Part shown: positions 1 through 64,000 of the stretch, in pieces
Position numbering within the stretch: the stretch's first letter is position 1
How the letters are laid out: each line of letters begins with the position of its first letter
DNA from: a virus
Length of the DNA: 64,000 bases
Virus record (IMG/VR): IMGVR_UViG_3300007790_000207
Reading direction: 5' to 3' (one strand)
Translations under genes and position numbers: made by a program
The notes under the pieces: generated by a model
Told to the model about the DNA's origin: nothing
The model's database searches: none
Seen by the model: the letters and a program-made list of their open reading frames with translations, nothing else

Positions 1-2
1 CG

Positions 3-464
3 ATCTTCATGCACTGGGCCCAGAACAAGGGTCTCGGCGTCGGCAAGTTCTGGACCCAGGGCTCTGTCGACGCCATGGGCCAGATGTACCAGAACAACGG
101 CAAGGCCGTCCTCGACGACGCCACGGGCACGTCCTTCACGGCGACGCAGTTCGGCTCCCCGACGTCGGGCGGGACGGTGGAGGCGTTCACCGGCTACCGC
201 GTCGGCCGGATGATCTTCTGGAACATGCGCCTGGGCTTCACCGCCGACATCCCCCACGGCGGCACCGGCATGTTCCAGGTCAACGCCGCCTACCGCCCCA
301 TGGGGACGGCCGCGATCTTCCCGCTCTCCGCACTCGGCTCCGGCGGCTCCAGCGGCGGAGCCTCGGCGATGGCGGCCGCGGTGACGACCACCGGCCTCAT
401 CGCGGCGTACTCGCCGGGATCTCGCCGAGCGGCAGAACTCTCGGGAGTCTGGCTGATCGCCTAG
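3..464 (+). CDS. C-terminal part of probable minor tail/tail fibre protein (open at the left edge)
   Basis: Frame open from window start; G/S/T-rich beta-type C-terminal domain; directly upstream of the lysis cassette. Confidence 0.55.
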   Translation: MFMHWAQNKGLGVGKFWTQGSVDAMGQMYQNNGKAVLDDATGTSFTATQFGSPTSGGTVEAFTGYRVGRMIFWNMRLGFTADIPHGGTGMFQVNAAYRPMGTAAIFPLSALGSGGSSGGASAMAAAVTTTGLIAAYSPGSRRAAELSGVWLIA

Positions 465-556
465 TAGGAAATCCGACTTCTCGGCCGATAGTGGTAGTGA
501 GCAGGGGATGCCGTAGAGCCTTCCTTCGCTCCTGGATCGCTAAGAAGGAGGCACCG

Positions 557-1582
557 ATGGCGAACCTCGTCTTCCCGGTCCGCCGCCGGGACCACTTCAT
601 GCTCCGCGACGCGATGTTCCGCACCCGTGCGCGGCCGTCGCACGGCGGCATCGACCTGACTCCGGTGACGCAGAACCAGTCGGAGTCGTGCTACGCCATC
701 GAGCGCGGCAAGATCATCATCGCCGACAACACCTCCGGGCCCGTCGGCGACACGTCGGGTCGGGACATCATGATCCTCGGCCGCGACACCGGCATCCGGT
801 GGTGGTACGGCCACCTCTCGTCCGTCTCGGTCAAGGTCGGCCAGGAGGTCCGGGCCGGGCAGTTCATCGGCACCACCGGCACCACCGGCTCGAACGTCAA
901 GGGCTCGCCCTCGTCGACCGGCGTCCACCTCCACCTGGAGGCGCACTACCCGTCCATCAACGTCGAGATCGACCCCTGGCCGTGGATCGCCGACGCCCCG
1001 GACGTCGAGGGCTCCCGGATGCCGCTCGCTTCGAGCCGGTCCAAGGCTCGCGCCGAGTACCCCGTCTACGTCCCGCCCGCCAACTCCGGAGGCTCCACGC
1101 CTTCGAGCCCCCACACCCCCGCTCCGCCGTCGAAGACGCCGGAGCAGATCGAGGAAGAGGAGATCATGTCCGTCGCCGACAAGATCATCAACACCATCGT
1201 CGACCGCCTGGTCGACTTCATCGACCGCCGCCTCACGCTCGTCGAGTCGCGCTTCCGTCGTGAGGCGCGCCCCGAGGCCTACTTCATCAGCGAGGGCGAG
1301 GACGGCACCAAGTACACCTTCGAGGACTCGCCGCTGGCGATCCTGATCCACCCGGCGTCCGGCTTCCTCATGCCGCTCAACGTCGGCGGCCACGTCGGCC
1401 AGCACGGGAGCCTGAAGATGAACTACCGCGTCATCGGCTTCGACTCGGTGCCGCAGGGCTTCCCGGAGCGCGTCTTCTACAACACGATCAAGGACGTCGC
1501 CCGCGGCGCTGGCATCGTCGACCGGAACATCAGCGAGGCCGACGGCATCGCCTGGGCGAAGTCGCTCTTCGTCACCCGCTGA
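557..1582 (+). CDS. Endolysin, M23 peptidase family, with Pro/Ser linker and unassigned C-terminal domain
   Basis: HGGID (HxxxD), WYGHL and TGVHLHLE (HxH) M23 motifs; AAGGAGG RBS before ATG 557; followed by membrane proteins. Confidence 0.9.
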   Translation: MANLVFPVRRRDHFMLRDAMFRTRARPSHGGIDLTPVTQNQSESCYAIERGKIIIADNTSGPVGDTSGRDIMILGRDTGIRWWYGHLSSVSVKVGQEVRAGQFIGTTGTTGSNVKGSPSSTGVHLHLEAHYPSINVEIDPWPWIADAPDVEGSRMPLASSRSKARAEYPVYVPPANSGGSTPSSPHTPAPPSKTPEQIEEEEIMSVADKIINTIVDRLVDFIDRRLTLVESRFRREARPEAYFISEGEDGTKYTFEDSPLAILIHPASGFLMPLNVGGHVGQHGSLKMNYRVIGFDSVPQGFPERVFYNTIKDVARGAGIVDRNISEADGIAWAKSLFVTR

Positions 1583-1613
1583 CCACCGCCAGAAGAACTT
1601 TTTCGGGAGCACC

Positions 1614-1928
1614 ATGGACATCATCGCTGACCTCGGGGGTCTCGCCAACGTCACGGCGAGCACCCTCTTGGCCGCGTGCGTGTTCATGATCCTCACGGGC
1701 CGTCTGGTCCCCAAGAGCCACCTCGACGCCCTCCGCGCCGAGAAGGACGCCTGGCAGTCGGCCGCGCTCGCCTCCGAGGCCGCGCGCAAGGAGACCGAGA
1801 CCGCCTCCTGGAAGGCCGTCCACGCGCTCACCTCCGTCGAGCGGTTCCTCACCTCGCTCGAATCCCCTCCGAAGGATCGGACGGGAGGTGGTGGCAGTGT
1901 GGAAGATGTTCCAGCGCAGTCGGGTTGA
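1614..1928 (+). CDS. Membrane protein of the lysis cassette
   Basis: N-terminal TM segment followed by coiled coil; position after endolysin. Confidence 0.7.
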   Translation: MDIIADLGGLANVTASTLLAACVFMILTGRLVPKSHLDALRAEKDAWQSAALASEAARKETETASWKAVHALTSVERFLTSLESPPKDRTGGGGSVEDVPAQSG

Positions 1929-2109
1929 GCCTGATACGTCCGAGGCCGAGAAGATCATCGTCGAGGCCCGAGAGGCAGAGGTGCGCAACCGCGAGCGCTC
2001 TCAGCACATCGAAGTCGTCGCGGCCCGTCTGGACAGCCGTCTCCAGAAGAACCACTTCAGCGAGAGCCTGGCGGCGGCCTGGGCTAGGAAGGGCGAGGCC
2101 CTCGGATGA
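1888..2109 (+). CDS. Small lysis-cassette protein
   Basis: GGGAGG RBS, GTG start, coupled to the next gene by ATGA overlap. Confidence 0.6.
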   Translation: MVAVWKMFQRSRVEPDTSEAEKIIVEAREAEVRNRERSQHIEVVAARLDSRLQKNHFSESLAAAWARKGEALG

Positions 2110-2471
2110 ACAACACCCTCTTCTTCGAGATCACTCGATGGTCCGGTGAAGCCGTTGGCGTCTTCGGTGCCATCGGTCTGACGCTCTTCATCATCGACTA
2201 CGCGCGCATCACCGAATGGAAGATCAACGCCCAGGGCCGCGCGGTGATGTACCTCGCGGGCGGTCTGCTCGCCACCATCCTCTTCCTCGTGCTCCACAGT
2301 TTCGTCCGCGACTACGAGTGGCGCTGGATCACGGAGATCATCGTCTACACCCCGCTGGCGCTGGCGTGCTGGAACCTCCGGCAAGCCATGCGCAAGTCGA
2401 TGGGTATCCCTTCCGTCTGGCTCTTCATGAGTCCGCGGAAGACCAAGAAGTCCAAGTCCGACAACTCCTGA
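2106..2471 (+). CDS. Putative holin (3-4 TM)
   Basis: Several hydrophobic segments, basic C-tail, lysis cassette context. Confidence 0.7.
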   Translation: MNNTLFFEITRWSGEAVGVFGAIGLTLFIIDYARITEWKINAQGRAVMYLAGGLLATILFLVLHSFVRDYEWRWITEIIVYTPLALACWNLRQAMRKSMGIPSVWLFMSPRKTKKSKSDNS

Positions 2472-2484
2472 AAGGAGCCCTCCC

Positions 2485-2814
2485 ATGGTTGAGTTCACCC
2501 TCGACGCCGTGATGGTGGTGCAGTTCCTCGTCACCTCCCTCCTGCCCCTCGTGGTGGGTCTCGTCACGACCCGCGTGACCCACAGCGGCGCGAAGGCCGC
2601 TCTGCTCGCGACGCTCACGCTCCTCACCTCCCTGGGTGCCGAGTTCGTGCGTACCGTCCAGGACGGCCAGGTCTACGACCTCGGCCAGGGCCTCTTCCTG
2701 GCCCTGCCTGCCTTCGCCGTCGCCATCGGCGTCCACTACGGCCTCTACAAGCCCACCGGGGCCACGGAGACCGTGCAGGAGAGCCTCGTCCACCCCAAGG
2801 GCGACCACGCCTGA
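2485..2814 (+). CDS. Holin
   Basis: 3-4 TM segments (LLPLVVGLVTT...), AAGGAG RBS; resembles actinophage holins. Confidence 0.75.
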   Translation: MVEFTLDAVMVVQFLVTSLLPLVVGLVTTRVTHSGAKAALLATLTLLTSLGAEFVRTVQDGQVYDLGQGLFLALPAFAVAIGVHYGLYKPTGATETVQESLVHPKGDHA

Positions 2815-2912
2815 TGCTGTGCGACGAGAACACCTGTCTCTGCCGAGTGGCCGACCCGTGCGTGATCGACGGGTCGGTCCCGGCCGAGGCGGAGGCCGAC
2901 GCCACGGCCTGA
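2814..2912 (+). CDS. 32-aa Cys-rich peptide MLCDENTCLCRVADPCVIDGSVPAEAEADATA
   Basis: TGATG stop/start coupling to the holin; below the ORF-track cutoff. Confidence 0.4.
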   Translation: MLCDENTCLCRVADPCVIDGSVPAEAEADATA

Positions 2913-2962
2913 CTTTCCAGGCCTTGACACCTTGACCGAACCTGCTCTTGTACCCTAGAGGC

Positions 2963-3097
2963 ATGAGCATTGACACCTACACGGCTGAGACAGAGCCAAA
3001 CGTCTTCGCCGAGGTCTTCGCGGCCTTCCGGGTCGACATCGCGTATGCTGAGGCCATCGCATTGTCGGCTCGGAAGGACGAGGAGATGTCGGCTTGA
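2963..3097 (+). CDS. Hypothetical protein (44 aa)
   Basis: ATG 6 nt after a TACCCT -10-like hexamer; TTGA overlap with the helicase start. Confidence 0.5.
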   Translation: MSIDTYTAETEPNVFAEVFAAFRVDIAYAEAIALSARKDEEMSA

Positions 3098-4779
3098 CCC
3101 GTTTGGCCTTCGACGCCAGGAACTTCGATCCCCCCAAGCGGGAGGCACTCGCTTGGCGCATCCACAACCTCTCTGACGTCCAGTTCCCCGACCTCCCCTT
3201 CTGGAACGACCAGCCCTGCCGCAAGCACCGCGCGGGCTGGGAGGACACGTTCATGGGCGAGAACGGCCCCGAGGTCCGCAAGGTCGTCGGGAAGCCGAAG
3301 CCCGGATGCCGGGACTGCGGCATCGAACTCCGCGCGCACCAGAAGATCGGCGCGCTCTGGCTCTACTACAAGAAGAAGGGCCTGCTCGCCGACACCATGG
3401 GTCTCGGCAAGACCGCGATCCTCTCCGCGCTCGTCGGCCTCATGATCCAGTCCGGCGAACTCGCACCGCTCGCCAGCGGCGGCAACGGCCCCGCCATCAT
3501 CTGCCCGCGAGCCCCCGCGCTCCTCCAGTGGCGAGACGAACTCCTCCGCGTCATGCCGGGCCTGAAGATCGCCGTCGCCGACGCCCCGGCCGCGAAGCGC
3601 CAGCAGATGTACTTGGAGGACTACCACGTCCTCCTCATCGGTCCCGAGACGCTCATGCGGGACTACGACAAGTTGAAGAAGATCCCCCACTCCATCGTCA
3701 TCACCGACGACGTCGACGCCCTCCGCAACTCCGAGACCGTCACCTCCACTGTCCTCGACGGCATGGGCGCTCGCTCCGAGCGGTACGTCATCACCTCGGG
3801 CACCCCGCTCCAGAAGCGCCTTCCCGAGATCCATCAGGTGCTCGACGGCGTCGGCGGCGTGGACGCCTTCGGCGACCTGGCCGACTTCATGCGCCGCTAC
3901 TGCCGGTACGCGACCGTCACGACGCTCGACTCCCACGGCCAGCGGCAGAAGACGAATCAGATCGTCGGCTACCAGAACCTCGACGACTTCAAGACCCGCC
4001 TCGCGCCGCTCGTGCTCCGGCGCACGACGAGGGACCTCCACGACGTCAAGTTGCCGGTCATCCGCCCGCACGACGTCATGCTCGACCTCTACCCGAAGCA
4101 GAGGGCGAAGTACGTCGAACTCCAGAAGGGCGTCGTCAAACTCCTGAAGGAGGAGGGCGTCAAGGTCAAGCAGGTCACCGCCCTCTCGCGCATCCACTAC
4201 GGCGCGGCCATCTGCGCAGGCCTCTTCACGCTCGGCGAGCCCGACGGCCCGCTCCAGTCGGTGAAGTTGGACTGGATCGACGCCAAGATCGGCGAGGGAG
4301 GGGACCTCGAAGACGAGAAGGTCGTCATCTTCGCCAACCTGAAGTCGACGGTGCGCGCGCTTCAGTACCGCTTGAAGGCCCAGGGCATCGGCTTCGAGAC
4401 GGTCTGGGGCGAGGAGACGAACAAGCAGGCCCGCCTCAACTCGCAGAACCGGTTCTGGACGGACGACTCCTGCCGAGTCCTCATCGGCACCCGAGCCATC
4501 GAGCAGTCCCTCAACCTCCAGGTCTCCCGCCACCTCATCAACATCGACATGATCCTCAACCCGGCCCGCATGTCGCAGTTGGCGGGCCGAATCCGCCGCC
4601 AGGGCTCCGACTACTCGCAGGTCTTCGTCCACAACCTCGTCACGCGGAACACGCAGGAGGAGCGATACCTCGCCATGATCGAGAGGGAGGCCGCGCTCGC
4701 CGACCACGTCTGGAACGAGGACGCCGAACTCTTCAAGGCCCTTCCCTCGAAGGTCCTGCTCGAACTCATCAAGGGATGA
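3094..4779 (+). CDS. SNF2/SF2 family helicase
   Basis: DTMGLGKT (motif I), SGTPLQ (III), SLNLQ (V), QLAGRIRRQG (VI); motif II reads ITDDVD. Confidence 0.88.
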   Translation: MTRLAFDARNFDPPKREALAWRIHNLSDVQFPDLPFWNDQPCRKHRAGWEDTFMGENGPEVRKVVGKPKPGCRDCGIELRAHQKIGALWLYYKKKGLLADTMGLGKTAILSALVGLMIQSGELAPLASGGNGPAIICPRAPALLQWRDELLRVMPGLKIAVADAPAAKRQQMYLEDYHVLLIGPETLMRDYDKLKKIPHSIVITDDVDALRNSETVTSTVLDGMGARSERYVITSGTPLQKRLPEIHQVLDGVGGVDAFGDLADFMRRYCRYATVTTLDSHGQRQKTNQIVGYQNLDDFKTRLAPLVLRRTTRDLHDVKLPVIRPHDVMLDLYPKQRAKYVELQKGVVKLLKEEGVKVKQVTALSRIHYGAAICAGLFTLGEPDGPLQSVKLDWIDAKIGEGGDLEDEKVVIFANLKSTVRALQYRLKAQGIGFETVWGEETNKQARLNSQNRFWTDDSCRVLIGTRAIEQSLNLQVSRHLINIDMILNPARMSQLAGRIRRQGSDYSQVFVHNLVTRNTQEERYLAMIEREAALADHVWNEDAELFKALPSKVLLELIKG

Positions 4780-5516
4780 CCATGACCCAGCGACTCACGC
4801 CCTACCAGCGGGCCCTCATCGCGAACAACCGCGGCCTGGCCGTGAAGTTGGCGATGCTCGCCTGGAACAAGAACCGCAACCAAGACGGCGACGAGTTGAT
4901 CTCCGTCGCCTACCAAGGCTTGACGACGGCCGCCATCCTCTTCGATCCGAACCGCCAAGACATCGACCCCGACGACTTGGAGAACGGCCGGGCGTTCTCG
5001 GGCTACGCGCGCCAGCGGATCAACGGCTCGCTCCTCGACTGGCAGAGGAAGGGCGACTTCGTCCCCAAGCGTGTCCGCAAGTCCTACAAGGACCTCCAAG
5101 CCATCGGTCACGGCGAGGGAGCCACCGTCCGGGATCTCGCGGTAGCGACTGGTCTCCCGGAGGTCTCGATCCGCAAGGTGGTGGCCGCCGTCGAGTCGAT
5201 GCCGGTCTCCCTCGACTCCGCCATCAGCCCGGAGTCCGACGAAAAAAGTTCTCCGTCGAGCATCTACTACGTCGCCTCGGAGGCCGATGTCGAAGGTGAC
5301 AGCACGGTCTCGCTCGTCCTCCGCGAGATGGCTTCGACGTGGGCGGCCCTGCCCTTCCTCCAGCGGGCCGCGGTCGCCAACCGGTTCTACTTCGGCAAGA
5401 GCGTGAGCAAGACCGCGGAGGCGCTTGGATGCACCTCCGCGGAGGCCAAGGGTGCCCTCGCGGCCGGGATGGGCGCTATGCTGGACGCTCTCAGGTCCTC
5501 CGCCTCGTCGCGGTAG
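4776..5516 (+). CDS. RNA polymerase sigma-70 factor, FliA/WhiG-like
   Basis: Region 2 (DELISVAYQGL...FDP...FSGYARQRINGSLLDWQR), DFVPKRVR motif, PVSLDS, C-terminal region 4 HTH. Confidence 0.85.
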   Translation: MTMTQRLTPYQRALIANNRGLAVKLAMLAWNKNRNQDGDELISVAYQGLTTAAILFDPNRQDIDPDDLENGRAFSGYARQRINGSLLDWQRKGDFVPKRVRKSYKDLQAIGHGEGATVRDLAVATGLPEVSIRKVVAAVESMPVSLDSAISPESDEKSSPSSIYYVASEADVEGDSTVSLVLREMASTWAALPFLQRAAVANRFYFGKSVSKTAEALGCTSAEAKGALAAGMGAMLDALRSSASSR

Positions 5517-5545
5517 CCTCTCCCCACCATCGCGGAAGGAACGCC

Positions 5546-5791
5546 ATGCCCAGCATCCCCAAGCCGTTCAAGCGGCCCGGCATCACCATCTCGGACGGCA
5601 CGCCCCCGAGGACCTGGGACTTCACCTACGTCCCCGAACTTCGGCCGGGCGACACGGTCACCGACTTCGGGACCATCGAGAGCGTCGAGTACCACGAGCA
5701 CAGCGGGACGGTGACGCTCACGAACGTCCTCGGCGAGGAGCGTACCCTGACGGGCCACTCGCAGGTCTACGCCTTCAGCCACCGTGGCTGA
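5546..5791 (+). CDS. Hypothetical protein
   Basis: AAGGA RBS, phage codon usage. Confidence 0.6.
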   Translation: MPSIPKPFKRPGITISDGTPPRTWDFTYVPELRPGDTVTDFGTIESVEYHEHSGTVTLTNVLGEERTLTGHSQVYAFSHRG

Positions 5792-7226
5792 CGCCGTCGA
5801 GCATGGGCGGGTGGTGCTGAGCGCCATCATCCCGAGCCGGATGGATCTCTTCGAGGTGGCGCTGAAGCACATCACCGAGGAGCACTTCGTCGAGCCGGGC
5901 CAGCAGAGGCTCTTCCGCCTCCTGGAGCGGTACGCGGCCGCCACGAACGCCATCCTCCCGGTGAAGTACCTCGACGACATGGTCTCGAAGCACCAGGAGA
6001 ACTCGACCTACGTCATCCTCCGGGAGACCTACGAGTCGCTCGCGGCCGCGACCGTCGCCGATTCTGACTTCTCGTGGAGCCTCCGCCAGATGCGGGAACT
6101 CTACGCCGAGCGGATGACGGACGAGGCGCTGACGACGGCGCGCGAACTCCTGCACTCGGGAGACGTCGAGGACGGCGTCAGCAGGCACGAGGCGGCCCGT
6201 GAGCACCTCCAGGACGCGATGCTCGCCATCGAGCGCGGCACGCTCCTCGCGGAGTCGCCCGAGGGCACCCTGAACGACGAGTCCAAGGACCTCCTGGGCG
6301 ACTACGCGAAGCGCAAGGAGGATCGCGAGAAGGGCGTCACGAACGCCATCCGCTTCGGCATCGACGAACTCGACAGGAAGACCGGCGGGATGCAACCCGG
6401 CGAACTCATCATCACCGCCGCCTACTCGGGCGAGGGCAAGTCGACGCTCTCCGTCCAGGCCGCGTGGAGCGCCGCCGTCGAGCAGGGCAAGAACGTGGTC
6501 TTCTTCTCCACCGAGACCGTGCGCGAGCAGATCCGCCGCAAGTTGATCGCCCGCCACTCGAAATTGGAGAAGTTCGGCCTCCCGAACGGGCTCAACACCC
6601 GCGACCTGAAGAACGGCACGCTCTCCGCCGAGGAGGAGACCGCCTTCGCGGCGGTCGTCGAGGACTTCACGACCAACAAGGCCTATGGGCGCATCCACAT
6701 CGTCCAGGTGCCGCGCACGGCGACGGTGACGAGCCTGGAGAACCGGCTCCGCCGCATCCAGCAGTCGATGTTCCACGTCGAGTTCGTGGTGATGGACTAC
6801 CTGGCGCTCCTCGTGCCCGAGCGGTCCCGCAACTCGACTCGTGAGGAACTCTCGAACATCATCAAGGAGGCCAAGAAGGTCGCCACGACGTTCGACAACG
6901 GCCGCGGCGTCCCCTTCATGAGCCCGTGGCAGATCAGCCGCCAGGCGCGCGACGACGCCGACCGCGTGGGCCTCTACACCTCCAGGGCGCTCTCCGAGAC
7001 CGCTGAGGCGACGAACTCGGCCGACATGATCGTCTCCATCCTCGCCCCCATGGACAACTCCGACCGGCACGCCTCGCTCACCATGCAGGTCATCAAGAAT
7101 CGCGACGGCGAGACCGCGCAGTCGATCATGGTCGAGGTGGACTACGCCACGAGCGCCTTCCGCTCGCGCGCGCTCGGCGCAGGCTTCGGATCGGTGAGCG
7201 AAGTCTCCACGATCATGAACCTCTAG
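5784..7226 (+). CDS. dnaB: Replicative DNA helicase, DnaB-like
   Basis: AYSGEGKS Walker A, FFSTE, VMDYLAL, SPWQISR, KNRDG arginine finger. Confidence 0.92.
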   Translation: MADAVEHGRVVLSAIIPSRMDLFEVALKHITEEHFVEPGQQRLFRLLERYAAATNAILPVKYLDDMVSKHQENSTYVILRETYESLAAATVADSDFSWSLRQMRELYAERMTDEALTTARELLHSGDVEDGVSRHEAAREHLQDAMLAIERGTLLAESPEGTLNDESKDLLGDYAKRKEDREKGVTNAIRFGIDELDRKTGGMQPGELIITAAYSGEGKSTLSVQAAWSAAVEQGKNVVFFSTETVREQIRRKLIARHSKLEKFGLPNGLNTRDLKNGTLSAEEETAFAAVVEDFTTNKAYGRIHIVQVPRTATVTSLENRLRRIQQSMFHVEFVVMDYLALLVPERSRNSTREELSNIIKEAKKVATTFDNGRGVPFMSPWQISRQARDDADRVGLYTSRALSETAEATNSADMIVSILAPMDNSDRHASLTMQVIKNRDGETAQSIMVEVDYATSAFRSRALGAGFGSVSEVSTIMNL

Positions 7227-7260
7227 TCAAGGGTGACGAGTGTCTAGTAGACTGTCTGAC

Positions 7261-7689
7261 ATGAGAGAAGATGGTCGCACCGAATGGTTCGCTCCTGACC
7301 TGAAGATCAAGAGCGAGCCGCTCCTCGTGTCCCTGGCGAAGTACAGGCTCGACGAGGACCGCCGTCCGGCGCGCTCGGAGTTCGCGAACCTCATCTCGTC
7401 GAGGACGCATCAGGGCACGCACAAGCCCATCCTCGACCTCGACGTCCCGATCCACCTGGAGCCCTCCACGACGCCGGGGCACCACCACCTCTACATCGAC
7501 GTCGAGATGTCCTGGTGGCGCTACGCCGCCATGCTGACGGGCCTCTACCTCGCAGGCGTCATCGAGATGGGGTTCTACGTCTGGAGCATCCGGCGCAAGG
7601 GGACCTGGGTCCGGAAGCCGGAGGTCCGCAAGGGCAAGGGCGAGAGCACGAAGTCGGAGTACGGATGGTTGTTCAGACTCCGCGACTGA
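7261..7689 (+). CDS. Hypothetical protein with prim-pol-like DxD/His motifs
   Basis: HKPILDLDVP and STTPGHHHLY; start uncertain (7240 or 7261). Confidence 0.5.
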   Translation: MREDGRTEWFAPDLKIKSEPLLVSLAKYRLDEDRRPARSEFANLISSRTHQGTHKPILDLDVPIHLEPSTTPGHHHLYIDVEMSWWRYAAMLTGLYLAGVIEMGFYVWSIRRKGTWVRKPEVRKGKGESTKSEYGWLFRLRD

Positions 7690-7709
7690 CGCGCTGGGAG
7701 CGGCGCGAG

Positions 7710-8240
7710 ATGGCGAACGAGCACTACAGCATCTTCAAGGCCTGTGCTCGGGTCGGCATGGACATCGGCGTGGCCGCGCGAGCGAAGAAGGAGTACTGCC
7801 CGTTCGGCCAGGTCTGGCACTCCGACGGCGGTGAGAGCCCGGCGATGCGCGTCTACGAGGACTCGAATCACGCCTACTGCTTCGCCTGCCCCAAGTACTA
7901 CACCCCCTCGCTCTTGATCGCCACCGCCGAGGACCTCAGCGAGGACGCCGCGGTCGACTCGATGCTCCTCGAACTGGGCTACATCGAGAGCGACACCGGC
8001 GCTCGCTGGGACGCGGCCATCAAGCCGCCCACGCTCAACAAGGCGGCGTTCAGCGAGGCCTTGCAGATCGCGGCCGCACGCATCATCACGCCTTGGTCCA
8101 TTCGGCAGTACGACCCTGAGGTCGTCGAGTGGATGAACAAGTGCCTCTCCCTCCTGGAGAAGGTCCACACCATCGAGCACGGAGAAGTCTGGCTCGACGT
8201 CACGAAGCGAGCCCTCACGGAGCGGTTCGGAAAGGAATGA
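7710..8240 (+). CDS. CHC2-type primase zinc-finger protein (no TOPRIM domain)
   Basis: CPF...H.D...PAMRVY...AYCFAC pattern. Confidence 0.75.
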   Translation: MANEHYSIFKACARVGMDIGVAARAKKEYCPFGQVWHSDGGESPAMRVYEDSNHAYCFACPKYYTPSLLIATAEDLSEDAAVDSMLLELGYIESDTGARWDAAIKPPTLNKAAFSEALQIAAARIITPWSIRQYDPEVVEWMNKCLSLLEKVHTIEHGEVWLDVTKRALTERFGKE

Positions 8241-8242
8241 CC

Positions 8243-8461
8243 ATGAACACCGCAGACATCCCCGCCCTGGAGGACTGGCTCACGGTCCCCGAGGTCGCCG
8301 AGACCCTGGAACTCTCGCGACAGCGGGCGCACCAGATCATCACGAACGGCACCATCGCGGGCGCGCGCACCATCGGGAAGAACGCGGTCATCGTCGTGCC
8401 GAAGAGCGCCGTCGAGAAGTACCGGCGACTCAACCCGAAAAAGGGCGCGGAAACCACTTGA
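8243..8461 (+). CDS. Excisionase-like helix-turn-helix DNA-binding protein
   Basis: WLTVPEVAETLELSRQRAHQIITNG, HTH_17/MerR-like signature. Confidence 0.8.
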   Translation: MNTADIPALEDWLTVPEVAETLELSRQRAHQIITNGTIAGARTIGKNAVIVVPKSAVEKYRRLNPKKGAETT

Positions 8462-8487
8462 CAGCGGTCAACCCATCTGGTTAGAGT
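8458..8487 (+). promoter_or_regulatory. Sigma70-type promoter with TTGAC-N4-GTCAA operator
   Basis: TTGACAGCGGTCAA 8458-8471; TAGAGT 8482-8487. Confidence 0.8.
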
Positions 8488-8538
8488 GGAGCCATCGCAA
8501 GGGAGGAACCCCTCCTCCCCCCAACCGAAGGAGAACCC

Positions 8539-8838
8539 ATGTCGAACCTCGCCCTCATGACCCCCGTCGTCGTCGTCGACACGGAGAAGAACGACCGCAA
8601 GGTCCCCGGCTTCGTCGTCGCCAACTCGGAGACGCTGGAGGAGGGCCGCTCGTTCGGCCTCGCCGAGGACCACTACTCGGTCGCCGTCTTCTCGCCGCGC
8701 GGCAACACCAACCGCACGCTCACCGGCATCCCCTCGAAGGCGGCCCGCAAGGCGGCCAAGAAGGCCGCGAAGGCGGAGGTCAAGGAGAACGGCTACGCCG
8801 AGACCGCGGTCTCGCGCTACTACGTCGAGGCCCTCTGA
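8539..8838 (+). CDS. Hypothetical protein
   Basis: AAGGAG RBS; downstream of promoter; followed by a hairpin. Confidence 0.7.
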   Translation: MSNLALMTPVVVVDTEKNDRKVPGFVVANSETLEEGRSFGLAEDHYSVAVFSPRGNTNRTLTGIPSKAARKAAKKAAKAEVKENGYAETAVSRYYVEAL

Positions 8839-8871
8839 GCCGTAGGCTCGCATCCACCCGCAGGATCACCG

Positions 8872-8901
8872 GAAGGGGTCGGGCTCCGGCTCGGCCCCTT
8901 C
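8872..8901 (+). terminator. Intrinsic terminator-like hairpin
   Basis: GAAGGGG...CCCCTTC inverted repeat. Confidence 0.55.
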
Positions 8902-8934
8902 GTCCTCTCCACCCCAACCGCCCAGGAGGCACCC

Positions 8935-9414
8935 ATGACGCACCTCGACCTCATCGACATCGACGGCGTGCTCGCTGACGACCAGCACCGCGTCCACCAC
9001 GCGCTCGCCGCCCGCTGGGCGGAGTACTTCGACGAGACCGCCATGGCCGCCGACACCTCCATCGAGGAGGGCCTCGCGCTCGTCAAGGAGCGCATTGCCA
9101 CGGGCGGTGAGGTGCAGTACTGCACCGGCCGCCGCGAGGACCGTCGCTTCGTCACGACCAAGTGGCTCCTCGACAACGGCTACCCCACGCTCCCGCTCCT
9201 CATGAAGGAGCGCGGCACCGGCACCACGCTCGCCGAGTACAAGCGCCAGGTCATCGAGGACCTGCTCGCGACCGGCGAGTTCGAGTCCATCACGCTCTGG
9301 GATGACGACCCCGAGGTCGTCCGCGTCATCCAGGAGGCCTTCGGCGAGACGTCGGCGGTCCACTGCGTCTGGCGCATCAAGCACCCCGACCTCGTCCGCA
9401 AGGCGGAGGTCTGA
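8935..9414 (+). CDS. HAD-superfamily phosphatase (PNKP phosphatase-like)
   Basis: DIDGVLAD (DxD), CTGRRE, WDDD motifs. Confidence 0.8.
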   Translation: MTHLDLIDIDGVLADDQHRVHHALAARWAEYFDETAMAADTSIEEGLALVKERIATGGEVQYCTGRREDRRFVTTKWLLDNGYPTLPLLMKERGTGTTLAEYKRQVIEDLLATGEFESITLWDDDPEVVRVIQEAFGETSAVHCVWRIKHPDLVRKAEV

Positions 9415-9416
9415 TC

Positions 9417-10103
9417 GTGGACCCCGAAGACGTCTTCCAGGCCAAGACGGTGTCGAGCGGGAAGTTGAAGATCGTCCCGCTCGACGAGAACGGTCAGCCG
9501 GACTACTCGAAGGCGACGGACCTCTCCACCACCATCTCGGGCGTCTCCCTCGACCCCGCGCCGCACATCGGGGCCTGGGCTCCTCCTCCCATGAAGGTGA
9601 CGTGGTCGGCCCCGGCGTCGCCGAAGCCGCAGTGGGTGAAGGACCTCCTCTCCCCCGGCTACAGCACCTACCCGCACAGCGGCGTCGACTACTACCCGCC
9701 CCAGCAGAAGAAGATGCGCTACACCGTCAAGCAGATGTTGAAGCACACCCAAGAGGGCGCGTATGGTCCGGTGAAGGCCGTCCAGCAGGTCGACATGGCG
9801 ATCTTCCCGGTCGAGGCTCATCAGGATCAGGACCTTCGCCTCACGGTCGACGCGGAGAAGGTCATGGAGCCGGAGATCGTCGAGTACGATCAGGAGGATG
9901 TGGAGACGCTCGCGCGGGCCCTCTACGGCTCGGACGGTCCGGTCGAGGTCGCCCTCATGAAGAACTTCCTCGACACCCCGGCCTTCCGGGAGTTCGTCCT
10001 GAAGCGCCAGTACCGCATCCTCGACTGGTTGTGGGATCAGTTCAAGATCCGCATCCACTGGCGCACCAAGTCCCCGTACCACTCCTCCAACCTGCACTTC
10101 TAA
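9417..10103 (+). CDS. Hypothetical protein
   Basis: Phage codon usage, operon position. Confidence 0.65.
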   Translation: MDPEDVFQAKTVSSGKLKIVPLDENGQPDYSKATDLSTTISGVSLDPAPHIGAWAPPPMKVTWSAPASPKPQWVKDLLSPGYSTYPHSGVDYYPPQQKKMRYTVKQMLKHTQEGAYGPVKAVQQVDMAIFPVEAHQDQDLRLTVDAEKVMEPEIVEYDQEDVETLARALYGSDGPVEVALMKNFLDTPAFREFVLKRQYRILDWLWDQFKIRIHWRTKSPYHSSNLHF

Positions 10104-10112
10104 GGAGCCACC

Positions 10113-10706
10113 ATGCACGAGTCCCCTAAGATCATCGGCTTCACCGGTCAGAAGAACTCCGGCAAGAACGCCGCGGCCGATTTCGCCGCAGAGGTCCTCC
10201 AAGGCCACACCATGCTGGAGGCCTTCGCCGACCCGATCAAGGAGTACGCCTACGACCTCGACCCGCTCATCTTCATGCACGGGCACGAGCCGATCTTCCT
10301 CGGCGCGGCCGTCGACGAGATGGGTTGGGAGAAGGCTAAGGAGGTCTACCCGCAGGTCCGTCGGACGCTCCAGCGGCTCGGCACCGAGGTCTTCCGCAAG
10401 CACGTCAGCCCGGAGTACTGGATCGAGCACATGGACAAGCGCATCAACCATGCGCTCAACAACAGCCACAACGTCATCGTGACCGACATCCGCTTCCCGG
10501 ACGAGGCTCGCATCGTGAGGGCCTGGGGCGGCACCGTCATCCGCATCGACCGCCCTGGGCTCCCCGACGACGGGCCCGCGAAGCACGTCTCCGAGACCGG
10601 CATCCGGGACATCCCTGTCGATTGGGTCATCCTCAACGACGGCTCGCTCGACGACCTCCGCTATCGCACCAAGCACGCGCTCCTGGTCCACGGTCTCGTC
10701 CGATGA
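10113..10706 (+). CDS. Deoxynucleoside monophosphate kinase
   Basis: IIGFTGQKNSGK P-loop, FADPIK, RRTLQRLGTE, IVTDIRFPDE. Confidence 0.88.
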   Translation: MHESPKIIGFTGQKNSGKNAAADFAAEVLQGHTMLEAFADPIKEYAYDLDPLIFMHGHEPIFLGAAVDEMGWEKAKEVYPQVRRTLQRLGTEVFRKHVSPEYWIEHMDKRINHALNNSHNVIVTDIRFPDEARIVRAWGGTVIRIDRPGLPDDGPAKHVSETGIRDIPVDWVILNDGSLDDLRYRTKHALLVHGLVR

Positions 10707-10897
10707 GCGACGACGTCGACCCGATCATCAAGTGGTTCGTCGAGGATGTCCACTACCCCTTCGACGTCACCTTCTCTGCTCCGCCGCCCCTCGACCACCG
10801 GGCGCTCGCCAAGTACTGGAACACCTACGACAACTGGGAGATCACCGATGATGAAGCCTATGCCGTTGTCCTTGCGGAGACGGGACTGGACGCCTAG
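10703..10897 (+). CDS. Hypothetical protein
   Basis: ATGA coupling with the upstream gene. Confidence 0.55.
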   Translation: MSDDVDPIIKWFVEDVHYPFDVTFSAPPPLDHRALAKYWNTYDNWEITDDEAYAVVLAETGLDA

Positions 10898-11105
10898 CGA
10901 GGTCGTCTGGGTCCGCGACGACGCGACCCAGCGCCACCTCCTCGTCGACGAGACGGGGGACGTCCACGCCTTCATCACCGACGAGTTGGTCGCCCACATC
11001 CCCCCGGACATCCGAGAAGGCCGCCTGGCCGAACGGATGACGCAGATGGAGGCTCGCGTGCGGAACATGCTGGAGAGCAAGGCCCTGAGGATGAAGCGTG
11101 GCTGA
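10848..11105 (+). CDS. Hypothetical protein (start uncertain)
   Basis: 3' part has phage codon usage; fills the gap before the clamp-loader gene. Confidence 0.4.
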   Translation: MMKPMPLSLRRRDWTPSEVVWVRDDATQRHLLVDETGDVHAFITDELVAHIPPDIREGRLAERMTQMEARVRNMLESKALRMKRG

Positions 11106-11934
11106 GAAGGGCCGGTGGGGCACCTCTCCGGTGCGCGGCCACGACGACAAGTGGAACCTCCTCATGGAGAAGGAGGCTCCCTCGCGGATGCACTTCCTCG
11201 GGCCTGAGGGCGTCGGCCGGAAGAAGTTCGCGAAGGATTGGCACCTGACGAACAACGGCGGCACCGCCGATCAGGAGTACGCCTACGACCCCACGCCGAC
11301 GCCGAGCACGGTGGCCGCTCTCCGGCAGTTCGCCATGCTCCCGCCGAAGAACCGCTTCCGCACCGCCGTCATCGAGTTGGCAGATCACGTCCCGAGCGGG
11401 ACCACTTCTGCCATCAAGGCGCTCCTCGACGACGAGACCCCGGCGAAGATCATCCTCATCTCCGAGCACGAACTGCCGGAGGTGCTCGCCTCGCGCGTGG
11501 TGACCTTCCGCTTCGAGCCGCTCAGCGACGACGACATCCGCGCGGTGCTCCGGGACCTCTCGTTCCAGCCCGAGCGCATCGAGCGCGCCCTCCGCGTCGC
11601 CCAGGGCTCCGTCGCCCGAGCGAAGGCCGCACGCGCCTACGTCAGGGACCAGGAGACCGTGCTGAGGTTGCTCGACGGCATCGTGGAGCACGACGTCCGA
11701 GCCATCACGAGCCTCCGGAAGAACTGGACGAGGCACAACACGGCGGCGCTTCGGAAGTGGCTCCAGGAGTCGCTCACGGGCCAGTGGGAGCACTTCCACG
11801 CCAACGACGACCGACCCATCACCCGACCTGCCAAGATGGCTCTCCTGAAGGCCACGTCGAAGCAGAGCCAGGGCCAGTTCGCTGAAGTCCGCCTCACCGC
11901 GGAGGACCTTGCCAGAGGAGGCACGGGAGCATGA
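11098..11934 (+). CDS. Clamp-loader subunit, DNA Pol III delta-prime/gamma-like (degenerate AAA+)
   Basis: HFLGPEGVGRKKFA degenerate P-loop; VLASRVVTFRFEPLS sensor region like HolB/RFC. Confidence 0.7.
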   Translation: MAEKGRWGTSPVRGHDDKWNLLMEKEAPSRMHFLGPEGVGRKKFAKDWHLTNNGGTADQEYAYDPTPTPSTVAALRQFAMLPPKNRFRTAVIELADHVPSGTTSAIKALLDDETPAKIILISEHELPEVLASRVVTFRFEPLSDDDIRAVLRDLSFQPERIERALRVAQGSVARAKAARAYVRDQETVLRLLDGIVEHDVRAITSLRKNWTRHNTAALRKWLQESLTGQWEHFHANDDRPITRPAKMALLKATSKQSQGQFAEVRLTAEDLARGGTGA

Positions 11935-12134
11935 TCGCACCTGAGGAGAAGTACGAGGCCATCGGCGGGCTCATCGACGCCGGGTGGTCCGGCGTGTGCG
12001 CCATCGACCCGAGCCACCGCATCAAGCGGAAGGACCTCGTCACGAAGATCCAGTTGAAGGACAACCCGATCCTGCCGATCTCCGGCGTCGCCTGCAAGTA
12101 CTGCACGCAGATCTTGAAGCGCGCGGAGGACTAG
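11931..12134 (+). CDS. Small Cys/His protein
   Basis: C...H...CxxC pattern; ATGA coupling. Confidence 0.55.
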   Translation: MIAPEEKYEAIGGLIDAGWSGVCAIDPSHRIKRKDLVTKIQLKDNPILPISGVACKYCTQILKRAED

Positions 12135-12135
12135 G

Positions 12136-13125
12136 GTGTCGACCTTCAGCATGTGGCTGACGGCGCACCAGAAGAACCCTCAGCCCAAGCGGGTCATGTG
12201 GGTCTGCGGTGATGCCGAGGTGCTCGTCGAGGACGTGGTCCGTCAGACGGCGGCCGCGCTCGACCTGCGCCCCTGGTCGGACATCCGGCTCGTCATGGGC
12301 GAGGACCCGGAGAGCGCCATCTGGGACGCCGTCATGCAGTATCCCTTGGAGGTCGAGGACCGCCTCATCGTGGTCCACGAGGCTCAGCGCGTGAAGAACT
12401 TTTCTCCGCTGGCGGCCTTCCTCGCGAGCCGCAAGATCAATCCTCGCACCCACCTGGTCTTCGTCGCCAGCACCGCGCGAGCCGAGAAGACGAAGGGCGA
12501 CCGGGAGCAGGGCATCAAGCCCGCCCTCCTGCCGCACATCCAGACCATCCAGGCCAAGGGCAAAGTGGTCGAGTGCAGGAAGTTCACCGACGCCACGGCG
12601 AAGCACGCGATCACCTGGATTCAGGCTCGCGCCGACGTCACGCAGGCGGTCGCCCGGCAGATCCTCGTCCGGACGAACGGCGACCTCAGAGCCATCCGAG
12701 ACCTCTGCGTCAAGGCTTCGGCCCTCGGGGAGACCTCCGTCCTGGCCGTCAACGCTCTGTGCGCCCCTCTGCCGACCGATACGTTCGCGGACGCCCTCAT
12801 GGTGCTCGACCGCAAGACGGCGCTCCAGGCGCTCGCAGGGCTCTCCGACGAGGAGCGCACCGAGGCGCTCTACGACCTCTCCAGCAGGCTCGACACCGCC
12901 CGCAACGTCAACGCCATGCTCTCGGCGCGCAAGTCCAAGACCGAGATTCGCGCCATGCTCGCCGAACGCGGCCAGGGCCACATGGTCGACTACCTGATGG
13001 ACACCGCGAAGTACTACCACGCGAAGCGCGGTCTGGAGGTGCGCCGCATCCTCGACCGAGCGATCCGAGCGCATGAGTCCGGAGCCCGCGGCGGGGTGCT
13101 AGAGTCGGTCATCGCAGTCTGGTGA
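12136..13125 (+). CDS. Clamp-loader subunit, DNA Pol III delta (HolA)-like
   Basis: Opening MWVCGDAEVLVED, RLIVVHEAQ and ILVRTNGDLRAI resemble the HolA architecture. Confidence 0.65.
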   Translation: MSTFSMWLTAHQKNPQPKRVMWVCGDAEVLVEDVVRQTAAALDLRPWSDIRLVMGEDPESAIWDAVMQYPLEVEDRLIVVHEAQRVKNFSPLAAFLASRKINPRTHLVFVASTARAEKTKGDREQGIKPALLPHIQTIQAKGKVVECRKFTDATAKHAITWIQARADVTQAVARQILVRTNGDLRAIRDLCVKASALGETSVLAVNALCAPLPTDTFADALMVLDRKTALQALAGLSDEERTEALYDLSSRLDTARNVNAMLSARKSKTEIRAMLAERGQGHMVDYLMDTAKYYHAKRGLEVRRILDRAIRAHESGARGGVLESVIAVW

Positions 13126-13346
13126 AGGAGACCTGCCTCATGGAATGGCCCATCTTCTGGACTCTGCTCCTCCAGGGAGCGATCCTGCTCATCCCCGCCG
13201 CAGTGGCGGTCTGGCTCCTCGTCTACGTCGCCGCCGGAGCCGTCGCCGCGTTCTACCCCAAGAGCACGCCGGTCGACCTCCGCGTCTCCGAGACCGTCTA
13301 CTCCACCGCCACCCCCGACCCCGAGAGCCGAGGCTTCAGCGCGTGA
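13122..13346 (+). CDS. Small membrane protein
   Basis: Long hydrophobic stretch. Confidence 0.55.
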   Translation: MKETCLMEWPIFWTLLLQGAILLIPAAVAVWLLVYVAAGAVAAFYPKSTPVDLRVSETVYSTATPDPESRGFSA

Positions 13347-15874
13347 CCCAGAACTACGCCGCGATCCGCGAGAACGATGAGTTCGACGCCGTCGTCGACA
13401 TCATCCTGAAGACGGGCCAGCCCTTCGGCTTCGACATCGAATCGGGCTTCGACGGTCCGGCTGACAAGCGGTGGCCGAAGTTGGCGACCGTCCACCAGCA
13501 CCCGCGGTGGAAGTTCGTCGGCGTCTCGTTCGCGGCCGTCACCAACCCCGACGCGGAGAACGTCGCCGACCGCATCGGCTGGGCCCGCTACGTCCCCGTC
13601 AACCACGACGACAAGGGCAACATCGCGGACCCGCTCCGCGCCGCTCGCTCGCTGTGGAGGCTCCTCCGCTCGGGCAGGGGCGTCGCTCACAACCTTCCCT
13701 TCGAGCAACACGGCCTCGCGCGGTGGTTCCGCGAGATGCTCTGGGACGACGAGGTCTACGGCAAGGAGGTCCGGCTCTCGGACGGCTACTACCCGGCGCT
13801 CTCGGACTCCATCGTGGAGATCGCGCTCACCGGCCTCTACCCGCCCGCAGGCATCGCCTTCCACATCGCGAAGGGCCCGACCGGTTACGGTCTGAAGCCC
13901 ATCACGAAGCGAGTCTTCAACCACGACATGACGACCTTCGAGGACCTCTGGGGGCCGGAGGAGAAGAAGGTCCCGCGCGCGTTCAACAACCGCGACTCCT
14001 ACAAGCCGCAGGTCATCGAGTACGCCTGCGAGGACTCCTTCTGGGCGCTCGCGCACCACCTGAAGCACTACCCGATGGTCAAGGACAACATCGCCTTCCA
14101 GGCGGAGATCGCCGTCATCCCGACGCTCTGCCGGATGGAGCGCGAAGGGCTCATCCTCGACTGGAAGACGCTCGTCGAGAAGGCCGAGGAGGCGCGCGAG
14201 TTCAGCGTCCACCTCAACGAGGAGATCCAGGAGGAACTCTCCCAGCGCCTCGGCCGCACCGTCGCCGTCAACCTCAACTCGCCTCAGCAGTTGCAGAAGA
14301 TCCTCTTCGACGAACTCGGCCTGCCGGTCGTCAACCGGAGCAAGAAGACCAACGCGCCGAGCACCGACGCCAAGGCGCTCGCGGCCATCTCCAAGCGCGA
14401 CAAGACGGTCAAGCGCATCCTGGAGTACCGCGAGATGGCGACGCTCCTGAAGTCGTTCCTCGACCGCTACCCCAAGAGCCTCAACTACCTCGACACTGGC
14501 CGCGCGACCCCGAACCACAACCAGTTGGGAGCCATCACCGGCCGGTTCTCGGTCGACGGCGTCTCCTACCAGCAGTGGCCGAAGCCGTACTCCTACGCGC
14601 TGAAGGACAAGAGCAAGACCTTCGAGTTCTCCTTCCGCGACGCGCTCCTCGCACCTCCCGACCACCGCATCATCGGCTACGACTTCTCGCAGGTCGAACT
14701 CCGCATGATCGCCGGGCTCTCGGGTGAGCAGTCGCTCATCGACTCCTTCCTCGCGGGCGAGGACATCCACGTCCGCACCGCGTCGCTGATGCTGAAGAAG
14801 CCCATCGAGCAGATCACGAAGAAGGAGCGCGCCATCGGCAAGACGCTCAACTTCGCGATCATCTACGGCGCGGGTGCGGCGCGCATCGCCAACATGCTCA
14901 CGACGCCCGAGGACCCGATCACGAAGAAGGACGCGCAGGCGATGCTCGACGCCTACCTCAACGCCTTCCCGAAGGTCAAGGAGTGGCTCCAGCGGACCCG
15001 CTACAACGCTCGCGCGACGTGGCCGCACTACGTCTACACCCCGTTCGGCCGCAAGGTCCGCATCTGGGAGTACGAGGCCAACGTCACCGACATGCGCCGC
15101 TACAACAAGGACCTCAGCGTCGCCGAGGCGCAGGACAAGGTCAACGGCACGCTCTCGTCCGGAGACCGCCTGGCGACCAACGCACCCCCGCAGGGCGGCG
15201 CGGCCGACTACATGAAGATCGGCATGGTCCGGGCGCAGAAGGCCATCGACGAGGCCGGACTGGCCGACAAGGTCAAGATGGTCATGACCATCCACGACGC
15301 CCTGGAGTTCTACGTCCACAACTCCGTGTCGACGCAGACCGTCATCGACCTCATCGGTCCGGCGGTCACGTTCGGCGAGGAGACCTTCCCGGAGATCCTG
15401 AAGGGCTACCCGCCCATCAAGGCCGACTGGCACGAGGGCTACACCTGGGGCGGCGTCTTCGAGATCGACCTCGACAGCGAGGGCAAGATCGAGGGCTACT
15501 CCAAGGAGAAGTGGCCGGAGAAGGTGCCGACGTTCGAGGCGGCGCTCGCCTACACGCCCCCGGCCAACCCGACCGAGAAGCCGAAGGAGCAGAGCGTCTC
15601 TCCCCAGGTGGACAAGCCTGTGGAGAAGCCGCGCGCGGCCGCCTACCGCCTCGTGCTCGACGACCGCGTGGAGGGCCCGGACGTCGACCGGCTCCTCTCG
15701 GAGATCGACGGCCTCCCGCGGGCCGACCGAGGCTTCGCCCTCCGGCTCGTCGTCAAGGGGCAGGTCCGGGAGATCCCCGGCACCCTCGATGCTCAGCCGC
15801 TCGTCGACTACCTGAAGCACATCCGCGACGACGTCCCGCACGTCGAGTTCGCCCTCCAGAAGGAGACCGCATGA
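13343..15874 (+). CDS. polA: DNA polymerase, family A, with 3'-5' exonuclease domain
   Basis: GFDIES (ExoI), YACEDS (ExoIII), YDFSQVELR (motif A), KTLNFAIIYG (B), TIHDAL (C); GTG start at a GTGA overlap. Confidence 0.93.
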   Translation: MTQNYAAIRENDEFDAVVDIILKTGQPFGFDIESGFDGPADKRWPKLATVHQHPRWKFVGVSFAAVTNPDAENVADRIGWARYVPVNHDDKGNIADPLRAARSLWRLLRSGRGVAHNLPFEQHGLARWFREMLWDDEVYGKEVRLSDGYYPALSDSIVEIALTGLYPPAGIAFHIAKGPTGYGLKPITKRVFNHDMTTFEDLWGPEEKKVPRAFNNRDSYKPQVIEYACEDSFWALAHHLKHYPMVKDNIAFQAEIAVIPTLCRMEREGLILDWKTLVEKAEEAREFSVHLNEEIQEELSQRLGRTVAVNLNSPQQLQKILFDELGLPVVNRSKKTNAPSTDAKALAAISKRDKTVKRILEYREMATLLKSFLDRYPKSLNYLDTGRATPNHNQLGAITGRFSVDGVSYQQWPKPYSYALKDKSKTFEFSFRDALLAPPDHRIIGYDFSQVELRMIAGLSGEQSLIDSFLAGEDIHVRTASLMLKKPIEQITKKERAIGKTLNFAIIYGAGAARIANMLTTPEDPITKKDAQAMLDAYLNAFPKVKEWLQRTRYNARATWPHYVYTPFGRKVRIWEYEANVTDMRRYNKDLSVAEAQDKVNGTLSSGDRLATNAPPQGGAADYMKIGMVRAQKAIDEAGLADKVKMVMTIHDALEFYVHNSVSTQTVIDLIGPAVTFGEETFPEILKGYPPIKADWHEGYTWGGVFEIDLDSEGKIEGYSKEKWPEKVPTFEAALAYTPPANPTEKPKEQSVSPQVDKPVEKPRAAAYRLVLDDRVEGPDVDRLLSEIDGLPRADRGFALRLVVKGQVREIPGTLDAQPLVDYLKHIRDDVPHVEFALQKETA

Positions 15875-16410
15875 CCACCATCGACGAGTTCGACGTCCCC
15901 CTCTCCAAGGTGGAGGCGTCCGTGGTGGCGTGGGTCACCGAGGCCCTGGAACTCCGCCACGGGCCCGCTGAGGACCCGGAGGGGGCCCTCAACGAGGCCT
16001 TCTCCGACCTCGACGTGCTCAACTCGCGCGAGATCGTCGCGCTCATGTCCCGGCTCCGCCAGCGCGCGGACCGCATCGACTACCTCGCCTCGCTCGCCCT
16101 CCGGGCGAAGGGCCGCGCTCTCCGGGCGCAGGCCGAGGCGAAGTTCGCCGCCGACCAGAAGTACTCGGAGGCGATGTCCAACCGCTCGCTCACGAAGCGC
16201 GAGTTCACGAGCGGGAAGGAGTTGCACGCCAACGCCTCTCTCGACTCCATCGACGACCGCCGCCTCGCTCACAAGGCGGAGCGCCTGGTGAGCGTCACGG
16301 CTGAGGCCTACGACGTCATCAACCAGGCTGGATGGCAGATCCAGCGGATGCGCGATGACCTGAAGGAGATGCTCAGGACCCTCAGGTTCGAGCACTCCCT
16401 CGACCACTAA
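15871..16410 (+). CDS. Hypothetical coiled-coil protein
   Basis: ATGA coupling, phage codon usage. Confidence 0.65.
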   Translation: MTTIDEFDVPLSKVEASVVAWVTEALELRHGPAEDPEGALNEAFSDLDVLNSREIVALMSRLRQRADRIDYLASLALRAKGRALRAQAEAKFAADQKYSEAMSNRSLTKREFTSGKELHANASLDSIDDRRLAHKAERLVSVTAEAYDVINQAGWQIQRMRDDLKEMLRTLRFEHSLDH

Positions 16411-16479
16411 CTGATAGACTCAACCCATACCCCATCGCCTCACTGGCGGGGGTCACATCAGAAGAGAAAGATCACAGCC

Positions 16480-17532
16480 ATGCCTCGCATCGGATTCAAG
16501 ACCGAGAACAAGACCTCGACCAGCGGGCCGCAGATCCCGCGCCTGAAGTTGAAGGCGGGTGAGAAGGCGCGCATCATGATCGGGCTCGAAGACCCCGAGA
16601 TGCAGTTCGTCCACACGCTCCGCAAGCCCGTCGTCGAGGACGGCAAGGCGGTCCTGGAGAAGGACCAGCGTTCCGACGCGATGAAGATCGTCAAGGACTT
16701 CGTCAGCCGTCCCCTCTGCCTCGGCGACTACGAGACCGTCGAGAAGAAGGGCACCGACCCGGAGAACTGCGTCTACTGCGCGCTCGCGAAGGAGAACAAG
16801 GACTTCGCCGAGGCCCCCGAGATGCGCTTCGCGGTGAACGTCTTCAAGTACCGCACCCAGCCCGGCTCGTTCAACGTCGCCAACCCCTTCGGCGGCGAGA
16901 TCGTCGTCTGGTCGTTCCCGCAGTCGAAGTTCAACAAGATCATCGACATCGCCGAGGAGTTCGGCGACCTCCGCAACCACGACCTCATCCTCGGCCCGTG
17001 CGAGAACGAGGGCTGGCAGAAGTTCGACATCAACGCGGCCTCGAAGGCCGTGTGGCGCGAGAGCGACGAGAACAGGAAGTTCCTCGCCCAGTCGTTCAAG
17101 GAGAACCGCATCGAGGACCTCGCGCTCGCGTGCGGTCAGCGCAAGGAGCCGCGCTGGGTCGAGAAGGACATCCAGGACATCCGCGACGCCTGGGCCTCGA
17201 TCACCGGATCGGCGACCGCGAGCCCCGCGAACGACGGCTCCCTCGACACCGACCTCAACTCCCTCATGGAGCAGGGCGCGACGAAGGAGGAGGCCTGGGC
17301 GACGCCGGACGAATTGGCGGCCGCGCTGGAGAACGAACTCCCCACCGCCAAGCCCGCGTCGACGCCGGTCGAGAAGCAGACGGTGGAGGCCGCCGAGCCG
17401 GTCTCCATCGAGGACCTCGCGGCCGACCTCATCGACACCCCGACCGCGGACGCGGCCGAGGAGGGGGACCCGGACGAGGACGGCATGAGCGACCTCGACT
17501 TCGACTCGCTGATGGCGGACCTGGAGAAGTAG
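16480..17532 (+). CDS. Putative single-stranded DNA-binding protein (gp32/gp2.5-like)
   Basis: C...CxxC, very acidic C-terminal tail (DFDSLMADLEK), replication context. Confidence 0.6.
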   Translation: MPRIGFKTENKTSTSGPQIPRLKLKAGEKARIMIGLEDPEMQFVHTLRKPVVEDGKAVLEKDQRSDAMKIVKDFVSRPLCLGDYETVEKKGTDPENCVYCALAKENKDFAEAPEMRFAVNVFKYRTQPGSFNVANPFGGEIVVWSFPQSKFNKIIDIAEEFGDLRNHDLILGPCENEGWQKFDINAASKAVWRESDENRKFLAQSFKENRIEDLALACGQRKEPRWVEKDIQDIRDAWASITGSATASPANDGSLDTDLNSLMEQGATKEEAWATPDELAAALENELPTAKPASTPVEKQTVEAAEPVSIEDLAADLIDTPTADAAEEGDPDEDGMSDLDFDSLMADLEK

Positions 17533-17578
17533 CACGCTGACGGGCGGGGCAGGGTCACACCTCCCCGCCCGTCGTGCT
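17531..17578 (+). terminator. Terminator-like hairpin
   Basis: GACGGGCGGGG / CCCCGCCCGTC inverted repeat. Confidence 0.55.
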
Positions 17579-17588
17579 CCTCACGCAC

Positions 17589-18167
17589 ATGACTGACATC
17601 TACGTCACTGTCGACCTCGCATCCAAGCAGTCCGCTTGGAACGTCCGCACCTCCGGTGGGATGCACATCACGGAGGGCGACTCCCTGGGCCTCTCGGCTG
17701 TCGAGACGGTCCGCCGGATCGTCGGCCTCGTCGGCATCTACAACCCGAAGATCCTCCTCGTCGAGGACCTCCCCTACGGCATCTCCTCGCAGGCGATGAC
17801 GAAGCCGGTGACTCGGCTCCAGGGGATGCTCATGTACGGCGTCTACGAGAGCCAGTGGGCCAGGGAGTTCTACTTCATCAACCCGGCGTCGTGGCAGAAG
17901 TTCTTCCCCGGCGTCGCTCGCGGTCCTGCCGACGAGCGGATCGAATCGGCGCGCATCCACGCGAAGCGCCTCGGCTACGAGCCGCCCGACCTCGTCGCCG
18001 AGCACCTGGCTACCCTCCCCGAGGGGAAGAAGCCCCTGAAGAAGCACACCGCCCCGCTGGCGAAGACGATGACCGACTACATCGACGCCCGCCTCATGCA
18101 GGAGTACATCTCCATGCACGACGGCAACATCGCGGGCCTGAGCGGCGTCCAGCCGCCGAACATCTAG
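17589..18167 (+). CDS. RuvC-like Holliday junction resolvase
   Basis: VTVDLAS, LLVEDLP, INPASWQK and a terminal acidic residue in RNase H/RuvC order; adjacent to recA. Confidence 0.7.
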   Translation: MTDIYVTVDLASKQSAWNVRTSGGMHITEGDSLGLSAVETVRRIVGLVGIYNPKILLVEDLPYGISSQAMTKPVTRLQGMLMYGVYESQWAREFYFINPASWQKFFPGVARGPADERIESARIHAKRLGYEPPDLVAEHLATLPEGKKPLKKHTAPLAKTMTDYIDARLMQEYISMHDGNIAGLSGVQPPNI

Positions 18168-18174
18168 GAGCATC

Positions 18175-19353
18175 GTGGCAAGCAACGACCCTCTGGCCTC
18201 CGTCATCGACAAGGCCATGAAGAAGTACAACATGGTGATCGGCCCGATGTCTGCCGTCGCGCACGACATCAACACGGTCACCACCGGCAACATGGCGCTC
18301 GACGTCGCGATGGGCGACGGCGTCCCGATGGGGCGCTCCCTCGAACTCTTCGGCCCGCCCTCGTGCGGCAAGACGACGATGGCGCTCCAGACCGCGGCCG
18401 AGTACCAGCGCATCATCCTCGCGGGCGGGGACCCGAAGCGAGGCATCGGTCCCGACGACCGCATCGTCTACCTCGACTACGAGCAGGCGATGGACAAGGA
18501 GTACGCCCGGTCCCTCGGCCTCGACACGGACCACGAGACCTTCATCTTCGCTCAGCCCGACTCGCTGGAGGACGGGGCGAACCTCAGCATCGACATGGTG
18601 AAGACGGACCGGGTCCGCCTCTTCGTCTACGACTCGGTGGCGTTCATGACGCCGTCGGCGAAGGCGGAGGCGGAGATCGGCAAGTCGCTCCCCGCGGTGC
18701 AGGCGAAGTTGATGAAGGACTTCCTCATGAACTTCACGCCCCTGCTCTACAAGCACAACGCCACGGCCATCTTCCTGAACCACCAGATGGAGAAGATGGA
18801 GATGGGCGGCTCGCGGCCGGGGATGCCTGCGCCGACCACCACCCCTGGCGGCGTCGCGCTGAAGTTCGCGGCGAGCGTCCGGCTCCAGTTCACGAAGATC
18901 CGGGACTACAAGACCGAGTCCGTCGACCCCATCACGGGCGAGTTGCTCTCGATCCCCCAGTCCTCGGACGTGCGCGTGAAGGTGGTCAAGAACAAGGTCG
19001 CGCCGCCTTTCCGGCAGGCCATCGTCCGGGTCCGCTTCGGTCGGGGCTTCGACGAGTTCGTGACGGCGCTCCTGGCGCTCGTGGCGGCCAAGAAGATCGT
19101 CTACACCGCGGGCTACTTCTACTTCCACCGGCTGGAGGAGGCCGGGCTCGCGCCGGAGTGGATGGAGCGGAAGAAGAGCGGCAACCTCGCGCCCTACATC
19201 CGCAAGGAGGAGAACGTCTACAAGGCGGCCGACGAGCACCCGGAGTGGCGCTCGGCGTTCATCGAGTACGCACGCGAGGTCGTCGCCGAGAACGTCAAGG
19301 CGGGCGGCAAGGCCGTCGAGTCGGATGACGACGCCGAGAGCGACGAGGACTAG
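18175..19353 (+). CDS. recA: RecA recombinase
   Basis: GPPSCGKTT, YLDYEQA, VYDSVA, TTPGGVALKFAAS, VKNKVAPPFRQA. Confidence 0.95.
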   Translation: MASNDPLASVIDKAMKKYNMVIGPMSAVAHDINTVTTGNMALDVAMGDGVPMGRSLELFGPPSCGKTTMALQTAAEYQRIILAGGDPKRGIGPDDRIVYLDYEQAMDKEYARSLGLDTDHETFIFAQPDSLEDGANLSIDMVKTDRVRLFVYDSVAFMTPSAKAEAEIGKSLPAVQAKLMKDFLMNFTPLLYKHNATAIFLNHQMEKMEMGGSRPGMPAPTTTPGGVALKFAASVRLQFTKIRDYKTESVDPITGELLSIPQSSDVRVKVVKNKVAPPFRQAIVRVRFGRGFDEFVTALLALVAAKKIVYTAGYFYFHRLEEAGLAPEWMERKKSGNLAPYIRKEENVYKAADEHPEWRSAFIEYAREVVAENVKAGGKAVESDDDAESDED

Positions 19354-19372
19354 AAGTTCTTGCGAGAGGGTC

Positions 19373-19402
19373 TTGACACTCGTCAAGGCCCTCTTGTACG
19401 CT
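19373..19402 (+). promoter_or_regulatory. Promoter with TTGAC-N4-GTCAA operator
   Basis: TTGACACTCGTCAA 19373-19386; TACGCT 19397-19402. Confidence 0.8.
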
Positions 19403-19439
19403 CGCATCAGGCACCAATCCCCCAACCACAGGAGACACC

Positions 19440-19892
19440 ATGAGCACCACCGGCTACACCCTCGACCCCGAGATCCTCGACCCCGAGGCCTTCATGCTCT
19501 TCGAGAGCGGCGTCGTCAAGACCCCGAACCACCTCCGCGGCAAGCAGTGGAAGGACCTCACGCTCCCGGAGAAGACCATCTTCTACCGCGCGGCCGAGTC
19601 CCTCATCCGGGCCCGCGACCTCCGGACGTCGAAGCAGTTCCACGACCCCGAGAACCTCGCCGTCTGGGCCGAGGACCACGGCCTGCGCCGCGACTGGCAC
19701 GAGCCGGATGAGAGCGGCGTCGGTGCGCGTGTCATCGGCGACCACCTCGACAACGCCTTCGGCTCCGGCCTCACGCAGGAGAACGGCTTCCAGGAGTACG
19801 TCGTCGTGCTCACCGTCAACGGCCGCGACTCGGCGCGCATCAACCTCGCCAACCTCCTCGCGTGGGCGACCGAGCGCGGGCAGAGCCTTTGA
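19440..19892 (+). CDS. Hypothetical protein
   Basis: AGGAG RBS. Confidence 0.7.
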   Translation: MSTTGYTLDPEILDPEAFMLFESGVVKTPNHLRGKQWKDLTLPEKTIFYRAAESLIRARDLRTSKQFHDPENLAVWAEDHGLRRDWHEPDESGVGARVIGDHLDNAFGSGLTQENGFQEYVVVLTVNGRDSARINLANLLAWATERGQSL

Positions 19893-20152
19893 TGGCCGAC
19901 GAGATCACCCCGACGACCGAACAAGTCGAGGACGGCTTCGCCTACGACCCGGAGTACGAGTACCACAACCCGACCGACGGCGGGTACGTCGAACGCAACC
20001 GCCAGGCCTTCCGCCGCTGGCTCGCTGAGCATGTCCGCGAGAGGCAGGAGAAGGCATTCGACGCAGGGCTGGACACGGCGCTTGGAGGCCACCCGCCCGT
20101 CGTCCTGGACGTCGTGAAGAAGACCAACCCCTACAGGAAGAAGACCCAGTGA
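19892..20152 (+). CDS. Hypothetical protein
   Basis: TGATG coupling. Confidence 0.6.
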   Translation: MADEITPTTEQVEDGFAYDPEYEYHNPTDGGYVERNRQAFRRWLAEHVRERQEKAFDAGLDTALGGHPPVVLDVVKKTNPYRKKTQ

Positions 20153-20388
20153 CCGACCTGCCCGAGGGATTCGAGTACGTCGAAGTCTCGGCGGCGAAGG
20201 ACGTCGTCTACGGCCTCATCGAGGAGGCCTGCCGAGAGGCCTCGCTCCACGTCGATCCTCTCTTCGAGATGAAGGACGACGAGCCGCACTACAACGCCAT
20301 CACCATCGCTGATCGGATCGTCGAGGCACTCGTGGCTCGCGGCGTCACGATCCCCGAGAACTTCAACGCCAAGGAGGCAACCTCGTGA
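20149..20388 (+). CDS. Hypothetical protein
   Basis: GTGA coupling. Confidence 0.6.
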   Translation: MTDLPEGFEYVEVSAAKDVVYGLIEEACREASLHVDPLFEMKDDEPHYNAITIADRIVEALVARGVTIPENFNAKEATS

Positions 20389-20765
20389 CCATCTCGAACG
20401 TCACCGACCTCGACGAGATCACCAAGCGCGTCGTCCAGATCAACAAGGACAACGGCTGGAGCGACGACGTGCCGGAGGTCGGCACCCCCGAGTTCACCAA
20501 CTGGCTCATCACGAAGTTGGCGCTCGTCATGACCGAGATCGCGGAGGGCATCGAGGAGGTCCGCAAGGGCATCGACCCGACCGAGACCTACTACCTGACG
20601 GACTCGCCGACGAAGCCCGAGGGCCTCGGGTCCGAGTTGGCGGACGCCGTCATCCGCTCCATCCACCTCGCCTACCTCGTCGGCATCGACCTCCCGAGCA
20701 ACATCGACGAGAAGTTGACCTACAACGCCACGCGCGGCTACCGTCATGGCGGGAAGGCCGCATGA
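20385..20765 (+). CDS. MazG-like nucleotide pyrophosphohydrolase
   Basis: KLALVMTEIAEGIEE...SELADAVIR...YNATRGYRHGGK. Confidence 0.85.
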   Translation: MTISNVTDLDEITKRVVQINKDNGWSDDVPEVGTPEFTNWLITKLALVMTEIAEGIEEVRKGIDPTETYYLTDSPTKPEGLGSELADAVIRSIHLAYLVGIDLPSNIDEKLTYNATRGYRHGGKAA

Positions 20766-20857
20766 TGGCTCGTCGACAGAGCACCATCAGCCCGCTCGCC
20801 GTCTTCGCCATCGTCCTCGCAGGCGCGGCGTTCCTCATCATCACCATGGGAGGGTGA
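20762..20857 (+). CDS. Small membrane peptide
   Basis: Single TM segment, ATGA coupling. Confidence 0.45.
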   Translation: MMARRQSTISPLAVFAIVLAGAAFLIITMGG

Positions 20858-20858
20858 C

Positions 20859-21173
20859 ATGACCCCCGAGAAGCGTCAGCCCCGCACCTTCGCCGAGCGC
20901 CGCCGCGCCAACCGCAAGGCCGCTCGTGCGCTGGAGAACTACGGCCGCTCGGTCCGAGGCCTGCCGCCTCAGCCCGACCCCAACGTCGTCCTCGGCCTCG
21001 CGCTCGCCAACTGCCTCGTCATGGTCGCCCGTCTGGCGCTCGTGGCGTTCATCGCCTACTGGGCCATCACGGACGTCATGGCCGTCGGCTGGAACTTCTG
21101 GAACATCTTCTGGCTGGCGCTCGCCGTCCTCATCCTGCTCGCCCGCTCCACCACCACCACCTCGAAGGACTGA
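20859..21173 (+). CDS. Membrane protein
   Basis: Basic N-terminus, two TM segments. Confidence 0.6.
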   Translation: MTPEKRQPRTFAERRRANRKAARALENYGRSVRGLPPQPDPNVVLGLALANCLVMVARLALVAFIAYWAITDVMAVGWNFWNIFWLALAVLILLARSTTTTSKD

Positions 21174-21175
21174 CC

Positions 21176-21499
21176 ATGGCCGAGATCCCCGCGGGCTACA
21201 GCGCCCGACCCCTCAACGAGGACGACTTCCAGTTCCAGTACGACGGCGACCACGAGTACTACTTCTTCGAGAACGAGAACGGCGACCTCTTCGCCTACGG
21301 TCACGTCGACATCGACCGCTTCGCCGACGACGCCTCGAAGTACTGGCAGTACGTCAGCGGCGACGACAGCATCGAGGTGGATGGCTCGCAGGTCGAGCAC
21401 GTCTACGCTGTCGGCCTGGAGCCGGAGGGCGACCTGCTCTTCGTCTCCGCATCCGCGAAGGACCCCTTCGCGCGACCCATCTCCATCCTGCGATCCTGA
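21176..21499 (+). CDS. Hypothetical acidic protein
   Basis: Phage codon usage. Confidence 0.6.
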   Translation: MAEIPAGYSARPLNEDDFQFQYDGDHEYYFFENENGDLFAYGHVDIDRFADDASKYWQYVSGDDSIEVDGSQVEHVYAVGLEPEGDLLFVSASAKDPFARPISILRS

Positions 21500-21510
21500 G
21501 GAGGACCACC

Positions 21511-21825
21511 ATGGACAAGCCCCAGAAGTTCACCAAGAAGCCCGTCGACATCGAGGCCATCCGCTTCGAGGGCGGCGCGAAGAACGCCACCCCCGTCATC
21601 GACTGGGTCCTCCGAGGCGGCGGCACGGCCCGCTACCACGAGGAGGTGCTGGAGACCGAAGACGGCGAGACCGTCGTCGCTGACGCCGAGCACATCGCCA
21701 TCGACACGCTGGAGGGCACCATGCGCGCGAGCGTCGGCGACTGGGTCGTGCGGGGCGTGAAGGGCGAGTACTACCCGGTCCGAGCGGACATCTTCCGGCA
21801 GACCTACAGCCGCAACTTCTCCTGA
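21511..21825 (+). CDS. Conserved phage protein (KKPV.IEA...TLEG...GDW type)
   Basis: Widely seen phage motif IDTLEGTMRASVGDWVVRGVKGEYYP; GAGGA RBS. Confidence 0.7.
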   Translation: MDKPQKFTKKPVDIEAIRFEGGAKNATPVIDWVLRGGGTARYHEEVLETEDGETVVADAEHIAIDTLEGTMRASVGDWVVRGVKGEYYPVRADIFRQTYSRNFS

Positions 21826-21836
21826 CGAGGGTCTAT

Positions 21837-21864
21837 GGGGAGAACTGCCCAGGTGGTTCTCCCC
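21837..21864 (+). terminator. Terminator-like hairpin
   Basis: GGGGAGAAC / GTTCTCCCC. Confidence 0.5.
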
Positions 21865-21896
21865 TGACTCTCCCTCAACTCTGACACCATGGAGGC

Positions 21897-22496
21897 ATGA
21901 CCTTGCACCACGACTCCCTCGGCAGGTTGTCGATCCGCTTGACGGTCGACGACGAAGCCGCCCTCGCCATCCGCTCCGCGGCGGCCCAACTGGAGGGTCA
22001 AGCCGCTCACCTCGACCACTGTGACCGCCCGCAGGCCAGCGAGTTCACGCACGCTGTCATCGAGCGGCTCCGCTTCATCTCCGACAGGGTCGCCTCCGGC
22101 GAGTCCATCGAGCAGATCCCCTCGCGGCCCTACAAGGTCTCCGAGGGCCTCACGCTGTACGTTGGCGGGCCCATGACCGGCTACGACCTCTGGAACTTCC
22201 CGGCCTTCCACGAGGCCGCTGAGCGCCTCCGTGCGGCTGGCTACAGCGCCATCGACCCGGCCGAACTCGACGAGGCCGACGGCTTCGCGGCCGAGACGAA
22301 GAAGGAGGACCTCTCGCCCTCCATGCTCCGCACCTTCATGGCGCGCGACCTCCACCTCATCCTCATGGAGTCCGACGGCGTCGCGCTCCTGCCGGGCTGG
22401 GAGTACTCGAAGGGCGCGGCCGCCGAGATCGCCGCGGCGGAGGCCGTCGGCATCCCGGTCAAGACCGTCGAGCAGTGGATCGAGGAGGCGGCCTGA
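21897..22496 (+). CDS. DUF4406 / nucleoside 2-deoxyribosyltransferase-like domain protein
   Basis: YVGGPMTG...NFPAF...LLPGWEYSKGAAAE. Confidence 0.8.
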   Translation: MTLHHDSLGRLSIRLTVDDEAALAIRSAAAQLEGQAAHLDHCDRPQASEFTHAVIERLRFISDRVASGESIEQIPSRPYKVSEGLTLYVGGPMTGYDLWNFPAFHEAAERLRAAGYSAIDPAELDEADGFAAETKKEDLSPSMLRTFMARDLHLILMESDGVALLPGWEYSKGAAAEIAAAEAVGIPVKTVEQWIEEAA

Positions 22497-22684
22497 TGCC
22501 GAAGCCTCGCAAGCCGCTCGACGAAGGGTGCATCGGAGGCATCTGGTGCCCCGTCGAAGGTCACGTCGTCCGCACGAACTACCTCAACGGCAAGTGGACC
22601 ATCCATCACATCCCGCTCACCCGCGGCCAGATCCGCACGCTCCACGAGCGCCGCGCCGAGGAGGCTCGCCGTGAGCGCGCGTAG
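22496..22684 (+). CDS. Hypothetical protein
   Basis: TGATG coupling. Confidence 0.55.
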   Translation: MPKPRKPLDEGCIGGIWCPVEGHVVRTNYLNGKWTIHHIPLTRGQIRTLHERRAEEARRERA

Positions 22685-22781
22685 AGGGGTCCAGTGGGCG
22701 GGCCTGGTGCTCGTCGTCATCCCGAGCCTGGTGGTCTCGACGATCATCGGCTACCTCAGCGCCGGGCGCAAGCGAACCTGA
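22671..22781 (+). CDS. Small membrane peptide
   Basis: GAGGAGG RBS, GTG start, single TM segment. Confidence 0.45.
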   Translation: MSARRGVQWAGLVLVVIPSLVVSTIIGYLSAGRKRT

Positions 22782-22811
22782 GGAAACGCTCAACCGTAAC
22801 GATGTCACGCC

Positions 22812-22855
22812 GAAGGGCGAGTCCTGCTATGCTCCTAGCACGGACTCGCCCTTTC
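22812..22855 (+). terminator. Terminator-like hairpin
   Basis: GAAGGGCGAGTCC / GGACTCGCCCTTTC. Confidence 0.55.
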
Positions 22856-22875
22856 TGCAATCCCCGGAGGCTTCC

Positions 22876-23433
22876 ATGGCCCTTGCGTCCTGCATGGTGA
22901 CTGGCCTCTTCGCAGAGATCGGTCCCGACAGCGACGACCCGGACACCGTCCCTGACCGAGTCCCGCTCGTCGGCCTGAAGATCACCATCCGGCCGAACCT
23001 CGCTGAGAACTTTTTCACCGACGGCGAGGCCGCTCTCCTGCCCAAGATCTTCGAAGGCACGACCGACGACCAGGGTCGCGTCTGCCCTCTCGGAGCGCCT
23101 CGCGGCGTGGTCGGCCTTCCCATCATCGCCAGCGACGCCGTGGGCCAGGTCCCGCAGTCCTTCACGCACGAGGTCGAGATCCGCACCCGCCAGGGCAAGA
23201 TCCTCTCGCGCTTCCACATCCCTGCTCCGGCAGGGGGCACGGTCGACCTCGTCGACCACGTCCCGGTCGCTCCCTCTCCGGGCACCGGCATCGACGACCT
23301 CGACGAGATCGAGGCGCGCGTCATCGTGCTCGCGTCCCGTGCTGAAGAGGCCGTGCTCCGCGTCGAGTCGGCAGTCGCCAACCTCGACGACCTCCCCTCC
23401 CTCACCCTCCTCTATGAGAACGGGCTCGTGTGA
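22876..23433 (+). CDS. Putative virion accessory/adaptor protein
   Basis: GGAGG RBS; beta-rich; heads a structural-looking block. Confidence 0.5.
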   Translation: MALASCMVTGLFAEIGPDSDDPDTVPDRVPLVGLKITIRPNLAENFFTDGEAALLPKIFEGTTDDQGRVCPLGAPRGVVGLPIIASDAVGQVPQSFTHEVEIRTRQGKILSRFHIPAPAGGTVDLVDHVPVAPSPGTGIDDLDEIEARVIVLASRAEEAVLRVESAVANLDDLPSLTLLYENGLV

Positions 23434-23439
23434 CCCATC

Positions 23440-23943
23440 ATGTCCTTCGAAACCAACCTCCGGAACGTCTTCACCCGCATCTCCACCCAGGACAAGGCGC
23501 TGAAGACGCTCATCAACGGCAACGCCGCTGACCTCTCCGGACTCCTCACCACCGACAAGACCAGCCTCCTCGCGGCCCTGAACGAGTTGCACGGTCTGCT
23601 CGGCGACTCCGCAGGCATCGACGACGCCGTGACCGGCTCTGCGTCGACGTGGTCCTCGACGAAGATCACCGACGCCATCTCGTCGGCCATCGCGGCGCTC
23701 GTCAACGGCGCTCCCACGGCGCTCGACACGCTGAAGGAGATCTCGGACGCGCTCGCGGCCGACGACTCCGCGCAGGCGGCCCTCATCACGGCGCTGGACC
23801 ACCGGGTCCGCTTCGATGCCGCGCAGACGCTCACGGCTCCTCAGCAGGCGCAGGCCCGCTCGAACATCGGTGCCGCGTCGGCGGCTGACCTCGGCGACCC
23901 GAACACCGACTTCGTCGCGGTCTACGAGGCCGGACTCCAGTGA
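23440..23943 (+). CDS. Putative fibre/decoration protein
   Basis: TTDKTSLLAALNEL, GAPTALDTLKEI and AQARSNIGA motifs typical of phage fibre proteins. Confidence 0.65.
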   Translation: MSFETNLRNVFTRISTQDKALKTLINGNAADLSGLLTTDKTSLLAALNELHGLLGDSAGIDDAVTGSASTWSSTKITDAISSAIAALVNGAPTALDTLKEISDALAADDSAQAALITALDHRVRFDAAQTLTAPQQAQARSNIGAASAADLGDPNTDFVAVYEAGLQ

Positions 23944-24182
23944 CCCTCTCCGCTCGCGTCGAGGAACTCGCAGGGCGTGTCGGCCAGGACGTGAAGGCCG
24001 AGCGCGACGCTCGTGCCGCCCTCATCACGGTCAAGGCTGTGCTCACGCGGGACGAGACGCTCGATGCGAGCGATCCTCCGGGCGTGTACCTCCGACGAGG
24101 CGGCATCGTCTTCAAGGGCGTCCTGGACGACGGCGAGACCCCGCCCTCGCCCGGCTACTGGCTCCGGAGGCCTGCACCGTGA
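23940..24182 (+). CDS. Small virion-accessory protein
   Basis: GTGA coupling; N-terminus resembles the previous gene. Confidence 0.5.
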   Translation: MTLSARVEELAGRVGQDVKAERDARAALITVKAVLTRDETLDASDPPGVYLRRGGIVFKGVLDDGETPPSPGYWLRRPAP

Positions 24183-26209
24183 CCGCCAGCATCCGCGCGT
24201 TCGCGACGACGCCGACGAACAGCGGTGGGTCGTCGATCACGATGTCCCTGCCGACCGGCATCCAGGCGGGGGACCTCCTCTTCGTCGTGCTGACGACCGG
24301 CGCTCCTTCGCTGACGATCACGGACGACGCCGCGAAGGGGTGGTGGGCCCCCACTCCGCGAGCCCTCTACGGGACGCGGTCCTGGTGGACGTTCGCCCGC
24401 ATCTACAACCCGAGCGATCCGGCCAGCACCTACACCTTCACGCAGAGCGGCATGGGTGCCGTGCGAGGGATCGCCTACGCCATCCAAGGGCACGCCGTCA
24501 CCCAGGCCTCCGGCATCACGGCCGGGACGTTCTGGACCCGCACCAACAACGGCGGCTCGCAGGCGCTCACGCGCGCTCCCAGCATCACGACGCCCCAGGC
24601 GGACATGCTCGTCCTCGCCTTCACCGGAGAGGCCACGAACACCGCGGGCGGCTACACCGTCACGGCGGCCAACGGCTTCACGCCCATCGTCGAACTCACC
24701 GAGGACGCGAACTTCATCGAGTGGATGACGTCGGCGCAGAAGGTGCAGGCGGCCGCGGGAGCCACCGGCAACTACGACATCACCTACGCGCACGTCGGAG
24801 GCAACGGCGCTGGCGTGCAGTACGCCATCCCGACCGCCGCTCAGCAGGCGATCACGACCGGCCGCATCGGCGCACACGTCGCCACCGGAGTCGAGCACGA
24901 CCGCTTCACCGTCGGAGCCGACCGGCTCGGAGGCACGACCGTCCAGGCGGCTCTTCTCGCCAACGGCAACGAGATCACCCGGCAGACCATCACGCACGAC
25001 GCCACCACCGGCTGGGGCAACACCGCGTTCACGGGGCTCGCATCCGACACCCTCTACACGGTGGAGTTCTACGTCGACGGCGTCAAGCAGACCGACGCGG
25101 CGCTCACCATCAGAACTTTTCCGGCTCCCGGCACGCCGAAGTCCTACGTCCTCGCCACCGGCTCCTGTCAGTTCACCGGCTCGAACCACCCCATCTGGGA
25201 CGTCATCAAGGCCGACAACCCGGTCATGCTCGCGCACATGGGCGACCTCCACTACAACGACGCCACCACGGAGCCGCTCTGGCGCGCTGGCGTCGAGGCT
25301 TCGCTCACCGCACCGAGGATGAAGAGCCTCCTGGAGCAGGTCGCCTTCAACTGGGCCTGGGACAACCACGACCGCATCATCACGAACGTCGGCGGCGCGG
25401 GCTCGGCGCTGAACCTCGGCACCACGGACCCGCAGACGGCGACCGCCTGGAAGCAGATGGCGGGCACCACCGGCTGGGCCTCTGCCGACGCCGTCGGCCG
25501 CACCTGGGTCGTCGGCCGCGTGCGCTACATCCAGACCGACAACTGGACGATGAAGCAGGACCCGGATGCCGGAGTCACCGGCCCGACCTTCCTCGGCGCG
25601 GCGCAGAAGCAGTGGTTCAAGGACACGCTCGCGGCCGCCACCGAGCCCGCCATCATCTGGCTCTGCCAGTGGACCGGCCAGGAGCACGCGAACGGCCGCT
25701 GGAACTCCTTCCCGGCCGAGACGACCGAGTTGGAGAACTGGATCAACGCGCGGCCGGAGATCAAGAGCCGCATGATCCTCATCGGTGGCGACTCGCACTC
25801 GCTCCAGGTCACCGACGGCTCCCGCACGGCGGCTCAGGGCCAGCGGTTCTCCGGGATGCCGAACTGGAACATCTCGGGCTTCAACCGCACGTCCACGGCT
25901 CCGAACGGCAGTCCCGGATGGTTGGTCGACGACGTGCTCCGGACGTCCGCGCAGGCGGAGGCGGACTGGGGCGGCTACTCGCGCCTCACGGTCGACGATG
26001 ACGGCCAGACCCTCTCCATCCTCTGGGAGGGCGTGCGCGTCGGCCCGACGGGGGCCACGGACGTCATGGCGTCGCAGACCTACACCGTCACCACGACCTC
26101 GCCGGAGTTGTTCTTCTTCGACTCGGTCACCAGAGAGACGCTGACGCCCATCTACTGGGACGGCACGACCGAAGAGGCACTGACGGCCGAATGGCACGCT
26201 GAGGCTTGA
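24179..26209 (+). CDS. PhoD/alkaline phosphatase D-like metallophosphatase with N-terminal structural domains
   Basis: TGSCQ, HMGDLHYND, WDNHD, LGAAQKQWFKDTL, GGDSH; N-terminus PTGIQAGDLL is typical of tail-associated beta domains. Confidence 0.8.
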   Translation: MTASIRAFATTPTNSGGSSITMSLPTGIQAGDLLFVVLTTGAPSLTITDDAAKGWWAPTPRALYGTRSWWTFARIYNPSDPASTYTFTQSGMGAVRGIAYAIQGHAVTQASGITAGTFWTRTNNGGSQALTRAPSITTPQADMLVLAFTGEATNTAGGYTVTAANGFTPIVELTEDANFIEWMTSAQKVQAAAGATGNYDITYAHVGGNGAGVQYAIPTAAQQAITTGRIGAHVATGVEHDRFTVGADRLGGTTVQAALLANGNEITRQTITHDATTGWGNTAFTGLASDTLYTVEFYVDGVKQTDAALTIRTFPAPGTPKSYVLATGSCQFTGSNHPIWDVIKADNPVMLAHMGDLHYNDATTEPLWRAGVEASLTAPRMKSLLEQVAFNWAWDNHDRIITNVGGAGSALNLGTTDPQTATAWKQMAGTTGWASADAVGRTWVVGRVRYIQTDNWTMKQDPDAGVTGPTFLGAAQKQWFKDTLAAATEPAIIWLCQWTGQEHANGRWNSFPAETTELENWINARPEIKSRMILIGGDSHSLQVTDGSRTAAQGQRFSGMPNWNISGFNRTSTAPNGSPGWLVDDVLRTSAQAEADWGGYSRLTVDDDGQTLSILWEGVRVGPTGATDVMASQTYTVTTTSPELFFFDSVTRETLTPIYWDGTTEEALTAEWHAEA

Positions 26210-26235
26210 CGCTCGTCAACGAGATCCGCTACGGT
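26206..26235 (+). promoter_or_regulatory. Promoter with TTGAC-N4-GTCAA operator (probably leaderless)
   Basis: TTGACGCTCGTCAA 26206-26219; TACGGT 26230-26235; GTG start 6 nt later. Confidence 0.75.
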
Positions 26236-26241
26236 GGGTCC

Positions 26242-26883
26242 GTGAGCAACATCCTCTACACCTCCGACCTGCACCTCGGCCACGAGCACGTCGCCGAGAC
26301 CCGCGGCTTCAAGAACCACTTCGACCACGACGAGTGGATCGTCGACCTCTGGAACGACGCCGTCGGCAAGAACGACATCATCTTCGTCCTCGGGGACATC
26401 GCCGTCGACAAGACGCCCTACGCGCTCGCCATCCTCCGCGGGCTCCCCGGCCGGAAGCGGCTCGTCGCAGGTAACCACGACCAGGCGCACCCGCTCAACC
26501 ACCGGAGGTTCGCCGCCTGGCTCCCGAAGTACCTCGACGTCTTCGAGACCGTCTCGCCCATGATGATGCGGAAGGTCGGCGACCGCCGCGTCATGCTCTC
26601 GCATTTCCCCTACGAGTCGTGGGGCGACGGCGAGGCGCGCGAGGGCTCCCGCTTCGAGGAGTGGCGTCTGCCCGACAAGGGCCTGCCGCTCCTGCACGGC
26701 CACACGCACGGCACCGAGCGCGAGCACGGCCGGATGCTCCACGTCGGCGTCGACGCCTGGGGCCGCCCCGTCAAGGAGAGCGAGGTCGCGGCCTGGCTGG
26801 CGACGGTGCCGACCGAACCTCCGACGACCTCGCAGGACTTGGCCGCTCGCCGACTGGCTCTCCGCCTCGCGCGAAGCATCTAG
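26242..26883 (+). CDS. Calcineurin-like metallophosphoesterase
   Basis: TSDLHLGH, VLGDI, AGNHD, LSHFP, HGHTH, HVGVDAW. Confidence 0.9.
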   Translation: MSNILYTSDLHLGHEHVAETRGFKNHFDHDEWIVDLWNDAVGKNDIIFVLGDIAVDKTPYALAILRGLPGRKRLVAGNHDQAHPLNHRRFAAWLPKYLDVFETVSPMMMRKVGDRRVMLSHFPYESWGDGEAREGSRFEEWRLPDKGLPLLHGHTHGTEREHGRMLHVGVDAWGRPVKESEVAAWLATVPTEPPTTSQDLAARRLALRLARSI

Positions 26884-26887
26884 ACCA

Positions 26888-26943
26888 CCCGGCCCGCTCA
26901 CCGACATCTCAGCGCAAGCGCATCGAGGCACCAGCGGGCCGGG
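26888..26943 (+). ncRNA. Solitary TIGR-like stem-loop guide unit 1
   Basis: 10-bp stem CCCGGCCCGC/GCGGGCCGGG; 36-nt loop tCA-ccgacatc-TCAGCgcaaGC-GCA-tcgaggca-CCA. Confidence 0.7.
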
Positions 26944-27008
26944 TATTGACCCTGAAGAAGAGAACGCCTAGACTGGCGTCAACAAGTTCACGCATCGGAA
27001 GGAACCCC

Positions 27009-28154
27009 GTGGCTATCACCATCGACACCATGAAGGAGCACAACACCTTCGTCCCGGTCGCCGTCGGCGAGAAGTTGCTCTCGCGCACCGAGCCCGTCGA
27101 GACGGTCAAGATCGACGAGGGCGCACAGGTGTCCTTCAAGGTCGCCGACGACTGGCTCGTCAAGGCCGGGCAGAGCGATCTCTCGCAGGTCGACGTCCAG
27201 GTCACGGTCGACGGCAAGGAGTACGCGCTGTCGAAGGCGGCCGCGTTCGGCGTCGGTCAGGTCTTCGGCATCCAGAACACCTACCTCCCGAAGATCACCG
27301 GCTCGATCTACGAGACCCTGCTCAACCACCACTACGGCGACCGCGGTAGCAAGGCCTTCGCGGCGCTCGCCATCGGCGACGTGCTCCACGGTCTCGTGCG
27401 CCCCGGCCTCTCGGTCTACTCGAACCTCCAGATCTTGGAGCAGACCATCGCGGGCATCGAGGCCGCCTACGGCAAGGACACGGAGGTCCTCGTCGACCGC
27501 CGCACGTTCAACACGCTCACGAAGACCGACATCCGGCTCGTGGTCCCGGAGGTCCAGCGCACGATCCACGACGGCGGTCTCCACGACGTCCCCTCGGGCG
27601 AGACCGACACCTGGAGCGCGGGCATCCACATCTCGAACTCGGTCACCGGCAAGAGCCCGACCACCCTCTCGGCGTACCTCTTCCGCTACTGGTGCGCGAA
27701 CGGCGCGACGGTCCGCAACGAGGACGTCGGCACCTGGCACCGCGCGTTCGACTCGACCGTCGACATCTACGAGTGGTCGAAGGCGAACACCGAGGAGATC
27801 CTCGCCGGGATGGAGAAGCAGTTCGACGCCGTCCAGCACCTCACCGGTGTCGACGTCGACGGCCGCGTCGGCTCGGTCATCAACGAGACCCTGCGGCCCA
27901 TGCGCGTGAGCGCGTCCATCCGCAACGACGTCGCCCAGGGCCTCCTCGACTACGACGACGTCTCGCTCTACACGGTGATGAACGCCATCACCTCCTACGC
28001 GAACCGGCCCGGTCTCGACCAGGACTACATCAACCGCTTCATGACGGCGGGCGGCAACCTCGCGTCGCGCTCCGTGACGAGCGAGAAGGCCACCATCTGG
28101 AAGGAGGGGCACCTCGCCCCGCCGACCGCTCCGAACCCCTACGAGGTGGTCTGA
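27009..28154 (+). CDS. DUF932-like protein
   Basis: GIHISNSVTGK...AYLFRYWCANGA motif; AAGGA RBS. Confidence 0.65.
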   Translation: MAITIDTMKEHNTFVPVAVGEKLLSRTEPVETVKIDEGAQVSFKVADDWLVKAGQSDLSQVDVQVTVDGKEYALSKAAAFGVGQVFGIQNTYLPKITGSIYETLLNHHYGDRGSKAFAALAIGDVLHGLVRPGLSVYSNLQILEQTIAGIEAAYGKDTEVLVDRRTFNTLTKTDIRLVVPEVQRTIHDGGLHDVPSGETDTWSAGIHISNSVTGKSPTTLSAYLFRYWCANGATVRNEDVGTWHRAFDSTVDIYEWSKANTEEILAGMEKQFDAVQHLTGVDVDGRVGSVINETLRPMRVSASIRNDVAQGLLDYDDVSLYTVMNAITSYANRPGLDQDYINRFMTAGGNLASRSVTSEKATIWKEGHLAPPTAPNPYEVV

Positions 28155-28156
28155 CG

Positions 28157-28594
28157 ATGACGACCATCGAGCCGGGCGCTCGCGTCCGCATCAAGCACGA
28201 CATCATGGGCGGCGGCCAGAAGACCGAGCCCTTCGTCTACCTCGCCAAGGGGACCGAGGGCATCGTCACCGAGATCCTGGACCCGGAGAGCCTGGGCGAG
28301 GACGAGTTCCCCCTCGGCATCCGGATCGGCTGGAACGAGGACTACGTCGCCTTGGACGACGTGGAGGTCGTCACCGCCGCCGCCGACGTGGCGAAGGAGC
28401 CGGTCGAGTTCACGATCACCGGCAAGGTCACCGTCGAGGTCACGCACCGCATCATGGCGATGAACCGCGACGAGGCCGCCAAGAAGTGGGCCGAGATGGG
28501 GTCGGACCTTCTGACCGACTGGGACGAGATGAGCAAGCCCGAGATCGCCCCTCTGGCCTACTTCGACATCGGCGAGAAGGGGGTCGACTACTGA
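28157..28594 (+). CDS. Hypothetical protein (SH3-like N-terminus)
   Basis: GAGGTGG RBS. Confidence 0.6.
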   Translation: MTTIEPGARVRIKHDIMGGGQKTEPFVYLAKGTEGIVTEILDPESLGEDEFPLGIRIGWNEDYVALDDVEVVTAAADVAKEPVEFTITGKVTVEVTHRIMAMNRDEAAKKWAEMGSDLLTDWDEMSKPEIAPLAYFDIGEKGVDY

Positions 28595-28701
28595 TGGAAC
28601 TCCTGTTCCTCCTCCTCCCCCTCCCCTGGGCGCTCTTCATCTGGGCGCGGGCGAGCGGTCACATCCTCACGCTCTCGGAGTACGAGGGGTTGGTGCGCTG
28701 A
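28594..28701 (+). CDS. Small membrane peptide
   Basis: TGATG coupling at both ends. Confidence 0.5.
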   Translation: MELLFLLLPLPWALFIWARASGHILTLSEYEGLVR

Positions 28702-29291
28702 TGGGGCTCGGCAAGCCGATGCTCTGGATGAGCATCGCCGCCACCGGCAACGGGGAGGACCCCAAGGCGTCCATCCCGACCGAGATCGCGGCGATCCTCA
28801 CCGACAGCGAGATGCGGCCGGTTGACGGCACCTACGACCGCATCATCATCACGCGCGAGCACGCGGCGGCGCTGAAGGCCGACAAGGAGGCCATGGTGGC
28901 GCTGAAGCGTGAGAACGCGGTCCACCCCAAGCACCCCGACGCCGTGACGATCCTGAACGCCGAGGCGAGCATCCTGGAGATGCTCGACGACGCGAAGGTC
29001 GACGTCCTGGTTCCCATCGCGGGCCGCGGCGCTGACCGCTTCCTCCTCCCGGTGGTCACGGAGCACATGCCGAACCTCCGGAAGCGGCTGGAGGGCTGGA
29101 CCTTCGACTCCTCGCAGTTGGCCCGCTGGGCCCGCGCCGCGAGCGGTCTGGGTGCCTTCCGCAAGCACGTCCCCGACCTGCGGGACTACGACCCTCTCTT
29201 CGAGGCGATGCCGCCGTACTCGCAGGCCACGTTCAAGGAGATCTTCACCGCGGCGCACCAGTTCCGCGCGATCCTGAAGGAGCACGAATGA
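28701..29291 (+). CDS. Hypothetical protein
   Basis: Coupled ORF, phage codon usage. Confidence 0.65.
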   Translation: MGLGKPMLWMSIAATGNGEDPKASIPTEIAAILTDSEMRPVDGTYDRIIITREHAAALKADKEAMVALKRENAVHPKHPDAVTILNAEASILEMLDDAKVDVLVPIAGRGADRFLLPVVTEHMPNLRKRLEGWTFDSSQLARWARAASGLGAFRKHVPDLRDYDPLFEAMPPYSQATFKEIFTAAHQFRAILKEHE

Positions 29292-29743
29292 CCGAGATCT
29301 GGCTCATCAAGAGCCGCCACCACGTCGAGGCCGCACTGGCCTCCGAGGAGGAGGCCCTGACCCTCCTCTACCGCATCCGAGCGTCCAACCCGGACGCGAC
29401 CGACTGGAAGGTCGAGAAGATGCCCGTCGTGGCCGGGGAGGTCCAGCCGATCATCCGGTTCACCATCCAGGCGCGCATCTCGGACTCCGAGGAGGTGTTC
29501 ATCGTCAACGAGCACCGCGAGCACGTCTGGCCGCTGAAGACGACGACGCACCCCGACATGGGCTGGATGTGGCAGAGGATCTACGACCCGCCCGAGGCCT
29601 TCGGGACGCTCACCGTCCGCGGCTTCGACGAGGAGAAGGTCAAGAAGGCCTTCCAGGAGATCTCCGAGGGCTTCCGGACCACGGAGGCCATGCGCGCGTC
29701 GGAGCGCACGGACTACCGGTGGCTCGGCTCGGCCGGGCACTAG
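29288..29743 (+). CDS. Hypothetical protein
   Basis: AAGGAG RBS, ATGA coupling. Confidence 0.65.
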   Translation: MTEIWLIKSRHHVEAALASEEEALTLLYRIRASNPDATDWKVEKMPVVAGEVQPIIRFTIQARISDSEEVFIVNEHREHVWPLKTTTHPDMGWMWQRIYDPPEAFGTLTVRGFDEEKVKKAFQEISEGFRTTEAMRASERTDYRWLGSAGH

Positions 29744-29774
29744 CATCAAGGGATGGCCCACCTCACGGGCCCAC

Positions 29775-29855
29775 GCTCCTCTGGTGGAATGGCAGACACG
29801 GCGCACTCAAAATGCGCTCCTGGAAGGGGTCCCGGTTCGAGTCCGGGGAGGAGCA
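29775..29855 (+). tRNA. tRNA-Leu(CAA)
   Basis: GCTCCTC/GAGGAGC acceptor stem, GCGCA-CTCAAAA-TGCGC anticodon arm, long variable arm, TTCGAGT T-loop. Confidence 0.9.
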
Positions 29856-29857
29856 CA

Positions 29858-29911
29858 AGACGGGCGCATGATACCCCCGAGCCGCGGCGCAAGAAGCGGG
29901 CTAGCCCGTCT
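29858..29911 (+). ncRNA. Solitary TIGR-like stem-loop guide unit 2
   Basis: Stem AGACGGGC/GCCCGTCT; 38-nt loop gCA-tgatacccc-CGAGCcgcgGC-GCA-agaagcggg-CTA. Confidence 0.65.
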
Positions 29912-29914
29912 GAC

Positions 29915-29943
29915 TTGACAAGGGTCGAGAGAGGCCCTACTCT
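29915..29943 (+). promoter_or_regulatory. Promoter for downstream tRNAs, with near-consensus operator
   Basis: TTGACA-17-TACTCT; TTGACAAGGGTCGA. Confidence 0.65.
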
Positions 29944-29971
29944 GAAGTTCTTCGGCTCCGGCTGAAGACCT

Positions 29972-30042
29972 TGACAGGTAGCCAAGAGGCAAGGCATCCG
30001 GCTGTTACCCGGCGAGCGGTGGTTCGATCCCACCCCTGTCAG
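29972..30042 (+). tRNA. tRNA-Asn(GTT)
   Basis: TGACAGG/CCTGTCA acceptor stem, CT-GTT-AC anticodon loop, GGTGG-TTCGATC-CCACC T arm. Confidence 0.8.
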
Positions 30043-30108
30043 CGCAATGTAGAGCGAGGCCCGGCGAGAACCGGAGGGCCACACAGGGTCGTGACCCACC
30101 ACGAACTT

Positions 30109-30181
30109 AGGTCCCTGGCGCAACTGGTAGCGCAACGGTCTCCAAAACCGTAGGTTGCAGGTTCGAATCCTGCGGGATCTG
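30109..30181 (+). tRNA. tRNA-Trp(CCA)
   Basis: AGGTCCC/GGGATCT acceptor stem, ACGGT-CTCCAAA-ACCGT, GCAGG-TTCGAAT-CCTGC. Confidence 0.9.
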
Positions 30182-30255
30182 CGGCGCGGCTCCGGCGCGC
30201 TGGCGCTTAGCGGTAGGAACCCGCCAAAGTCCCAAGTCCAGCAGACGGAGCACCT

Positions 30256-30341
30256 GGCAGATTACTTCAAGTGGTCAACGAGGGGTGGCTGTAAACCACC
30301 TGGCTTCGCCTTCGCAGGTTCGAATCCTGCATCTGCCGCCA
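30256..30341 (+). tRNA. tRNA-Tyr(GTA)
   Basis: GGCAGAT/ATCTGCC acceptor stem, GGTGG-CTGTAAA-CCACC, long variable arm, encoded CCA. Confidence 0.88.
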
Positions 30342-30418
30342 TCCGCTACACTGTCTGGGACGGTCACGACGTTAGCGTCCTCGTCCGAGGTCGCTCCTCC
30401 CCCTCCTAGGAGTACATC

Positions 30419-30646
30419 GTGGCACTCACCGTCACCGTCGACACGACCAAGAACCCCGCCGAGGCGACTGTCGTCTCCGACAGGCGCGAGGTCGTCTTCA
30501 CCGCGACGACCGCAGGCGAAACCGTCACCGCGACCGGCCGCTACCCCATCAAGATCACCGACGACTCGCGCACCTGGAAGCCGAAGACCGGCCCGGATGG
30601 CAAGCCCATCGACGACGGGAAGACCGCCGTCTTCGTGGTCGCATGA
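30419..30646 (+). CDS. Hypothetical protein
   Basis: AGGAG RBS. Confidence 0.6.
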   Translation: MALTVTVDTTKNPAEATVVSDRREVVFTATTAGETVTATGRYPIKITDDSRTWKPKTGPDGKPIDDGKTAVFVVA

Positions 30647-31944
30647 GCCGCCTGACGGTCTCCACGGCAGGCGAGACGGCCTCCGTGGACTACACCATCC
30701 CTACCGCAGGAGACGAGCCGGTCAAGCAGGTCTCCTACGCCAACCACACCGAACTCCGCGCCGGGATGAAGATCCCCGCCGACGCGAACCTCGTGACGTG
30801 GCCGCTCGGCGCGAAGTACCTCCACGAGGCGGCACGCACGCTCGGCGCGAACGACATCCTCGTCCTGCCGGAGCGCGACGAGCCGTACCTCATCGACCCG
30901 CGCGACGGCTTCCGCGCCGCGGGCATCGTCGAGGCTGAGTCGGTCATCGGAGACCCCTGGGCCGCGAGCCCGCAGGTCGTCCGCACGCCCATCCGGAACA
31001 CCTACTCGGACACCGGCAGGGCGGCGAATATGTGGTTCGCCATGGTGCGCGTCACGCGCGGCCTGGTCGGCATGGGCCCTCGCACGGTCATCCGGATCGC
31101 CGACCTCCCCTTCAGCCAGCCCGCGCAGAAGTCGCCGCCGCGCAACGTCACGAACCCGACGACGGAGCAACAGCGCCGAGCCTGGCGCACCGATGGCTCC
31201 GTGCAGGTCCTCTCCGGCGTGCAGGAGAAGTTGATCGAGTCCGACACCGCGAACTGCATCGTCGGGAACTTCCGGGCCGTCGGCCGCTCGCTGGGCGGCG
31301 TCGCGTTCACCGGCATCAAGTTGATGCAGGGCGGCGCGGTCCGCAAGGTCAACGCCCGCGGCTTCGGCTCCGGCTTCGCGGGCGTGCCGAACGGCGAGGC
31401 AGGGACCTTCTCGTTCGACCGTCGCGCCTACGAGGTCGAAGACGTCATCGTCGACGGCCGCGACGAGTCCGGCGAGATCATCATCGCCTCCCCGATCATG
31501 TGGAACAGCGTGCCGGGCGGCCGGATGCGCGACGTCACGACGATGTACTGCCGCGCGGGGATGCCCGCTCTGTGGGGCTCGCGTGGCGTCCACGACTGGG
31601 AGGACGTCCACTTCCTCCACCCGGCCGAGGTCGGCATGAACTCGGAGCGCAACTCCGCTGGGCTCACGCTGAACTGGACCCGAGGCACGATCTCGGCGGC
31701 CGCGGGGAAGTATCACCTCATCGTCAACTCCCTCGACGGCACGAGCCAGAAGATCACGCTCACCGACGTCGAGGCCAAGGGCGGCATGAGGGGCGACGGC
31801 GTCCTCACGAGCCACGGCTACAACTACGGCGGCGAGACGCAGGGCCAGAAGGCGGCGGACATCGTGCTCGTCCGCAACGGCGTCCGCTACCCCGCTCGGC
31901 GCGACGACACCGGCCCGAACCGGACCTGGGGAACCGTCTTCTGA
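30643..31944 (+). CDS. Putative right-handed beta-helix (pectate-lyase-like) protein
   Basis: Gly/Asn/Val-rich short repeating strands in the C-terminal half. Confidence 0.5.
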   Translation: MSRLTVSTAGETASVDYTIPTAGDEPVKQVSYANHTELRAGMKIPADANLVTWPLGAKYLHEAARTLGANDILVLPERDEPYLIDPRDGFRAAGIVEAESVIGDPWAASPQVVRTPIRNTYSDTGRAANMWFAMVRVTRGLVGMGPRTVIRIADLPFSQPAQKSPPRNVTNPTTEQQRRAWRTDGSVQVLSGVQEKLIESDTANCIVGNFRAVGRSLGGVAFTGIKLMQGGAVRKVNARGFGSGFAGVPNGEAGTFSFDRRAYEVEDVIVDGRDESGEIIIASPIMWNSVPGGRMRDVTTMYCRAGMPALWGSRGVHDWEDVHFLHPAEVGMNSERNSAGLTLNWTRGTISAAAGKYHLIVNSLDGTSQKITLTDVEAKGGMRGDGVLTSHGYNYGGETQGQKAADIVLVRNGVRYPARRDDTGPNRTWGTVF

Positions 31945-31960
31945 CCTGTCACCACACTTC

Positions 31961-32007
31961 GAAGGCCCTCCGGCCCGAGCCTCAGGCTCACCAGTCGGAG
32001 GGCCTTC
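31961..32007 (+). terminator. Terminator-like hairpin
   Basis: GAAGGCCCTCCG / CGGAGGGCCTTC. Confidence 0.6.
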
Positions 32008-32013
32008 TCCGTG

Positions 32014-32041
32014 TTGACGAGCGTCAACCTTGTGGTACGCT
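32014..32041 (+). promoter_or_regulatory. Promoter with TTGAC-N4-GTCAA operator (leaderless)
   Basis: TTGACGAGCGTCAA; TACGCT 32036-32041; ATG 32048. Confidence 0.75.
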
Positions 32042-32047
32042 CGATTC

Positions 32048-32194
32048 ATGAGCATCTACGACATCCCCGAGGAGCGCCGGGTCGACCCCGCTTCCTGCAC
32101 GCACTCCTCCTTCGTCCTGAAGTACGACGGCGGGAAGTGGCCGCACGTCTGTGAGGACTGCGACACCATCATCGGCTGGGGCTTCGTCGGATGA
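32048..32194 (+). CDS. Small Cys/His protein
   Basis: C.H...CEDC; ATGA coupling. Confidence 0.5.
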   Translation: MSIYDIPEERRVDPASCTHSSFVLKYDGGKWPHVCEDCDTIIGWGFVG

Positions 32195-32472
32195 CGAACC
32201 CGCCCCGCCGGTGCCAGATCACCGACTGCCCCAACCCCCACGTCGCCAAGGACTACTGCGCGCTCCACTACTCGCGAGCGCACCGCGGCGTCGACCCGAG
32301 CGGCCCCGTCCGTCCCTACGCGACGAAGCACGCCCCGACGTGCGACGAGGCGGGGTGCGACAAGCCGTACTACGCCAAGGACAAGTGCTCTGCGCACTAC
32401 ACCGCCATGCGGCGCGACGCCGCGCAGGCTTCCCCGCCGTCGACCACGACGATCCAGCCCTCGGGCGCATGA
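32191..32472 (+). CDS. Tandem zinc-finger protein (2x C-x4-C...C-x2-HY)
   Basis: CQITDC...YCALHY and CDEAGC...KCSAHY. Confidence 0.7.
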   Translation: MTNPPRRCQITDCPNPHVAKDYCALHYSRAHRGVDPSGPVRPYATKHAPTCDEAGCDKPYYAKDKCSAHYTAMRRDAAQASPPSTTTIQPSGA

Positions 32473-32500
32473 TGCCTACCACGGCGGGGAACTTTTTCTC

Positions 32501-32529
32501 TTGACGGCTGACAAGCAGAGAGGTAGCCT
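32501..32529 (+). promoter_or_regulatory. Promoter of the Tas-like operon (near-consensus operator, leaderless)
   Basis: TTGACGGCTGACAA; TAGCCT 32524-32529; ATG 32536. Confidence 0.7.
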
Positions 32530-32535
32530 CAGAGC

Positions 32536-32799
32536 ATGAAGACCATCCGCCAGCGGGTCAAGGAGGCCGTCCAGGAGCACCCTGACGCCTCCGCGCTCCA
32601 CCTCGCTCGCCGCTTGCGGGAAGAGGGTGGCCTGAGCGATGCAGACCTGCTCATGCTCCTCGACACTGCGATCACCGCCGAGCGTGAGAGCGCGAAGCCG
32701 AAGGTCACCGTCACTGTCAACCTCCCCGCGGACCGACCGCGCCGCGAGCCCCGCGCTCAGCGCATCGTCGACCGCGGCCCGTACCCCTGGCCTGCGTAG
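32536..32799 (+). CDS. Small helical protein, possibly HTH
   Basis: First gene of the operon carrying the Nop-domain gene. Confidence 0.6.
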   Translation: MKTIRQRVKEAVQEHPDASALHLARRLREEGGLSDADLLMLLDTAITAERESAKPKVTVTVNLPADRPRREPRAQRIVDRGPYPWPA

Positions 32800-32845
32800 A
32801 GTTACCACCAGCCGCCCGGCTCAAACAGACGACCAGCAGACCAGG
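32786..32845 (+). ncRNA. TIGR-like stem-loop guide unit 3, immediately upstream of the Nop-domain gene
   Basis: Stem CCTGGCCTGC/GCAGACCAGG (1 mismatch); 40-nt loop gTA-gagttacca-CCAGCcgcccgGC-TCA-aacagacga-CCA. Confidence 0.7.
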
Positions 32846-32867
32846 CCCCAACCCGAAGGAGAACCCT

Positions 32868-33653
32868 ATGAGGATCATCGACAGCCCCGTCCTCGCCATG
32901 ACCGCGAAGTCCCTCGACGACGTCGAGGACCTGCGGATCGCCGCCGAGAACCGGCTCCGAGCGCTCACCCGCGACGAGGCCGACAAGGACGGCGAGATCC
33001 GCGGACTCGGGCTCAGCCCCGAGCACCCGGACGTCAAGACCGCGACCGCCATCCTGGCGAACATCCAGGAGTTGGAGGTTCGGCAGACGAAGGCCCTGGA
33101 GTCGCAGATGAAGAGCCACCCGCTCTTCAATTGGGTCAAGGACTCGAAGGGCGTCGGCGCGAAGCAGGGCGCTCGCCTCCTCGCGGCTGTCGGCGACCCC
33201 TACATCGCCGAGCGGGTGAACAAGACGCCCGACGGCAAGATCATCAGCGTCGACGTCAGCCCGCGCACCCTCCGCGAGTTCCACTCGTACTGCGGCTACG
33301 GCATCGCCGACGACGGCCAGGCACGCCGCCGCAAGAAGGGCGAGCGCGCGAACTGGAACGCCGAGGCGAAGATGCGCGTCTACCTCATCGCGAACTCCAT
33401 CATCAAGACCAAGGGCGACCTTCGCGACGTCTACGACGCCGCGCGCGCCAAGTACGACCAGCAGGTCCACCTCACCGACTGCGTGCGCTGTGGGCCCTCT
33501 GGGAAGCCTGCGCTGGCCGGTTCCACGCTCTCGGCCGGGCACGCCCACGCTCGCGCCCTCCGCGCGGTCTCGAAGCGAGTCCTCTCGGACCTCTACTACG
33601 AGGCCAAGCGCATCCACGACGAGATGGACGCGACCGAGGCGGTGGCGGCATGA
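32868..33653 (+). CDS. IS110/Nop-domain RNA-binding protein without nuclease domain (TasA-like)
   Basis: DLRIAAENRL coiled coil, KGVGAKQGARLLAAVGDP (Transposase_20/Nop HhH), HSYCGYG...RRRKKGERANWNAEAK, HAHARALR; no N-terminal DEDD RuvC domain. Confidence 0.8.
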   Translation: MRIIDSPVLAMTAKSLDDVEDLRIAAENRLRALTRDEADKDGEIRGLGLSPEHPDVKTATAILANIQELEVRQTKALESQMKSHPLFNWVKDSKGVGAKQGARLLAAVGDPYIAERVNKTPDGKIISVDVSPRTLREFHSYCGYGIADDGQARRRKKGERANWNAEAKMRVYLIANSIIKTKGDLRDVYDAARAKYDQQVHLTDCVRCGPSGKPALAGSTLSAGHAHARALRAVSKRVLSDLYYEAKRIHDEMDATEAVAA

Positions 33654-33835
33654 GGGTCGAGATCCGCATCCAGGACGACGACCTGAACATCGAGGTCTCC
33701 GACGAGACTGAGGCGGTTCGAGACATGGCTCTGAGCCAGGTCCTCGCCGAGTGGTGGGACAACGGCACCCCGACCGAACTGATCGAGAAGACGGTGGCGC
33801 GCGCCATCGCCGCATACAAGGAGCAGAGCGCATGA
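33650..33835 (+). CDS. Hypothetical protein
   Basis: ATGA coupling to the Nop-domain gene. Confidence 0.6.
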   Translation: MRVEIRIQDDDLNIEVSDETEAVRDMALSQVLAEWWDNGTPTELIEKTVARAIAAYKEQSA

Positions 33836-34185
33836 GCGAGGTCATCATCAAGAAGCACCTCCGCTTCCCGATCCGCACGAAGGACCACCGGGAGCGCCAG
33901 AACTTCCTCGCGGCTGTGAAGGACGTCCTCGACGCCGGGGACGAGACCTTCAGCCGCAAGACGGTGGAGGTGCTCATGGGCGAGTTGACGCTCGCGCAGG
34001 AGTTCTACGACAAGGCGATGGCTCAGGACCGCTGGGTGCAGTTGCCGCCCGAGGAGACCCGTAGACTGGCGAAGTTCCTGGAGCGCCCCAACAGGTCCTT
34101 CGGGGGTCAGCCGCGCCTCTCTGTCAACGCCGTCGAAGGTGGCGGCCTCCTCATCCGAATCGCACCTTGGAGGTACGAGCAATGA
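33832..34185 (+). CDS. Hypothetical protein
   Basis: AAGGAG RBS, ATGA coupling. Confidence 0.6.
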   Translation: MSEVIIKKHLRFPIRTKDHRERQNFLAAVKDVLDAGDETFSRKTVEVLMGELTLAQEFYDKAMAQDRWVQLPPEETRRLAKFLERPNRSFGGQPRLSVNAVEGGGLLIRIAPWRYEQ

Positions 34186-34649
34186 CCATCTCGAACAACC
34201 GCATCGCGGAACTCCGCTCGATGCTCGCCGCTGGCGAGCCGATGAGCCCGGACGTCGCCGGACTCCTGGAGGAGTACGACCGCCTCAGCGCGCTCGTCGT
34301 GACGCTCCAGCAGGTCGCGGCCGCGCGCTACGCCGACCCGGACTTCCTCACGGCGAAGGTCTACCCCCTCAGCCCCGAGCGCCCGGACTACGGCTACAAG
34401 GTCTTCCGGACCGGCGAGGGCTGGAAGTGGGCGTGGATGGAGCCGGACCAGGAGCCGGAGTTCTCCGAGGAGTTCTACCCCACGCAGGTCGAGGCGCTCC
34501 GCGCGGCCGCTGACGATTGGGAGGAGAGCGGCGGCGACCCCAACATCCGCATCGCGGCGACCCTCCGCGGGCTCGCCACGCGCATCGAGAACGAGTCCCC
34601 GGTGGACCTCACCGTCGCCGCATCGGAGTTGCGCCGTGCCCGCTCGTAA
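34182..34649 (+). CDS. Hypothetical protein
   Basis: GGAGG RBS, ATGA coupling. Confidence 0.6.
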   Translation: MTISNNRIAELRSMLAAGEPMSPDVAGLLEEYDRLSALVVTLQQVAAARYADPDFLTAKVYPLSPERPDYGYKVFRTGEGWKWAWMEPDQEPEFSEEFYPTQVEALRAAADDWEESGGDPNIRIAATLRGLATRIENESPVDLTVAASELRRARS

Positions 34650-34965
34650 GTGGCTCCGGGACATCGAGAACGACAGCCACGTCAGCACCGCGGCGGCCGC
34701 GGCAGGCATCGCGCCTCCCGGCTTCCGTGTGGTGATGGTCACCGTCGACCCCGGCACCGGCATGGGAGACGACACGCAGGGCTGGGCCCTCCAGCAGTAC
34801 CAGCCCATCACCGTCGGCCACCTGTGGTGGAAGCACAAGGTCCAGCGGTGGGTCACGGTCGACCGGCTCGGCATGTGGCACTCGCACCCGGACAAGGACG
34901 CCAAGAAGGAGTTGCTCACGCGCGCGTGGGGAACCTTCCTGGCGGAGATGCGAGGCACCGAATGA
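34636..34965 (+). CDS. Hypothetical protein
   Basis: Overlapping operon ORF. Confidence 0.55.
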   Translation: MPARKWLRDIENDSHVSTAAAAAGIAPPGFRVVMVTVDPGTGMGDDTQGWALQQYQPITVGHLWWKHKVQRWVTVDRLGMWHSHPDKDAKKELLTRAWGTFLAEMRGTE

Positions 34966-35138
34966 GCGGCCGTCGGATCATCCGCACCGTCCTCCTCTTC
35001 GTGGGCTTCACGATGGTCTTCGTCGGCTTCCGCCTGGAGTTCCCCGAGCGGTTCGAACCGGCGTGGTGGCTCTACATAGTCGGGTTGGCGGTGATCGTCT
35101 GGACCATCACGGACGAGAAGGAGGACAATCGTGGGTAG
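34962..35138 (+). CDS. Small membrane protein (2 TM)
   Basis: Hydrophobic; ATGA coupling. Confidence 0.55.
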   Translation: MSGRRIIRTVLLFVGFTMVFVGFRLEFPERFEPAWWLYIVGLAVIVWTITDEKEDNRG

Positions 35139-35328
35139 GCACTCGAAGACGTGCCGCTCGGACCTCCACTCGTGGTCCGAGGTGGCGGTCCAGGTCGACG
35201 ACGAAGGTCGGCTGAAGATCCTGTCGCAGTGCGGCGGATGCAAGCGTTGGCTCGTGGAGAACGAAGCCTTCCCTGAGGACCCGTTCCGCATCTACGAACC
35301 GCACGAGATCGACCTCTCGGTCGAGTAG
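35131..35328 (+). CDS. Small Cys-containing protein
   Basis: AAGGAGG RBS; CGGC motif. Confidence 0.55.
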   Translation: MGRHSKTCRSDLHSWSEVAVQVDDEGRLKILSQCGGCKRWLVENEAFPEDPFRIYEPHEIDLSVE

Positions 35329-35329
35329 A

Positions 35330-35551
35330 ATGACGGCCATGACGGTCGTCCACTTCATCCGCCCTGGCGGTCTCCCCTCGGTCTTCAAGATGAGCGACTA
35401 CGTCGCCGTCGAGGACACAGCCTGCGTCGTGGGAGGCCGCCAGCGGCAGGTCTCCATGAAGTCGGAGGCCACGCACGATCCGACGCTCGTGACGTGCAAG
35501 TTGTGCGTCGACGAGATCGAGAAGCAGGCCGAGATCCTCGCAGGGCCGTAG
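35330..35551 (+). CDS. Small Cys-containing protein
   Basis: C...CKLC. Confidence 0.5.
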   Translation: MTAMTVVHFIRPGGLPSVFKMSDYVAVEDTACVVGGRQRQVSMKSEATHDPTLVTCKLCVDEIEKQAEILAGP

Positions 35552-35572
35552 AGGATTTTATTCCCCAACCTC

Positions 35573-35602
35573 TTGACAGCCGTCAAGGCCGGTGTGTAGA
35601 GT
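35573..35602 (+). promoter_or_regulatory. Promoter with TTGAC-N4-GTCAA operator
   Basis: TTGACAGCCGTCAA; TAGAGT 35597-35602. Confidence 0.8.
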
Positions 35603-35632
35603 CGAGGCATACCCCGACCCAAGGAGCACACC

Positions 35633-36235
35633 ATGACCCTCGACCTCTTCGGACTCACCCCGACCCAGGTGCAAGGCCTCCGCGACAACCTGAGCCGCAC
35701 CCTCCTCAGCGGCCTCCAGAAGAAGCACACCGTCCCGGCCGTGCGTGAGGTCCGGAAGATGCTGATCGACCTCCACGAGGACCACTGGGGCACGCTCCTG
35801 AACTGCATGGTGCGCGAGGGCGTCATCCCGTGGGTCGACGAGCACTTCGAGAAGAAGCCGAACACCTCCCCGGAGACCATCAAGGTCCGCGCCGACACCG
35901 TGACCACCTCGGACTTCCTCTTCCTCTTCGGCAAGGCGCGGAAGGTCACCTCCGTCGACAGCGACAGCGACGTGGGGTACACCTACCTCTACGTCGAGAA
36001 TCCCGACGACCCCACCGACGAGATCGGCGTCTACTACACGAACCGCGAGGAAGTCCGCATCGTGCCGACGCCGAAGGAGTACCCCAAGGGCACGGTCGTC
36101 GTCTTCAAGGACCGCCCGACGGAGCCGGTCACCCGGTTCGAGGTCATCTGGAACAGCGGTCACACCGACGCCCAGGTCCAGGCCGCCGTCCGCGAGGGCA
36201 AGGCCACCATCCTCTACACCCCGAAGGAGTCCTGA
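35633..36235 (+). CDS. Hypothetical protein
   Basis: AAGGAG RBS. Confidence 0.65.
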   Translation: MTLDLFGLTPTQVQGLRDNLSRTLLSGLQKKHTVPAVREVRKMLIDLHEDHWGTLLNCMVREGVIPWVDEHFEKKPNTSPETIKVRADTVTTSDFLFLFGKARKVTSVDSDSDVGYTYLYVENPDDPTDEIGVYYTNREEVRIVPTPKEYPKGTVVVFKDRPTEPVTRFEVIWNSGHTDAQVQAAVREGKATILYTPKES

Positions 36236-36237
36236 CC

Positions 36238-36633
36238 ATGAAGGTCGACGCCATCCTGACCCAGGTCCACCTCTTGAAGCGAGGAGACCAGATCCAGATC
36301 TTCGGCGACTACCGCGAGGTCCTCACCTCTGAGCAGAGCCTCGTCGCTGACGACCTGTGGTATCTGTCTGTCGCCGACCCGCAACACCAGATCCCCTTCC
36401 AGGCCCACGTCATGAAGACCACGCTCTTCCGCACCAGGCCGAGGCCGTCGCGGACGTACCCTGAGGGCACCCTCGTCCGCGAAAACGCCGGAGCCTACCT
36501 GCTCCGCACTCGGACCAAGGACCTCTGGATCTACCCCAGCCGTGCCGCGTCGATGCGGACCGACGCGACGGTCGCCCACGCAATCGAGTGCGGCGCGCTC
36601 ACCCTCGTCCACGAGCCCGAGACGGAGGGCTGA
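36238..36633 (+). CDS. Hypothetical protein
   Basis: AAGGAG RBS; shares the Y.EGT.V motif with the previous gene. Confidence 0.6.
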   Translation: MKVDAILTQVHLLKRGDQIQIFGDYREVLTSEQSLVADDLWYLSVADPQHQIPFQAHVMKTTLFRTRPRPSRTYPEGTLVRENAGAYLLRTRTKDLWIYPSRAASMRTDATVAHAIECGALTLVHEPETEG

Positions 36634-36635
36634 GC

Positions 36636-36890
36636 ATGTCCGGCATCATCTTCGGCGTCGAGCACGTCGACCCTGTCAGCGGAGAGCGCGCCTTCATGGC
36701 CGACTTCGACTGGGACCTCGGGGAGGCCACGGTCATCGCCGATCACTACGAGGGCCGCGTCGTCGTGGCTCCCCGCGGGCCCTGGCAGTACGTCCCGCAG
36801 GAGGCCGTCGAGCAGGCCCGTGAGGCGACCAAGCAGGCCACCATGGACTCCGAGATCCGGAACATGCTGGAGGGGAAGGAGAACCCGTGA
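36636..36890 (+). CDS. Hypothetical protein
   Basis: GGAGG RBS. Confidence 0.6.
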   Translation: MSGIIFGVEHVDPVSGERAFMADFDWDLGEATVIADHYEGRVVVAPRGPWQYVPQEAVEQAREATKQATMDSEIRNMLEGKENP

Positions 36891-37099
36891 GCATCATCGA
36901 CGAGGTCGCCGCCGAGCGGCAGAAGCAGATCGAGAAGGGCTACGACGCCGCGCACGACGACGAGCACGGCTGGATGCACGTCCGCTACATCGCTCGTCTC
37001 AACCTCGACTGGACCACCGATGAGCGTGAGTCGATGGTCAAGGCCGCCGCGTCGCTCGTCGCGGCCGTCGAGGCCTTCGACCGGGAGCAGAGCCGGTGA
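36887..37099 (+). CDS. Conserved small phage protein (ER.KQI.KGYD..HDD.H type)
   Basis: Motif common in phage accessory genes. Confidence 0.65.
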   Translation: MSIIDEVAAERQKQIEKGYDAAHDDEHGWMHVRYIARLNLDWTTDERESMVKAAASLVAAVEAFDREQSR

Positions 37100-37368
37100 A
37101 CCGCTTCATCGTAGGCGTCCGGGAGTTCCTCCACAAGGAGGCCGCTGGCACCTGTCTCATCCTCGCCGCGGGCCTCCTCTCGCCCGCCCTCGGGCTGATG
37201 CCGGAGCGGTACTCGCCGGAGTACTGGGGTTGGCTCGTCGGCGTCGTCCTCCTCTCCCGCATCCCGCGCATCTTCATCGACCGGCTGGACTCCATCCAAT
37301 GGCACCTGGAGGTGGTCCGCGCCAAGCAGGACCTCCAGGACCTCGCCCGCCGCAAGCCCAACCCCTAG
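37096..37368 (+). CDS. Membrane protein
   Basis: Two TM segments. Confidence 0.55.
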   Translation: MNRFIVGVREFLHKEAAGTCLILAAGLLSPALGLMPERYSPEYWGWLVGVVLLSRIPRIFIDRLDSIQWHLEVVRAKQDLQDLARRKPNP

Positions 37369-37371
37369 ACC

Positions 37372-37428
37372 CCTGGCCCGCGCACTCAACCTCCAGCGCA
37401 AGCGCATCGAGCGGAACAGCGGGCCAGG
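37372..37428 (+). ncRNA. Solitary TIGR-like stem-loop guide unit 4
   Basis: Stem CCTGGCCCGC/GCGGGCCAGG; 37-nt loop gCA-ctcaacct-CCAGCgcaaGC-GCA-tcgagcgga-ACA. Confidence 0.72.
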
Positions 37429-37449
37429 ACAACTTTTCCAGGAGACCTC

Positions 37450-37641
37450 ATGGACAACAAGATCGACATCCCGAGCCACAACCGAGCCATCCGCCAGGCG
37501 CAGACCCTCTTGCGCCGTCGGACCGAGTCCTTCTCCAAGGACGAGCCGCAGAAGGGCTACTACGAGGAGAGCCGCGAGTCTCGCGCCTGGAAGAAGGCGG
37601 CCGACGCGCTGAACGACCTCCTCTACCCGGAGGTGGGCTGA
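37450..37641 (+). CDS. Hypothetical protein
   Basis: AGGAG RBS. Confidence 0.55.
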   Translation: MDNKIDIPSHNRAIRQAQTLLRRRTESFSKDEPQKGYYEESRESRAWKKAADALNDLLYPEVG

Positions 37642-37835
37642 TGTTCACCTCGATGATGGGTCTGGAGACTCCTGAGGAGCGGCAGTACCGCAAGGCCCAG
37701 GAGCGGCTCGACCGCCTGAAGGCCCGTCGCTCGATGCTCGACGTCAAGATCGAGGCCGCCGAGCGCACGCTCAACTTCTACCTCCCCTGGGTCCAGATCC
37801 AGGAGAGGCTCCGCGAGCAGGGCCGGATCAAGTGA
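37641..37835 (+). CDS. Small coiled-coil protein
   Basis: TGATG coupling. Confidence 0.55.
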   Translation: MFTSMMGLETPEERQYRKAQERLDRLKARRSMLDVKIEAAERTLNFYLPWVQIQERLREQGRIK

Positions 37836-38281
37836 GCCGCGGCTACTTCGCCATCGGCGTCTACCAGCCGAAGATCCCCGACAACATCGGGACGCTCATG
37901 CGCGCCGCGTACCTCTACGGTGCGGCCTACGTCTTCACCATCGGCAAGAGGTACGAGCGCCAGGCGACGGACACCCCGAACACGGCCAAGCACACGCCGC
38001 TCTTCCACTACGAGGACTTCTCGGACTTCCTCCACCACCGGCCGGACAACGCCCAGATCGTCGGCGTCGAACTCGACCACCGGAGCGTCTCCGTGGAGAA
38101 CTTTTCTCACCCGGAGCGAGCCATCTACCTGCTCGGTGCGGAGGACTACGGCCTCCGGGAGCGTCAGCGCCACCACTGCGACCACCTCATCCAGATCCCG
38201 ACCGTCAAGCCGCAGTCGATGAACGTCTCGGCGGCTGGCTCGATTGCCCTTTACAGCCGTCACGTCCAGATGGTACGTTGA
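37832..38281 (+). CDS. SpoU/TrmH-family RNA 2'-O-methyltransferase
   Basis: PKIPDNIGTLMRAA, LLGAEDYGL, SMNVSAAGSIALY SPOUT motifs. Confidence 0.9.
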   Translation: MSRGYFAIGVYQPKIPDNIGTLMRAAYLYGAAYVFTIGKRYERQATDTPNTAKHTPLFHYEDFSDFLHHRPDNAQIVGVELDHRSVSVENFSHPERAIYLLGAEDYGLRERQRHHCDHLIQIPTVKPQSMNVSAAGSIALYSRHVQMVR

Positions 38282-38291
38282 CACTCGTCAA
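38278..38291. promoter_or_regulatory. TTGAC-N4-GTCAA operator upstream of rtcB
   Basis: TTGACACTCGTCAA overlapping the SpoU stop codon. Confidence 0.7.
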
Positions 38292-38308
38292 CTGAAGGAG
38301 ACCCCACC

Positions 38309-39478
38309 ATGAAGAACCGCCCCGCGACCCGCCTCTACAACTGGGCGTCCATCCTCGACGAGGAGACCCTCGCCCAGGCGAAGCGCACCTCCGAGATGCC
38401 CTTCATCCACCCGCACATGGCTCTCATGCCTGACGCGCACCTCGGCAAGGGCGCGACGGTCGGCTCGGCCATCCCGACGCTCGGAGCCATCATGCCCGCG
38501 GCCGTCGGCGTCGACATCGGATGCGGCATGATCGCCGTCCGGACGAACCTCACGCTCGCCGACCTCCCCGAGGACCGCAAGCCGGTCCGCGAGGCCATCG
38601 AGGCCGCCATCCCGACCTCGGCAGGCAAGTACAACGTCGACCTCACCGAGACGGCCAAGCGCCGCGTCGAGGACCTCGCGATCCTCTCGGCTCAGTACGA
38701 CTTCAACCCGGCCGCCTACGCACCCAACTGGGCTCTCCAGTTGGGGACGCTGGGCTCTGGCAACCACTTCATCGAGATCTCGCTCGACGAGGAGGACCGC
38801 GTCTGGCTCTTCCTCCACTCCGGCTCGCGCGGCATCGGCAACAAGATCGCCCAGCACCACATCAAGGTCGCGCAGGAGTACTGTGCGCGACACTGGATCA
38901 TGCTTCCGGACCTGGACCTCTCCTACCTCGTCGAGGGGACGCCGGAGTTCGACCGCTACATCGCCGAGTTGCAGTGGGCGCAGGAGTTCGCGCTCCTCAA
39001 CCGCGAGGAGATGATGGACCGCGTCGTCGCGGCCGTCGAGGCGTGGGGTCCCGGCAAGTTCGAGGAGGTGGAGCGCATCAACTGCCACCACAACTACACC
39101 GAGCGCGAGCGCCACGGCGGCAAGGACGTCTGGATGTCCCGCAAGGGTGCCATCGACGCGAGCAAGGGCGTCATGGGCCTCATCCCCGGCTCCATGGGGA
39201 CGCGCTCCTACGTCGTGGAGGGGCTCGGCAACGCGCTCGCGCTCAACACCGCGCCGCACGGCGCTGGCCGCGAGTACAGCCGCTCGGCCGCCCGCAAGAC
39301 CTTCACGCACGAGCAGTTGCGCGAGGCCATGCAGGGCATCGAGTACCGCGACACCGACGCCTTCATCGACGAGATCCCGCAGGCCTACAAGGACATCGAC
39401 GTCGTCATGGAGGACGCCTCCGACCTCGTCGAGATCCGCCACACGCTCCGCCAGATCGTCAACGTGAAGGGAGACTGA
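38309..39478 (+). CDS. rtcB: RtcB RNA-splicing ligase
   Basis: MPDAHLGKG, VGVDIGCG, LGTLGSGNHFIE, HSGSRG, CHHN, PHGAGR, DEIPQAYKDI. Confidence 0.95.
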   Translation: MKNRPATRLYNWASILDEETLAQAKRTSEMPFIHPHMALMPDAHLGKGATVGSAIPTLGAIMPAAVGVDIGCGMIAVRTNLTLADLPEDRKPVREAIEAAIPTSAGKYNVDLTETAKRRVEDLAILSAQYDFNPAAYAPNWALQLGTLGSGNHFIEISLDEEDRVWLFLHSGSRGIGNKIAQHHIKVAQEYCARHWIMLPDLDLSYLVEGTPEFDRYIAELQWAQEFALLNREEMMDRVVAAVEAWGPGKFEEVERINCHHNYTERERHGGKDVWMSRKGAIDASKGVMGLIPGSMGTRSYVVEGLGNALALNTAPHGAGREYSRSAARKTFTHEQLREAMQGIEYRDTDAFIDEIPQAYKDIDVVMEDASDLVEIRHTLRQIVNVKGD

Positions 39479-39479
39479 G

Positions 39480-39737
39480 ATGCCCTCGGACGACGTCCTG
39501 AAGAAGGGAGCCGAAGCCCCGCTCCTGCCCTGGAACGAGGAAAAGCCCGGCTCGTGGTCGGGCGACCAGGATCGGCTCGCGGTCATCGAGAACCTCTCCA
39601 CGGTCCTCGTCGGCATGAGTGTGTCGGCACAGGAGGGCCTGGAGCGCCTCTCTCCGCTCGTCGTGCGGGACCTCGCCGAGGTCATCCGCATCGCGGCGCA
39701 GGACACGCGCCAGCAGAACAACGCCGGAGGTGCCTGA
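39480..39737 (+). CDS. Hypothetical protein
   Basis: Operon ORF. Confidence 0.55.
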   Translation: MPSDDVLKKGAEAPLLPWNEEKPGSWSGDQDRLAVIENLSTVLVGMSVSAQEGLERLSPLVVRDLAEVIRIAAQDTRQQNNAGGA

Positions 39738-39946
39738 TGTCCGAGGCCTACGTCGGCGACAGCCGGATCTACCTGTCTCCCAAGCGCACGGAGATCATGA
39801 AGCGCCAGGCCGCAGGCCGCATCGTGCGCGTGGGGGAGAGCACGAACCGCAACCTCACCGAGTTCTTCTTCAGCATCCCCGTCACCACTCTCCCGCGCCG
39901 CCGCGTCGTGCGGCCGGGGACCACCCGCTACAAGGCCTGGAGGTAG
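39737..39946 (+). CDS. Small basic protein
   Basis: GGAGG RBS, TGATG coupling. Confidence 0.55.
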   Translation: MSEAYVGDSRIYLSPKRTEIMKRQAAGRIVRVGESTNRNLTEFFFSIPVTTLPRRRVVRPGTTRYKAWR

Positions 39947-39949
39947 GTC

Positions 39950-40207
39950 ATGAACTTCGAGGCTCACTGCATCGGCGGCCCGCTCGCCGGGAACGTCTAC
40001 GCCATGCCGCCGGAGGGTGTCAAGGGCGAGCCTGCGCTCGGCATCCGGATCGAGTCCGCGTCGACCCTGCGGCCGGAGAAGGCCGCCGACGACACGCCCA
40101 TCCCCATCAAGCAGGGGGTGTACGCTCGCGACAAGAAGCCCTTCAAGAAGGGTGCCTACGAGTACGTCTGGCAGGGCTGGAAGCCTCTGACGGAGGAGGA
40201 AGCATGA
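39950..40207 (+). CDS. Hypothetical protein (IGGPLAG motif)
   Basis: GGAGG RBS. Confidence 0.6.
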   Translation: MNFEAHCIGGPLAGNVYAMPPEGVKGEPALGIRIESASTLRPEKAADDTPIPIKQGVYARDKKPFKKGAYEYVWQGWKPLTEEEA

Positions 40208-40707
40208 GCGGCCGCGAACTCGACCCGGACGGCACGGACTCCTACCACCCCGAGCACCCCTGGGAGCAGGTCGGACACCCGCTCTACATCCCGGAGCCGC
40301 GCCGGACGAAGTCGAACTGGCCGCCGCTCTCGGACGCGCGCCCGGCTGGACAGTGGGAGGCCAACTCGTGGGCCCGGATGCCGGACGGGCCCCTGCCGCG
40401 AATGCACTGGGAGGAGGGCTCGGGCATCGGGATCGGCAGGAAGCCGACGGTCCCGGACGGCTCGGTCGAACTCCACGGCCTCTACATCCCTTGGGCGAAG
40501 TACGCCGAGGTGGCTGGCGACCTCGCCATCGCCGAGTCGGTCCGCGAGCAGGAGCGCCGTCGCGTGGAGCGCATCGTCGAGATCGCATCGCAGATCATCA
40601 TCCAGGCGGACATCTCCAACGACGTGAAGTACGGCACGCTCTCGGCGGGCCCGATCAAGGAGCGGATGCAGGAGATCGTCCGGCTCGCACACCCCGAAGG
40701 AGCATGA
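40204..40707 (+). CDS. Hypothetical protein
   Basis: GGAGGA RBS, ATGA coupling. Confidence 0.6.
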   Translation: MSGRELDPDGTDSYHPEHPWEQVGHPLYIPEPRRTKSNWPPLSDARPAGQWEANSWARMPDGPLPRMHWEEGSGIGIGRKPTVPDGSVELHGLYIPWAKYAEVAGDLAIAESVREQERRRVERIVEIASQIIIQADISNDVKYGTLSAGPIKERMQEIVRLAHPEGA

Positions 40708-40997
40708 CCATGAAGCCTTACAACGGCCCCTACCCGCTCAACGCCATCCAGGCCCGCGAGGTCGCTGACCTCCTCAGCGCGCTCGACGAGACCTTCCCCT
40801 GGGAAGACCCGGACGACCACGGCCTGAAGTTCGGTGAGGGGAACCACATCGCCTTCCAGCCCATCGCCGTCACGACGGACGCGCTCGGCACCACGCCTGA
40901 GGTCCTCGGCTGGATCGTGATGCAGGACTTCGGCGTGCGGTTCACGCAGGAGGACCCGTACCCGAAGGCCGCGCCTCCGCGGGCGGTCGACCTGTGA
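40704..40997 (+). CDS. Hypothetical protein
   Basis: AAGGAG RBS. Confidence 0.6.
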   Translation: MTMKPYNGPYPLNAIQAREVADLLSALDETFPWEDPDDHGLKFGEGNHIAFQPIAVTTDALGTTPEVLGWIVMQDFGVRFTQEDPYPKAAPPRAVDL

Positions 40998-41467
40998 GCA
41001 TGGACATGCCGGTCCTGCCCTACGGCGGGACCGAGGGCCACTCCGGCACCGACACGTCGCGCGAGCGCGCTGAGCGAGAGGCGCTGAGCGCATCCGAGCG
41101 CCAGCAGACCGTCCTCGACCTCGCGGCGCAGTGGCGGGAGGACGGCGTCACCGTCGACGAGGTCCGCAAGGGCGGCATCCCGCACCACGGCTCCGCGAGC
41201 GCGACGCTGAGCGTCCTGCACCAGGGCGGGAGTCTCGTGCGGCTCGTCGAGAAGCGCGGCGGATGCAAGGTCTACGTCCTGCCCGAGCACGTCGCTGGGC
41301 GGCCGTTCGAGAAGTTCGTCGGCAACCGCGAGAAGGCGCAGATCGAGGCGCTGGAGGAGGCGAGTGAGACCATCAGAATCCTCCTGCGAAAGATCCCGCG
41401 CGCATCGTATGGGCTCAACCTCGCCTACAAGGTGCTCCAGCGGCAGATCGCCAAGATTCGGGGTTGA
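40994..41467 (+). CDS. Putative winged-helix DNA-binding protein
   Basis: TSRERA...HHGSASATLSVLHQGG..VRL, winged-HTH-like. Confidence 0.5.
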   Translation: MSMDMPVLPYGGTEGHSGTDTSRERAEREALSASERQQTVLDLAAQWREDGVTVDEVRKGGIPHHGSASATLSVLHQGGSLVRLVEKRGGCKVYVLPEHVAGRPFEKFVGNREKAQIEALEEASETIRILLRKIPRASYGLNLAYKVLQRQIAKIRG

Positions 41468-41493
41468 CGCTCGTCAAGTACCTGTGCTAATCT
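41464..41493 (+). promoter_or_regulatory. Promoter with TTGAC-N4-GTCAA operator
   Basis: TTGACGCTCGTCAA; TAATCT 41488-41493. Confidence 0.8.
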
Positions 41494-41527
41494 TTAGGTA
41501 CTGAGACCCCGACCCTAAGGAGCAACC

Positions 41528-42628
41528 ATGTGGATCTTCACCTCCGGCGGCGCGCTGATGCCGTCCCTCGCCCCGCTCGACAAGGCTGACGAGCAGTACA
41601 CGCTCGGCTACCGCGACTTCCAGGTCCGCGCCCGCGTGCGCTCGCACCTGGAGAACTTCATCCGCGACTACATGGAGCCGATGGGTCTCGACTACTCGGA
41701 GATCGAGACGACCGACAGCATGGACTACGACTGCCGGTTCTACACCACGCAGTCGGCGTTCGCCATGGCGATGAGCCTGGCGATCCACGACATCGACTAC
41801 AAGACCTTCAAGGACACCTCGGAGCGCCGCGACCGCAAGGGCCGCCTGCTCTACGCCGACGGCAAGGCCTACCACGACGTCCTCTACCGGGTCTGGGCCG
41901 TCATGGCGTCGCTCGGCAACCCCTACGGCCGGAACTTCCGCTACAGCACCTCCAGCCGGAGCGCGTCCAGCCTCTTCGACTACGACGCCGACGAGGTCGG
42001 CACGCACTCGCGCTTCCCGGCGGCGAAGGGCAAGAAGGGCAAGCGCGGCAAGGGCTCGCGCCGTCACGGCTCCTCGGAGCCCACCTTCTCGGGGCGGTGC
42101 ACCGAGGCGGGCGGCTACGTCCCCACGTCGTTCGGCGAGGCCAAGCACGAGAGCAAGCGCACGCCGCCCACGGCCGCGTCGCTGGCCGCCGCGGGCATCG
42201 CCGACCCCCAAGGCGTCGTCGACCGTTGGCACGAGCAGGAGGAGTCCGAGGCCGAGTTCCTCCGCCAGCAGGAGATCGAGGCCGACATGAGCGACGACGA
42301 GCGCGAGGACATCGCCATCGCCGCCGAGGAGGCCGCCATGGCGCTCATCGAGCACGACAGCGCGGTCGAGGACTCGCACTACGAGCCCGACCAGTTGTTC
42401 GCCATCGCCCGGTTCCTGCCGGTCGAGAAGTGGGACTCGTTCTTCTCGGTCGACGAGGTGGAGTACCTCGAAGTCCAGGCCAAGACCTGGGTCATGGGTC
42501 AGCAGAAGGCGCTGGAGAGCGCCGACAACGGCACGGGGGAGATCCCGGAGCCGGTGCTGACCATGGACCAGATCAAGGCCGCCATCGTCGAGGTCTCCAT
42601 CGCCCGCGCTGAGGCCAAGAGCAAGTAG
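41528..42628 (+). CDS. Hypothetical protein (MWIFT...VRAR N-terminal family, acidic C-terminus)
   Basis: AAGGAG RBS. Confidence 0.7.
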   Translation: MWIFTSGGALMPSLAPLDKADEQYTLGYRDFQVRARVRSHLENFIRDYMEPMGLDYSEIETTDSMDYDCRFYTTQSAFAMAMSLAIHDIDYKTFKDTSERRDRKGRLLYADGKAYHDVLYRVWAVMASLGNPYGRNFRYSTSSRSASSLFDYDADEVGTHSRFPAAKGKKGKRGKGSRRHGSSEPTFSGRCTEAGGYVPTSFGEAKHESKRTPPTAASLAAAGIADPQGVVDRWHEQEESEAEFLRQQEIEADMSDDEREDIAIAAEEAAMALIEHDSAVEDSHYEPDQLFAIARFLPVEKWDSFFSVDEVEYLEVQAKTWVMGQQKALESADNGTGEIPEPVLTMDQIKAAIVEVSIARAEAKSK

Positions 42629-42631
42629 ACC

Positions 42632-42699
42632 CGAAGCGGGTCCGCCACAAGAACACTCCGGCCGCAAGGCGCATTTCGGGGCTAGGCGGACCCGCTTCG
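42632..42699 (+). ncRNA. Solitary TIGR-like stem-loop guide unit 5
   Basis: 15-bp stem CGAAGCGGGTCCGCC/GGCGGACCCGCTTCG; 38-nt loop aCA-agaacact-CCGGCcgcaagGC-GCA-tttcgggg-CTA. Confidence 0.7.
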
Positions 42700-42709
42700 T
42701 ATTTTCCTC

Positions 42710-42738
42710 TTGACACTCGTCAAGGCATCGCATACGCT
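42710..42738 (+). promoter_or_regulatory. Promoter with TTGAC-N4-GTCAA operator
   Basis: TTGACACTCGTCAA; TACGCT 42733-42738. Confidence 0.8.
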
Positions 42739-42767
42739 CGAACCACACCCCAACCGAAGGAGCAGAC

Positions 42768-43043
42768 ATGGACCTCCAAGCACTCATCACGAAGGCCGAG
42801 GCGATCATCGCCAGCACGGTCGAGTCGATCCCCGAGGGCACGACCCGCGCCGCCTTCGCGCGAGGGGAGGGAGCCGACGAGAAGATGTCGACCTTCATCC
42901 TCCTCACGAAGGCCGCGAAGTCGGCCTATGACGACGGCCACAGCGACGGCTACACCGAGGGCAACCGAGAGGGCTACGACTCGGGCTACTCGGACGGCTA
43001 TGACCAGGGCTACAGCACGGCATCGACGGGAGCGGGACAGTGA
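42768..43043 (+). CDS. Hypothetical protein with Gxxx repeats
   Basis: AAGGAG RBS. Confidence 0.6.
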   Translation: MDLQALITKAEAIIASTVESIPEGTTRAAFARGEGADEKMSTFILLTKAAKSAYDDGHSDGYTEGNREGYDSGYSDGYDQGYSTASTGAGQ

Positions 43044-43303
43044 CCGACCCGAAGCAGGCCTTCGCCGCCATCATCCGCGGCCAGCAGATCCAGATCCTCA
43101 ACACGGCCATCGCCGACATCTCGCGCCTCCAGCGCACGGCGGCGACCTACGAGGCCGGGAACGCCCTCGGGAACGCCATCCGGGCCATCGCCAACATCCG
43201 CGACGACCTCTTCCACGAGAACGACAAGGCCTTCGAGGAGGGCGGGCCCCTCTACATCGACACCCGCATCATCCAGTCCCAGCACCCCGCCCACACGCAG
43301 TAG
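43040..43303 (+). CDS. Hypothetical protein
   Basis: GTGA coupling. Confidence 0.55.
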   Translation: MTDPKQAFAAIIRGQQIQILNTAIADISRLQRTAATYEAGNALGNAIRAIANIRDDLFHENDKAFEEGGPLYIDTRIIQSQHPAHTQ

Positions 43304-43312
43304 GAGAGCATC

Positions 43313-43573
43313 ATGAGCAAGCGCACGATCAAGACCAGCATCGGCACCGTCGCCGCTGAGACCTTCGCGGACGGATCGGTCTACCTCACCGTCAACCAGA
43401 AGAGCGGTCCCTCGGCACGCATCGGCCTCTCCGCCGCGGAGTGGGCCAGCCTCACCGGGGCCGAGCCCGAGATCGTCCCGGTCGCCACGACCGACGACGA
43501 GGGCAAGCCCACCGTCATCGCGCTCCCTGCCGAGGAGTGGCAGGCGCTCGGCCGGATCGCTGTGGAGGCCTGA
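43313..43573 (+). CDS. Hypothetical protein
   Basis: AGGAG RBS. Confidence 0.6.
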   Translation: MSKRTIKTSIGTVAAETFADGSVYLTVNQKSGPSARIGLSAAEWASLTGAEPEIVPVATTDDEGKPTVIALPAEEWQALGRIAVEA

Positions 43574-43575
43574 CC

Positions 43576-44010
43576 ATGAACTTTTCCGAGACGCAGATCG
43601 AGCAGGCCGCCGAGGTCCTCTTCCTGGAGGACGACCGCACCCTCATCGACACCCCCTGGAAGCAGTTGAACCGACACTCGCGAGCCCGCAAGCACTACCG
43701 CAGGCTGGCGATCCGGCTCCTGCCGGGCATCGTGAAGGTCATCGACCCGCACTACGAGGACCGCCAGCGGAAGAGCGGCGTCACCGAGTACGAGGGCAGG
43801 ATCTACGGCACCTGGCCGGTGCTCCTCCAGCGCGGCACCGAGGTTCGGGTCGGCACCCGCATGGGCCGCTACGGCGGGATCATGGCGACCTACGACAACC
43901 AGCCCTTCCACGAGGAGAGCGACAAGTGGTGGGAGGCCCAGGGCTGGACCATCGTGAACCCGCCCCTCCACGACGAGGCTCACGCGCGCTTCCAGGAGGC
44001 TCAGCGATGA
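43576..44010 (+). CDS. Hypothetical protein
   Basis: GGAGG RBS. Confidence 0.6.
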   Translation: MNFSETQIEQAAEVLFLEDDRTLIDTPWKQLNRHSRARKHYRRLAIRLLPGIVKVIDPHYEDRQRKSGVTEYEGRIYGTWPVLLQRGTEVRVGTRMGRYGGIMATYDNQPFHEESDKWWEAQGWTIVNPPLHDEAHARFQEAQR

Positions 44011-44294
44011 AGAACGGTGTCATCCTCCTCCAGCCGCACACGGTCCTGAAGGAGAGCGATTACCACGAGTGGGTCTTCATCCCCGGCTGGCGAGGCACGC
44101 CTCTGTCGGTCACCCGCGACCGCGCCGGGCGCAAGCACCCCTACGGGACGCACCAGTTCCTCGTGCTCATCTGCAACAACCCCGACTGCAAGGGCCAGGC
44201 GGGCGTCTCGGAGGACAACCTCCTGTACCCTGCCGCCGAGGCCTTCCCGCCGCCTCCGAAGAAGCCGAGGACCGACGGTGAGCACGACGACTGA
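44007..44294 (+). CDS. Hypothetical protein
   Basis: AGGAGG RBS; CNNPDC. Confidence 0.55.
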   Translation: MKNGVILLQPHTVLKESDYHEWVFIPGWRGTPLSVTRDRAGRKHPYGTHQFLVLICNNPDCKGQAGVSEDNLLYPAAEAFPPPPKKPRTDGEHDD

Positions 44295-44541
44295 GCGGGC
44301 CTACTCTCGCATCGTCTGCGACGTCTGCGGGACGAAGAGCCCTGCCCGCATGTCGGTCACGCTGGCGTGCTGGACTGCTATCGAGCGCGACTGGCGGCTC
44401 GGCATGGACGACCTCTGCCCTGCCTGCCGCGCCGCCGCGGAGATCGAGGAGCAGGCGGCCACTGAGTGCGCCATCGCGAACCTCCGAGCCTCCGGCTGGC
44501 TCGATTCCATGAAGGACGGCTTGACGCCGGTCAAGGACTGA
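44278..44541 (+). CDS. Zinc-ribbon protein
   Basis: CDVC...LCPAC. Confidence 0.6.
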   Translation: MSTTTERAYSRIVCDVCGTKSPARMSVTLACWTAIERDWRLGMDDLCPACRAAAEIEEQAATECAIANLRASGWLDSMKDGLTPVKD

Positions 44542-44549
44542 AGTACTGT
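44521..44549 (+). promoter_or_regulatory. Promoter with TTGAC-N4-GTCAA operator
   Basis: TTGACGCCGGTCAA; TACTGT 44544-44549. Confidence 0.75.
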
Positions 44550-44556
44550 AGGAGCC

Positions 44557-44748
44557 ATGAAGCCTTTCCCCGCCAAGCGTCCCCGCCGGTTCGTCGTGAC
44601 CGTCGAGCAGACCAGCACCCGCACCTACGAGGTCCACGCCCACACGGCGGAGGAGGCCGAGGCCCGCGCTCGACGCGGAGATGCAGGCCACCCCGTCGAC
44701 ATCGCCTACGGGCCCATCGTCTTCAACGTCGAGCCGGTGCGGCGATGA
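44557..44748 (+). CDS. Hypothetical protein
   Basis: Downstream of promoter. Confidence 0.55.
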   Translation: MKPFPAKRPRRFVVTVEQTSTRTYEVHAHTAEEAEARARRGDAGHPVDIAYGPIVFNVEPVRR

Positions 44749-45044
44749 GCGCCGAGATCTTCGAGGGTCTGGACGGTCTCCGAGCCACCACCGCCGACTG
44801 GGTCGCCAAGCGTCCCGGTCAGCCGATCCCGATGGATGCGCCGAGCCTCCTCGACATCGTCGACACCCTCCTCGCCGCCAAGGCCGAGGCCGACAAGATG
44901 GCGTCCGAGCACGGTCAGTCCTGGAACGAGGGCTCCGGCGCTCGCATCCTCCGCGCCATGGGGACTGAGCCCGCCCACTGGGCTCGTCAGCCCGAACCCG
45001 GCTCCGACATGGAGCCCGACTTCGAGGAGCGGCCGTGGCGATGA
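44745..45044 (+). CDS. Hypothetical protein
   Basis: ATGA coupling. Confidence 0.55.
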   Translation: MSAEIFEGLDGLRATTADWVAKRPGQPIPMDAPSLLDIVDTLLAAKAEADKMASEHGQSWNEGSGARILRAMGTEPAHWARQPEPGSDMEPDFEERPWR

Positions 45045-45430
45045 ACTCTGAACCGATGAGCGACGAACGGATGGAGATCATCCGCAAGGGTGTGCAGGCG
45101 CTCGCAGATCACGCCGCCGCCGGAGGCAACCGGAACTGGGCTGAGGTGGTGGTCGGAGAACTTTTCACGGAGGTTGAGCGGCTCCGCGCCCACCCGACCT
45201 CCTACGAGGACCTCCTCGCGGATCGCAACGGCTGGAAGAAGGCGTGGGCGGAGGAGCGCGAGAAGGGCCGCTGGCGCATCAACGCGATCTCCCGGCTGAA
45301 GGGGCCGGTCATGCTCGCGCGCCTGAAGGGCTACTTCGTCGACACCGTCCTCTCCGACCACGACGTCGACGAGTACGTCGCCGGAGAGGTCCACAAGATC
45401 ATCCGCGAGGTCATCGGGGAGGAGATCTGA
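45041..45430 (+). CDS. Hypothetical protein
   Basis: ATGA coupling. Confidence 0.6.
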   Translation: MNSEPMSDERMEIIRKGVQALADHAAAGGNRNWAEVVVGELFTEVERLRAHPTSYEDLLADRNGWKKAWAEEREKGRWRINAISRLKGPVMLARLKGYFVDTVLSDHDVDEYVAGEVHKIIREVIGEEI

Positions 45431-45594
45431 TGGACTTCGTCGTCGGCGTCGCTCTCGCGCTCGCGGCCATCGCGCTGATGGTCTTCGCCTACCGGCGCGG
45501 CCGGAGGGGCGGCTGGGAGGTCCCGGCGGCTCTCGCCTTCATCGTGAGCGTCGTCGCCATCGTCATGCTCTGGAGCGTGCGCCATGGCTCGTGA
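45430..45594 (+). CDS. Small membrane protein (2 TM)
   Basis: Hydrophobic; TGATG coupling. Confidence 0.55.
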   Translation: MDFVVGVALALAAIALMVFAYRRGRRGGWEVPAALAFIVSVVAIVMLWSVRHGS

Positions 45595-53736: not shown

Positions 53737-53816
53737 GCTATCCTGAAGAACTTCATCGACCTCTCCTTGCATCTCCTGACCACAGACCTTGCACTTTCCT
53801 GATACAGTGAGGCCCT

Positions 53817-54065
53817 ATGAAGACCCAAGTGAGCCTGCTGAGCCAGGAGATCATGCTCCACTCCCTGTACGAGGAGCACAGGGAGGTGCTGGCACTGACC
53901 CAGCGGTTGAAGGAAGCCCGAGCACGGCGGGACGAGAAAATCTACGACTGCAAGGCGAACCAAGTCTCGATGAGCAGGATCTCGAAGACCATCGGGATGT
54001 CGGTGACCAACATGCAACCGATCCTGGAGAAGGTCGAGCGGCGGCGGAATGGGTTCGCATCGTGA
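53817..54065 (+). CDS. Putative HTH DNA-binding protein
   Basis: VSMSRISKTIGMSVTNMQPIL HTH-like; lower-GC codon usage. Confidence 0.6.
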   Translation: MKTQVSLLSQEIMLHSLYEEHREVLALTQRLKEARARRDEKIYDCKANQVSMSRISKTIGMSVTNMQPILEKVERRRNGFAS

Positions 54066-54205
54066 GCGGGCGCATCGAGCACTTCATCCTGCACCACTAC
54101 GCGGAGGTCGCCTGCTCGCATGAGAGTCGGACCCGACGACTCCAGGACAGTCCGATGCTGTGGGAGTGCGACGACTGCGGCAAGATCTTCGAGGAGGACG
54201 AGTGA
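54062..54205 (+). CDS. Small zinc-ribbon protein
   Basis: CSH...WECDDCGKIF; GTGA coupling. Confidence 0.5.
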   Translation: MSGRIEHFILHHYAEVACSHESRTRRLQDSPMLWECDDCGKIFEEDE

Positions 54206-54300
54206 CCGCCGAGATCGTGCTCGCCGTGGTTGCCATCGGCTCGGGCGTCCTCGTGGCTGGGATCATCATGATCCCGTTCGAGATCTGGAGGCGGCGATGA
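54202..54300 (+). CDS. Small membrane peptide
   Basis: GAGGAGG RBS; single TM segment. Confidence 0.45.
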   Translation: MTAEIVLAVVAIGSGVLVAGIIMIPFEIWRRR

Positions 54301-54389
54301 TCGAACTCATCGCAGGCATCATCTTCATCGTGGTCGTCTTCGCGCTCGCAGACCTCGGCTTCCGGTTCATGGATGGGGGCCTCAGGTGA
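54297..54389 (+). CDS. Small membrane peptide
   Basis: GGAGG RBS; single TM segment; ATGA coupling. Confidence 0.45.
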   Translation: MIELIAGIIFIVVVFALADLGFRFMDGGLR

Positions 54390-55459
54390 TCGACTCCATC
54401 AGCATCAAGAACTTCCAGAGCCTCTACGACGTCACCATCCCCCTGTCCCCGTTCACGGTGGTCGTCGGCAAGTCCTCCAGCGGCAAGAGCGCGTTCGTGC
54501 GGGCCATCAGGCTCCTGCTCCAGAACGCTCGCGGGACGAACTTCATCAGCCACGGCGAGGACACGGCCGAGGTGGAGGCGACGTTCTCCGACGGGATGCA
54601 GATCAGCATCGAGCGCGGGAAGGTCAACCGCTACGTCCTCGACAGCGTGGGCCCCTCCAGCGCCTTCGTCGACGCGCAGGTGTTCACGAAGTTGGGCGGG
54701 GAGGTCCCGGACGCGATCCAGGACGCGATCCGCATCGACCCGAGCCTCAGCATCGCCGGTCAGTTCGATCCCCCGTACCTGCTCACGGCGTCGGGCGGGG
54801 AGGTCGCCAGGACCCTCGGGGCGCTCACCAACGTCGACGTCGTGCTCGCGGCCGGGCGGGAGGCGGCTCGTCGTCGGCTCCAGTCGTCGAGCACGCTCAG
54901 GAGCCTCCAGGAGGCCGTCGAGGAGGACCACTCCGCCAGGATGCTCCTCGGGGACGTCGACGCGCGCCTGGAGGCCGCGGAGAAGGCCGAGGGTGCCCTG
55001 CACCACGCCGAAGCCCTGGAAGGCCGTCTGAGGCGCGCTGAGAGCGTCCTGGGGCATGTTTCGTCGGCCATCGAGACCTACAGGTCGGTCCAGGTGCCGG
55101 TCGTGCCCGATGTGGGCCCTCTGCTGGAGGCTGTCGAGGACGCCGAGCGCCGGTGGGTCCAGGTCGAGGAGATCCTGCTGAAGGCGTCGGAGGCGGACCG
55201 CTACCTCCAGGACGTCCCGGTCGTCGAGGTGCCCGAGGTCGACTTCGATGCGTTCGAGGAGATCCAGCGCCACCACGAGGACGCCGAGAACTTTCTCCGG
55301 GTCTTCCGGCTCGCCGTGTACGAGTGGCAGAGCGCAGGGCAGGCGGTGGCGCTGTACGAGGGCCAGGTCGCTGAAGCCCAGGAGGAGTACTCCCTCGCGC
55401 TGGCGGCCGCCGGTGTCTGTCCGACCTGCGGGCAGGAGACTTCGCATCTGCACCCCTGA
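54386..55459 (+). CDS. SbcC/Rad50-like ATPase, N-terminal half only
   Basis: ISIKNFQS, VGKSSSGKS Walker A, IAGQFD, coiled coil, ends at the CPTCGQ zinc hook; no signature motif or Walker B. Confidence 0.85.
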   Translation: MIDSISIKNFQSLYDVTIPLSPFTVVVGKSSSGKSAFVRAIRLLLQNARGTNFISHGEDTAEVEATFSDGMQISIERGKVNRYVLDSVGPSSAFVDAQVFTKLGGEVPDAIQDAIRIDPSLSIAGQFDPPYLLTASGGEVARTLGALTNVDVVLAAGREAARRRLQSSSTLRSLQEAVEEDHSARMLLGDVDARLEAAEKAEGALHHAEALEGRLRRAESVLGHVSSAIETYRSVQVPVVPDVGPLLEAVEDAERRWVQVEEILLKASEADRYLQDVPVVEVPEVDFDAFEEIQRHHEDAENFLRVFRLAVYEWQSAGQAVALYEGQVAEAQEEYSLALAAAGVCPTCGQETSHLHP

Positions 55460-55519
55460 GGTGCTATGCTGGAGGTGTCGCTCGGCCTCCAGTGTCGCGC
55501 GACATGGTTGGGGAACCAT

Positions 55520-55555
55520 AAGGCCCCTGCGCGAGTTGCTCCGCGCAGGGGCCTT
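55520..55555. terminator. Bidirectional terminator between convergent blocks
   Basis: AAGGCCCCTGCGCG / CGCGCAGGGGCCTT. Confidence 0.65.
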
Positions 55556-55668
55556 CCTCTTGCTCCAGGAGCACGCTAAAGAACTTTTCCGGACAGCCGT
55601 CAACGGATTCTGGCTCAGAACTGCCAGTTCTCGTTCAGAACCCCTTGACGAGGAGCCCAGAAAGTACT

Positions 55669-56805
55669 TCAGGCAGTGACGATCTGCTGAGCGATGGCGC
55701 GCAAGCCCCGCTCCTCGTCGTCGATGAGGAGGCTCTTCCCGGTCAGGGAGACCCGCAGTTCGACCTCGCCCCGTCCGGCGGCCTTCAGCATCGCCGACAG
55801 GTGCTCGTGGTGGAAGACGGCGTGCAGGCGCTTCTCGTCCTGCCAGGAGGCCGAGACGACCTCCTTCGTGAGGTTCCCCGAGCGGTCCTCGGAGATCATG
55901 ACCACCGCCCAGCCCGCGTTCGTCTGCACGGAGCGCAGGGTGACCTCGGGGTGGTCGTTGTCGGAGTACGTCCGCACTCGGGCCAGCGACGCCAGCATCT
56001 CCTCCGCGGTGCCGATTAGGAGCCCGTGGGTCTCCACCAGCGCCGCCGTCTCCACCTTCGAGACGTCCGGGTAGGGCAGGAGGGGCTTCGTCACGAGGAT
56101 GTCGAGGTTGTCGTAGGCGAGGAGGATCTTCTTCGGGCTCTCGGAGATCGTGAGGCCGCCTTGCTTCAAGGATGCGACGATGGAGGCGACCGGCCGCGAG
56201 AGGTCGACGTCGAAGAACTTTCCGGGGAGCGCGCGCTTCAGGAGCAGGGAGCCGTTCGTCGCGGTCGCGAACCCGCCGCCGAGGTGGACTCGCTCCAGCG
56301 TCGGGCGACCGGAGTTCTTGGGGACGGCAGGAAGCACCCCGGAGACGGCCTGCGCAAGGTCCTGGGCGTCCAGGACGGTGAAGGCCACCATCTCCTCGTC
56401 CTCGTCGTCCCAGTGGCCCACAGCGCCGGAGACCTCCCACCTCGTCCTGGAGGTGCGGAGCATGATCTTCTCGGCGTCGAGGACGGAGATCTCGACCTTC
56501 GGGGAGTCGGCGGCCTTCAACTTCGCCAGGAACTCCGGCAGGACGACCGAGATCGACCCCGCTTCGAGCACCTGGGCGTCGATCCGGGTCGTCAGGCGCA
56601 TCTCGCCGGTGTCGCAGGACAGATCCAGCCGCGAGACGCCGTCAGAGCCTCCCACAGCCGCGATCCGGAGCATCAGGGGTCCGAGTGCCGCCGGTCGGTC
56701 CTTCGCCGCTCCTGCGAGCACGGAGGCGATCTTCGTCAGGCTCGTCGTAGCGACGCGGGCCCGGAGTTCGGCTCCAGGGGGCAGGAGGGTGCCCTCAGAG
56801 GTCAC
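55669..56805 (-). CDS. dnaN: DNA polymerase III beta sliding clamp-like protein
   Basis: 378 aa; RPTLERVHL...ATATNGSLL, PYPDVSKV and EMLASLARV, matching clamp repeat features. Confidence 0.75.
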   Translation of the reverse strand: MTSEGTLLPPGAELRARVATTSLTKIASVLAGAAKDRPAALGPLMLRIAAVGGSDGVSRLDLSCDTGEMRLTTRIDAQVLEAGSISVVLPEFLAKLKAADSPKVEISVLDAEKIMLRTSRTRWEVSGAVGHWDDEDEEMVAFTVLDAQDLAQAVSGVLPAVPKNSGRPTLERVHLGGGFATATNGSLLLKRALPGKFFDVDLSRPVASIVASLKQGGLTISESPKKILLAYDNLDILVTKPLLPYPDVSKVETAALVETHGLLIGTAEEMLASLARVRTYSDNDHPEVTLRSVQTNAGWAVVMISEDRSGNLTKEVVSASWQDEKRLHAVFHHEHLSAMLKAAGRGEVELRVSLTGKSLLIDDEERGLRAIAQQIVTA

Positions 56806-57028
56806 GGACGGCCTGCTGGAGAGCCTCCAGCGCCTTGTCGCGCTCGGCGCGGACCTCGTCGACCTTCTTCTCCAGGTCGACGAGGGAGGTCACGCCGAAC
56901 TCGTCGGCGGCCTGCTGGAGTGCGTCCTTCAGGTCCTTCTTCGCGCGGTCGCGCTGGGCCTCGGCGACCGCCTTGCGCTTCTCCGCCTCGGCGACCTTCT
57001 GCTTGATCTTCGTGAGTTCGTTGCTCAT
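56795..57028 (-). CDS. Small coiled-coil protein (possible middle piece of split Rad50)
   Basis: Entirely heptad coiled coil; EFGVTSLVDLE hinge. Confidence 0.6.
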   Translation of the reverse strand: MSNELTKIKQKVAEAEKRKAVAEAQRDRAKKDLKDALQQAADEFGVTSLVDLEKKVDEVRAERDKALEALQQAVRDL

Positions 57029-57037
57029 CCTGCCAGC

Positions 57038-57877
57038 CTAGTCGAGTCCGGTCCCGCCGGGAAGACGCATCCGTCGGGTGCCCGGCTCCGGCAAGAACTT
57101 TTCGCAGGCGTGCTTCACGGGGCACCAGGCACAGCCGTCGGTGTCGTCCTTCGGGGGCATGGCGTCGTTGACGACGTCGTTCGCCATGTTGGTGATGTCG
57201 CGGAAGAGCGCGAGCCTCGCCTCGGGCCCGATCTCGATGGGCTTCAGGCGGTGCTTCTCCGGGAGGAGGGGCTGGATGAGCGCCGCTCCTTCGACCCGGC
57301 CGCCGTAGCGCAGTTCGGTGGCGACCGAGTAGTAGACCATCTGGCCCTGGGTCTTCTTCCAGTAGTCGGCGTTCCTCGTCTGCTTCAGGTCGAAGACGTA
57401 CCAGCGGTCGTGTTCCTCGTCATGCACGAGGTAGTCCATGTAGCCGTTGAGCGTGACGTGGATGGGGTCTCCGCCGCCGTTGCGCGCCGCGTGCATCGGG
57501 ACCTCGAACTTGACGTCCTGGTCGTGCCAGTACGGGGTGACGTGCTCCAGGAGGATCGGCTCCAGGTTGGTGATCGCCTCGGCGCAGTCGGCTCGGACCT
57601 TCTCGCGGTCGTCGACGGACTTCCATCGCACGATGCCGGACTCCTCCGCCTCGGCGACCGCGCGCTCGAAGTACTCGTCGAGCATCAAGAGCATCTGGCC
57701 GGGCTGGCGGTCCTTGTCCTTCAGCCAGTCGCGCGAGATCCGGTCGGTGATGGTGCCGGGCAGGAAGTTCCTCTGGTCCTCCAGCGCCGCCTTGCGGCCG
57801 GTCCGCATCAACTTCGCCTTCTGCTTGCACTCGACGTAGGTCCGCAGGCTGGACCACGAGATCCGGATGGTCTCCAC
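57038..57877 (-). CDS. PD-(D/E)XK nuclease, AddB/Cas4-like with Fe-S cysteines
   Basis: ISWSSLRTYVECK, GYMDYL...FDLKQT, QMVYY, CAWCPVKHAC; AGGAGG RBS. Confidence 0.85.
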   Translation of the reverse strand: METIRISWSSLRTYVECKQKAKLMRTGRKAALEDQRNFLPGTITDRISRDWLKDKDRQPGQMLLMLDEYFERAVAEAEESGIVRWKSVDDREKVRADCAEAITNLEPILLEHVTPYWHDQDVKFEVPMHAARNGGGDPIHVTLNGYMDYLVHDEEHDRWYVFDLKQTRNADYWKKTQGQMVYYSVATELRYGGRVEGAALIQPLLPEKHRLKPIEIGPEARLALFRDITNMANDVVNDAMPPKDDTDGCAWCPVKHACEKFLPEPGTRRMRLPGGTGLD

Positions 57878-57887
57878 TCCGCACCTC

Positions 57888-58277
57888 CTACAGACTCGGG
57901 CGCTGGGCGGCATAGGAGGGCCTGTTCCGGAGGATGCTGGACTTGCGCGCGATGCGACGGCCCAGGACCTTGCTCGCGGCCTCGGCGTCCTCGCGGAGCA
58001 TCCGGCCACCGGCGAACTCGAAGCCGCCGTTGATGCCTTCGGTGGTCGGGTCCGAGATCGCGGCCTCCAGGCACAACTTTCTCACGGGGCAGGAGACGCA
58101 GATCTCCTTCGCCTCGTCCATGAGCGGATGCCAGTCGCTCGTCCACGCGGCCGCCATCGCCGGGTCCTGAGCGGCTTCACCGCAGGCGGACTCCTGGTGC
58201 CAGTCGGGGATCGGCTTGTCGTAGGTCGTCGTCTTGTAGGAGCGCACGGTGCTCCGGTGGTCGTACCAGTCGGTCAC
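57888..58277 (-). CDS. whiB: WhiB-family transcription regulator
   Basis: W..E.AC...AKEICVSCPVRKLCL...GINGG. Confidence 0.85.
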   Translation of the reverse strand: MTDWYDHRSTVRSYKTTTYDKPIPDWHQESACGEAAQDPAMAAAWTSDWHPLMDEAKEICVSCPVRKLCLEAAISDPTTEGINGGFEFAGGRMLREDAEAASKVLGRRIARKSSILRNRPSYAAQRPSL

Positions 58278-59221
58278 TCTGCGTCCTCGATCAGGCTGAT
58301 GGCGGTCTGCTTCACTTCGTCCTCTGCTTCCATGGTGCGGATGTGGTCGATGACGGACGAGGTCGTCGTCATCGCGATCTGGGAGTGGCCGACGGCGGCG
58401 AGGAAGTTCTCCGCCTCGATGGCCTTCTGCTTCTTCGCGGTGCCCTCGACGATCTTGAAGACCTCCTCCGCCGGTCGGCAGGGGACGGGGATCTCCTCGA
58501 ACCCGTGCTTGGGGCTCCAGTCGAGAACTTTCACGGTCCGGGTCATGTGGGACTCGGTCAGCGAGCCGCGGGAGATCGCGCCGACGTTGGCGAAGGTGAC
58601 GCCGCTCGTCTCCCAGATCCCGTAGTCGTCGTGGATGTGGCCGAACTGGATGAAGCCCCAGTTCCCCATCGCCTTCGCGACCTGCTCGCTCGTGAGGTGC
58701 TCGTAGATCGGCTCTTGACCCGGCGGGAAGATCGAGGCGTGGGTGACGACGAGGGAGTTCGGTGCGTCCTCGTGCTCCAGGAAGCCGTCGAAGGCCTCCT
58801 CCAGGTCGCCTTCCCAGTCCTGTTGCCACGGGACGCCGAAGAGGGGCAGGTCCGGGTGCCAGCCGGAAAGTTCTCGGGCCCCGGCGGCGAACAGCACGCC
58901 GAGGGGCTGGCTCGCGTGCAGGGACTCGTAGCGGTCGTTCGTGAGGTCGTGGTTGCCTGCGACGATCCAGAGCGGGATGCCGACGGCCTCGTAGTGCTTC
59001 ACGACGTCGATCATCTTCAGGACGAGCGCGTGGGAGTTCTTCCGCGGCGACTTGTGGTGGAAGACATCGCCGGCCCAGACGACGGCATCGACCTTCCGAC
59101 GTGCGCCCTCGTCGGCGATCCAGCGGAGCATCTCGATGATGTCGTCCGTGTAGGTCTCGGTGCAGTTGATGGGCGGGGTGTCGGAGACGTGGATGTCGCC
59201 GACGAGGAGAACGTGGGGCAT
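58274..59221 (-). CDS. SbcD/Mre11-like nuclease
   Basis: GDIHVSD, AGDVFH, AGNHD, VTHAS, GHIHD, NVGAISR. Confidence 0.88.
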   Translation of the reverse strand: MPHVLLVGDIHVSDTPPINCTETYTDDIIEMLRWIADEGARRKVDAVVWAGDVFHHKSPRKNSHALVLKMIDVVKHYEAVGIPLWIVAGNHDLTNDRYESLHASQPLGVLFAAGARELSGWHPDLPLFGVPWQQDWEGDLEEAFDGFLEHEDAPNSLVVTHASIFPPGQEPIYEHLTSEQVAKAMGNWGFIQFGHIHDDYGIWETSGVTFANVGAISRGSLTESHMTRTVKVLDWSPKHGFEEIPVPCRPAEEVFKIVEGTAKKQKAIEAENFLAAVGHSQIAMTTTSSVIDHIRTMEAEDEVKQTAISLIEDAE

Positions 59222-59235
59222 CCTCCCAGCATAGG

Positions 59236-59273
59236 CGAAGGGCCCTCGGACGGGAAGATCTGAGGGCCCTTCG
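59236..59273. terminator. Terminator-like hairpin
   Basis: CGAAGGGCCCTC / GAGGGCCCTTCG. Confidence 0.55.
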
Positions 59274-59335
59274 TTGCGGGACAGGTGCCCGCTTGGTTCG
59301 ACTCTTCGGAAGTGAACCCGAGGAGTCTAGCACGT

Positions 59336-59683
59336 CTACTGGTTGGGGAGTTCGCCGACGAGGTTGTAGATCTTCTCGATCTCGTACCGCAAGGCGGGAG
59401 CCGTGCCGACCACCTTCGTCCGCTCGTTCAGGATCTCCAGGACCCTCGCCACGGTGCGAGCGTCGTAGGGCTTGTGCTCGTCGATGAGCGCCCGCACCTT
59501 GTCGTGGTCGACGGCGAAGGTGACGTTGATGGAGCCGTCGATCCGACGGATCTGCATCCGCACGAGGTCGTCGAGGTCGTCGCTGGAGACGGTCTTGTTG
59601 AACTCCAGTCCGGCGGACTCGACGAGCATCCGGATGTTGTTGATCGCCAGGGAGGGGTTGTCGAAGTATGCGATGTCAGGCAT
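59336..59683 (-). CDS. Hypothetical protein
   Basis: AGGAG RBS on the minus strand. Confidence 0.6.
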   Translation of the reverse strand: MPDIAYFDNPSLAINNIRMLVESAGLEFNKTVSSDDLDDLVRMQIRRIDGSINVTFAVDHDKVRALIDEHKPYDARTVARVLEILNERTKVVGTAPALRYEIEKIYNLVGELPNQ

Positions 59684-59719
59684 GGCGCGCTCCTAGAGGT
59701 TGGGGGAACCGATGACTCC

Positions 59720-59749
59720 ACTCTACCCACACTCCTTGACCTCTGTCAA
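59720..59749 (-). promoter_or_regulatory. Leftward promoter with TTGAC-N4-GTCAA operator
   Basis: TTGACCTCTGTCAA 59736-59749; minus-strand TTGACA-18-TAGAGT. Confidence 0.75.
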
Positions 59750-59819
59750 CACCAATCTAGGAGAATCTTTTCTTGACTTCGACTTGACATGACACTTGGA
59801 GCGTGCGTACTGTGGACTC

Positions 59820-60065
59820 ATGAAGAGCAACATCGACCGCGACAAGGCCTACTGGACCTTGCACGCTATCGTCGTCCCCACGCTGACCATCGACGATGGG
59901 GACCCGGACGACTTCGTGGACCTCGTCTTCGAGCAGATCACCACGACCTCGGACCACGACCGCCTGCGGAGCATGGTCGAGATCGACTGGGATGCAATCG
60001 ACCAGGCCATCGAAGACGTCCGCGAGACCCGCTTCAACAACCACGAGGAGGCCAAGATTGGCTGA
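59820..60065 (+). CDS. Hypothetical acidic protein
   Basis: ATG shortly after TACTGT -10. Confidence 0.55.
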   Translation: MKSNIDRDKAYWTLHAIVVPTLTIDDGDPDDFVDLVFEQITTTSDHDRLRSMVEIDWDAIDQAIEDVRETRFNNHEEAKIG

Positions 60066-60288
60066 GACCACCACCCACCGCACGCAGGCCGAGATCGCCG
60101 CGGCGCACGCCAAGGCGGCCGACGACCTCTACCGAGCCCTGTACCCGGACGCCACCATGCCGGTCGCCACCCGCACGCTCGCCGAGGTGGGCCCGGATCG
60201 CTACTTCTCGTCCTTCGCCCGGCGGGACGCCGAGATCCTCCAGGACCGCCTCAACAACCGCCTGAAGCGTCTGGGGGTGGCGGCATGA
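60058..60288 (+). CDS. Hypothetical protein
   Basis: AGGAGG RBS, TTG start. Confidence 0.5.
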   Translation: MAETTTHRTQAEIAAAHAKAADDLYRALYPDATMPVATRTLAEVGPDRYFSSFARRDAEILQDRLNNRLKRLGVAA

Positions 60289-60632
60289 GCGACCCCACCA
60301 TCGCCGAGGAGCGCCGGGAGATCGCCGAGGCCGTCGAGGACCTCGCGCGCATCACCTTCGATGGCGAGCCGGAGAACTTTTCGGTCGCCGCTGACAAGAA
60401 CAACGAGTCGGCGCACCTGGACTCCGACGAGACCTTCCTGGCCCGCGCGGAGCGCATCCTCGGCGTCCACCTCATGTCGGCGAGGATCGTCGAGCAGTTC
60501 TCCGAGCCGGACAGCCCGGTGCGGGAGATGGAGGCGCGGCTGAGGGAGCCCCGAGAGCGCCTGGAGCGGTCCCTGACGGCCTTCCAGCAGGCCAAGAGCA
60601 GAGCGCACCACCCCGCAGGCAAGCGCCGCTGA
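60285..60632 (+). CDS. Hypothetical protein
   Basis: ATGA coupling. Confidence 0.6.
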   Translation: MSDPTIAEERREIAEAVEDLARITFDGEPENFSVAADKNNESAHLDSDETFLARAERILGVHLMSARIVEQFSEPDSPVREMEARLREPRERLERSLTAFQQAKSRAHHPAGKRR

Positions 60633-60682
60633 ACCACGAGATCCCCTGGGCTACGGCTCAGGGGATTCTTCGTGCCAGCCTA

Positions 60683-60696
60683 TTGACACTCGTCAA
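60683..60696. promoter_or_regulatory. TTGAC-N4-GTCAA operator/promoter
   Basis: TTGACACTCGTCAA following a terminator hairpin (60641-60666). Confidence 0.7.
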
Positions 60697-60771
60697 GTCC
60701 CATGCTTCAATGGAGGTGCCGGGAAGTCCGGCCACATACCAGCCTTGAAGGAGGCAGAGAGCAGGGACACG

Positions 60772-61122
60772 ATGAGCAACAAGATCTTCGCAAGCGTCAA
60801 CGGGACGTGGGACGACATGGAGCGCACGATCAAGACGGCGTTCGACTGGCAGGCCCACGAGATCGTGATCGTCGGCATCGCGGGCCTGGAGCCCGTGATG
60901 GAGGAACTTTCCGCGCGGTGGGACCAGTACCAGATCCCGATCTCGGTGCTCCCGAACCGCGGCGAAGACTGCTCGGATGTCCGCTTCACCTACCCGCCGT
61001 TCGTCGGCGTCTCGCAGGAGGACTCGTTCGCCCGCAAGGTGCTGGAGTCCAACGCGGGGCAGGCGGTCTTCCAGAACGGCGTCCTGCGCTCCTACCGGCC
61101 GATCCAGAAGTCGGCCGCCTGA
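60772..61122 (+). CDS. Hypothetical protein
   Basis: Phage codon usage. Confidence 0.6.
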   Translation: MSNKIFASVNGTWDDMERTIKTAFDWQAHEIVIVGIAGLEPVMEELSARWDQYQIPISVLPNRGEDCSDVRFTYPPFVGVSQEDSFARKVLESNAGQAVFQNGVLRSYRPIQKSAA

Positions 61123-61132
61123 CGGCAACGAG

Positions 61133-61174
61133 AAGGCCCCTGGCTGGGGTGAAGGAGTCCCAGCCAGGGGCCTT
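61133..61174 (+). terminator. Terminator hairpin
   Basis: 16-bp AAGGCCCCTGGCTGGG / CCCAGCCAGGGGCCTT. Confidence 0.65.
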
Positions 61175-61329
61175 ACCCGTGCGAGCATCGCGGGCTACTG
61201 CACGGGGAGGGTCGACTCCCTCACTCCCTCCCACTATCGGCCAGGCCAATCTTGACATTGGACTTGACAACGCCTTGAAGACCTGAGTAGAGTTGAGTCA
61301 TCACCAACCGCTTCGGGAAGGAAGCCATC

Positions 61330-61671
61330 ATGAGCAACATGACTGAACTGACCTGCCAGTACGACTCGCGCAAGTCCTTCTACGGCAAGGCCCACGTCTA
61401 CAGCGAGAACGGCCGCGTGATCCTCCGGTCCTACTCCACCGACGTCGCCTACATCGAGGGCGGCCGCATGTTCGTCAACGGTCGCTACAGCGCGACCACC
61501 GACCGCCACGTCCGGGAGTTCATGAAGCAGTACGGCTTCATGCACCTCGCGCAGTCGCCCTGGGCGGAGGTCATGGAGATCTGCGACCCGGCGGCCAAGT
61601 CGGAGCAGGACGTCATGGGCCACCTGCCGAGCCGCGAGCCGGAGCCGGAGCCGACGCTGACCCTGTTCTGA
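61330..61671 (+). CDS. Conserved phage protein (YDSRKSFYGKA...SATT.RH type)
   Basis: Recognisable small phage family; GGAAGGA RBS. Confidence 0.7.
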   Translation: MSNMTELTCQYDSRKSFYGKAHVYSENGRVILRSYSTDVAYIEGGRMFVNGRYSATTDRHVREFMKQYGFMHLAQSPWAEVMEICDPAAKSEQDVMGHLPSREPEPEPTLTLF

Positions 61672-61800
61672 GCCGGAGCCACGAGGCCGGGGGAGATCCC
61701 CTCGGCCTCCTCGGCGTGCCCGAGAACTTTCCCAAACTCGCCTTGACCAATATTGACATTGGACTTGACAACCGACTTGACCGTCGGCTACAGTGGAGTC

Positions 61801-62130
61801 ATGAGCAACCACAAGAAGGCCACCGCCGCCAACGTCAGCCGCGCGCTGGGCACGAAGTTCAGCCGCTCCTTCACCTACAGGTCCATGATCCGAGGCCTCC
61901 CCAACCGCTCCACCGGATTCAAGGTCGAGAAGCGCGGCCCGGAGTCGGCCGTCGTGACGCACATCATGAGCGGCTACGCCTTCAGCGCCTCCGCCGAGGG
62001 CAGGCGACAGGAGGAGTTGCGGCTCGCCGCCTACGCGGAGTTCCTCAACGAGGCGGGCTTCGACGCCAAGGTCCTGACCTCGGAGTTCGGCTACGGCAAC
62101 TGCGTCGGCGTCAAGACGAAGGAGGACTGA
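61801..62130 (+). CDS. Hypothetical protein
   Basis: ATG 6 nt after TACAGT -10. Confidence 0.65.
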   Translation: MSNHKKATAANVSRALGTKFSRSFTYRSMIRGLPNRSTGFKVEKRGPESAVVTHIMSGYAFSASAEGRRQEELRLAAYAEFLNEAGFDAKVLTSEFGYGNCVGVKTKED

Positions 62131-62132
62131 CC

Positions 62133-62330
62133 ATGGCCGCAAGCATCACCCCCGCCGAGCGCAAGGCGTTGATCGACGGCGCGAAGGCCGAAGGCCGCAA
62201 GGAGGCGCTGGAGGAGGCCGCCAAGGTCCTGCGGGACGCCGAGAGGACCTTCACCATCTGGGACGACTACACCGCCGGGGTGGCCTCCGGCATCGGCAAC
62301 GCCGCGGACACCGTCGAGAACATGGCCTGA
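62133..62330 (+). CDS. Hypothetical protein
   Basis: AAGGAGG RBS. Confidence 0.6.
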   Translation: MAASITPAERKALIDGAKAEGRKEALEEAAKVLRDAERTFTIWDDYTAGVASGIGNAADTVENMA

Positions 62331-62358
62331 AGTTCTTCGAGAAATCTGCCTGGAGGCC

Positions 62359-62388
62359 TTGACAAGTGTCAAGGCCTTCAAGTAGTAT
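62359..62388 (+). promoter_or_regulatory. Promoter with extended palindromic operator
   Basis: AGGCC-TTGACAAGTGTCAA-GGCCT; TAGTAT 62383-62388. Confidence 0.8.
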
Positions 62389-62424
62389 GTAAGTAACAGT
62401 TCAACCCCGACCAAGGAGCATCCC

Positions 62425-62760
62425 ATGGCACTCAACCCCGCGAAGGTCGCCCAGGCCGCGAAGATCGACGCCCTCATCGCCGACCTGAAGGCGAAGCGCG
62501 ACCTCCTCCAGGAGCACATGCGCGCCGAGGCGGCCGAGGGCACGACCATCGTCGAGCACAAGGGCGTCAAGTACGTCGTGACGGCGACGCCCAAGACCGA
62601 ACTGGACGCCAAGGCGTTCCAGGCCGCGCACCCCTACGCCGAGTTCCCCGAGTTCTACAAGACCGACCCGACCTTCAGCGCGGCGCTCGTCAAGGAGAAG
62701 GACCGCGAGGGCTACACGCAGTCCGGCACGACCGCGATCAGCCTGAAGGTGGCGAACTAG
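62425..62760 (+). CDS. Hypothetical protein
   Basis: AAGGAG RBS. Confidence 0.65.
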   Translation: MALNPAKVAQAAKIDALIADLKAKRDLLQEHMRAEAAEGTTIVEHKGVKYVVTATPKTELDAKAFQAAHPYAEFPEFYKTDPTFSAALVKEKDREGYTQSGTTAISLKVAN

Positions 62761-62762
62761 CC

Positions 62763-63005
62763 ATGATCCAGCCCTTCTACGAGAGCGAGAACGCGGCCCT
62801 GGTCGCCATGCTCAACGACGTCGCCGTCTTCATGACGGACAAGGAGGCCCACGAGATGATCCCGGCCTTCCTGCCGCAGATCGAGGCCGTGAAGGTCCGG
62901 CACTTCGGCTCCGACCACGAGCGCAACTACATCTTCTACGTCGACCCGCTGAAGCACCGGGAGGGCGTCACGAACATCCTGAAGGAGCGCGCGCGGAAGG
63001 AGTAG
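62763..63005 (+). CDS. Hypothetical protein
   Basis: Operon ORF. Confidence 0.6.
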   Translation: MIQPFYESENAALVAMLNDVAVFMTDKEAHEMIPAFLPQIEAVKVRHFGSDHERNYIFYVDPLKHREGVTNILKERARKE

Positions 63006-63052
63006 ACATTCAAGTCGAAGTCATGTAGACTTCAAGCGGCTACAAGCCCATA

Positions 63053-63083
63053 GAAGGCCCGGAGAGGACACCTCCGGGCCTTC
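63053..63083 (+). terminator. Terminator hairpin
   Basis: GAAGGCCCGGAG / CTCCGGGCCTTC. Confidence 0.65.
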
Positions 63084-63626
63084 GCTTGTGCTATCGTGCT
63101 CTCACCGGACGGCTCGAAGGGGCCTGAAGGCCAGATTACGCCAGGCATTCGGATCGACTTCCACCGCCACCGCAAACGCTATGACGCCAGCCCCTCGGGG
63201 ATAAGGCAGAGGTGTCCTCTCTGCTGAAGGCAAGTCGGACCCCCTCGAAGGCGAGGGCAGACGGCAAGACCACCGGCTCGCTTACCGGGTGTAGAGAGAT
63301 CCAGAGAAGCCCACGAGTCAGTGACGGCGTGCTTCAAGGAAGGCCCGACACGCGACTATCCGGGGAGCGCCCCCTTCAGCGCAGGAAGACCCCTACCGGA
63401 CGATCACTGACATGCCCCGGCCCTTGGCATCGAGTAATCCCCGAGCCCGTCCGATGGTCCACTCCATCCTGAAGACGCCCCTGCGACACGACGAAGAACC
63501 GTGCCGCAGGGGCTTTCCTCCTGCCATCCTCCTGAAGGGTGGATGAAGAAGTGCAGAAGGACGAGGGACGACCGGACCGAGGAGACGACTACCGGAGGAG
63601 CCCACCCACCGGGTAGGCTCCGAGGC
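63084..63626. other. About 540-bp non-coding region of unknown function
   Basis: No ORF with phage codon usage; several hairpins; recurring GAAG motifs. Confidence 0.5.
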
Positions 63627-64000
63627 ATGGCAGAACTTTTCCCCGACCTCGCTCTCCAGATCTCGCAGGCGAAGACGAAGGCGCTCGGCGACATCGCTGT
63701 CCGCTCCAGCATCGAGGACCGCATCGCGAGGACCGAGGCTCGCATCGTCGATCTCCAGCACGAGGCCGACGTCTTCGAGAAGGCGACGATGCTCCTGAAC
63801 ACGCTCGGCGAGGAGCGCCAGCACGAGGCCCAGGCGATGATCGAGGGCCTGGTCACCCGAGGGCTCCAGACCGTCTTCGAGCCGAACCTCTCGTTGGTGA
63901 TCTCGACGCAGGTCAAGGGCAAGACGACCACGACCGACTTCCTCATCCGCACGGATCTCGGCGACGAGGCGTTCGAGACGAGCGTGATGGACGCCCGAGG
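63627..64000 (+). CDS. SbcC/Rad50-like ATPase, C-terminal half (truncated by window end)
   Basis: Coiled coil then IEGLVTRGLQTVF...ETSVMDARG, the segment that precedes the ABC signature motif in Rad50 C-halves. Confidence 0.75.
   Translation, partial: MAELFPDLALQISQAKTKALGDIAVRSSIEDRIARTEARIVDLQHEADVFEKATMLLNTLGEERQHEAQAMIEGLVTRGLQTVFEPNLSLVISTQVKGKTTTTDFLIRTDLGDEAFETSVMDAR

Follow-up and report, generated by a model that had tools for sequence, protein, structure and literature searches.

The window, i.e., the whole stretch of 64,000 nucleotides that was analysed, comes from an uncultivated soil actinophage with a genome of ~130 kb. An asymmetric 12-letter word, GRAGAACTTTYC, was found in ~25 copies on one strand in the non-virion half of this phage and of three metagenomic relatives; it occurs in all three reading frames and between genes. 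All 17 exact + strand copies of AGAACTTT listed in the original prediction were present, as were the - strand copies at 5245 and 58867 and the one-base variants at 32488 (GGAACTTT), 37429 (ACAACTTTTCC), 43577 (TGAACTTTTCC), 60903 (GGAACTTTCC), and 58073 (ACAACTTTCTC). The sites in the window are given below; L138 and L139 are metagenomic relatives.

1594 to 1603, + strand: AGAACTTTTT, between the stop of an M23 peptidase gene (1582) and the following ATG (1614)
5245 to 5252, - strand: single copy, antisense to the sigma-like gene 4776-5516, in keeping with the - strand chance level
12395 to 12404, + strand: (TGA)AGAACTTTTC, within gene 12136-13125, codons AAG AAC TTT TCT
23006 to 23015, + strand: AGAACTTTTT, within gene 22876-23433
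25112 to 25121, + strand: AGAACTTTTC, within gene 24179-26209, codons AGA ACT TTT
32488 to 32497, + strand: variant GGAACTTTTT, intergenic, with a CTTGAC -35-like box 4 nt downstream
37429 to 37438, + strand: variant ACAACTTTTC, directly after a hairpin unit, with an ATG (37450) 12 nt on
38097 to 38106, + strand: site within gene 37832-38281
43577 to 43586, + strand: variant (A)TGAACTTTTC, which overlaps the gene 43576-44010 start codon; found likewise in the L138 orthologue
45157 to 45166, + strand: site within gene 45035-45430, codons GAA CTT TTC
46479 to 46488, + strand: site abutting a stop TGA (46478), followed by a ribosome-binding site and ATG 46502
51165 to 51174, + strand: site abutting a stop TGA (51164), preceding a three-hairpin array
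53273 to 53282, + strand: site abutting a stop TGA (53272), followed by a ribosome-binding site and ATG 53296
55287 to 55296, + strand: AGAACTTTCT, within gene 54386-55459
55580 to 55589, + strand: site in a convergent gap at the inverted cluster's left edge, ~25 nt past a terminator-like hairpin
56214 to 56223, + strand: GAAGAACTTTCC, antisense in the clamp gene; relatives have the word in sense at the same codon position
57094 to 57103, + strand: site antisense in a PD-(D/E)XK nuclease gene (peptide CEKF)
58073 to 58082, + strand: variant ACAACTTTCT, antisense in a WhiB gene
58524 to 58533, + strand: AGAACTTTCA, antisense in a Metallophos gene, with rare codons AAA GTT not found in relatives
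58867 to 58874, - strand: site in sense in the Metallophos gene (GAA CTT TCC), also in L138 and L139
60373 to 60382, + strand: site within gene 60285-60632
60903 to 60912, + strand: variant GGAACTTTCC, within gene 60745-61122
61723 to 61732, + strand: site flanked by a hairpin and a TTGAC promoter
63632 to 63641, + strand: site at codons 3-5 of the gene starting at 63627

A position matrix gave the asymmetric 12-bp consensus G-R-A-G-A-A-C-T-T-T-Y-C, with an information content of ~17 bits. Neither the matrix nor a word-enrichment test detected a second conserved box within -35 to +50, and a lone box that is compact and asymmetric suits a binder that is monomeric or asymmetric and speaks against a two-box promoter. 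A two-box promoter of the sigma-70 type was rejected, given that no second hexamer was found at 16-19 bp and that the distance to the ATG was not fixed. Only the TTCA variant at 53745 was a perfect palindrome of the TGAAG-NN-CTTCA type that had been suggested for the extended form; in the main form, 8 of 12 positions agreed with the reverse complement, and the form was clearly asymmetric.

In the window, AGAACTTT was the most over-represented word, with the top score among 7- to 10-mers: 19 matches (17 on + and 2 on -) were found versus 0.26 expected, and the maximum in dinucleotide shuffles was 3. For a codon-aware null model, synonymous codons were swapped within genes in 150 replicates, with proteins and codon usage kept and AGCT, which is absent from the phage, held absent. 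The core GAACTTT was found 15 times in genes on the + strand versus 1.97 ± 1.33 in this null (maximum 6), so that neither the protein sequence nor codon usage nor AGCT avoidance accounts for the count. The in-gene count on the - strand was 3 versus 0.99 in the same null, and the intergenic count on the + strand was 8 versus 0.31 expected. The AGAACTTC variants, which had been grouped with the word in the original prediction, were ordinary within genes (22 and 26 observed; 24.9 and 20.3 in the null). As had been claimed, the word forces codons that this phage avoids: TTT accounted for 1.3% of Phe, CTT for 1.9% of Leu, AAA for 1.0% of Lys, AGA for 0.6% of Arg, and GTT for 1.6% of Val codons, and a sizeable fraction of these scarce TTT and CTT codons came from the word.

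The predicted rise in density towards the right end was also seen, with 1, 1, 1, 1, 2, 3, 4, and 7 sites per 8 kb bin (Kolmogorov-Smirnov p = 0.004), and + strand sites went on past the window up to 66.8 kb. Over the 95.8 kb read of the ~130 kb genome, GAACTTT had 23 copies on the + strand and 4 on the - strand. The majority of the + strand sites were within genes, and 8 of the 23 were intergenic, though only ~8% of the DNA is intergenic. The only intergenic - strand copies (68781 and 69901) were located just beyond 67 kb, towards which the density rises, between a terminator and an early promoter, in antisense to local transcription. The ~26 kb of readable virion DNA (tail, terminase, portal, and part of a giant gene) contained no core GAACTTT and a single ACAACTTTTCC variant at 79339; this non-virion restriction fits control of a temporal class.

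The sites were preferentially placed where coding constraint was low. Some were at promoters (32488, 61723, and 64326; 68781 and 69901), with four or five near promoters at variable distance, and many abutted a stop codon ahead of the next ribosome-binding site (46479, 51165, and 53273; 2469 and 9748 in L138). Approximately one-third of the sites fell between positions -45 and +35 relative to a start codon; of this phage's own sites, only ~8 of 25 were at translation starts. Several start-proximal sites lay a near-constant 2-5 nt upstream of the ribosome-binding site, and the distance from the word to the ATG ranged from overlapping to more than 900 nt.

The minus-strand cluster at 55.7-59.7 kb is an inversion particular to this phage. 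Its edges carried same-orientation look-alikes and no inverted copies. The densest + strand stretch, with ~1 site per 0.8 kb, was inside and just ahead of this leftward operon, in which three + strand sites and the 58073 variant were antisense and one site was sense. Antisense GAACTTT numbered 3 in 4 kb versus ~0.05 expected. The original observation that the word stays on the + strand within minus-strand genes was upheld: the sites at 56214, 57094, and 58524 were absent or weaker at the orthologous positions of relatives and used rare codons or changed residues, and all three look selected. The site at 57094 fitted the consensus better than its counterparts in relatives via a Lys-to-Leu (TTG) change, and in the clamp gene the inverted segment carried the word at the same position as relatives in the opposite orientation. 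The - strand site at 58867 moved along with the inversion.

In three metagenomic relatives (L138, L139, and L140), whose clamps were 56-63% identical, the same word was the top word. Several sites were at orthologous positions, some of them in another reading frame; the site at 63632 (ATG GCA GAA CTT TTC) is matched in L138 at 14195 by ACAACTTTTC in a different frame (ATG GAA GAC AAC TTT TCG). Gene-start sites were kept between phages at 43577 (109 in L138), at 63632, and at the start of the clamp-loader gene. Along with the occurrence in all frames and between genes, the excess over the codon-aware null, and the + strand sites of the inverted cluster, the orthologous sites in another frame support the view that the word acts at the nucleic-acid level and not via the protein. 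In L138, there was no polarity switch after the clamp-loader gene, and both sites in a small minus-strand cluster were on the - strand, i.e., sense; a "genome strand" rule is therefore not universal among relatives. The word was absent from relatives whose polymerase was 41-50% identical, where other words were enriched (AGAAGATTC and AAGAATTT; in phage Magritte, GTTAGCGCGTA and GATATCCCTG). In the 46 genomes searched from Microbacteriaceae, the candidate host family assigned by RtcB similarity alone, the word was at control level (the 10-mer occurred 0-1 times per genome in 5 genomes, and the 9-mer was at the reversed-control level in 41). Since the word is lineage-specific and at control level in these genomes, its reader is probably phage-specific.

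Because it overrides both codon preference and local gene direction, the word is a real phage-specific signal. It is selected at the nucleic-acid level, strand-locked, common to relatives, and restricted to non-virion DNA. Our leading, though tentative, interpretation is that it may be an orientation-dependent binding site through which a phage protein controls early and middle transcription in a stoperator-like manner; we infer both the protein binding and transcription as its target. The reader would be a lineage-specific factor, most likely a phage-encoded sequence-specific DNA-binding protein. With ~25 same-facing copies in the early/middle half, the bound protein would act on rightward RNA polymerase as a polar roadblock, pause, or silencer, shutting down or tuning early and middle units. 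The sites would also stop rightward read-through from entering the inverted leftward operon, and such a barrier to head-on rightward transcription would explain the dense + strand sites there. One would not, however, expect a silencer of the lysogeny type in this phage, given its lytic appearance. Candidate readers identified by Pfam were the sigma-like protein (4776-5516), an HTH_17 protein (8237-8461), and the WhiB protein (57888-58277). The first of these was FliA-like, with collinear region 2, 3, and 4 hits and a match to PDB 6pmi_F (E = 1.5e-5). No DNA-binding domains were found by Pfam in 60 proteins encoded at 11-46 kb. Among the protein-binding or polar signals originally proposed, a stoperator-like element was the best, although it breaks the rule that orientation follows local transcription; the other ideas fared poorly. 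A host Chi/KOPS word is unlikely because no enrichment was found in the 46 Microbacteriaceae genomes, a parS-type site because the word is asymmetric and dispersed in ~25 copies, and the ~26 kb of readable virion DNA lacking the core is hard to square with a packaging or ejection signal spread over the whole genome.

It is less probable that the + transcript carries the signal, as a site of cleavage or processing, a target near start codons for a translational regulator or enhancer, or a point where an antitermination complex loads. Such an RNA role would agree with the location of nearly all sites on the sense strand of + strand genes and with the conservation of gene-start sites between phages, and it would account equally well for the third of sites around start codons; in addition, hairpin arrays, possible non-coding RNAs, start directly after the word. 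However, the three apparently selected sites of the inverted cluster and the 58073 variant are antisense to local mRNAs, as are the - strand sites at 68781 and 69901 to local transcription. Mycobacterial RNase E prefers RN↓CNU, with which AA↓CUU agrees, but the word, with ~17 bits across its 12 positions, has a higher specificity than RNase E sites. GAGAACU is common to the word and the Microbacterium oxydans rrn boxA (CTTTGAGAACTC), but the word lacks the boxA 5' half, and a complete host-type boxA was not found in the phage. Further, no convincing complementarity to 16S rRNA was detected, and upstream structure was enriched only slightly. We regard as unlikely a polar DNA signal akin to Chi, KOPS, or architecture-imparting sequences, for which only density and strand matter. 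It would be phage-encoded, with genome-strand sites of the 12-bp word reselected after the inversion, and it would be read by a phage translocase, helicase-nuclease, or recombination enzyme, or by the replication or packaging machinery. The strand is held whatever the local gene orientation, density climbs towards 67 kb with intergenic - strand copies only beyond it (68.8 and 69.9 kb), sites favour low coding constraint, and the phage encodes RecA-like and SbcC/Mre11-like proteins, a Cas4-like nuclease, an SNF2 helicase, a clamp, and a clamp-loader. Against this, signals of the Chi/KOPS type normally span the whole replicon, and the word is missing from ~26 kb of virion genes; known Chi and KOPS words are G-rich and 5-8 bp long, unlike this AT-rich word of 12 bp. 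The lack of enrichment in the candidate host family, the behaviour of L138, with - strand sites in its minus cluster and no polarity switch after the clamp-loader gene, and the positional conservation of several sites, which such signals do not need, also speak against it.

We consider it improbable that a phage-modified RNA polymerase (e.g., with the sigma-like protein 4776-5516 or WhiB) uses the word as a single-box promoter element. The phage does have a FliA-like sigma candidate, the word is lineage-specific and oriented with most genes, and GATATCCCTG of Magritte is a + strand-only single box (11 vs 1 copies) just upstream of virion-gene start codons, with a CGATAT core that resembles the sigma-28/sigma-D -10 element. 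However, Magritte's orthologous sigma goes with late genes, where the word is missing here. Relative to start codons, sites lay anywhere from on the ATG itself to several hundred nt into a gene, neither a -35 nor a -10 partner was present, and for the upstream copies a start site 6-8 nt downstream would hit the ribosome-binding site. Moreover, + strand copies in the inverted cluster would yield only antisense RNA, and operons are already preceded by ordinary TTGACA/TAnnnT promoters. Least probable is a short recombination homology or target, such as a module-boundary linker or an insertion site for hairpin arrays. The four-hairpin array at 53473-53736 has CTGAAGAACTTC on both sides, the three-hairpin array begins directly after TGAAGAACTTTTCC, and, in the most variable region, many sites fall on gene boundaries; half of the sites, however, are inside conserved genes at conserved positions, the strong strand bias and the phage-specific sites of the inverted cluster are left unexplained, and the inversion is not bounded by inverted copies.

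Dispersed asymmetric words offer a rare handle on gene expression and DNA handling in large uncultivated actinophages, and this strongly selected word is common to phages with proteins only ~60% identical. Whichever reading holds, it marks the non-virion half and tags the clade in metagenomes. If it is a roadblock or silencer, the stoperator principle would no longer be limited to temperate Cluster A mycobacteriophages but would reach large lytic-type phages. If it is instead read by a DNA machine, the word would represent a viral signal of polarity, a counterpart of Chi/KOPS with lineage-specific words across a ~125-135 kb actinophage clade (AGAACTTTYC here, AGAAGATTC in others); we know of no such signal described for phages.

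In comparison with known systems, the word shares the heptamer GAGAACT (G-at-minus-2 form) and the layout of a single 12-nt sense-strand element with the boxA of M. oxydans, whereas the word does not conserve CTTT, the 5' half of boxA, and its own 3' half, TTTYC, is foreign to boxA. An rrn-type boxA (NusB/NusE site) with the host-lineage consensus CTTTGAGAACT(C/A) was rejected, as only GAGAACT is common and TTTGA[GA]AAC occurred 0 times in 95.8 kb. Like single-box phage promoters (T4 late TATAAATA; Magritte GATATCCCTG), the word is short, on one strand, lineage-specific, and accompanied by a phage sigma-like protein, but start-codon geometry is variable, late genes lack it, and antisense copies were apparently selected. 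The start-associated sequences of Cluster K mycobacteriophages lie directly ahead of start codons and take in the ribosome-binding site; the word resembles them as a repeated conserved actinophage word with ~1/3 of copies near starts, and differs in that most copies are elsewhere, including deep in genes and in antisense. With Chi, KOPS, and architecture-imparting sequences it shares a strand-locked, dispersed distribution, selection against codon preference, and density rising to one point; unlike them, it is not enriched in the candidate host family, is 12 bp and AT-rich, covers part of the replicon, and has some conserved positions.

The stoperators of Cluster A mycobacteriophages (L5, TipsytheTRex) are asymmetric 13 bp sites in >20 dispersed copies, located at early promoters and in short intergenic gaps, in one preferred orientation, and their sequence varies between related phages (PMC9283540). 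The orientation follows local transcription, virion genes are covered too, and the reader, a monomeric repressor, combines an HTH domain with a Stoperator domain. The word differs from these in belonging to a ~130 kb lytic-looking phage, in avoiding virion genes, and in keeping the genome strand, not the local transcription direction, in the inverted operon; the stoperator orientation rule holds for + strand genes and the L138 minus cluster and fails in the 55.7-59.7 kb operon. Some of its copies are at promoters or in short gaps, the majority inside genes. It is like stoperators in being a 12-bp asymmetric site with >20 dispersed copies, with a preferred orientation and a sequence that differs among related phages.

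The dispersed, strand-biased motif put forward in the original prediction proved to be real. In the form AGAACTTT, the word was found 17 times on the + strand and twice on the − strand, against 0.26 expected, and it was the highest-scoring 7- to 10-mer of the window; the one-base variants reported earlier were all present in the sequence. Over-representation also held under a codon-aware null model, in which synonymous codons were exchanged within each gene and AGCT was forbidden: the core GAACTTT was seen 15 times on the + strand inside genes (1.97 ± 1.33 expected) and three times on the − strand (0.99 expected). In intergenic DNA, eight + copies were seen and 0.31 expected. The claim that the word overrides codon bias was likewise upheld, as it uses nearly unused codons (TTT, 1.3% of Phe; CTT, 1.9% of Leu; AAA, 1.0% of Lys). 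The in-gene AGAACTTC variants, which had been counted as part of the signal, equaled the null level and were therefore dropped. Avoidance of AGCT was rejected as the cause: AGCT is absent, yet the AGCT-free null still rejects chance. A scan of IMG/VR for TGAAGAACTTTTCC gave only chance matches in unrelated contigs, and the literature hits obtained with the sequence were all GFP primers, since Glu-Glu-Leu-Phe is encoded in GFP as GAAGAACTTTTC.

The window has a G+C content of 67%, and nearly all of its genes lie on the + strand, judging from third-position G+C (0.85–1.0). They encode an M23 peptidase, holin, SNF2 helicase, DnaB-like helicase, DNA polymerase I, RecA/UvsX-like protein, RtcB, SbcC-like ATPase, Mre11-like phosphoesterase, WhiB, Cas4-like nuclease, and sliding clamp, together with four tRNAs. 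A soil-metagenome contig (ENA ERZ924410, run SRR3712237; 112,994 bp) aligned with the window over 18,332 bases with a single mismatch, and the coordinates place the extent of the phage genome at 129 kb or more. The closest cultured phage was Microbacterium phage Magritte (polymerase identity 41%), and IMG/VR relatives of 124–136 kb showed polymerase identities of 43–50%. The sole hint of a host was RtcB, with 70–74% identity to RtcB of Microbacteriaceae. Megablast against phage genomes gave no match, the clamp protein as query against IMG/VR and JGI metagenome contigs gave no relatives, and a metagenome scan in which the word was combined with a ribosome-binding site revealed no further relatives among the 120 matches listed.

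With flanks obtained through protein look-up, the span read covered window coordinates −9,444 to 86,379. It included about 26 kb of virion genes, namely tail genes before the window and, after 70 kb, terminase, portal, and, over its first 6.9 kb, a gene of 3348 residues; a further ~33 kb of virion genes lie outside this span. The 3348-residue gene (L145:15627 onward, window ~79.4 kb and beyond) follows the portal and MuF-like genes, and its counterpart at the same place in Magritte has 1991 residues. The gene at 4776–5516 (+) encodes a FliA/sigma-28-like sigma factor of 246 residues with weak collinear Pfam matches to regions 2, 3, and 4 (PDB 6pmi_F, E = 1.5e-5); the orthologue in Magritte bears no annotation beyond DNA-binding protein.

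Three relatives represented by metagenomic contigs (L138, L139, and L140; clamp identity 56–63%) had the identical top enriched word, with 16 + and 4 − copies in L138, 8 and 1 in L139, and 8 and 3 in L140. When retention was checked, several sites were found at orthologous positions. The start of gene 43576 read ATGAACTTTTCC in our phage and L138 alike, and GAA CTT TCY in the Metallophos gene was common to three phages. At the clamp-loader start, two phages had AAG AAC TTT; the third had ACA ACT TTT, a one-base shift of the word. At the start of gene 63627, GAA CTT TTC in our phage corresponded to GAC AAC TTT TCG in L138; the DNA word is kept and the encoded residues differ, which places selection on the nucleic acid, not on the protein.

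The + sites spanned 1,594 to 66,810. Their number per 8-kb bin of the window was 1, 1, 1, 1, 2, 3, 4, and 7 (p = 0.004), and three additional + sites followed beyond the window, up to 66.8 kb. Beyond them, two copies on the − strand occurred at 68,781 and 69,901, each between a terminator-like hairpin and one of a series of strong repeated early promoters. The core was absent from the ~26 kb of virion genes surveyed; one ACAACTTTTCC variant was found in virion-gene DNA at 79,339. About one third of the sites were intergenic, several adjoining a stop codon and lying 2–5 nt ahead of the next ribosome-binding site, and the others lay inside genes in all three frames.

The region 55,669–59,683 was identified by synteny as an inversion unique to this phage, the three close relatives all having the other orientation. 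It carries the clamp, Cas4-like nuclease, WhiB, and Mre11-like genes, with its own leftward promoter at 59749. The clamp gene contained GAA CTT TTC in sense orientation in L139 and L140, and a one-mismatch form in L138. At exactly the same position, our phage carried the word on the opposite strand, as GGA AAG TTC TTC, with five base and two residue differences. Site 58524 was built from the rare codons AAA GTT, which the relatives lack, and site 57094 fitted the consensus better than the relatives did through a Lys-to-Leu (TTG) change. The 4-kb cluster thus contained three antisense copies of GAACTTT, against ~0.05 expected under the null; its single − copy, at 58867, represents the ancestral site on the sense strand. 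The antisense copies therefore indicate that the word is held on the genome + strand whatever the local gene. This part of the original prediction stood for the inverted cluster of our phage, with one caveat: in a small minus-strand cluster of L138, both copies were on the − strand.

An alignment of 55 sites from our phage and the three relatives gave the consensus G(−3) R(−2) A(−1) GAACTTT Y C, with no other conserved position from −30 to +49. No partner box or enriched word at flexible distance upstream or downstream survived multiple testing. Of the 12 positions in the word, 8 are identical in its reverse complement, which makes the word a weak pseudo-palindrome, used asymmetrically.

In many operon promoters (TTGACA/TAnnnT), the −35 box lay within the palindrome TTGAC-N4-GTCAA, apparently an operator for a dimeric regulator whose regulon is distinct from that of the AGAACTTT word. 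These sigma-A-type palindrome promoters were as follows.

19354–19439, palindrome promoter
31945–32047, palindrome promoter
35552–35632, palindrome promoter
41468–41527, palindrome promoter
42629–42767, palindrome promoter
51380–51420, palindrome promoter
59684–59819, palindrome promoter
60633–60744, palindrome promoter
62331–62424, palindrome promoter

In addition, six near-identical strong early promoters (CTTGACA-N18-TACAGT/TACACT) were found at L143:11480–13700 (window ~67.8–70.0 kb), each driving a small gene beginning ATGAGCAAC, with hairpins between units; the series resembles host-takeover modules of large lytic phages.

More distant relatives had AT-rich top words of their own. A complete 125.8-kb IMG/VR genome carried AGAAGATTC (15 +, 25 −) genome-wide, on both strands and in several frames, and another relative carried AAGAATTT (8 +, 1 −). 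The word was absent from the Magritte genome, in which GTTAGCGCGTA was promoter-linked and GATATCCCTG, with a CGATAT core, occurred only on the + strand, 1–4 nt ahead of virion-gene ATG codons; the latter resembles a −10 box of the sigma-28 type serving leaderless late mRNAs. Lineage-specific dispersed words are therefore common in the clade, and their strand behavior varies.

Hairpin arrays with GC stems were present at operon ends, with three units at 51181–51377 and four at 53473–53736, the latter flanked on both sides by CTGAAGAACTTC, resembling a duplicated target. The loop text CAGCGCAAGCGCATCGAG was common to two single units, at 26888 and 37372. Inspection of the array sequences by eye revealed no real match to the word in the spacers. 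Three small genes lie in tandem at 52441–53272; because all of them begin with ATGAAGAACTTCACC (MKNFT), they seem to be recent tandem paralogues, and they supply 3 of the 10 TGAAGAACTT copies. AGCT was compared among L138, L139, L140, L119/L120, L126, and the 125.8-kb genome (G001). It occurred 0 times in 95.8 kb of our phage and 0 times in G001, ~80–160 times per 15–22 kb locus in other relatives, and 657 times in the 133 kb of Magritte. The absence seems to be a lineage trait, namely avoidance of an AluI-type restriction site. Depletion was also seen for CTAG (ratio 0.43).

We tentatively regard the word as a putative site for a phage-encoded, sequence-specific binder acting on rightward transcription, where it may serve as a polar roadblock, pause, or silencer. 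This reading fits best because the word is asymmetric and phage-specific in sequence, is limited to the early/middle region, prefers gene boundaries and promoter surroundings, and peaks in density in and before the leftward operon. Candidate binders are the sigma-like protein (4776–5516), an HTH_17 protein (8237–8461), and the WhiB protein (57888–58277); a Pfam search of 60 proteins encoded at 11–46 kb detected no DNA-binding domain. An RNA-level signal carried in + transcripts is a possible but rather doubtful alternative. Folding of the 40 nt upstream of sites is slightly more stable than that of background (−11.6 vs. −9.9 kcal/mol, p = 0.002); real hairpins occur at only a handful of sites, and the terminator reading was rejected. 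A full boxA was also rejected, as the Microbacterium oxydans rrn boxA (CTTTGAGAACTC) has only GAGAACT in common with the word and no full host boxA was found in the phage, and nothing convincing emerged from complementarity to 16S rRNA.

A polar DNA signal read by phage machinery, with which the + strand copies inside the inversion agree, is unlikely. A word of the host chromosome was rejected: five Microbacteriaceae genomes had the 10-mer 0–1 times each, and in 41 such genomes the 9-mer was at control level. As for promoters, TTGACA/TAnnnT promoters already precede operons, separate from the word, which discounts an ordinary promoter, and no second box for a two-box promoter appeared in the flexible-distance word-enrichment test. 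A single-box promoter is improbable. Least probable is a target for recombination or insertion.

The binder reading has a counterpart in stoperators, 13-bp asymmetric sites present in more than 20 copies at promoters and in short gaps, which are orientation-dependent and whose binding protein is monomeric, with two DNA-binding domains (PMC9283540). The word differs from them in that the local orientation rule and virion-gene coverage both fail, and it is therefore called stoperator-like in action rather than classed as a stoperator; for its proposed mode of action, stoperators provide the precedent.

Follow-up and report, generated by a model that had tools for sequence, protein, structure and literature searches.

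The window, the 64-kb stretch of DNA that was analysed as a whole, belongs to a 113-kb contig of a soil phage and carries on its plus strand a gene for a Nop-domain protein (tasA, 32868..33653) together with four solitary, tigRNA-like stem-loop units. These are located on the same strand at 26887..26944 (stem of 12 bp and loop of 34 nt, or 36 nt with the closing T-A pair opened), 29858..29911 (8 bp and 38 nt), 37372..37428 (10 bp and 37 nt) and 42632..42699 (15 bp and 38 nt). Four hairpins had been placed at these sites by the initial annotation, and we confirmed them, with perfect Watson-Crick stems and loops of 34-38 nt. Three of them begin 3 nt past the TAG of a gene: unit 26887 behind a 225-aa metallophosphoesterase gene (ORF 26206-26883), unit 37372 behind a 90-aa gene (ORF 37096-37368) and unit 42632 behind a 366-aa gene (ORF 41528-42628). 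Their reported common context, TAGACC at 26881, 37366 and 42626, was found as described, each TAG being the in-frame stop of a high-GC3 ORF; of the four plus-strand occurrences of this hexamer in the window, three are solitary-unit sites. The remaining unit lies behind tRNA-Leu(CAA) (29775..29856, plus strand) and, as had been noted, starts 2 nt after the tRNA end, with 1 nt separating the two. The claim that three units have a promoter within about 10 bp also held, as TTGAC-type promoters were found 3' of 26887 (about 2 nt away), 29858 (about 3 nt, site 29915) and 42632 (about 10 nt, site 42710). The promoter-like site directly 3' of 26887 reads TTGACC, 17 nt, TAGACT (26946..26974, plus strand) and lies in a region conserved in a relative, L025. 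Downstream of unit 37372 there is no promoter but a ribosome-binding site and then an ATG at 37450. Among the four only 42632 has a T-rich tail, located ahead of promoter 42710.

Unit 26887 was parsed as TCA, an 8-nt spacer, TCA, GCGCAAGC, GCA, a second 8-nt spacer and CCA, and unit 29858 as GCA, a 9-nt spacer, CGA, GCCGCGGC, GCA, a 9-nt spacer and CTA; the spacers measure 8 and 9 nt in 37372 and 8 and 8 nt in 42632. The first and fourth units had been described as paralogues. A pair sharing the GGCCCGC stem and an 18-nt core does exist, but it consists of the first and third units (26887 and 37372), and 42632 is unlike them in both stem and core. Since the spacers of 26887 and 37372 differ, the proposed course of duplication followed by spacer divergence agrees with this pair. 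An exact search with their 18-nt core gave 17 matches in viral contigs, all within coding sequence and without flanking stems.

Nine further units of the same architecture were found, bringing the count for the window to 13. A single unit at 32430..32491 (plus strand) overlaps the 3' end of ORF 32191-32472 and is followed by a T run and then a promoter at 32501. Another, with an imperfect stem (32786..32845, plus strand), covers the stop of ORF 32536-32799 and leaves 22 nt to the tasA start; it was revealed by a scan with relaxed stem requirements, the output of which was noisy. These two units bracket a small gene ahead of tasA. The others form two plus-strand arrays 18-20 kb downstream of tasA, one of three units (51181-51241, 51250-51305 and 51312-51377; array 51181..51377) between a stop codon and a promoter at 51386, and one of four (53473-53531, 53539-53593, 53602-53662 and 53670-53736; array 53473..53736). 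The four solitary units are 4-10 kb from tasA.

The common architecture opens with a variable GC stem, NCA and the first spacer (about 9 nt), continues with CYA, a mini hairpin of 7-11 nt closed by G-C, and NCA, and ends with the second spacer, CCA and the closing stem. A structural alignment was built by hand and verified as exact substrings, and in it the 13 window units and eight units of L025 fit this parse (n = 21), with stems and spacers that share no sequence. The 5' motif was GCA, ACA or TCA at both positions in 18 of the 21 units, and the 3' motif was CCA or CTA at the inner position in 16 and at the outer position in 19. For the innermost eight pairs of the outer stem 167 of 168 cells were paired, with 2-4 pair types per position, as compared to 38-43% of cells when the partners were slid by 1-3 nt. 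All 42 spacers were distinct (42/42), with lengths of 7-11 nt and a mode of 9.

Perfect stems of at least 9 bp in the window have loop lengths that pile up at 34-41 nt. On a five-point loop grammar, the 12 perfect-stem units scored 4-5 on the plus strand and a score of 1 on the minus strand, and the other window hairpins (n = 112) scored 3 or less; the grammar was written with all units in view, and the separation of the solitary four by it is thus not blind. As a control we used phage Magritte (133 kb), which is absent from the 91 phage records matching TasA, and none of its 348 hairpins scored 4 or more. Independent checks of the grammar came from the units of L025 and from a covariance model. 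In the window, to which it was applied, the model made from array unit 53602 alone gave 26887 (E 0.006) and 37372 as its best non-self matches, being as a single-unit model too noisy to gather all units. No unit had a match in Rfam, even at E up to 10. The trinucleotide CTT was seen no more than 5 nt from the stem base in units 32430, 37372 (3' side), 42632 (3' strand), 51181, 53473 and several units of L025; it was absent there at 26887 and is too common in general to discriminate. By this shared architecture the solitary units belong to the same family as the two arrays, in agreement with the initial description of them as guide-like.

The 261-aa product of tasA combines a coiled coil with a Nop domain and matches PHROG 4285. 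Against PDB sequences it matched TasR (9mty_A, E 5e-10) and TasH (E 0.0055). Its AlphaFold model (pLDDT 95) gave TasR 9MTY as the top Foldseek match (E 3e-9, TM 0.65), followed by TasH and then IS621/ISCro4. No RuvC, HNH or other nuclease domain was found in it. Judged by sequence and predicted fold, the protein, which had been annotated as a Nop protein, is a nuclease-less Tas (TasA) that is closest to the TasR structure 9MTY.

Comparison with relatives showed that the scattered arrangement is not confined to this phage. L025, whose TasA is 68% identical, has eight units, mostly single, and three of its positions match those seen here: after tRNA-Leu(CAA), before the homologue of a 381-aa gene and after the homologue of the 366-aa gene. 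The spacers at the matching positions are entirely different from those of our phage, and the proteins neighbouring them are only 38-70% identical between the two. The L025 unit at 4715-4776 is the positional orthologue of 26887, with the same stem, other spacers and a conserved promoter. Another starts 2 nt past the tRNA-Leu(CAA) of L025 and is followed by a promoter of the same kind as that 3' of 29858, and one stands directly 3' of the 366-aa gene homologue, as 42632 does here. L025 also has a unit ahead of tasA, and another is fitted between tRNA-Asn and tRNA-Tyr, leaving gaps of 3 and 5 nt; one of the L025 units lies within a 5' leader. The earlier proposal that this phage scatters guide-like units through its genome is borne out. 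Among the relatives examined, strong scattering has so far been seen in these two phages only. In L045 and L046 units lie mainly just upstream of tasA, and no unit was found within the 12 kb examined of L026 (TasA 65% identical). More distant relatives (L028, L027 and L023, with 35-56% TasA identity) have stem-loop units beside tasA that follow CCA, 9 nt, CG, 4 nt, CCA, 9 nt, CG, and the first unit of Gompeii16 was judged by eye to have the same CCA/CG grammar beside tasA. This corresponds to the published stem-loop grammar (bioRxiv 10.64898/2026.09.09.750476).

Because of the family architecture, its absence in the controls and the TasA encoded in the same genome, we regard the units as stem-loop tigRNA genes rather than chance terminators. 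The architecture is specific to this family and to one strand, a Tas protein is present, and scattered positions are conserved in L025; the four solitary hairpins are probably single-copy genes for two-spacer guides of a nuclease-less TIGR-Tas system of the phage. For their transcription, processing, TasA loading and targets we infer the following scheme. The variable outer helix and the small inner helix would together display two spacers, each about 9 nt long, with an RCA (box C-like) on its 5' side and a CCA-G (box D-like) on its 3' side. The units have no room for a promoter of their own, because they start 3 nt past stops or 1 nt past a tRNA, and would be made within the upstream transcript, be it a gene 3' end, a tRNA precursor or a leader. 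Host RNases would cut them out of it. A unit flanked by tRNAs could be freed by the enzymes that process tRNA 3' and 5' ends, and 3' processing of tRNA-Leu(CAA) would create the 5' end of 29858. By analogy with published TasA work, a TasA dimer would load the unit, bind double-stranded DNA that reads spacer A plus the reverse complement of spacer B, and block transcription at the target. In searches for such composites in the 64-kb window, L025, Magritte and three other loci, matches were no better than those of three wrong geometries. Exact target matches for unit 29858 among 185,579 genomes amounted to 16 scattered, chance-level hits in unrelated bacteria, with none in viral contigs.

The initial annotation had further suggested that the same hairpin could end a transcript and release a guide. 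As a general rule for transcript ends this was not supported. The loops of 34-38 nt are far outside the geometry of intrinsic terminators, the T-rich tail is limited to 42632 among the solitary units, and none of the four was called as a whole in a terminator scan. Moreover, transcription must read through 37372 and 32786, because the ribosome site of the next gene directly follows them. The units had also been called 3'-UTR elements; since L025 has a unit in a 5' leader and another between two tRNAs, 'intergenic on the transcribed strand' fits better.

A dual-purpose element, whose outer hairpin would act as a stop for transcription or shield the 3' end of the upstream mRNA before the RNA is released as a guide, is nevertheless conceivable, if rather unlikely. 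Five of about 17 plus-strand TTGAC-type promoters have a unit directly upstream, T-rich tails are found at 42632 and 32430, units begin 3 nt past stop codons, and in L025 a T-rich tract and then a promoter come after unit 16488. Against this, 37372 and 32786, like L025 units 9917 and 17737, have a ribosome site and a start codon about 20 nt on without a promoter; at none of these can the hairpin be an efficient terminator, and tasA itself would be cut off. Loop lengths across units (34-41 nt) and the negative scan speak against it as well, and terminators of the usual short-loop kind are present at other sites of the phage (such as 31961-32007 and 55520-55555).

That the solitary units might be orphaned relics, moved out of arrays by duplication and retaining their fold though TasA no longer uses them, appears improbable. 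The recent duplication of 26887/37372, which includes the TAGACC flank, and the distance of the units from tasA would suit such an origin; however, the solitary units equal the array units in grammar score, and units have stayed intact at the three positions matched in L025 in spite of the divergence of the neighbouring proteins.

We consider it very unlikely that the hairpins are ordinary terminators, or serve to stabilise or process mRNA in the manner of T7 RNase III sites or REP elements, and look like guides by chance. Their intergenic position on the transcribed strand, GC-rich stems and target searches without a match above controls are compatible with it. The recurrence of four flanking motifs and a central mini hairpin on one strand, with all stems and spacers differing, speaks against it, as do the lack of such units in the control phage without TasA, the Tas protein in the same genome and the published unit grammar in TasA relatives. 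It is extremely unlikely that the units guide a protein to RNA, as in a box C/D-like 2'-O-methylation with a phage methylase of the SpoU family, even though the Nop domain is a hallmark of box C/D RNPs and genes for a SpoU methylase (37832-38281) and RtcB are in the same region: published TasA proteins are DNA binders that repress transcription (bioRxiv 10.64898/2026.09.09.750476), and TasR is inactive on RNA substrates (PMC12045711). Also rejected were a Y RNA with Ro protein (the window encodes no TROVE protein), an H/ACA-like pocket (by eye, no conserved ACA after the lower stems) and a tRNA-like fragment (by eye, about 38 nt between the stem strands vs about 59 in tRNA).

If the units are tigRNA genes loaded by TasA, their layout has consequences beyond this phage. 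Tentatively, guide genes of this phage lineage may have left the array to ride other transcription units: made with the host operon or tRNA cluster and freed by cellular tRNA and mRNA end-processing enzymes, without a dedicated promoter or nuclease, they might supply TasA with time-ordered guides during infection. By extension, 'arrayless' Tas proteins may use genome-scattered guides that are missed by searches of tas neighbourhoods and for CCA/YG boxes. Current TIGR-Tas guide finding is directed at arrays beside tas genes with fixed box motifs. With TasA loading, the guide repertoires of phage TIGR systems would be under-counted, the question of 'arrayless' Tas proteins would have a concrete, testable answer, and guide production may depend on host RNA-processing enzymes and the timing of phage operons. 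The tRNA-guide-tRNA arrangement would also be a compact natural design for guide expression.

TIGR-Tas itself is known, its first description dating from 2025, as a system that binds DNA under RNA guidance (PMC12045711), and its closest form is the stem-loop TIGR-TasA system of PlTasA, BlTasA and MbTasA (Faure et al. 2025, PMC12045711; Xu et al. 2026, bioRxiv 10.64898/2026.09.09.750476; Guan et al. 2026, bioRxiv 10.64898/2026.08.11.744272). Common to both are a Nop-only effector with a coiled coil, a variable palindromic stem with a few conserved pairs beside the boxes, two short spacers within short conserved motifs (8-12 nt there, 7-11 nt here), the separation of these spacers by a short loop or a secondary hairpin, and units that may overlap coding sequence. 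Published arrays lie upstream, downstream or inside tas, whereas here four single units stand behind unrelated genes or a tRNA, 4-10 kb off; this non-array layout is a point of difference and no reason to reject TIGR-Tas kinship. The boxes differ as well (CCA/CGA/CTA/CAA and TG/CG there, RCA and CCA-G here), and the inner loop is here a G-C-closed hairpin of 8-10 nt. Scattered single guides, tRNA-flanked guides and RCA/CCA-G boxes are absent from the published stem-loop TIGR-TasA accounts compared.

The dual-repeat TIGR systems with TasR or TasH (TaTasR 9MTY, SpTasH) share the homologous Nop domain, the two-spacer guide and the pseudo-two-fold symmetry of the RNA. Their units are fixed at 36 nt, with edge and loop repeats, and stand in long regular arrays, and their proteins carry nuclease domains; in this phage, by contrast, stems vary, repeats are lacking and the protein is nuclease-less. 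The bridge RNA of the IS110 family (IS621, ISCro4) is similar in the homologous C-terminal domain of its protein and in an RNA internal loop whose left and right guide strands lie between two helices; unlike IS110, the phage system is without RuvC, the context of a catalytic serine domain and transposon ends, and has one loop per RNA instead of two. Intrinsic terminators and T7-type RNase III hairpins are likewise GC-rich, intergenic and located at gene ends, but the units have 34-41-nt loops with strand-specific motifs, mostly no T tract, and in several cases precede a gene of the same operon.

Box C/D guide RNA genes of archaea and eukaryotes are dispersed and often co-transcribed with neighbouring genes, and in plants tRNA-snoRNA dicistrons are cut by RNase Z. 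The units differ from them in lacking K-turn boxes (RUGAUGA/CUGA) and any Rfam C/D match, in the expected target, which is DNA, and in that no L7Ae or fibrillarin partner was seen. They resemble box C/D guides in the terminal helix, the two guides, the Nop-domain partner and the scattered, promoterless single genes, and release by tRNA-processing enzymes is a plausible route for them too.

The four solitary hairpins proposed in the initial annotation were each found at their claimed places in the window (plus strand, 26887-26944, 29858-29911, 37372-37428 and 42632-42699; named here by their starts), with perfect stems of 12, 8, 10 and 15 bp and loops of 34, 38, 37 and 38 nt, respectively. As described, units 26887, 37372 and 42632 directly follow plausible genes, the TAG stop of each lying within a TAGACC hexamer, unit 29858 begins one base past tRNA-Leu(CAA), and TTGAC-type promoter sites lie 2-10 nt downstream of 26887, 29858 and 42632. 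The paralogous pair with a GGCCCGC stem and an identical 18-nt core also exists, but it is formed by 26887 and 37372 and not by the first and fourth units. TAGACC occurs four times on the plus strand of the window, three times before a solitary unit (26881, 37366 and 42626), and 12 times on the minus strand. The hexamer possibly represents a conserved 5' flank; it was not conserved in L025, a 55.7-kb metagenomic contig with a TasA 68% identical to that of the window. CAGACCA stands before array unit 51250. At unit 42632 the TAGACC flank is able to pair with the 5' side of the unit's own stem (GACCCG/CGGGTC, window 42627-42643), giving an alternative small hairpin, which on the minus strand was classed as terminator-like.

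In total the unit family in the window has 13 members, including the four solitary ones, and among perfect stems of at least 9 bp the loop lengths concentrate at 34-41 nt. The further units, all on the plus strand, are 32430, with a perfect stem, 32786, with an imperfect stem and ending 22 nt upstream of the 261-aa gene tasA (32868-33653), and two tandem arrays of three (51181-51377) and four units (53473-53736). Eleven of 12 units tested folded better than shuffled sequence (z -2.5 to -5.9); unit 29858 folded no better (z = -0.4). Hand parsing, with the parses verified as exact substrings, gave a plan common to all units: outer stem, NCA, spacer, CYA, a G-C closed 7-11-nt hairpin, NCA, spacer, CCA and outer stem. 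As the plan is identical around both helices, the unit RNA would be pseudo-symmetric.

On a five-point score for this plan, written after all units had been seen, the 12 perfect-stem units reached 4-5 when read on the plus strand and 1 when read on the minus, and 112 other window hairpins with comparable stems and loops reached at most 3. Microbacterium phage Magritte, which is absent from the phage records with a TasA homologue, served as control, and 0 of its 348 hairpins scored at least 4. Since the score was post hoc, array unit 53602 was also taken as the single input for a covariance model, with which both strands of the window were searched. Its best non-self matches, 26887 at E 0.006 and 37372 at E 0.13, are both solitary units, which agrees with a kinship of solitary units and arrays. 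Two Magritte hairpins in terminator position, at 21376-21430 (piece L001, 21376-21430) and 129253-129311 (piece L003, 29253-29311), have different stems and a nearly identical 31-nt loop, with AGUA...GAA around a GCAA-capped mini helix, that looks like a sarcin-ricin motif; these hairpins are not TIGR-like.

The 261-aa protein had sequence matches to TasR (9MTY) and TasH, and for its structural model (pLDDT 95) the TasR and TasH structures ranked first, followed by IS110-family recombinases. It gave no Pfam match and no nuclease domain. Stem-loop units with variable yet consistently palindromic stems and a variable intervening sequence, bound by the nuclease-less Nop-domain protein TasA, were described by Faure et al. 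(PMC12045711). Xu et al. (bioRxiv 10.64898/2026.09.09.750476) reported that the few conserved stem nucleotides adjoin the boxes framing each spacer, that the loop between the spacers, typically of 9-10 nt, may fold into a hairpin, that processing is marked by CUU at the stem base, that units can be located on either side of tas or within it, and that TasA represses transcription under RNA guidance. The unit architecture together with the sequence and predicted fold of the Tas protein indicates that the window units are stem-loop tigRNA genes, encoding two-spacer guide RNAs. The sequence CTGAAGAACTT was present in the window in 18 copies at no more than one mismatch vs 0.36 expected, including positions 46475, 51161, 53269, 53463 and 53743. 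Exact copies flank both unit arrays on either side and contain a stop codon and CTT; the sequence is possibly connected with the CUU motif described as marking the processing of stem-loop tigRNAs.

All solitary units start 1-3 nt past a tRNA or stop codon, and promoters stand after the units and not before them. ORFs 32191-32472 and 32536-32799 end within units 32430 and 32786, where their stop codons fall in the spacers; overlap of guide units with coding sequence is thus seen in the window too. Judged from the sequence, the close starts, the two gene-end overlaps and the downstream promoters suggest that each unit would be made within the upstream transcript, and tRNA-flanked units would be freed by tRNA end-processing enzymes. 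It had been proposed that the same hairpin ends the transcript. Partial pausing or 3'-end protection is possible at promoter-proximal units. A role as general terminator is not supported, as T-rich tails were found at 42632 and 32430 only, the loops greatly exceed the length expected of an intrinsic terminator, and units 37372 and 32786 (before tasA) and two units of L025 lead directly into a ribosome site and start codon.

The best evidence that the scattering of guides is real biology comes from L025, which scatters units likewise and at positions that match those of the window by gene-by-gene comparison and tRNA calls. This contig has eight units within 20 kb, six of them single, with the same variant grammar (3+9+3+10+3+9+3). 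A unit 2 nt past tRNA-Leu(CAA), followed by a promoter, matches 29858; one with the stem of 26887 stands ahead of the homologue of the 381-aa gene, and the promoter downstream of this unit is kept too; one directly 3' of the 366-aa gene homologue matches 42632; and one lies upstream of tasA, as in the window. The spacers at matching positions were entirely different at every place. One further unit (L025 8220-8273) lies between tRNA-Asn and tRNA-Tyr with spacings of 3 and 5 nt, and is a natural tRNA-guide-tRNA arrangement, and another is found in a 5' leader just past a promoter. The stem core CCGGCCCGC is common to five units at different loci of the window phage and L025, and the L025 unit and leader upstream of tasA are similar to unit 37372 and its 3' flank, which argues that units duplicate and then alter their spacers, as had been suggested. 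TasA relatives at 57-65% identity had units mostly beside tasA, or none in the available stretch, which makes strong scattering characteristic of a sub-lineage. In L026 (1-11910; TasA 65% identical) neither the 1.1 kb upstream of tasA nor the 10 kb downstream contained a recognisable unit; this TasA may have distant guides or be arrayless.

The window is a piece of phage genome with 67% GC and genes almost all in one direction. No close match was found among deposited phages; its helicase shares 54% identity with the Magritte helicase. The same TasA sequence was found on a 113-kb contig in a protein collection and on a 36.6-kb Logan contig. The stretch from solitary unit 37372 to unit 42632 contains genes for a SpoU-family RNA methylase (37832-38281) and an RtcB RNA ligase (38309-39478), with a four-tRNA cluster (29775-30341) alongside. 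Promoter-like sites with the -35 box within the palindrome TTGAC-N4-GTCAA, a type shared by L025 and L026, were seen at 8458, 19373, 26206, 32014, 35573, 41464, 42710, 44521, 46131, 48230, 51386 and 62359. Given the 8-nt 3' overhang and the C-5 rule in the literature, a target was deduced to read as spacer A and then spacer B in reverse complement. Matches to this form with 0-6 bp gaps in the window, L025, Magritte and three other loci were no better than those to three wrong geometries, and public scans with one unit gave matches at chance level.

Cluster A mycobacteriophages have a TasA homologue (48% identical) that is annotated as transposase, HTH protein or hypothetical and adjoins a Cas4 exonuclease gene. 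In one of them, Gompeii16 (NC_031111; L022 6994-7302), five tandem hairpins with loops of 31-38 nt fill part of a 340-nt gap upstream of this homologue and look like a stem-loop TIGR array, apparently of CCA, 9 nt, CG units. The boxes in the window are RCA on the 5' side and CCA-G on the 3' side, whereas published stem-loop tigRNAs have CCA-type 5' and TG/CG 3' boxes. Distant TasA relatives (L028, L027 and L023) carry CCA, 9 nt, CG, 4 nt, CCA, 9 nt, CG units in arrays directly adjoining tasA, which ties the RCA/CCA-G variant to the canonical form. Conservation of the scattered guide layout between the window phage and L025 is well supported, as is the reading of the whole as a real case of a known system whose layout is undescribed, with single, scattered, partly tRNA-flanked guide genes and variant boxes.

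Follow-up and report, generated by a model that had tools for sequence, protein, structure and literature searches.

The stretch of DNA analyzed here (IMG/VR record IMGVR_UViG_3300007790_000207; 64,000 nucleotides, hereafter the window) lies within a 113-kb contig, has a GC content of 66 to 68%, and is part of a large phage of the actinobacterial type; the phage collection held no near-identical DNA. As far as about 55.5 kb, nearly all of its genes are on the plus strand; a minus-strand block occupies 55.7 to 59.7 kb. Tail and lysis genes lie immediately to the left of the window, which itself is a replication and accessory region encoding SNF2 and DnaB helicases, DNA polymerase I, a UvsX-like recombinase, RtcB, a sliding clamp, and four tRNAs. 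This region contains the gene for a Nop-domain protein, tasA, and 13 hairpin units, all on the plus strand (Table 1). The 117-aa gene that follows tasA gave no Pfam or PHROG match; of the relatives whose contigs are long, the nearest two also have it beside tasA. Upstream, a 93-aa ORF is labeled "HNH endonuclease" by PHROGs but matches the N-terminal zinc-finger part of that profile only. We rejected this ORF as a split nuclease partner on the grounds that the match is limited to the zinc finger and that an unrelated ORF takes its place in a relative (L115).

Table 1. Coordinates of tasA, its product's domains, the hairpin units, and the adjoining gene in the window
Feature	Position	Strand	Description
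tasA	32868–33653	+	261 aa; nuclease-free TIGR-associated Nop-domain protein (NF052498, PHROG 4285, AF2, Foldseek)
TasA coiled coil	residues 7–82		helix-hairpin-helix follows
TasA beta-hairpin insertion	residues 113–132 (approximate)		clade-specific
TasA His/Cys cluster	H201, C205, C208, H225
Unit 1	26887–26944	+	solitary; directly after stop codon, context TAGACC; 8-nt spacers
Unit 2	29858–29911	+	solitary; begins 2 nt past tRNA-Leu(CAA), inside four-tRNA cluster
Unit 3	32430–32491	+	5′ half overlaps end of 93-aa zinc-finger ORF
Unit 4	32786–32845	+	GTA, 9 nt, CCA, GC hairpin, TCA, 9 nt, CCA
Unit 5	37372–37428	+	solitary; after TAGACC
Unit 6	42632–42699	+	solitary; after TAGACC; 15-bp stem
Three-unit array	51181–51377	+	51181–51241, 51250–51305, 51312–51377; 17.5 kb downstream of tasA
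Four-unit array	53473–53736	+	53473–53531, 53539–53593, 53602–53662, 53670–53736; about 20 kb downstream of tasA
117-aa gene	33832–34185	+	downstream of tasA; conserved at 53–59% identity

The tasA ORF is intact, with a GAAGGAG ribosome site 8 nt 5′ of the ATG, and carries all of the IS110- and Nop-like motifs that the preliminary description of this DNA had quoted for it. NCBIfam profile NF052498 matched the 261-aa product with 202 bits (cutoff of 100; E = 9.2 × 10−60), residues 9 to 246 covering profile positions 1 to 214 of 215. This profile is a curated equivalog with the product name "TIGR-Tas system RNA-guided endonuclease." The ORF also matched PHROG 4285 and is labeled "transposase" by PHROGs, while a Pfam search (including PF01548 and PF02371) returned no match. 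In a phmmer search of the PDB, TIGR-TasR chain 9mty was recovered at E = 5 × 10−10 and TasH at 0.0055; in the alignment, the N-terminal 70 residues paired with the coiled coil of TasR and not with RuvC. An AF2 model built from 70 homologues (pLDDT of 96.3) consists of a coiled coil and a Nop C-terminal domain and nothing more. Foldseek placed this model closest to TIGR-TasR (9mty; E = 6 × 10−9, TM of 0.64), followed by TasH complexes and then by the IS110-family recombinases ISCro4 and IS621, with archaeal Nop5 far behind (3id5; E = 0.86). Fold and sequence searches thus agree with the Nop/IS110-like fold that had been proposed from the letters of the sequence, and the proposed lack of RuvC and HNH was borne out by the Pfam result, the end-to-end coverage of NF052498, and the two-part model. 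Since a chain made up of a coiled coil and a C-terminal domain leaves no space for RuvC or HNH, the protein is TasA, a Nop-domain protein without a nuclease domain, for which the word endonuclease in the NF052498 product name would be an overstatement. An IS110 transposase was considered and rejected: the DEDD RuvC is missing, as are element ends and a bridge RNA with its donor and target loops, and only the C-terminal part of IS621 matches.

All four residues of the His/Cys cluster are invariant in 70 of 70 homologues and sit in an insertion that is absent from TasR. From this conservation, a putative zinc site is a fair inference. When a TasA homodimer was predicted, a control scored higher than the TasA pair, and we therefore give that prediction no weight either way.

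The hairpin units share a grammar rather than a sequence. Each opens with a variable GC stem ending in C, followed by an NCA box, 8 to 10 nt, and CCA or CTA; the second half consists of a short, capped GC hairpin of 2 to 4 bp, a further NCA box, 8 to 11 nt, CCA or CTA, and the returning stem. The NCA box is mostly GCA, ACA, or TCA, and the 3′ box of the first spacer takes the rare forms ACA, TCA, CGA, GAC, or CCG. Across the 13 units, the spacers measure 8 to 11 nt, and the stems are paired yet unrelated in sequence. Unit 4, which is the hairpin with a 40-nt loop that had been reported 22 nt before the tasA start codon, has 10-bp arms with one C.A mismatch. It lies between an 87-aa ORF and tasA, its 5′ arm overlapping the last codons and the stop of that ORF. 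The two-spacer parse of its loop given in the preliminary description fits all other units, and the recurrence claimed there holds as well, except that the total is 13 units rather than 12. As a repeated motif, the string CCAGC-N6-GCTCA from the same loop was discarded; it is not repeated and is at chance level.

Perfect stems of at least 11 bp enclosing loops of 34 to 41 nt occur 8 times in the window, compared to 0.3 times in dinucleotide shuffles (maximum of 2), and the adjacent loop-size classes hold 0 to 1 such stems. Searching the window for the loop grammar without any stem condition gave 10 matches on the plus strand and 1 on the minus strand; 6 of the plus-strand matches are flanked by perfect stems of 8 to 12 bp, compared to 2 bp for the lone minus-strand match. 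Because matches found by grammar alone are flanked by stems, grammar and stem back each other. Compensatory changes were counted at 8 of 8 outer pairs in alignment A4, a count that is partly circular, since the units were chosen by their stems. A scan with Rfam recognized tRNAs only and none of the units. [quoted passage not shown] Given boxes so unlike the published ones, the proposed recognition by TasA comes from clade co-variation only (see below).

Motifs alone leave the strand of the units unfixed, the minus-strand reading being UGG-N9-UGY. Four lines of evidence, however, favor the plus strand. First, the inner hairpins of the variant clade are capped by GNRA, UNCG, or CUYG tetraloops in 20 of 34 units when read on the plus strand and in 0 of 34 on the minus strand, with about 2 of 34 expected by chance; the window contributes 7 of 13 on the plus strand. 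Second, G.U outnumbers A.C in the stems, by 106 to 33 in canonical and by 3 to 1 in variant units. Third, the units occupy tight gaps between plus-strand genes, such as the 22 nt before tasA and the 2 nt past a tRNA. Fourth, units across the family are co-oriented with tasA, as described below. A small counterpoint comes from unit 4, the one unit of the window with an imperfect stem, as its C.A on the plus strand would be G.U on the minus strand. Tetraloops, the context of the genes, and the orientation within the family were our grounds for rejecting the minus-strand reading, which the motifs alone would still allow. The tetraloops are, in addition, a reason to view the element as RNA instead of DNA.

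Two units precede tasA by at most 440 nt, solitary units are found at −6.0, −3.0, +3.7, and +9.0 kb from it, and the arrays of three and four units begin at +17.5 and +19.8 kb, so that guides are dispersed over 27 kb. Three of the solitary units start at once after a stop codon in the TAGACC context. T-rich runs and a TTGAC box follow units 3 and 6 and the last unit (51312) of the three-unit array, whose middle unit is degenerate. After unit 3, this box is the promoter-like TTGACG; after unit 6 (at 42710) and after the array (at 51386), it is the palindrome TTGAC-N4-GTCAA, which has 15 copies in the window. The four-unit array is flanked by copies of CTGAAGAACTT. Upstream of unit 4, a TTGACG-17-TAGCCT site was read by eye at 32501; a consensus promoter and terminator scan of positions 32300 to 33000 returned nothing. 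Their placement after stop codons, before TTGAC boxes, and at a tRNA suggests that the units are positioned to arise from ordinary phage transcripts.

The same placement raises the question of whether the units are mainly transcript-end elements (terminators, 3′ stabilizers, or processing signals), with TasA using at most the two units close to its gene and a resemblance to tigRNAs being all that connects the units with TasA. Most units do follow a stop codon at once and have a promoter-like TTGAC box immediately behind them, and the T-rich runs behind long, GC-rich stems are terminator-like; that several units occupy such spots counts against the guide reading. However, a terminator needs neither two variable 9-nt segments set in fixed triplets nor a capped inner hairpin, and the same grammar is present at two places where ending transcription would do harm, namely the leader of tasA and the position behind a tRNA. 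The grammar also tracks the TasA clade, and no terminator was detected in the scanned interval around the tasA leader (32300 to 33000). We therefore consider it quite unlikely that the units serve mainly as transcript ends. Terminator and guide roles are mutually compatible, and the guide units may double as transcript-end structures.

To place the window in its family, we collected TasA homologues, which number 469 in metagenomes and actinobacterial prophages; a further count of phage records with a homologue gave 91, of which 83 are Mycobacterium phages. These homologues are single-copy, syntenic phage genes. We examined 83 viral or assembly loci and 27 genome loci around them, and nearly all carry hairpins of the form stem-CCA-N9-YG-N4-CCA-N9-YG-stem, in agreement with the description and motif sets of Faure et al. 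2025 (PMC12045711) and Xu et al. 2026 (bioRxiv 10.64898/2026.09.09.750476). Counted over the window and 84 loci, 83 of them with tasA, 321 canonical units lie on the tasA strand versus 6 on the opposite strand. Within the wider family, 271 of 334 units are located at most 500 nt from tasA or inside the gene. Prophages of Microbacterium, Streptomyces, Nesterenkonia, and Glutamicibacter likewise have co-oriented units near tasA, and in the cluster A Mycobacterium phage Tripl3t (Fromanvirus), a 339-nt gap with five units precedes gene 73, relatives of which are annotated as hypothetical, transposase, or DNA-binding. The expectation voiced in the preliminary description that gene and units should co-occur in related phages is thus supported: about 100 related loci combine the gene with units, and these lie on its strand.

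The grammar of the window (generalized as RCA...CYN) is confined to one TasA clade, which received 100/100 support in a maximum-likelihood tree of 76 TasA sequences. Beyond the window, it was found in five loci only (L001, L115, L087, L086, and L032). TasA is 68% identical in L001, which has 8 units, and 76% identical in L115, which has 2; the 8 units of L032 read ACA-N9-CTC. All 10 clade members in alignment A1 carry an insertion of ∼13 residues after the helix-hairpin-helix, which is modeled as a beta-hairpin and is absent from canonical-type proteins and from TasR. This co-variation of insertion and guide architecture ties the units to the TasA of the window, and a protein insertion that changes with guide architecture has been reported from other stem-loop clades (Xu et al., bioRxiv 10.64898/2026.09.09.750476). 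Units adjoin tasA in L032, L086, and L087 and are scattered in the window and in L001, where they range from −5.2 to +7.0 kb and two lie directly after tRNA genes. The sole case of a gene without units is L085 (TasA 65% identical), with none in the 11.9 kb of a partial contig.

Comparisons within this clade also bear on how the guides change. In L115, both units precede tasA, and the first is the orthologue of unit 3 of the window. The two orthologues agree at 9 of 10 positions in spacer A and at 8 of 9 in spacer B, whereas ∼40% of the positions in the stem arms differ, with compensation. Since the spacers were kept while the stem changed, the guide sequence is the conserved part of the unit, and its conservation in this one orthologous pair points to the reading of a stable target, as judged from sequence. 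Units 1 and 5 are paralogues: their flanks, inner hairpin, and stem core agree, as do the five bases with which spacer B begins, but their spacers A differ. These similarities hint that guides may arise by duplication and spacer drift.

Searches for targets gave no match that could be told from background. Within the window, neither spacer A joined to spacer B in reverse complement nor the mirror-image order (gaps of 0 to 2, at most 3 mismatches) matched above control arrangements, and the same was true of spacer pairs in the 7 kb to the left of the window. Guides of the window and L001 gave nothing above controls in related loci (about 1.5 Mb, at most 2 mismatches; related loci covered by target searches overall, about 1.9 Mb). 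One guide of a Streptomyces prophage had no exact match in its own genome, a single-guide result that is too thin to interpret. Scans of IMG/VR with five guides (six patterns), a weak test limited to exact matches, returned 0 to 5 hits each; as these hits all fall in contigs of 34 to 57% GC, we attribute them to chance.

These searches are relevant to the idea that the TasA-RNA complex is an RNA-guided architectural DNA factor, bending or pairing DNA for recombination, replication, or partition, rather than a repressor. Faure et al. found a near-180-degree bend in the TasR complex and raised help for integrases and links to ParB. In addition, the gene of the TasA homologue overlaps a Cas4-family exonuclease gene in cluster A mycobacteriophages, and the window is itself a replication and recombination region. 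However, the lack of spacer-pair matches above controls in the window and the 7 kb to its left means that no self site is visible there, and we regard an architectural role as unlikely.

Targeting of RNA was weighed in the same way. The complex could act like a box C/D particle, masking host or phage RNAs such as tRNA, rRNA, or mRNA or recruiting a modifier to them; a Nop domain and a two-guide layout are common to TIGR-Tas and box C/D sRNPs (PMC12045711), and this phage has tRNAs, an RtcB RNA ligase, and one unit in the tRNA cluster. Against this, published tests found TasR inactive on RNA substrates and TasA able to bind DNA and repress transcription. The units also lack K-turn boxes (RUGAUGA/CUGA), and the scanned genes near tasA gave no match to a methyltransferase, fibrillarin, or L7Ae, so that no methyltransferase partner is seen next to the gene. 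RNA as the target therefore seems very unlikely.

Taken together, the data suggest that a large phage of the actinobacterial type probably has, at this locus, a stem-loop TIGR-TasA system for guide-directed binding without cutting. We infer the following course for unit transcription, processing, TasA binding, targeting of DNA, repression, and the identity of targets. The 13 units would be transcribed on the plus strand within ordinary phage transcripts, at operon 3′ ends, in the tRNA cluster, and in the tasA leader, and host RNases would trim these transcripts to hairpin RNAs of about 55 to 68 nt. A TasA dimer would bind each hairpin RNA, its two Nop domains dividing the boxes between them: one would read the pair that borders the outer stem at its base, and the second the pair at the foot of the capped inner hairpin. 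Two spacers of 8 to 10 nt would stay exposed, each free to base-pair with a different strand of a ∼18-bp DNA site. Lacking a nuclease, such a TasA complex would bind and block transcription or replication rather than cut, with host genes or competing mobile elements as likely targets. MbTasA represses transcription in a guide-dependent manner and binds target DNA in EMSA (bioRxiv 10.64898/2026.09.09.750476). Judged from homology to MbTasA and to inactive TasR proteins, guide-directed DNA binding without cleavage would be the most likely action of the TasA of the window, which presumably binds RNA and targets DNA.

A wider proposal can be offered only tentatively, as we think it rather doubtful. 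In this scheme, the guides of this clade would have departed from the array and become part of the transcription map of the phage, so that guide dose would follow the early, middle, and late program and the stems would double as transcript ends. The RCA/CYA boxes and the beta-hairpin would form a private code, orthogonal to the CCA/YG code of co-infecting actinophages, and guides would be gained by duplication and drift under selection for a conserved target.

The preliminary description had also proposed an RNA-guided, TasA-like effector. Its central reading is supported but overstated at two points: a nuclease-free TasA with stem-loop guides and repressor activity has already been published (PMC12045711; bioRxiv 10.64898/2026.09.09.750476), so that the locus is not a new class, and RNA binding and DNA targeting by this copy are presumed. 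What sets the locus apart is its altered box triplets, the matching protein insertion, and the dispersal of guides, which sit at the ends of operons and within a tRNA cluster. The variant boxes would for the most part escape the published motif sets, and because these flanking motifs lie outside published search patterns, such loci probably appear as "array-less" in current catalogues. The locus also indicates that guides need not adjoin the tasA gene. The spacers of one orthologous unit, conserved between diverged phages while the stem is not, point to a stable target. The co-varying insertion and box change would offer engineering a natural pair of orthogonal TasA-guide codes, and the canonical arrays in cluster A mycobacteriophages make function approachable through M. 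smegmatis genetics. TIGR-Tas systems are a recent discovery, and the locus bears on their natural targets, on how guides are gained, and on how stem-loop guides mature.

Among known systems, the closest in kind are the published stem-loop TIGR-TasA systems, namely PlTasA from a Peromyscus gut contig (PMC12045711) and BlTasA and MbTasA (bioRxiv 10.64898/2026.09.09.750476), which like the window have a solo Nop-domain protein and are phage-borne. Their units also consist of a variable palindromic stem and two ∼9-nt spacers with a short linker or stem between them, and they share the strand of the tas gene and may be found upstream or downstream of it or in separate sub-arrays, as in the window. 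The window differs in having RCA, 8 to 10 nt, and CYA instead of CCA/CNA, 9 nt, and YG; in the distance of most units from tasA (3 to 20 kb), these being solitary or grouped into small arrays and placed next to a tRNA or where operons end; and in a TasA whose helix-hairpin-helix is followed by an additional beta-hairpin and which has an invariant His/Cys cluster. The canonical TasA proteins of actinophages (Tripl3t gene 73 and those of Microbacterium, Streptomyces, and Nesterenkonia prophages) are about 41 to 56% identical, and share the His/Cys cluster and same-strand units; in contrast to the window, their units are of the CCA-N9-YG type with 30-nt loops, in one array within about 500 nt upstream. 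TasR and TasH (9mty and 9w04) have the same Nop fold (E of 6 × 10−9 to 1 × 10−5, TM of about 0.65), the GHxHxRAxR helix, and two-spacer guides, but they carry RuvC or HNH, a Tyr/His processing loop, and 36-nt guides derived from edge and loop repeats, whereas the window combines no nuclease with long-stem guides. Archaeal box C/D sRNPs (Nop5-fibrillarin-L7Ae) resemble the window in their Nop domain and in a symmetric RNA that bears two guides and is closed by a stem at its end; we rejected an assignment to this class given the lack of K-turn boxes, the lack of a visible fibrillarin or L7Ae partner, and the weak likeness in fold to 3id5. Finally, IS110 and IS621 share with TasA a related C-terminal RNA-binding domain (Foldseek E of 1 × 10−3 to 3 × 10−2), which accounts for the old "transposase" labels.

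Guide units adjoin tRNA genes both in the window and in L001, a related phage locus whose TasA is 68% identical to that of the window. In the four-tRNA cluster of the window, a unit starts 2 nt 3′ of tRNA-Leu; in L001, two units (about 7950 to 8300) lie immediately 3′ of tRNA-like 3′ ends. The arrangement suggests that guide units are co-processed with tRNAs. An RtcB RNA ligase gene shares the region with the tRNAs and guide units in the window.

Features of the window and related loci
Feature	Position	Match
Four-tRNA cluster (Leu-CAA, Asn, Trp, Tyr)	window 29775-30341	
RtcB RNA ligase, phage-encoded	window 38309-39478	PHROG 1075, E 1e-147
93-aa ORF, two Cys/His repeats	window 32191-32472	
117-aa protein	window 33832-34185; L001 10768-11124; L085 1903-2256	no family match
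11-mer CTGAAGAACTT	window 53462-53472, 53741-53752, 51161-51172	
TasA homologue region, Tripl3t (MK524499)	L003 6232-7274	

The four-unit array is bracketed on both sides by the 11-mer, a copy of which also precedes the three-unit array. Past the second copy at the four-unit array, an open frame runs on for ∼19 codons, giving the array the appearance of an insertion in the terminal part of a gene. The heptamer AGAACTT occurs 29 times on the plus strand of the window and 10 times on the minus strand. A palindrome, TTGAC-N4-GTCAA, is present in 15 perfect copies across positions 8458 to 62359, several of them immediately 3′ of guide units (42710, 51386); it looks like a promoter overlaid by a phage-regulator site.

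Just 3′ of tasA, the 117-aa protein is conserved in the nearest relatives (53 to 59% identity) and could be a partner protein. Similarity of the 93-aa ORF to phage "HNH endonuclease" profiles is confined to their N-terminal zinc-finger region; the last 14 codons of the ORF are overlapped by guide unit 32430.

In L085, a related locus encoding a variant-clade TasA (65% identity to that of the window) within a tightly packed gene block, no guide units were found in the 11.9 kb read (1 to 11910). Either the units lie elsewhere on this phage or this tasA copy has lost them.

A TasA homologue is also present in cluster A (Fromanvirus) mycobacteriophages, where its annotation varies by record (hypothetical, transposase, or DNA-binding). 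In Mycobacterium phage Tripl3t, a canonical stem-loop array of five units stands upstream of the homologue, whose gene and that of a Cas4-family exonuclease overlap; the immunity repressor is ∼1.8 kb distant.
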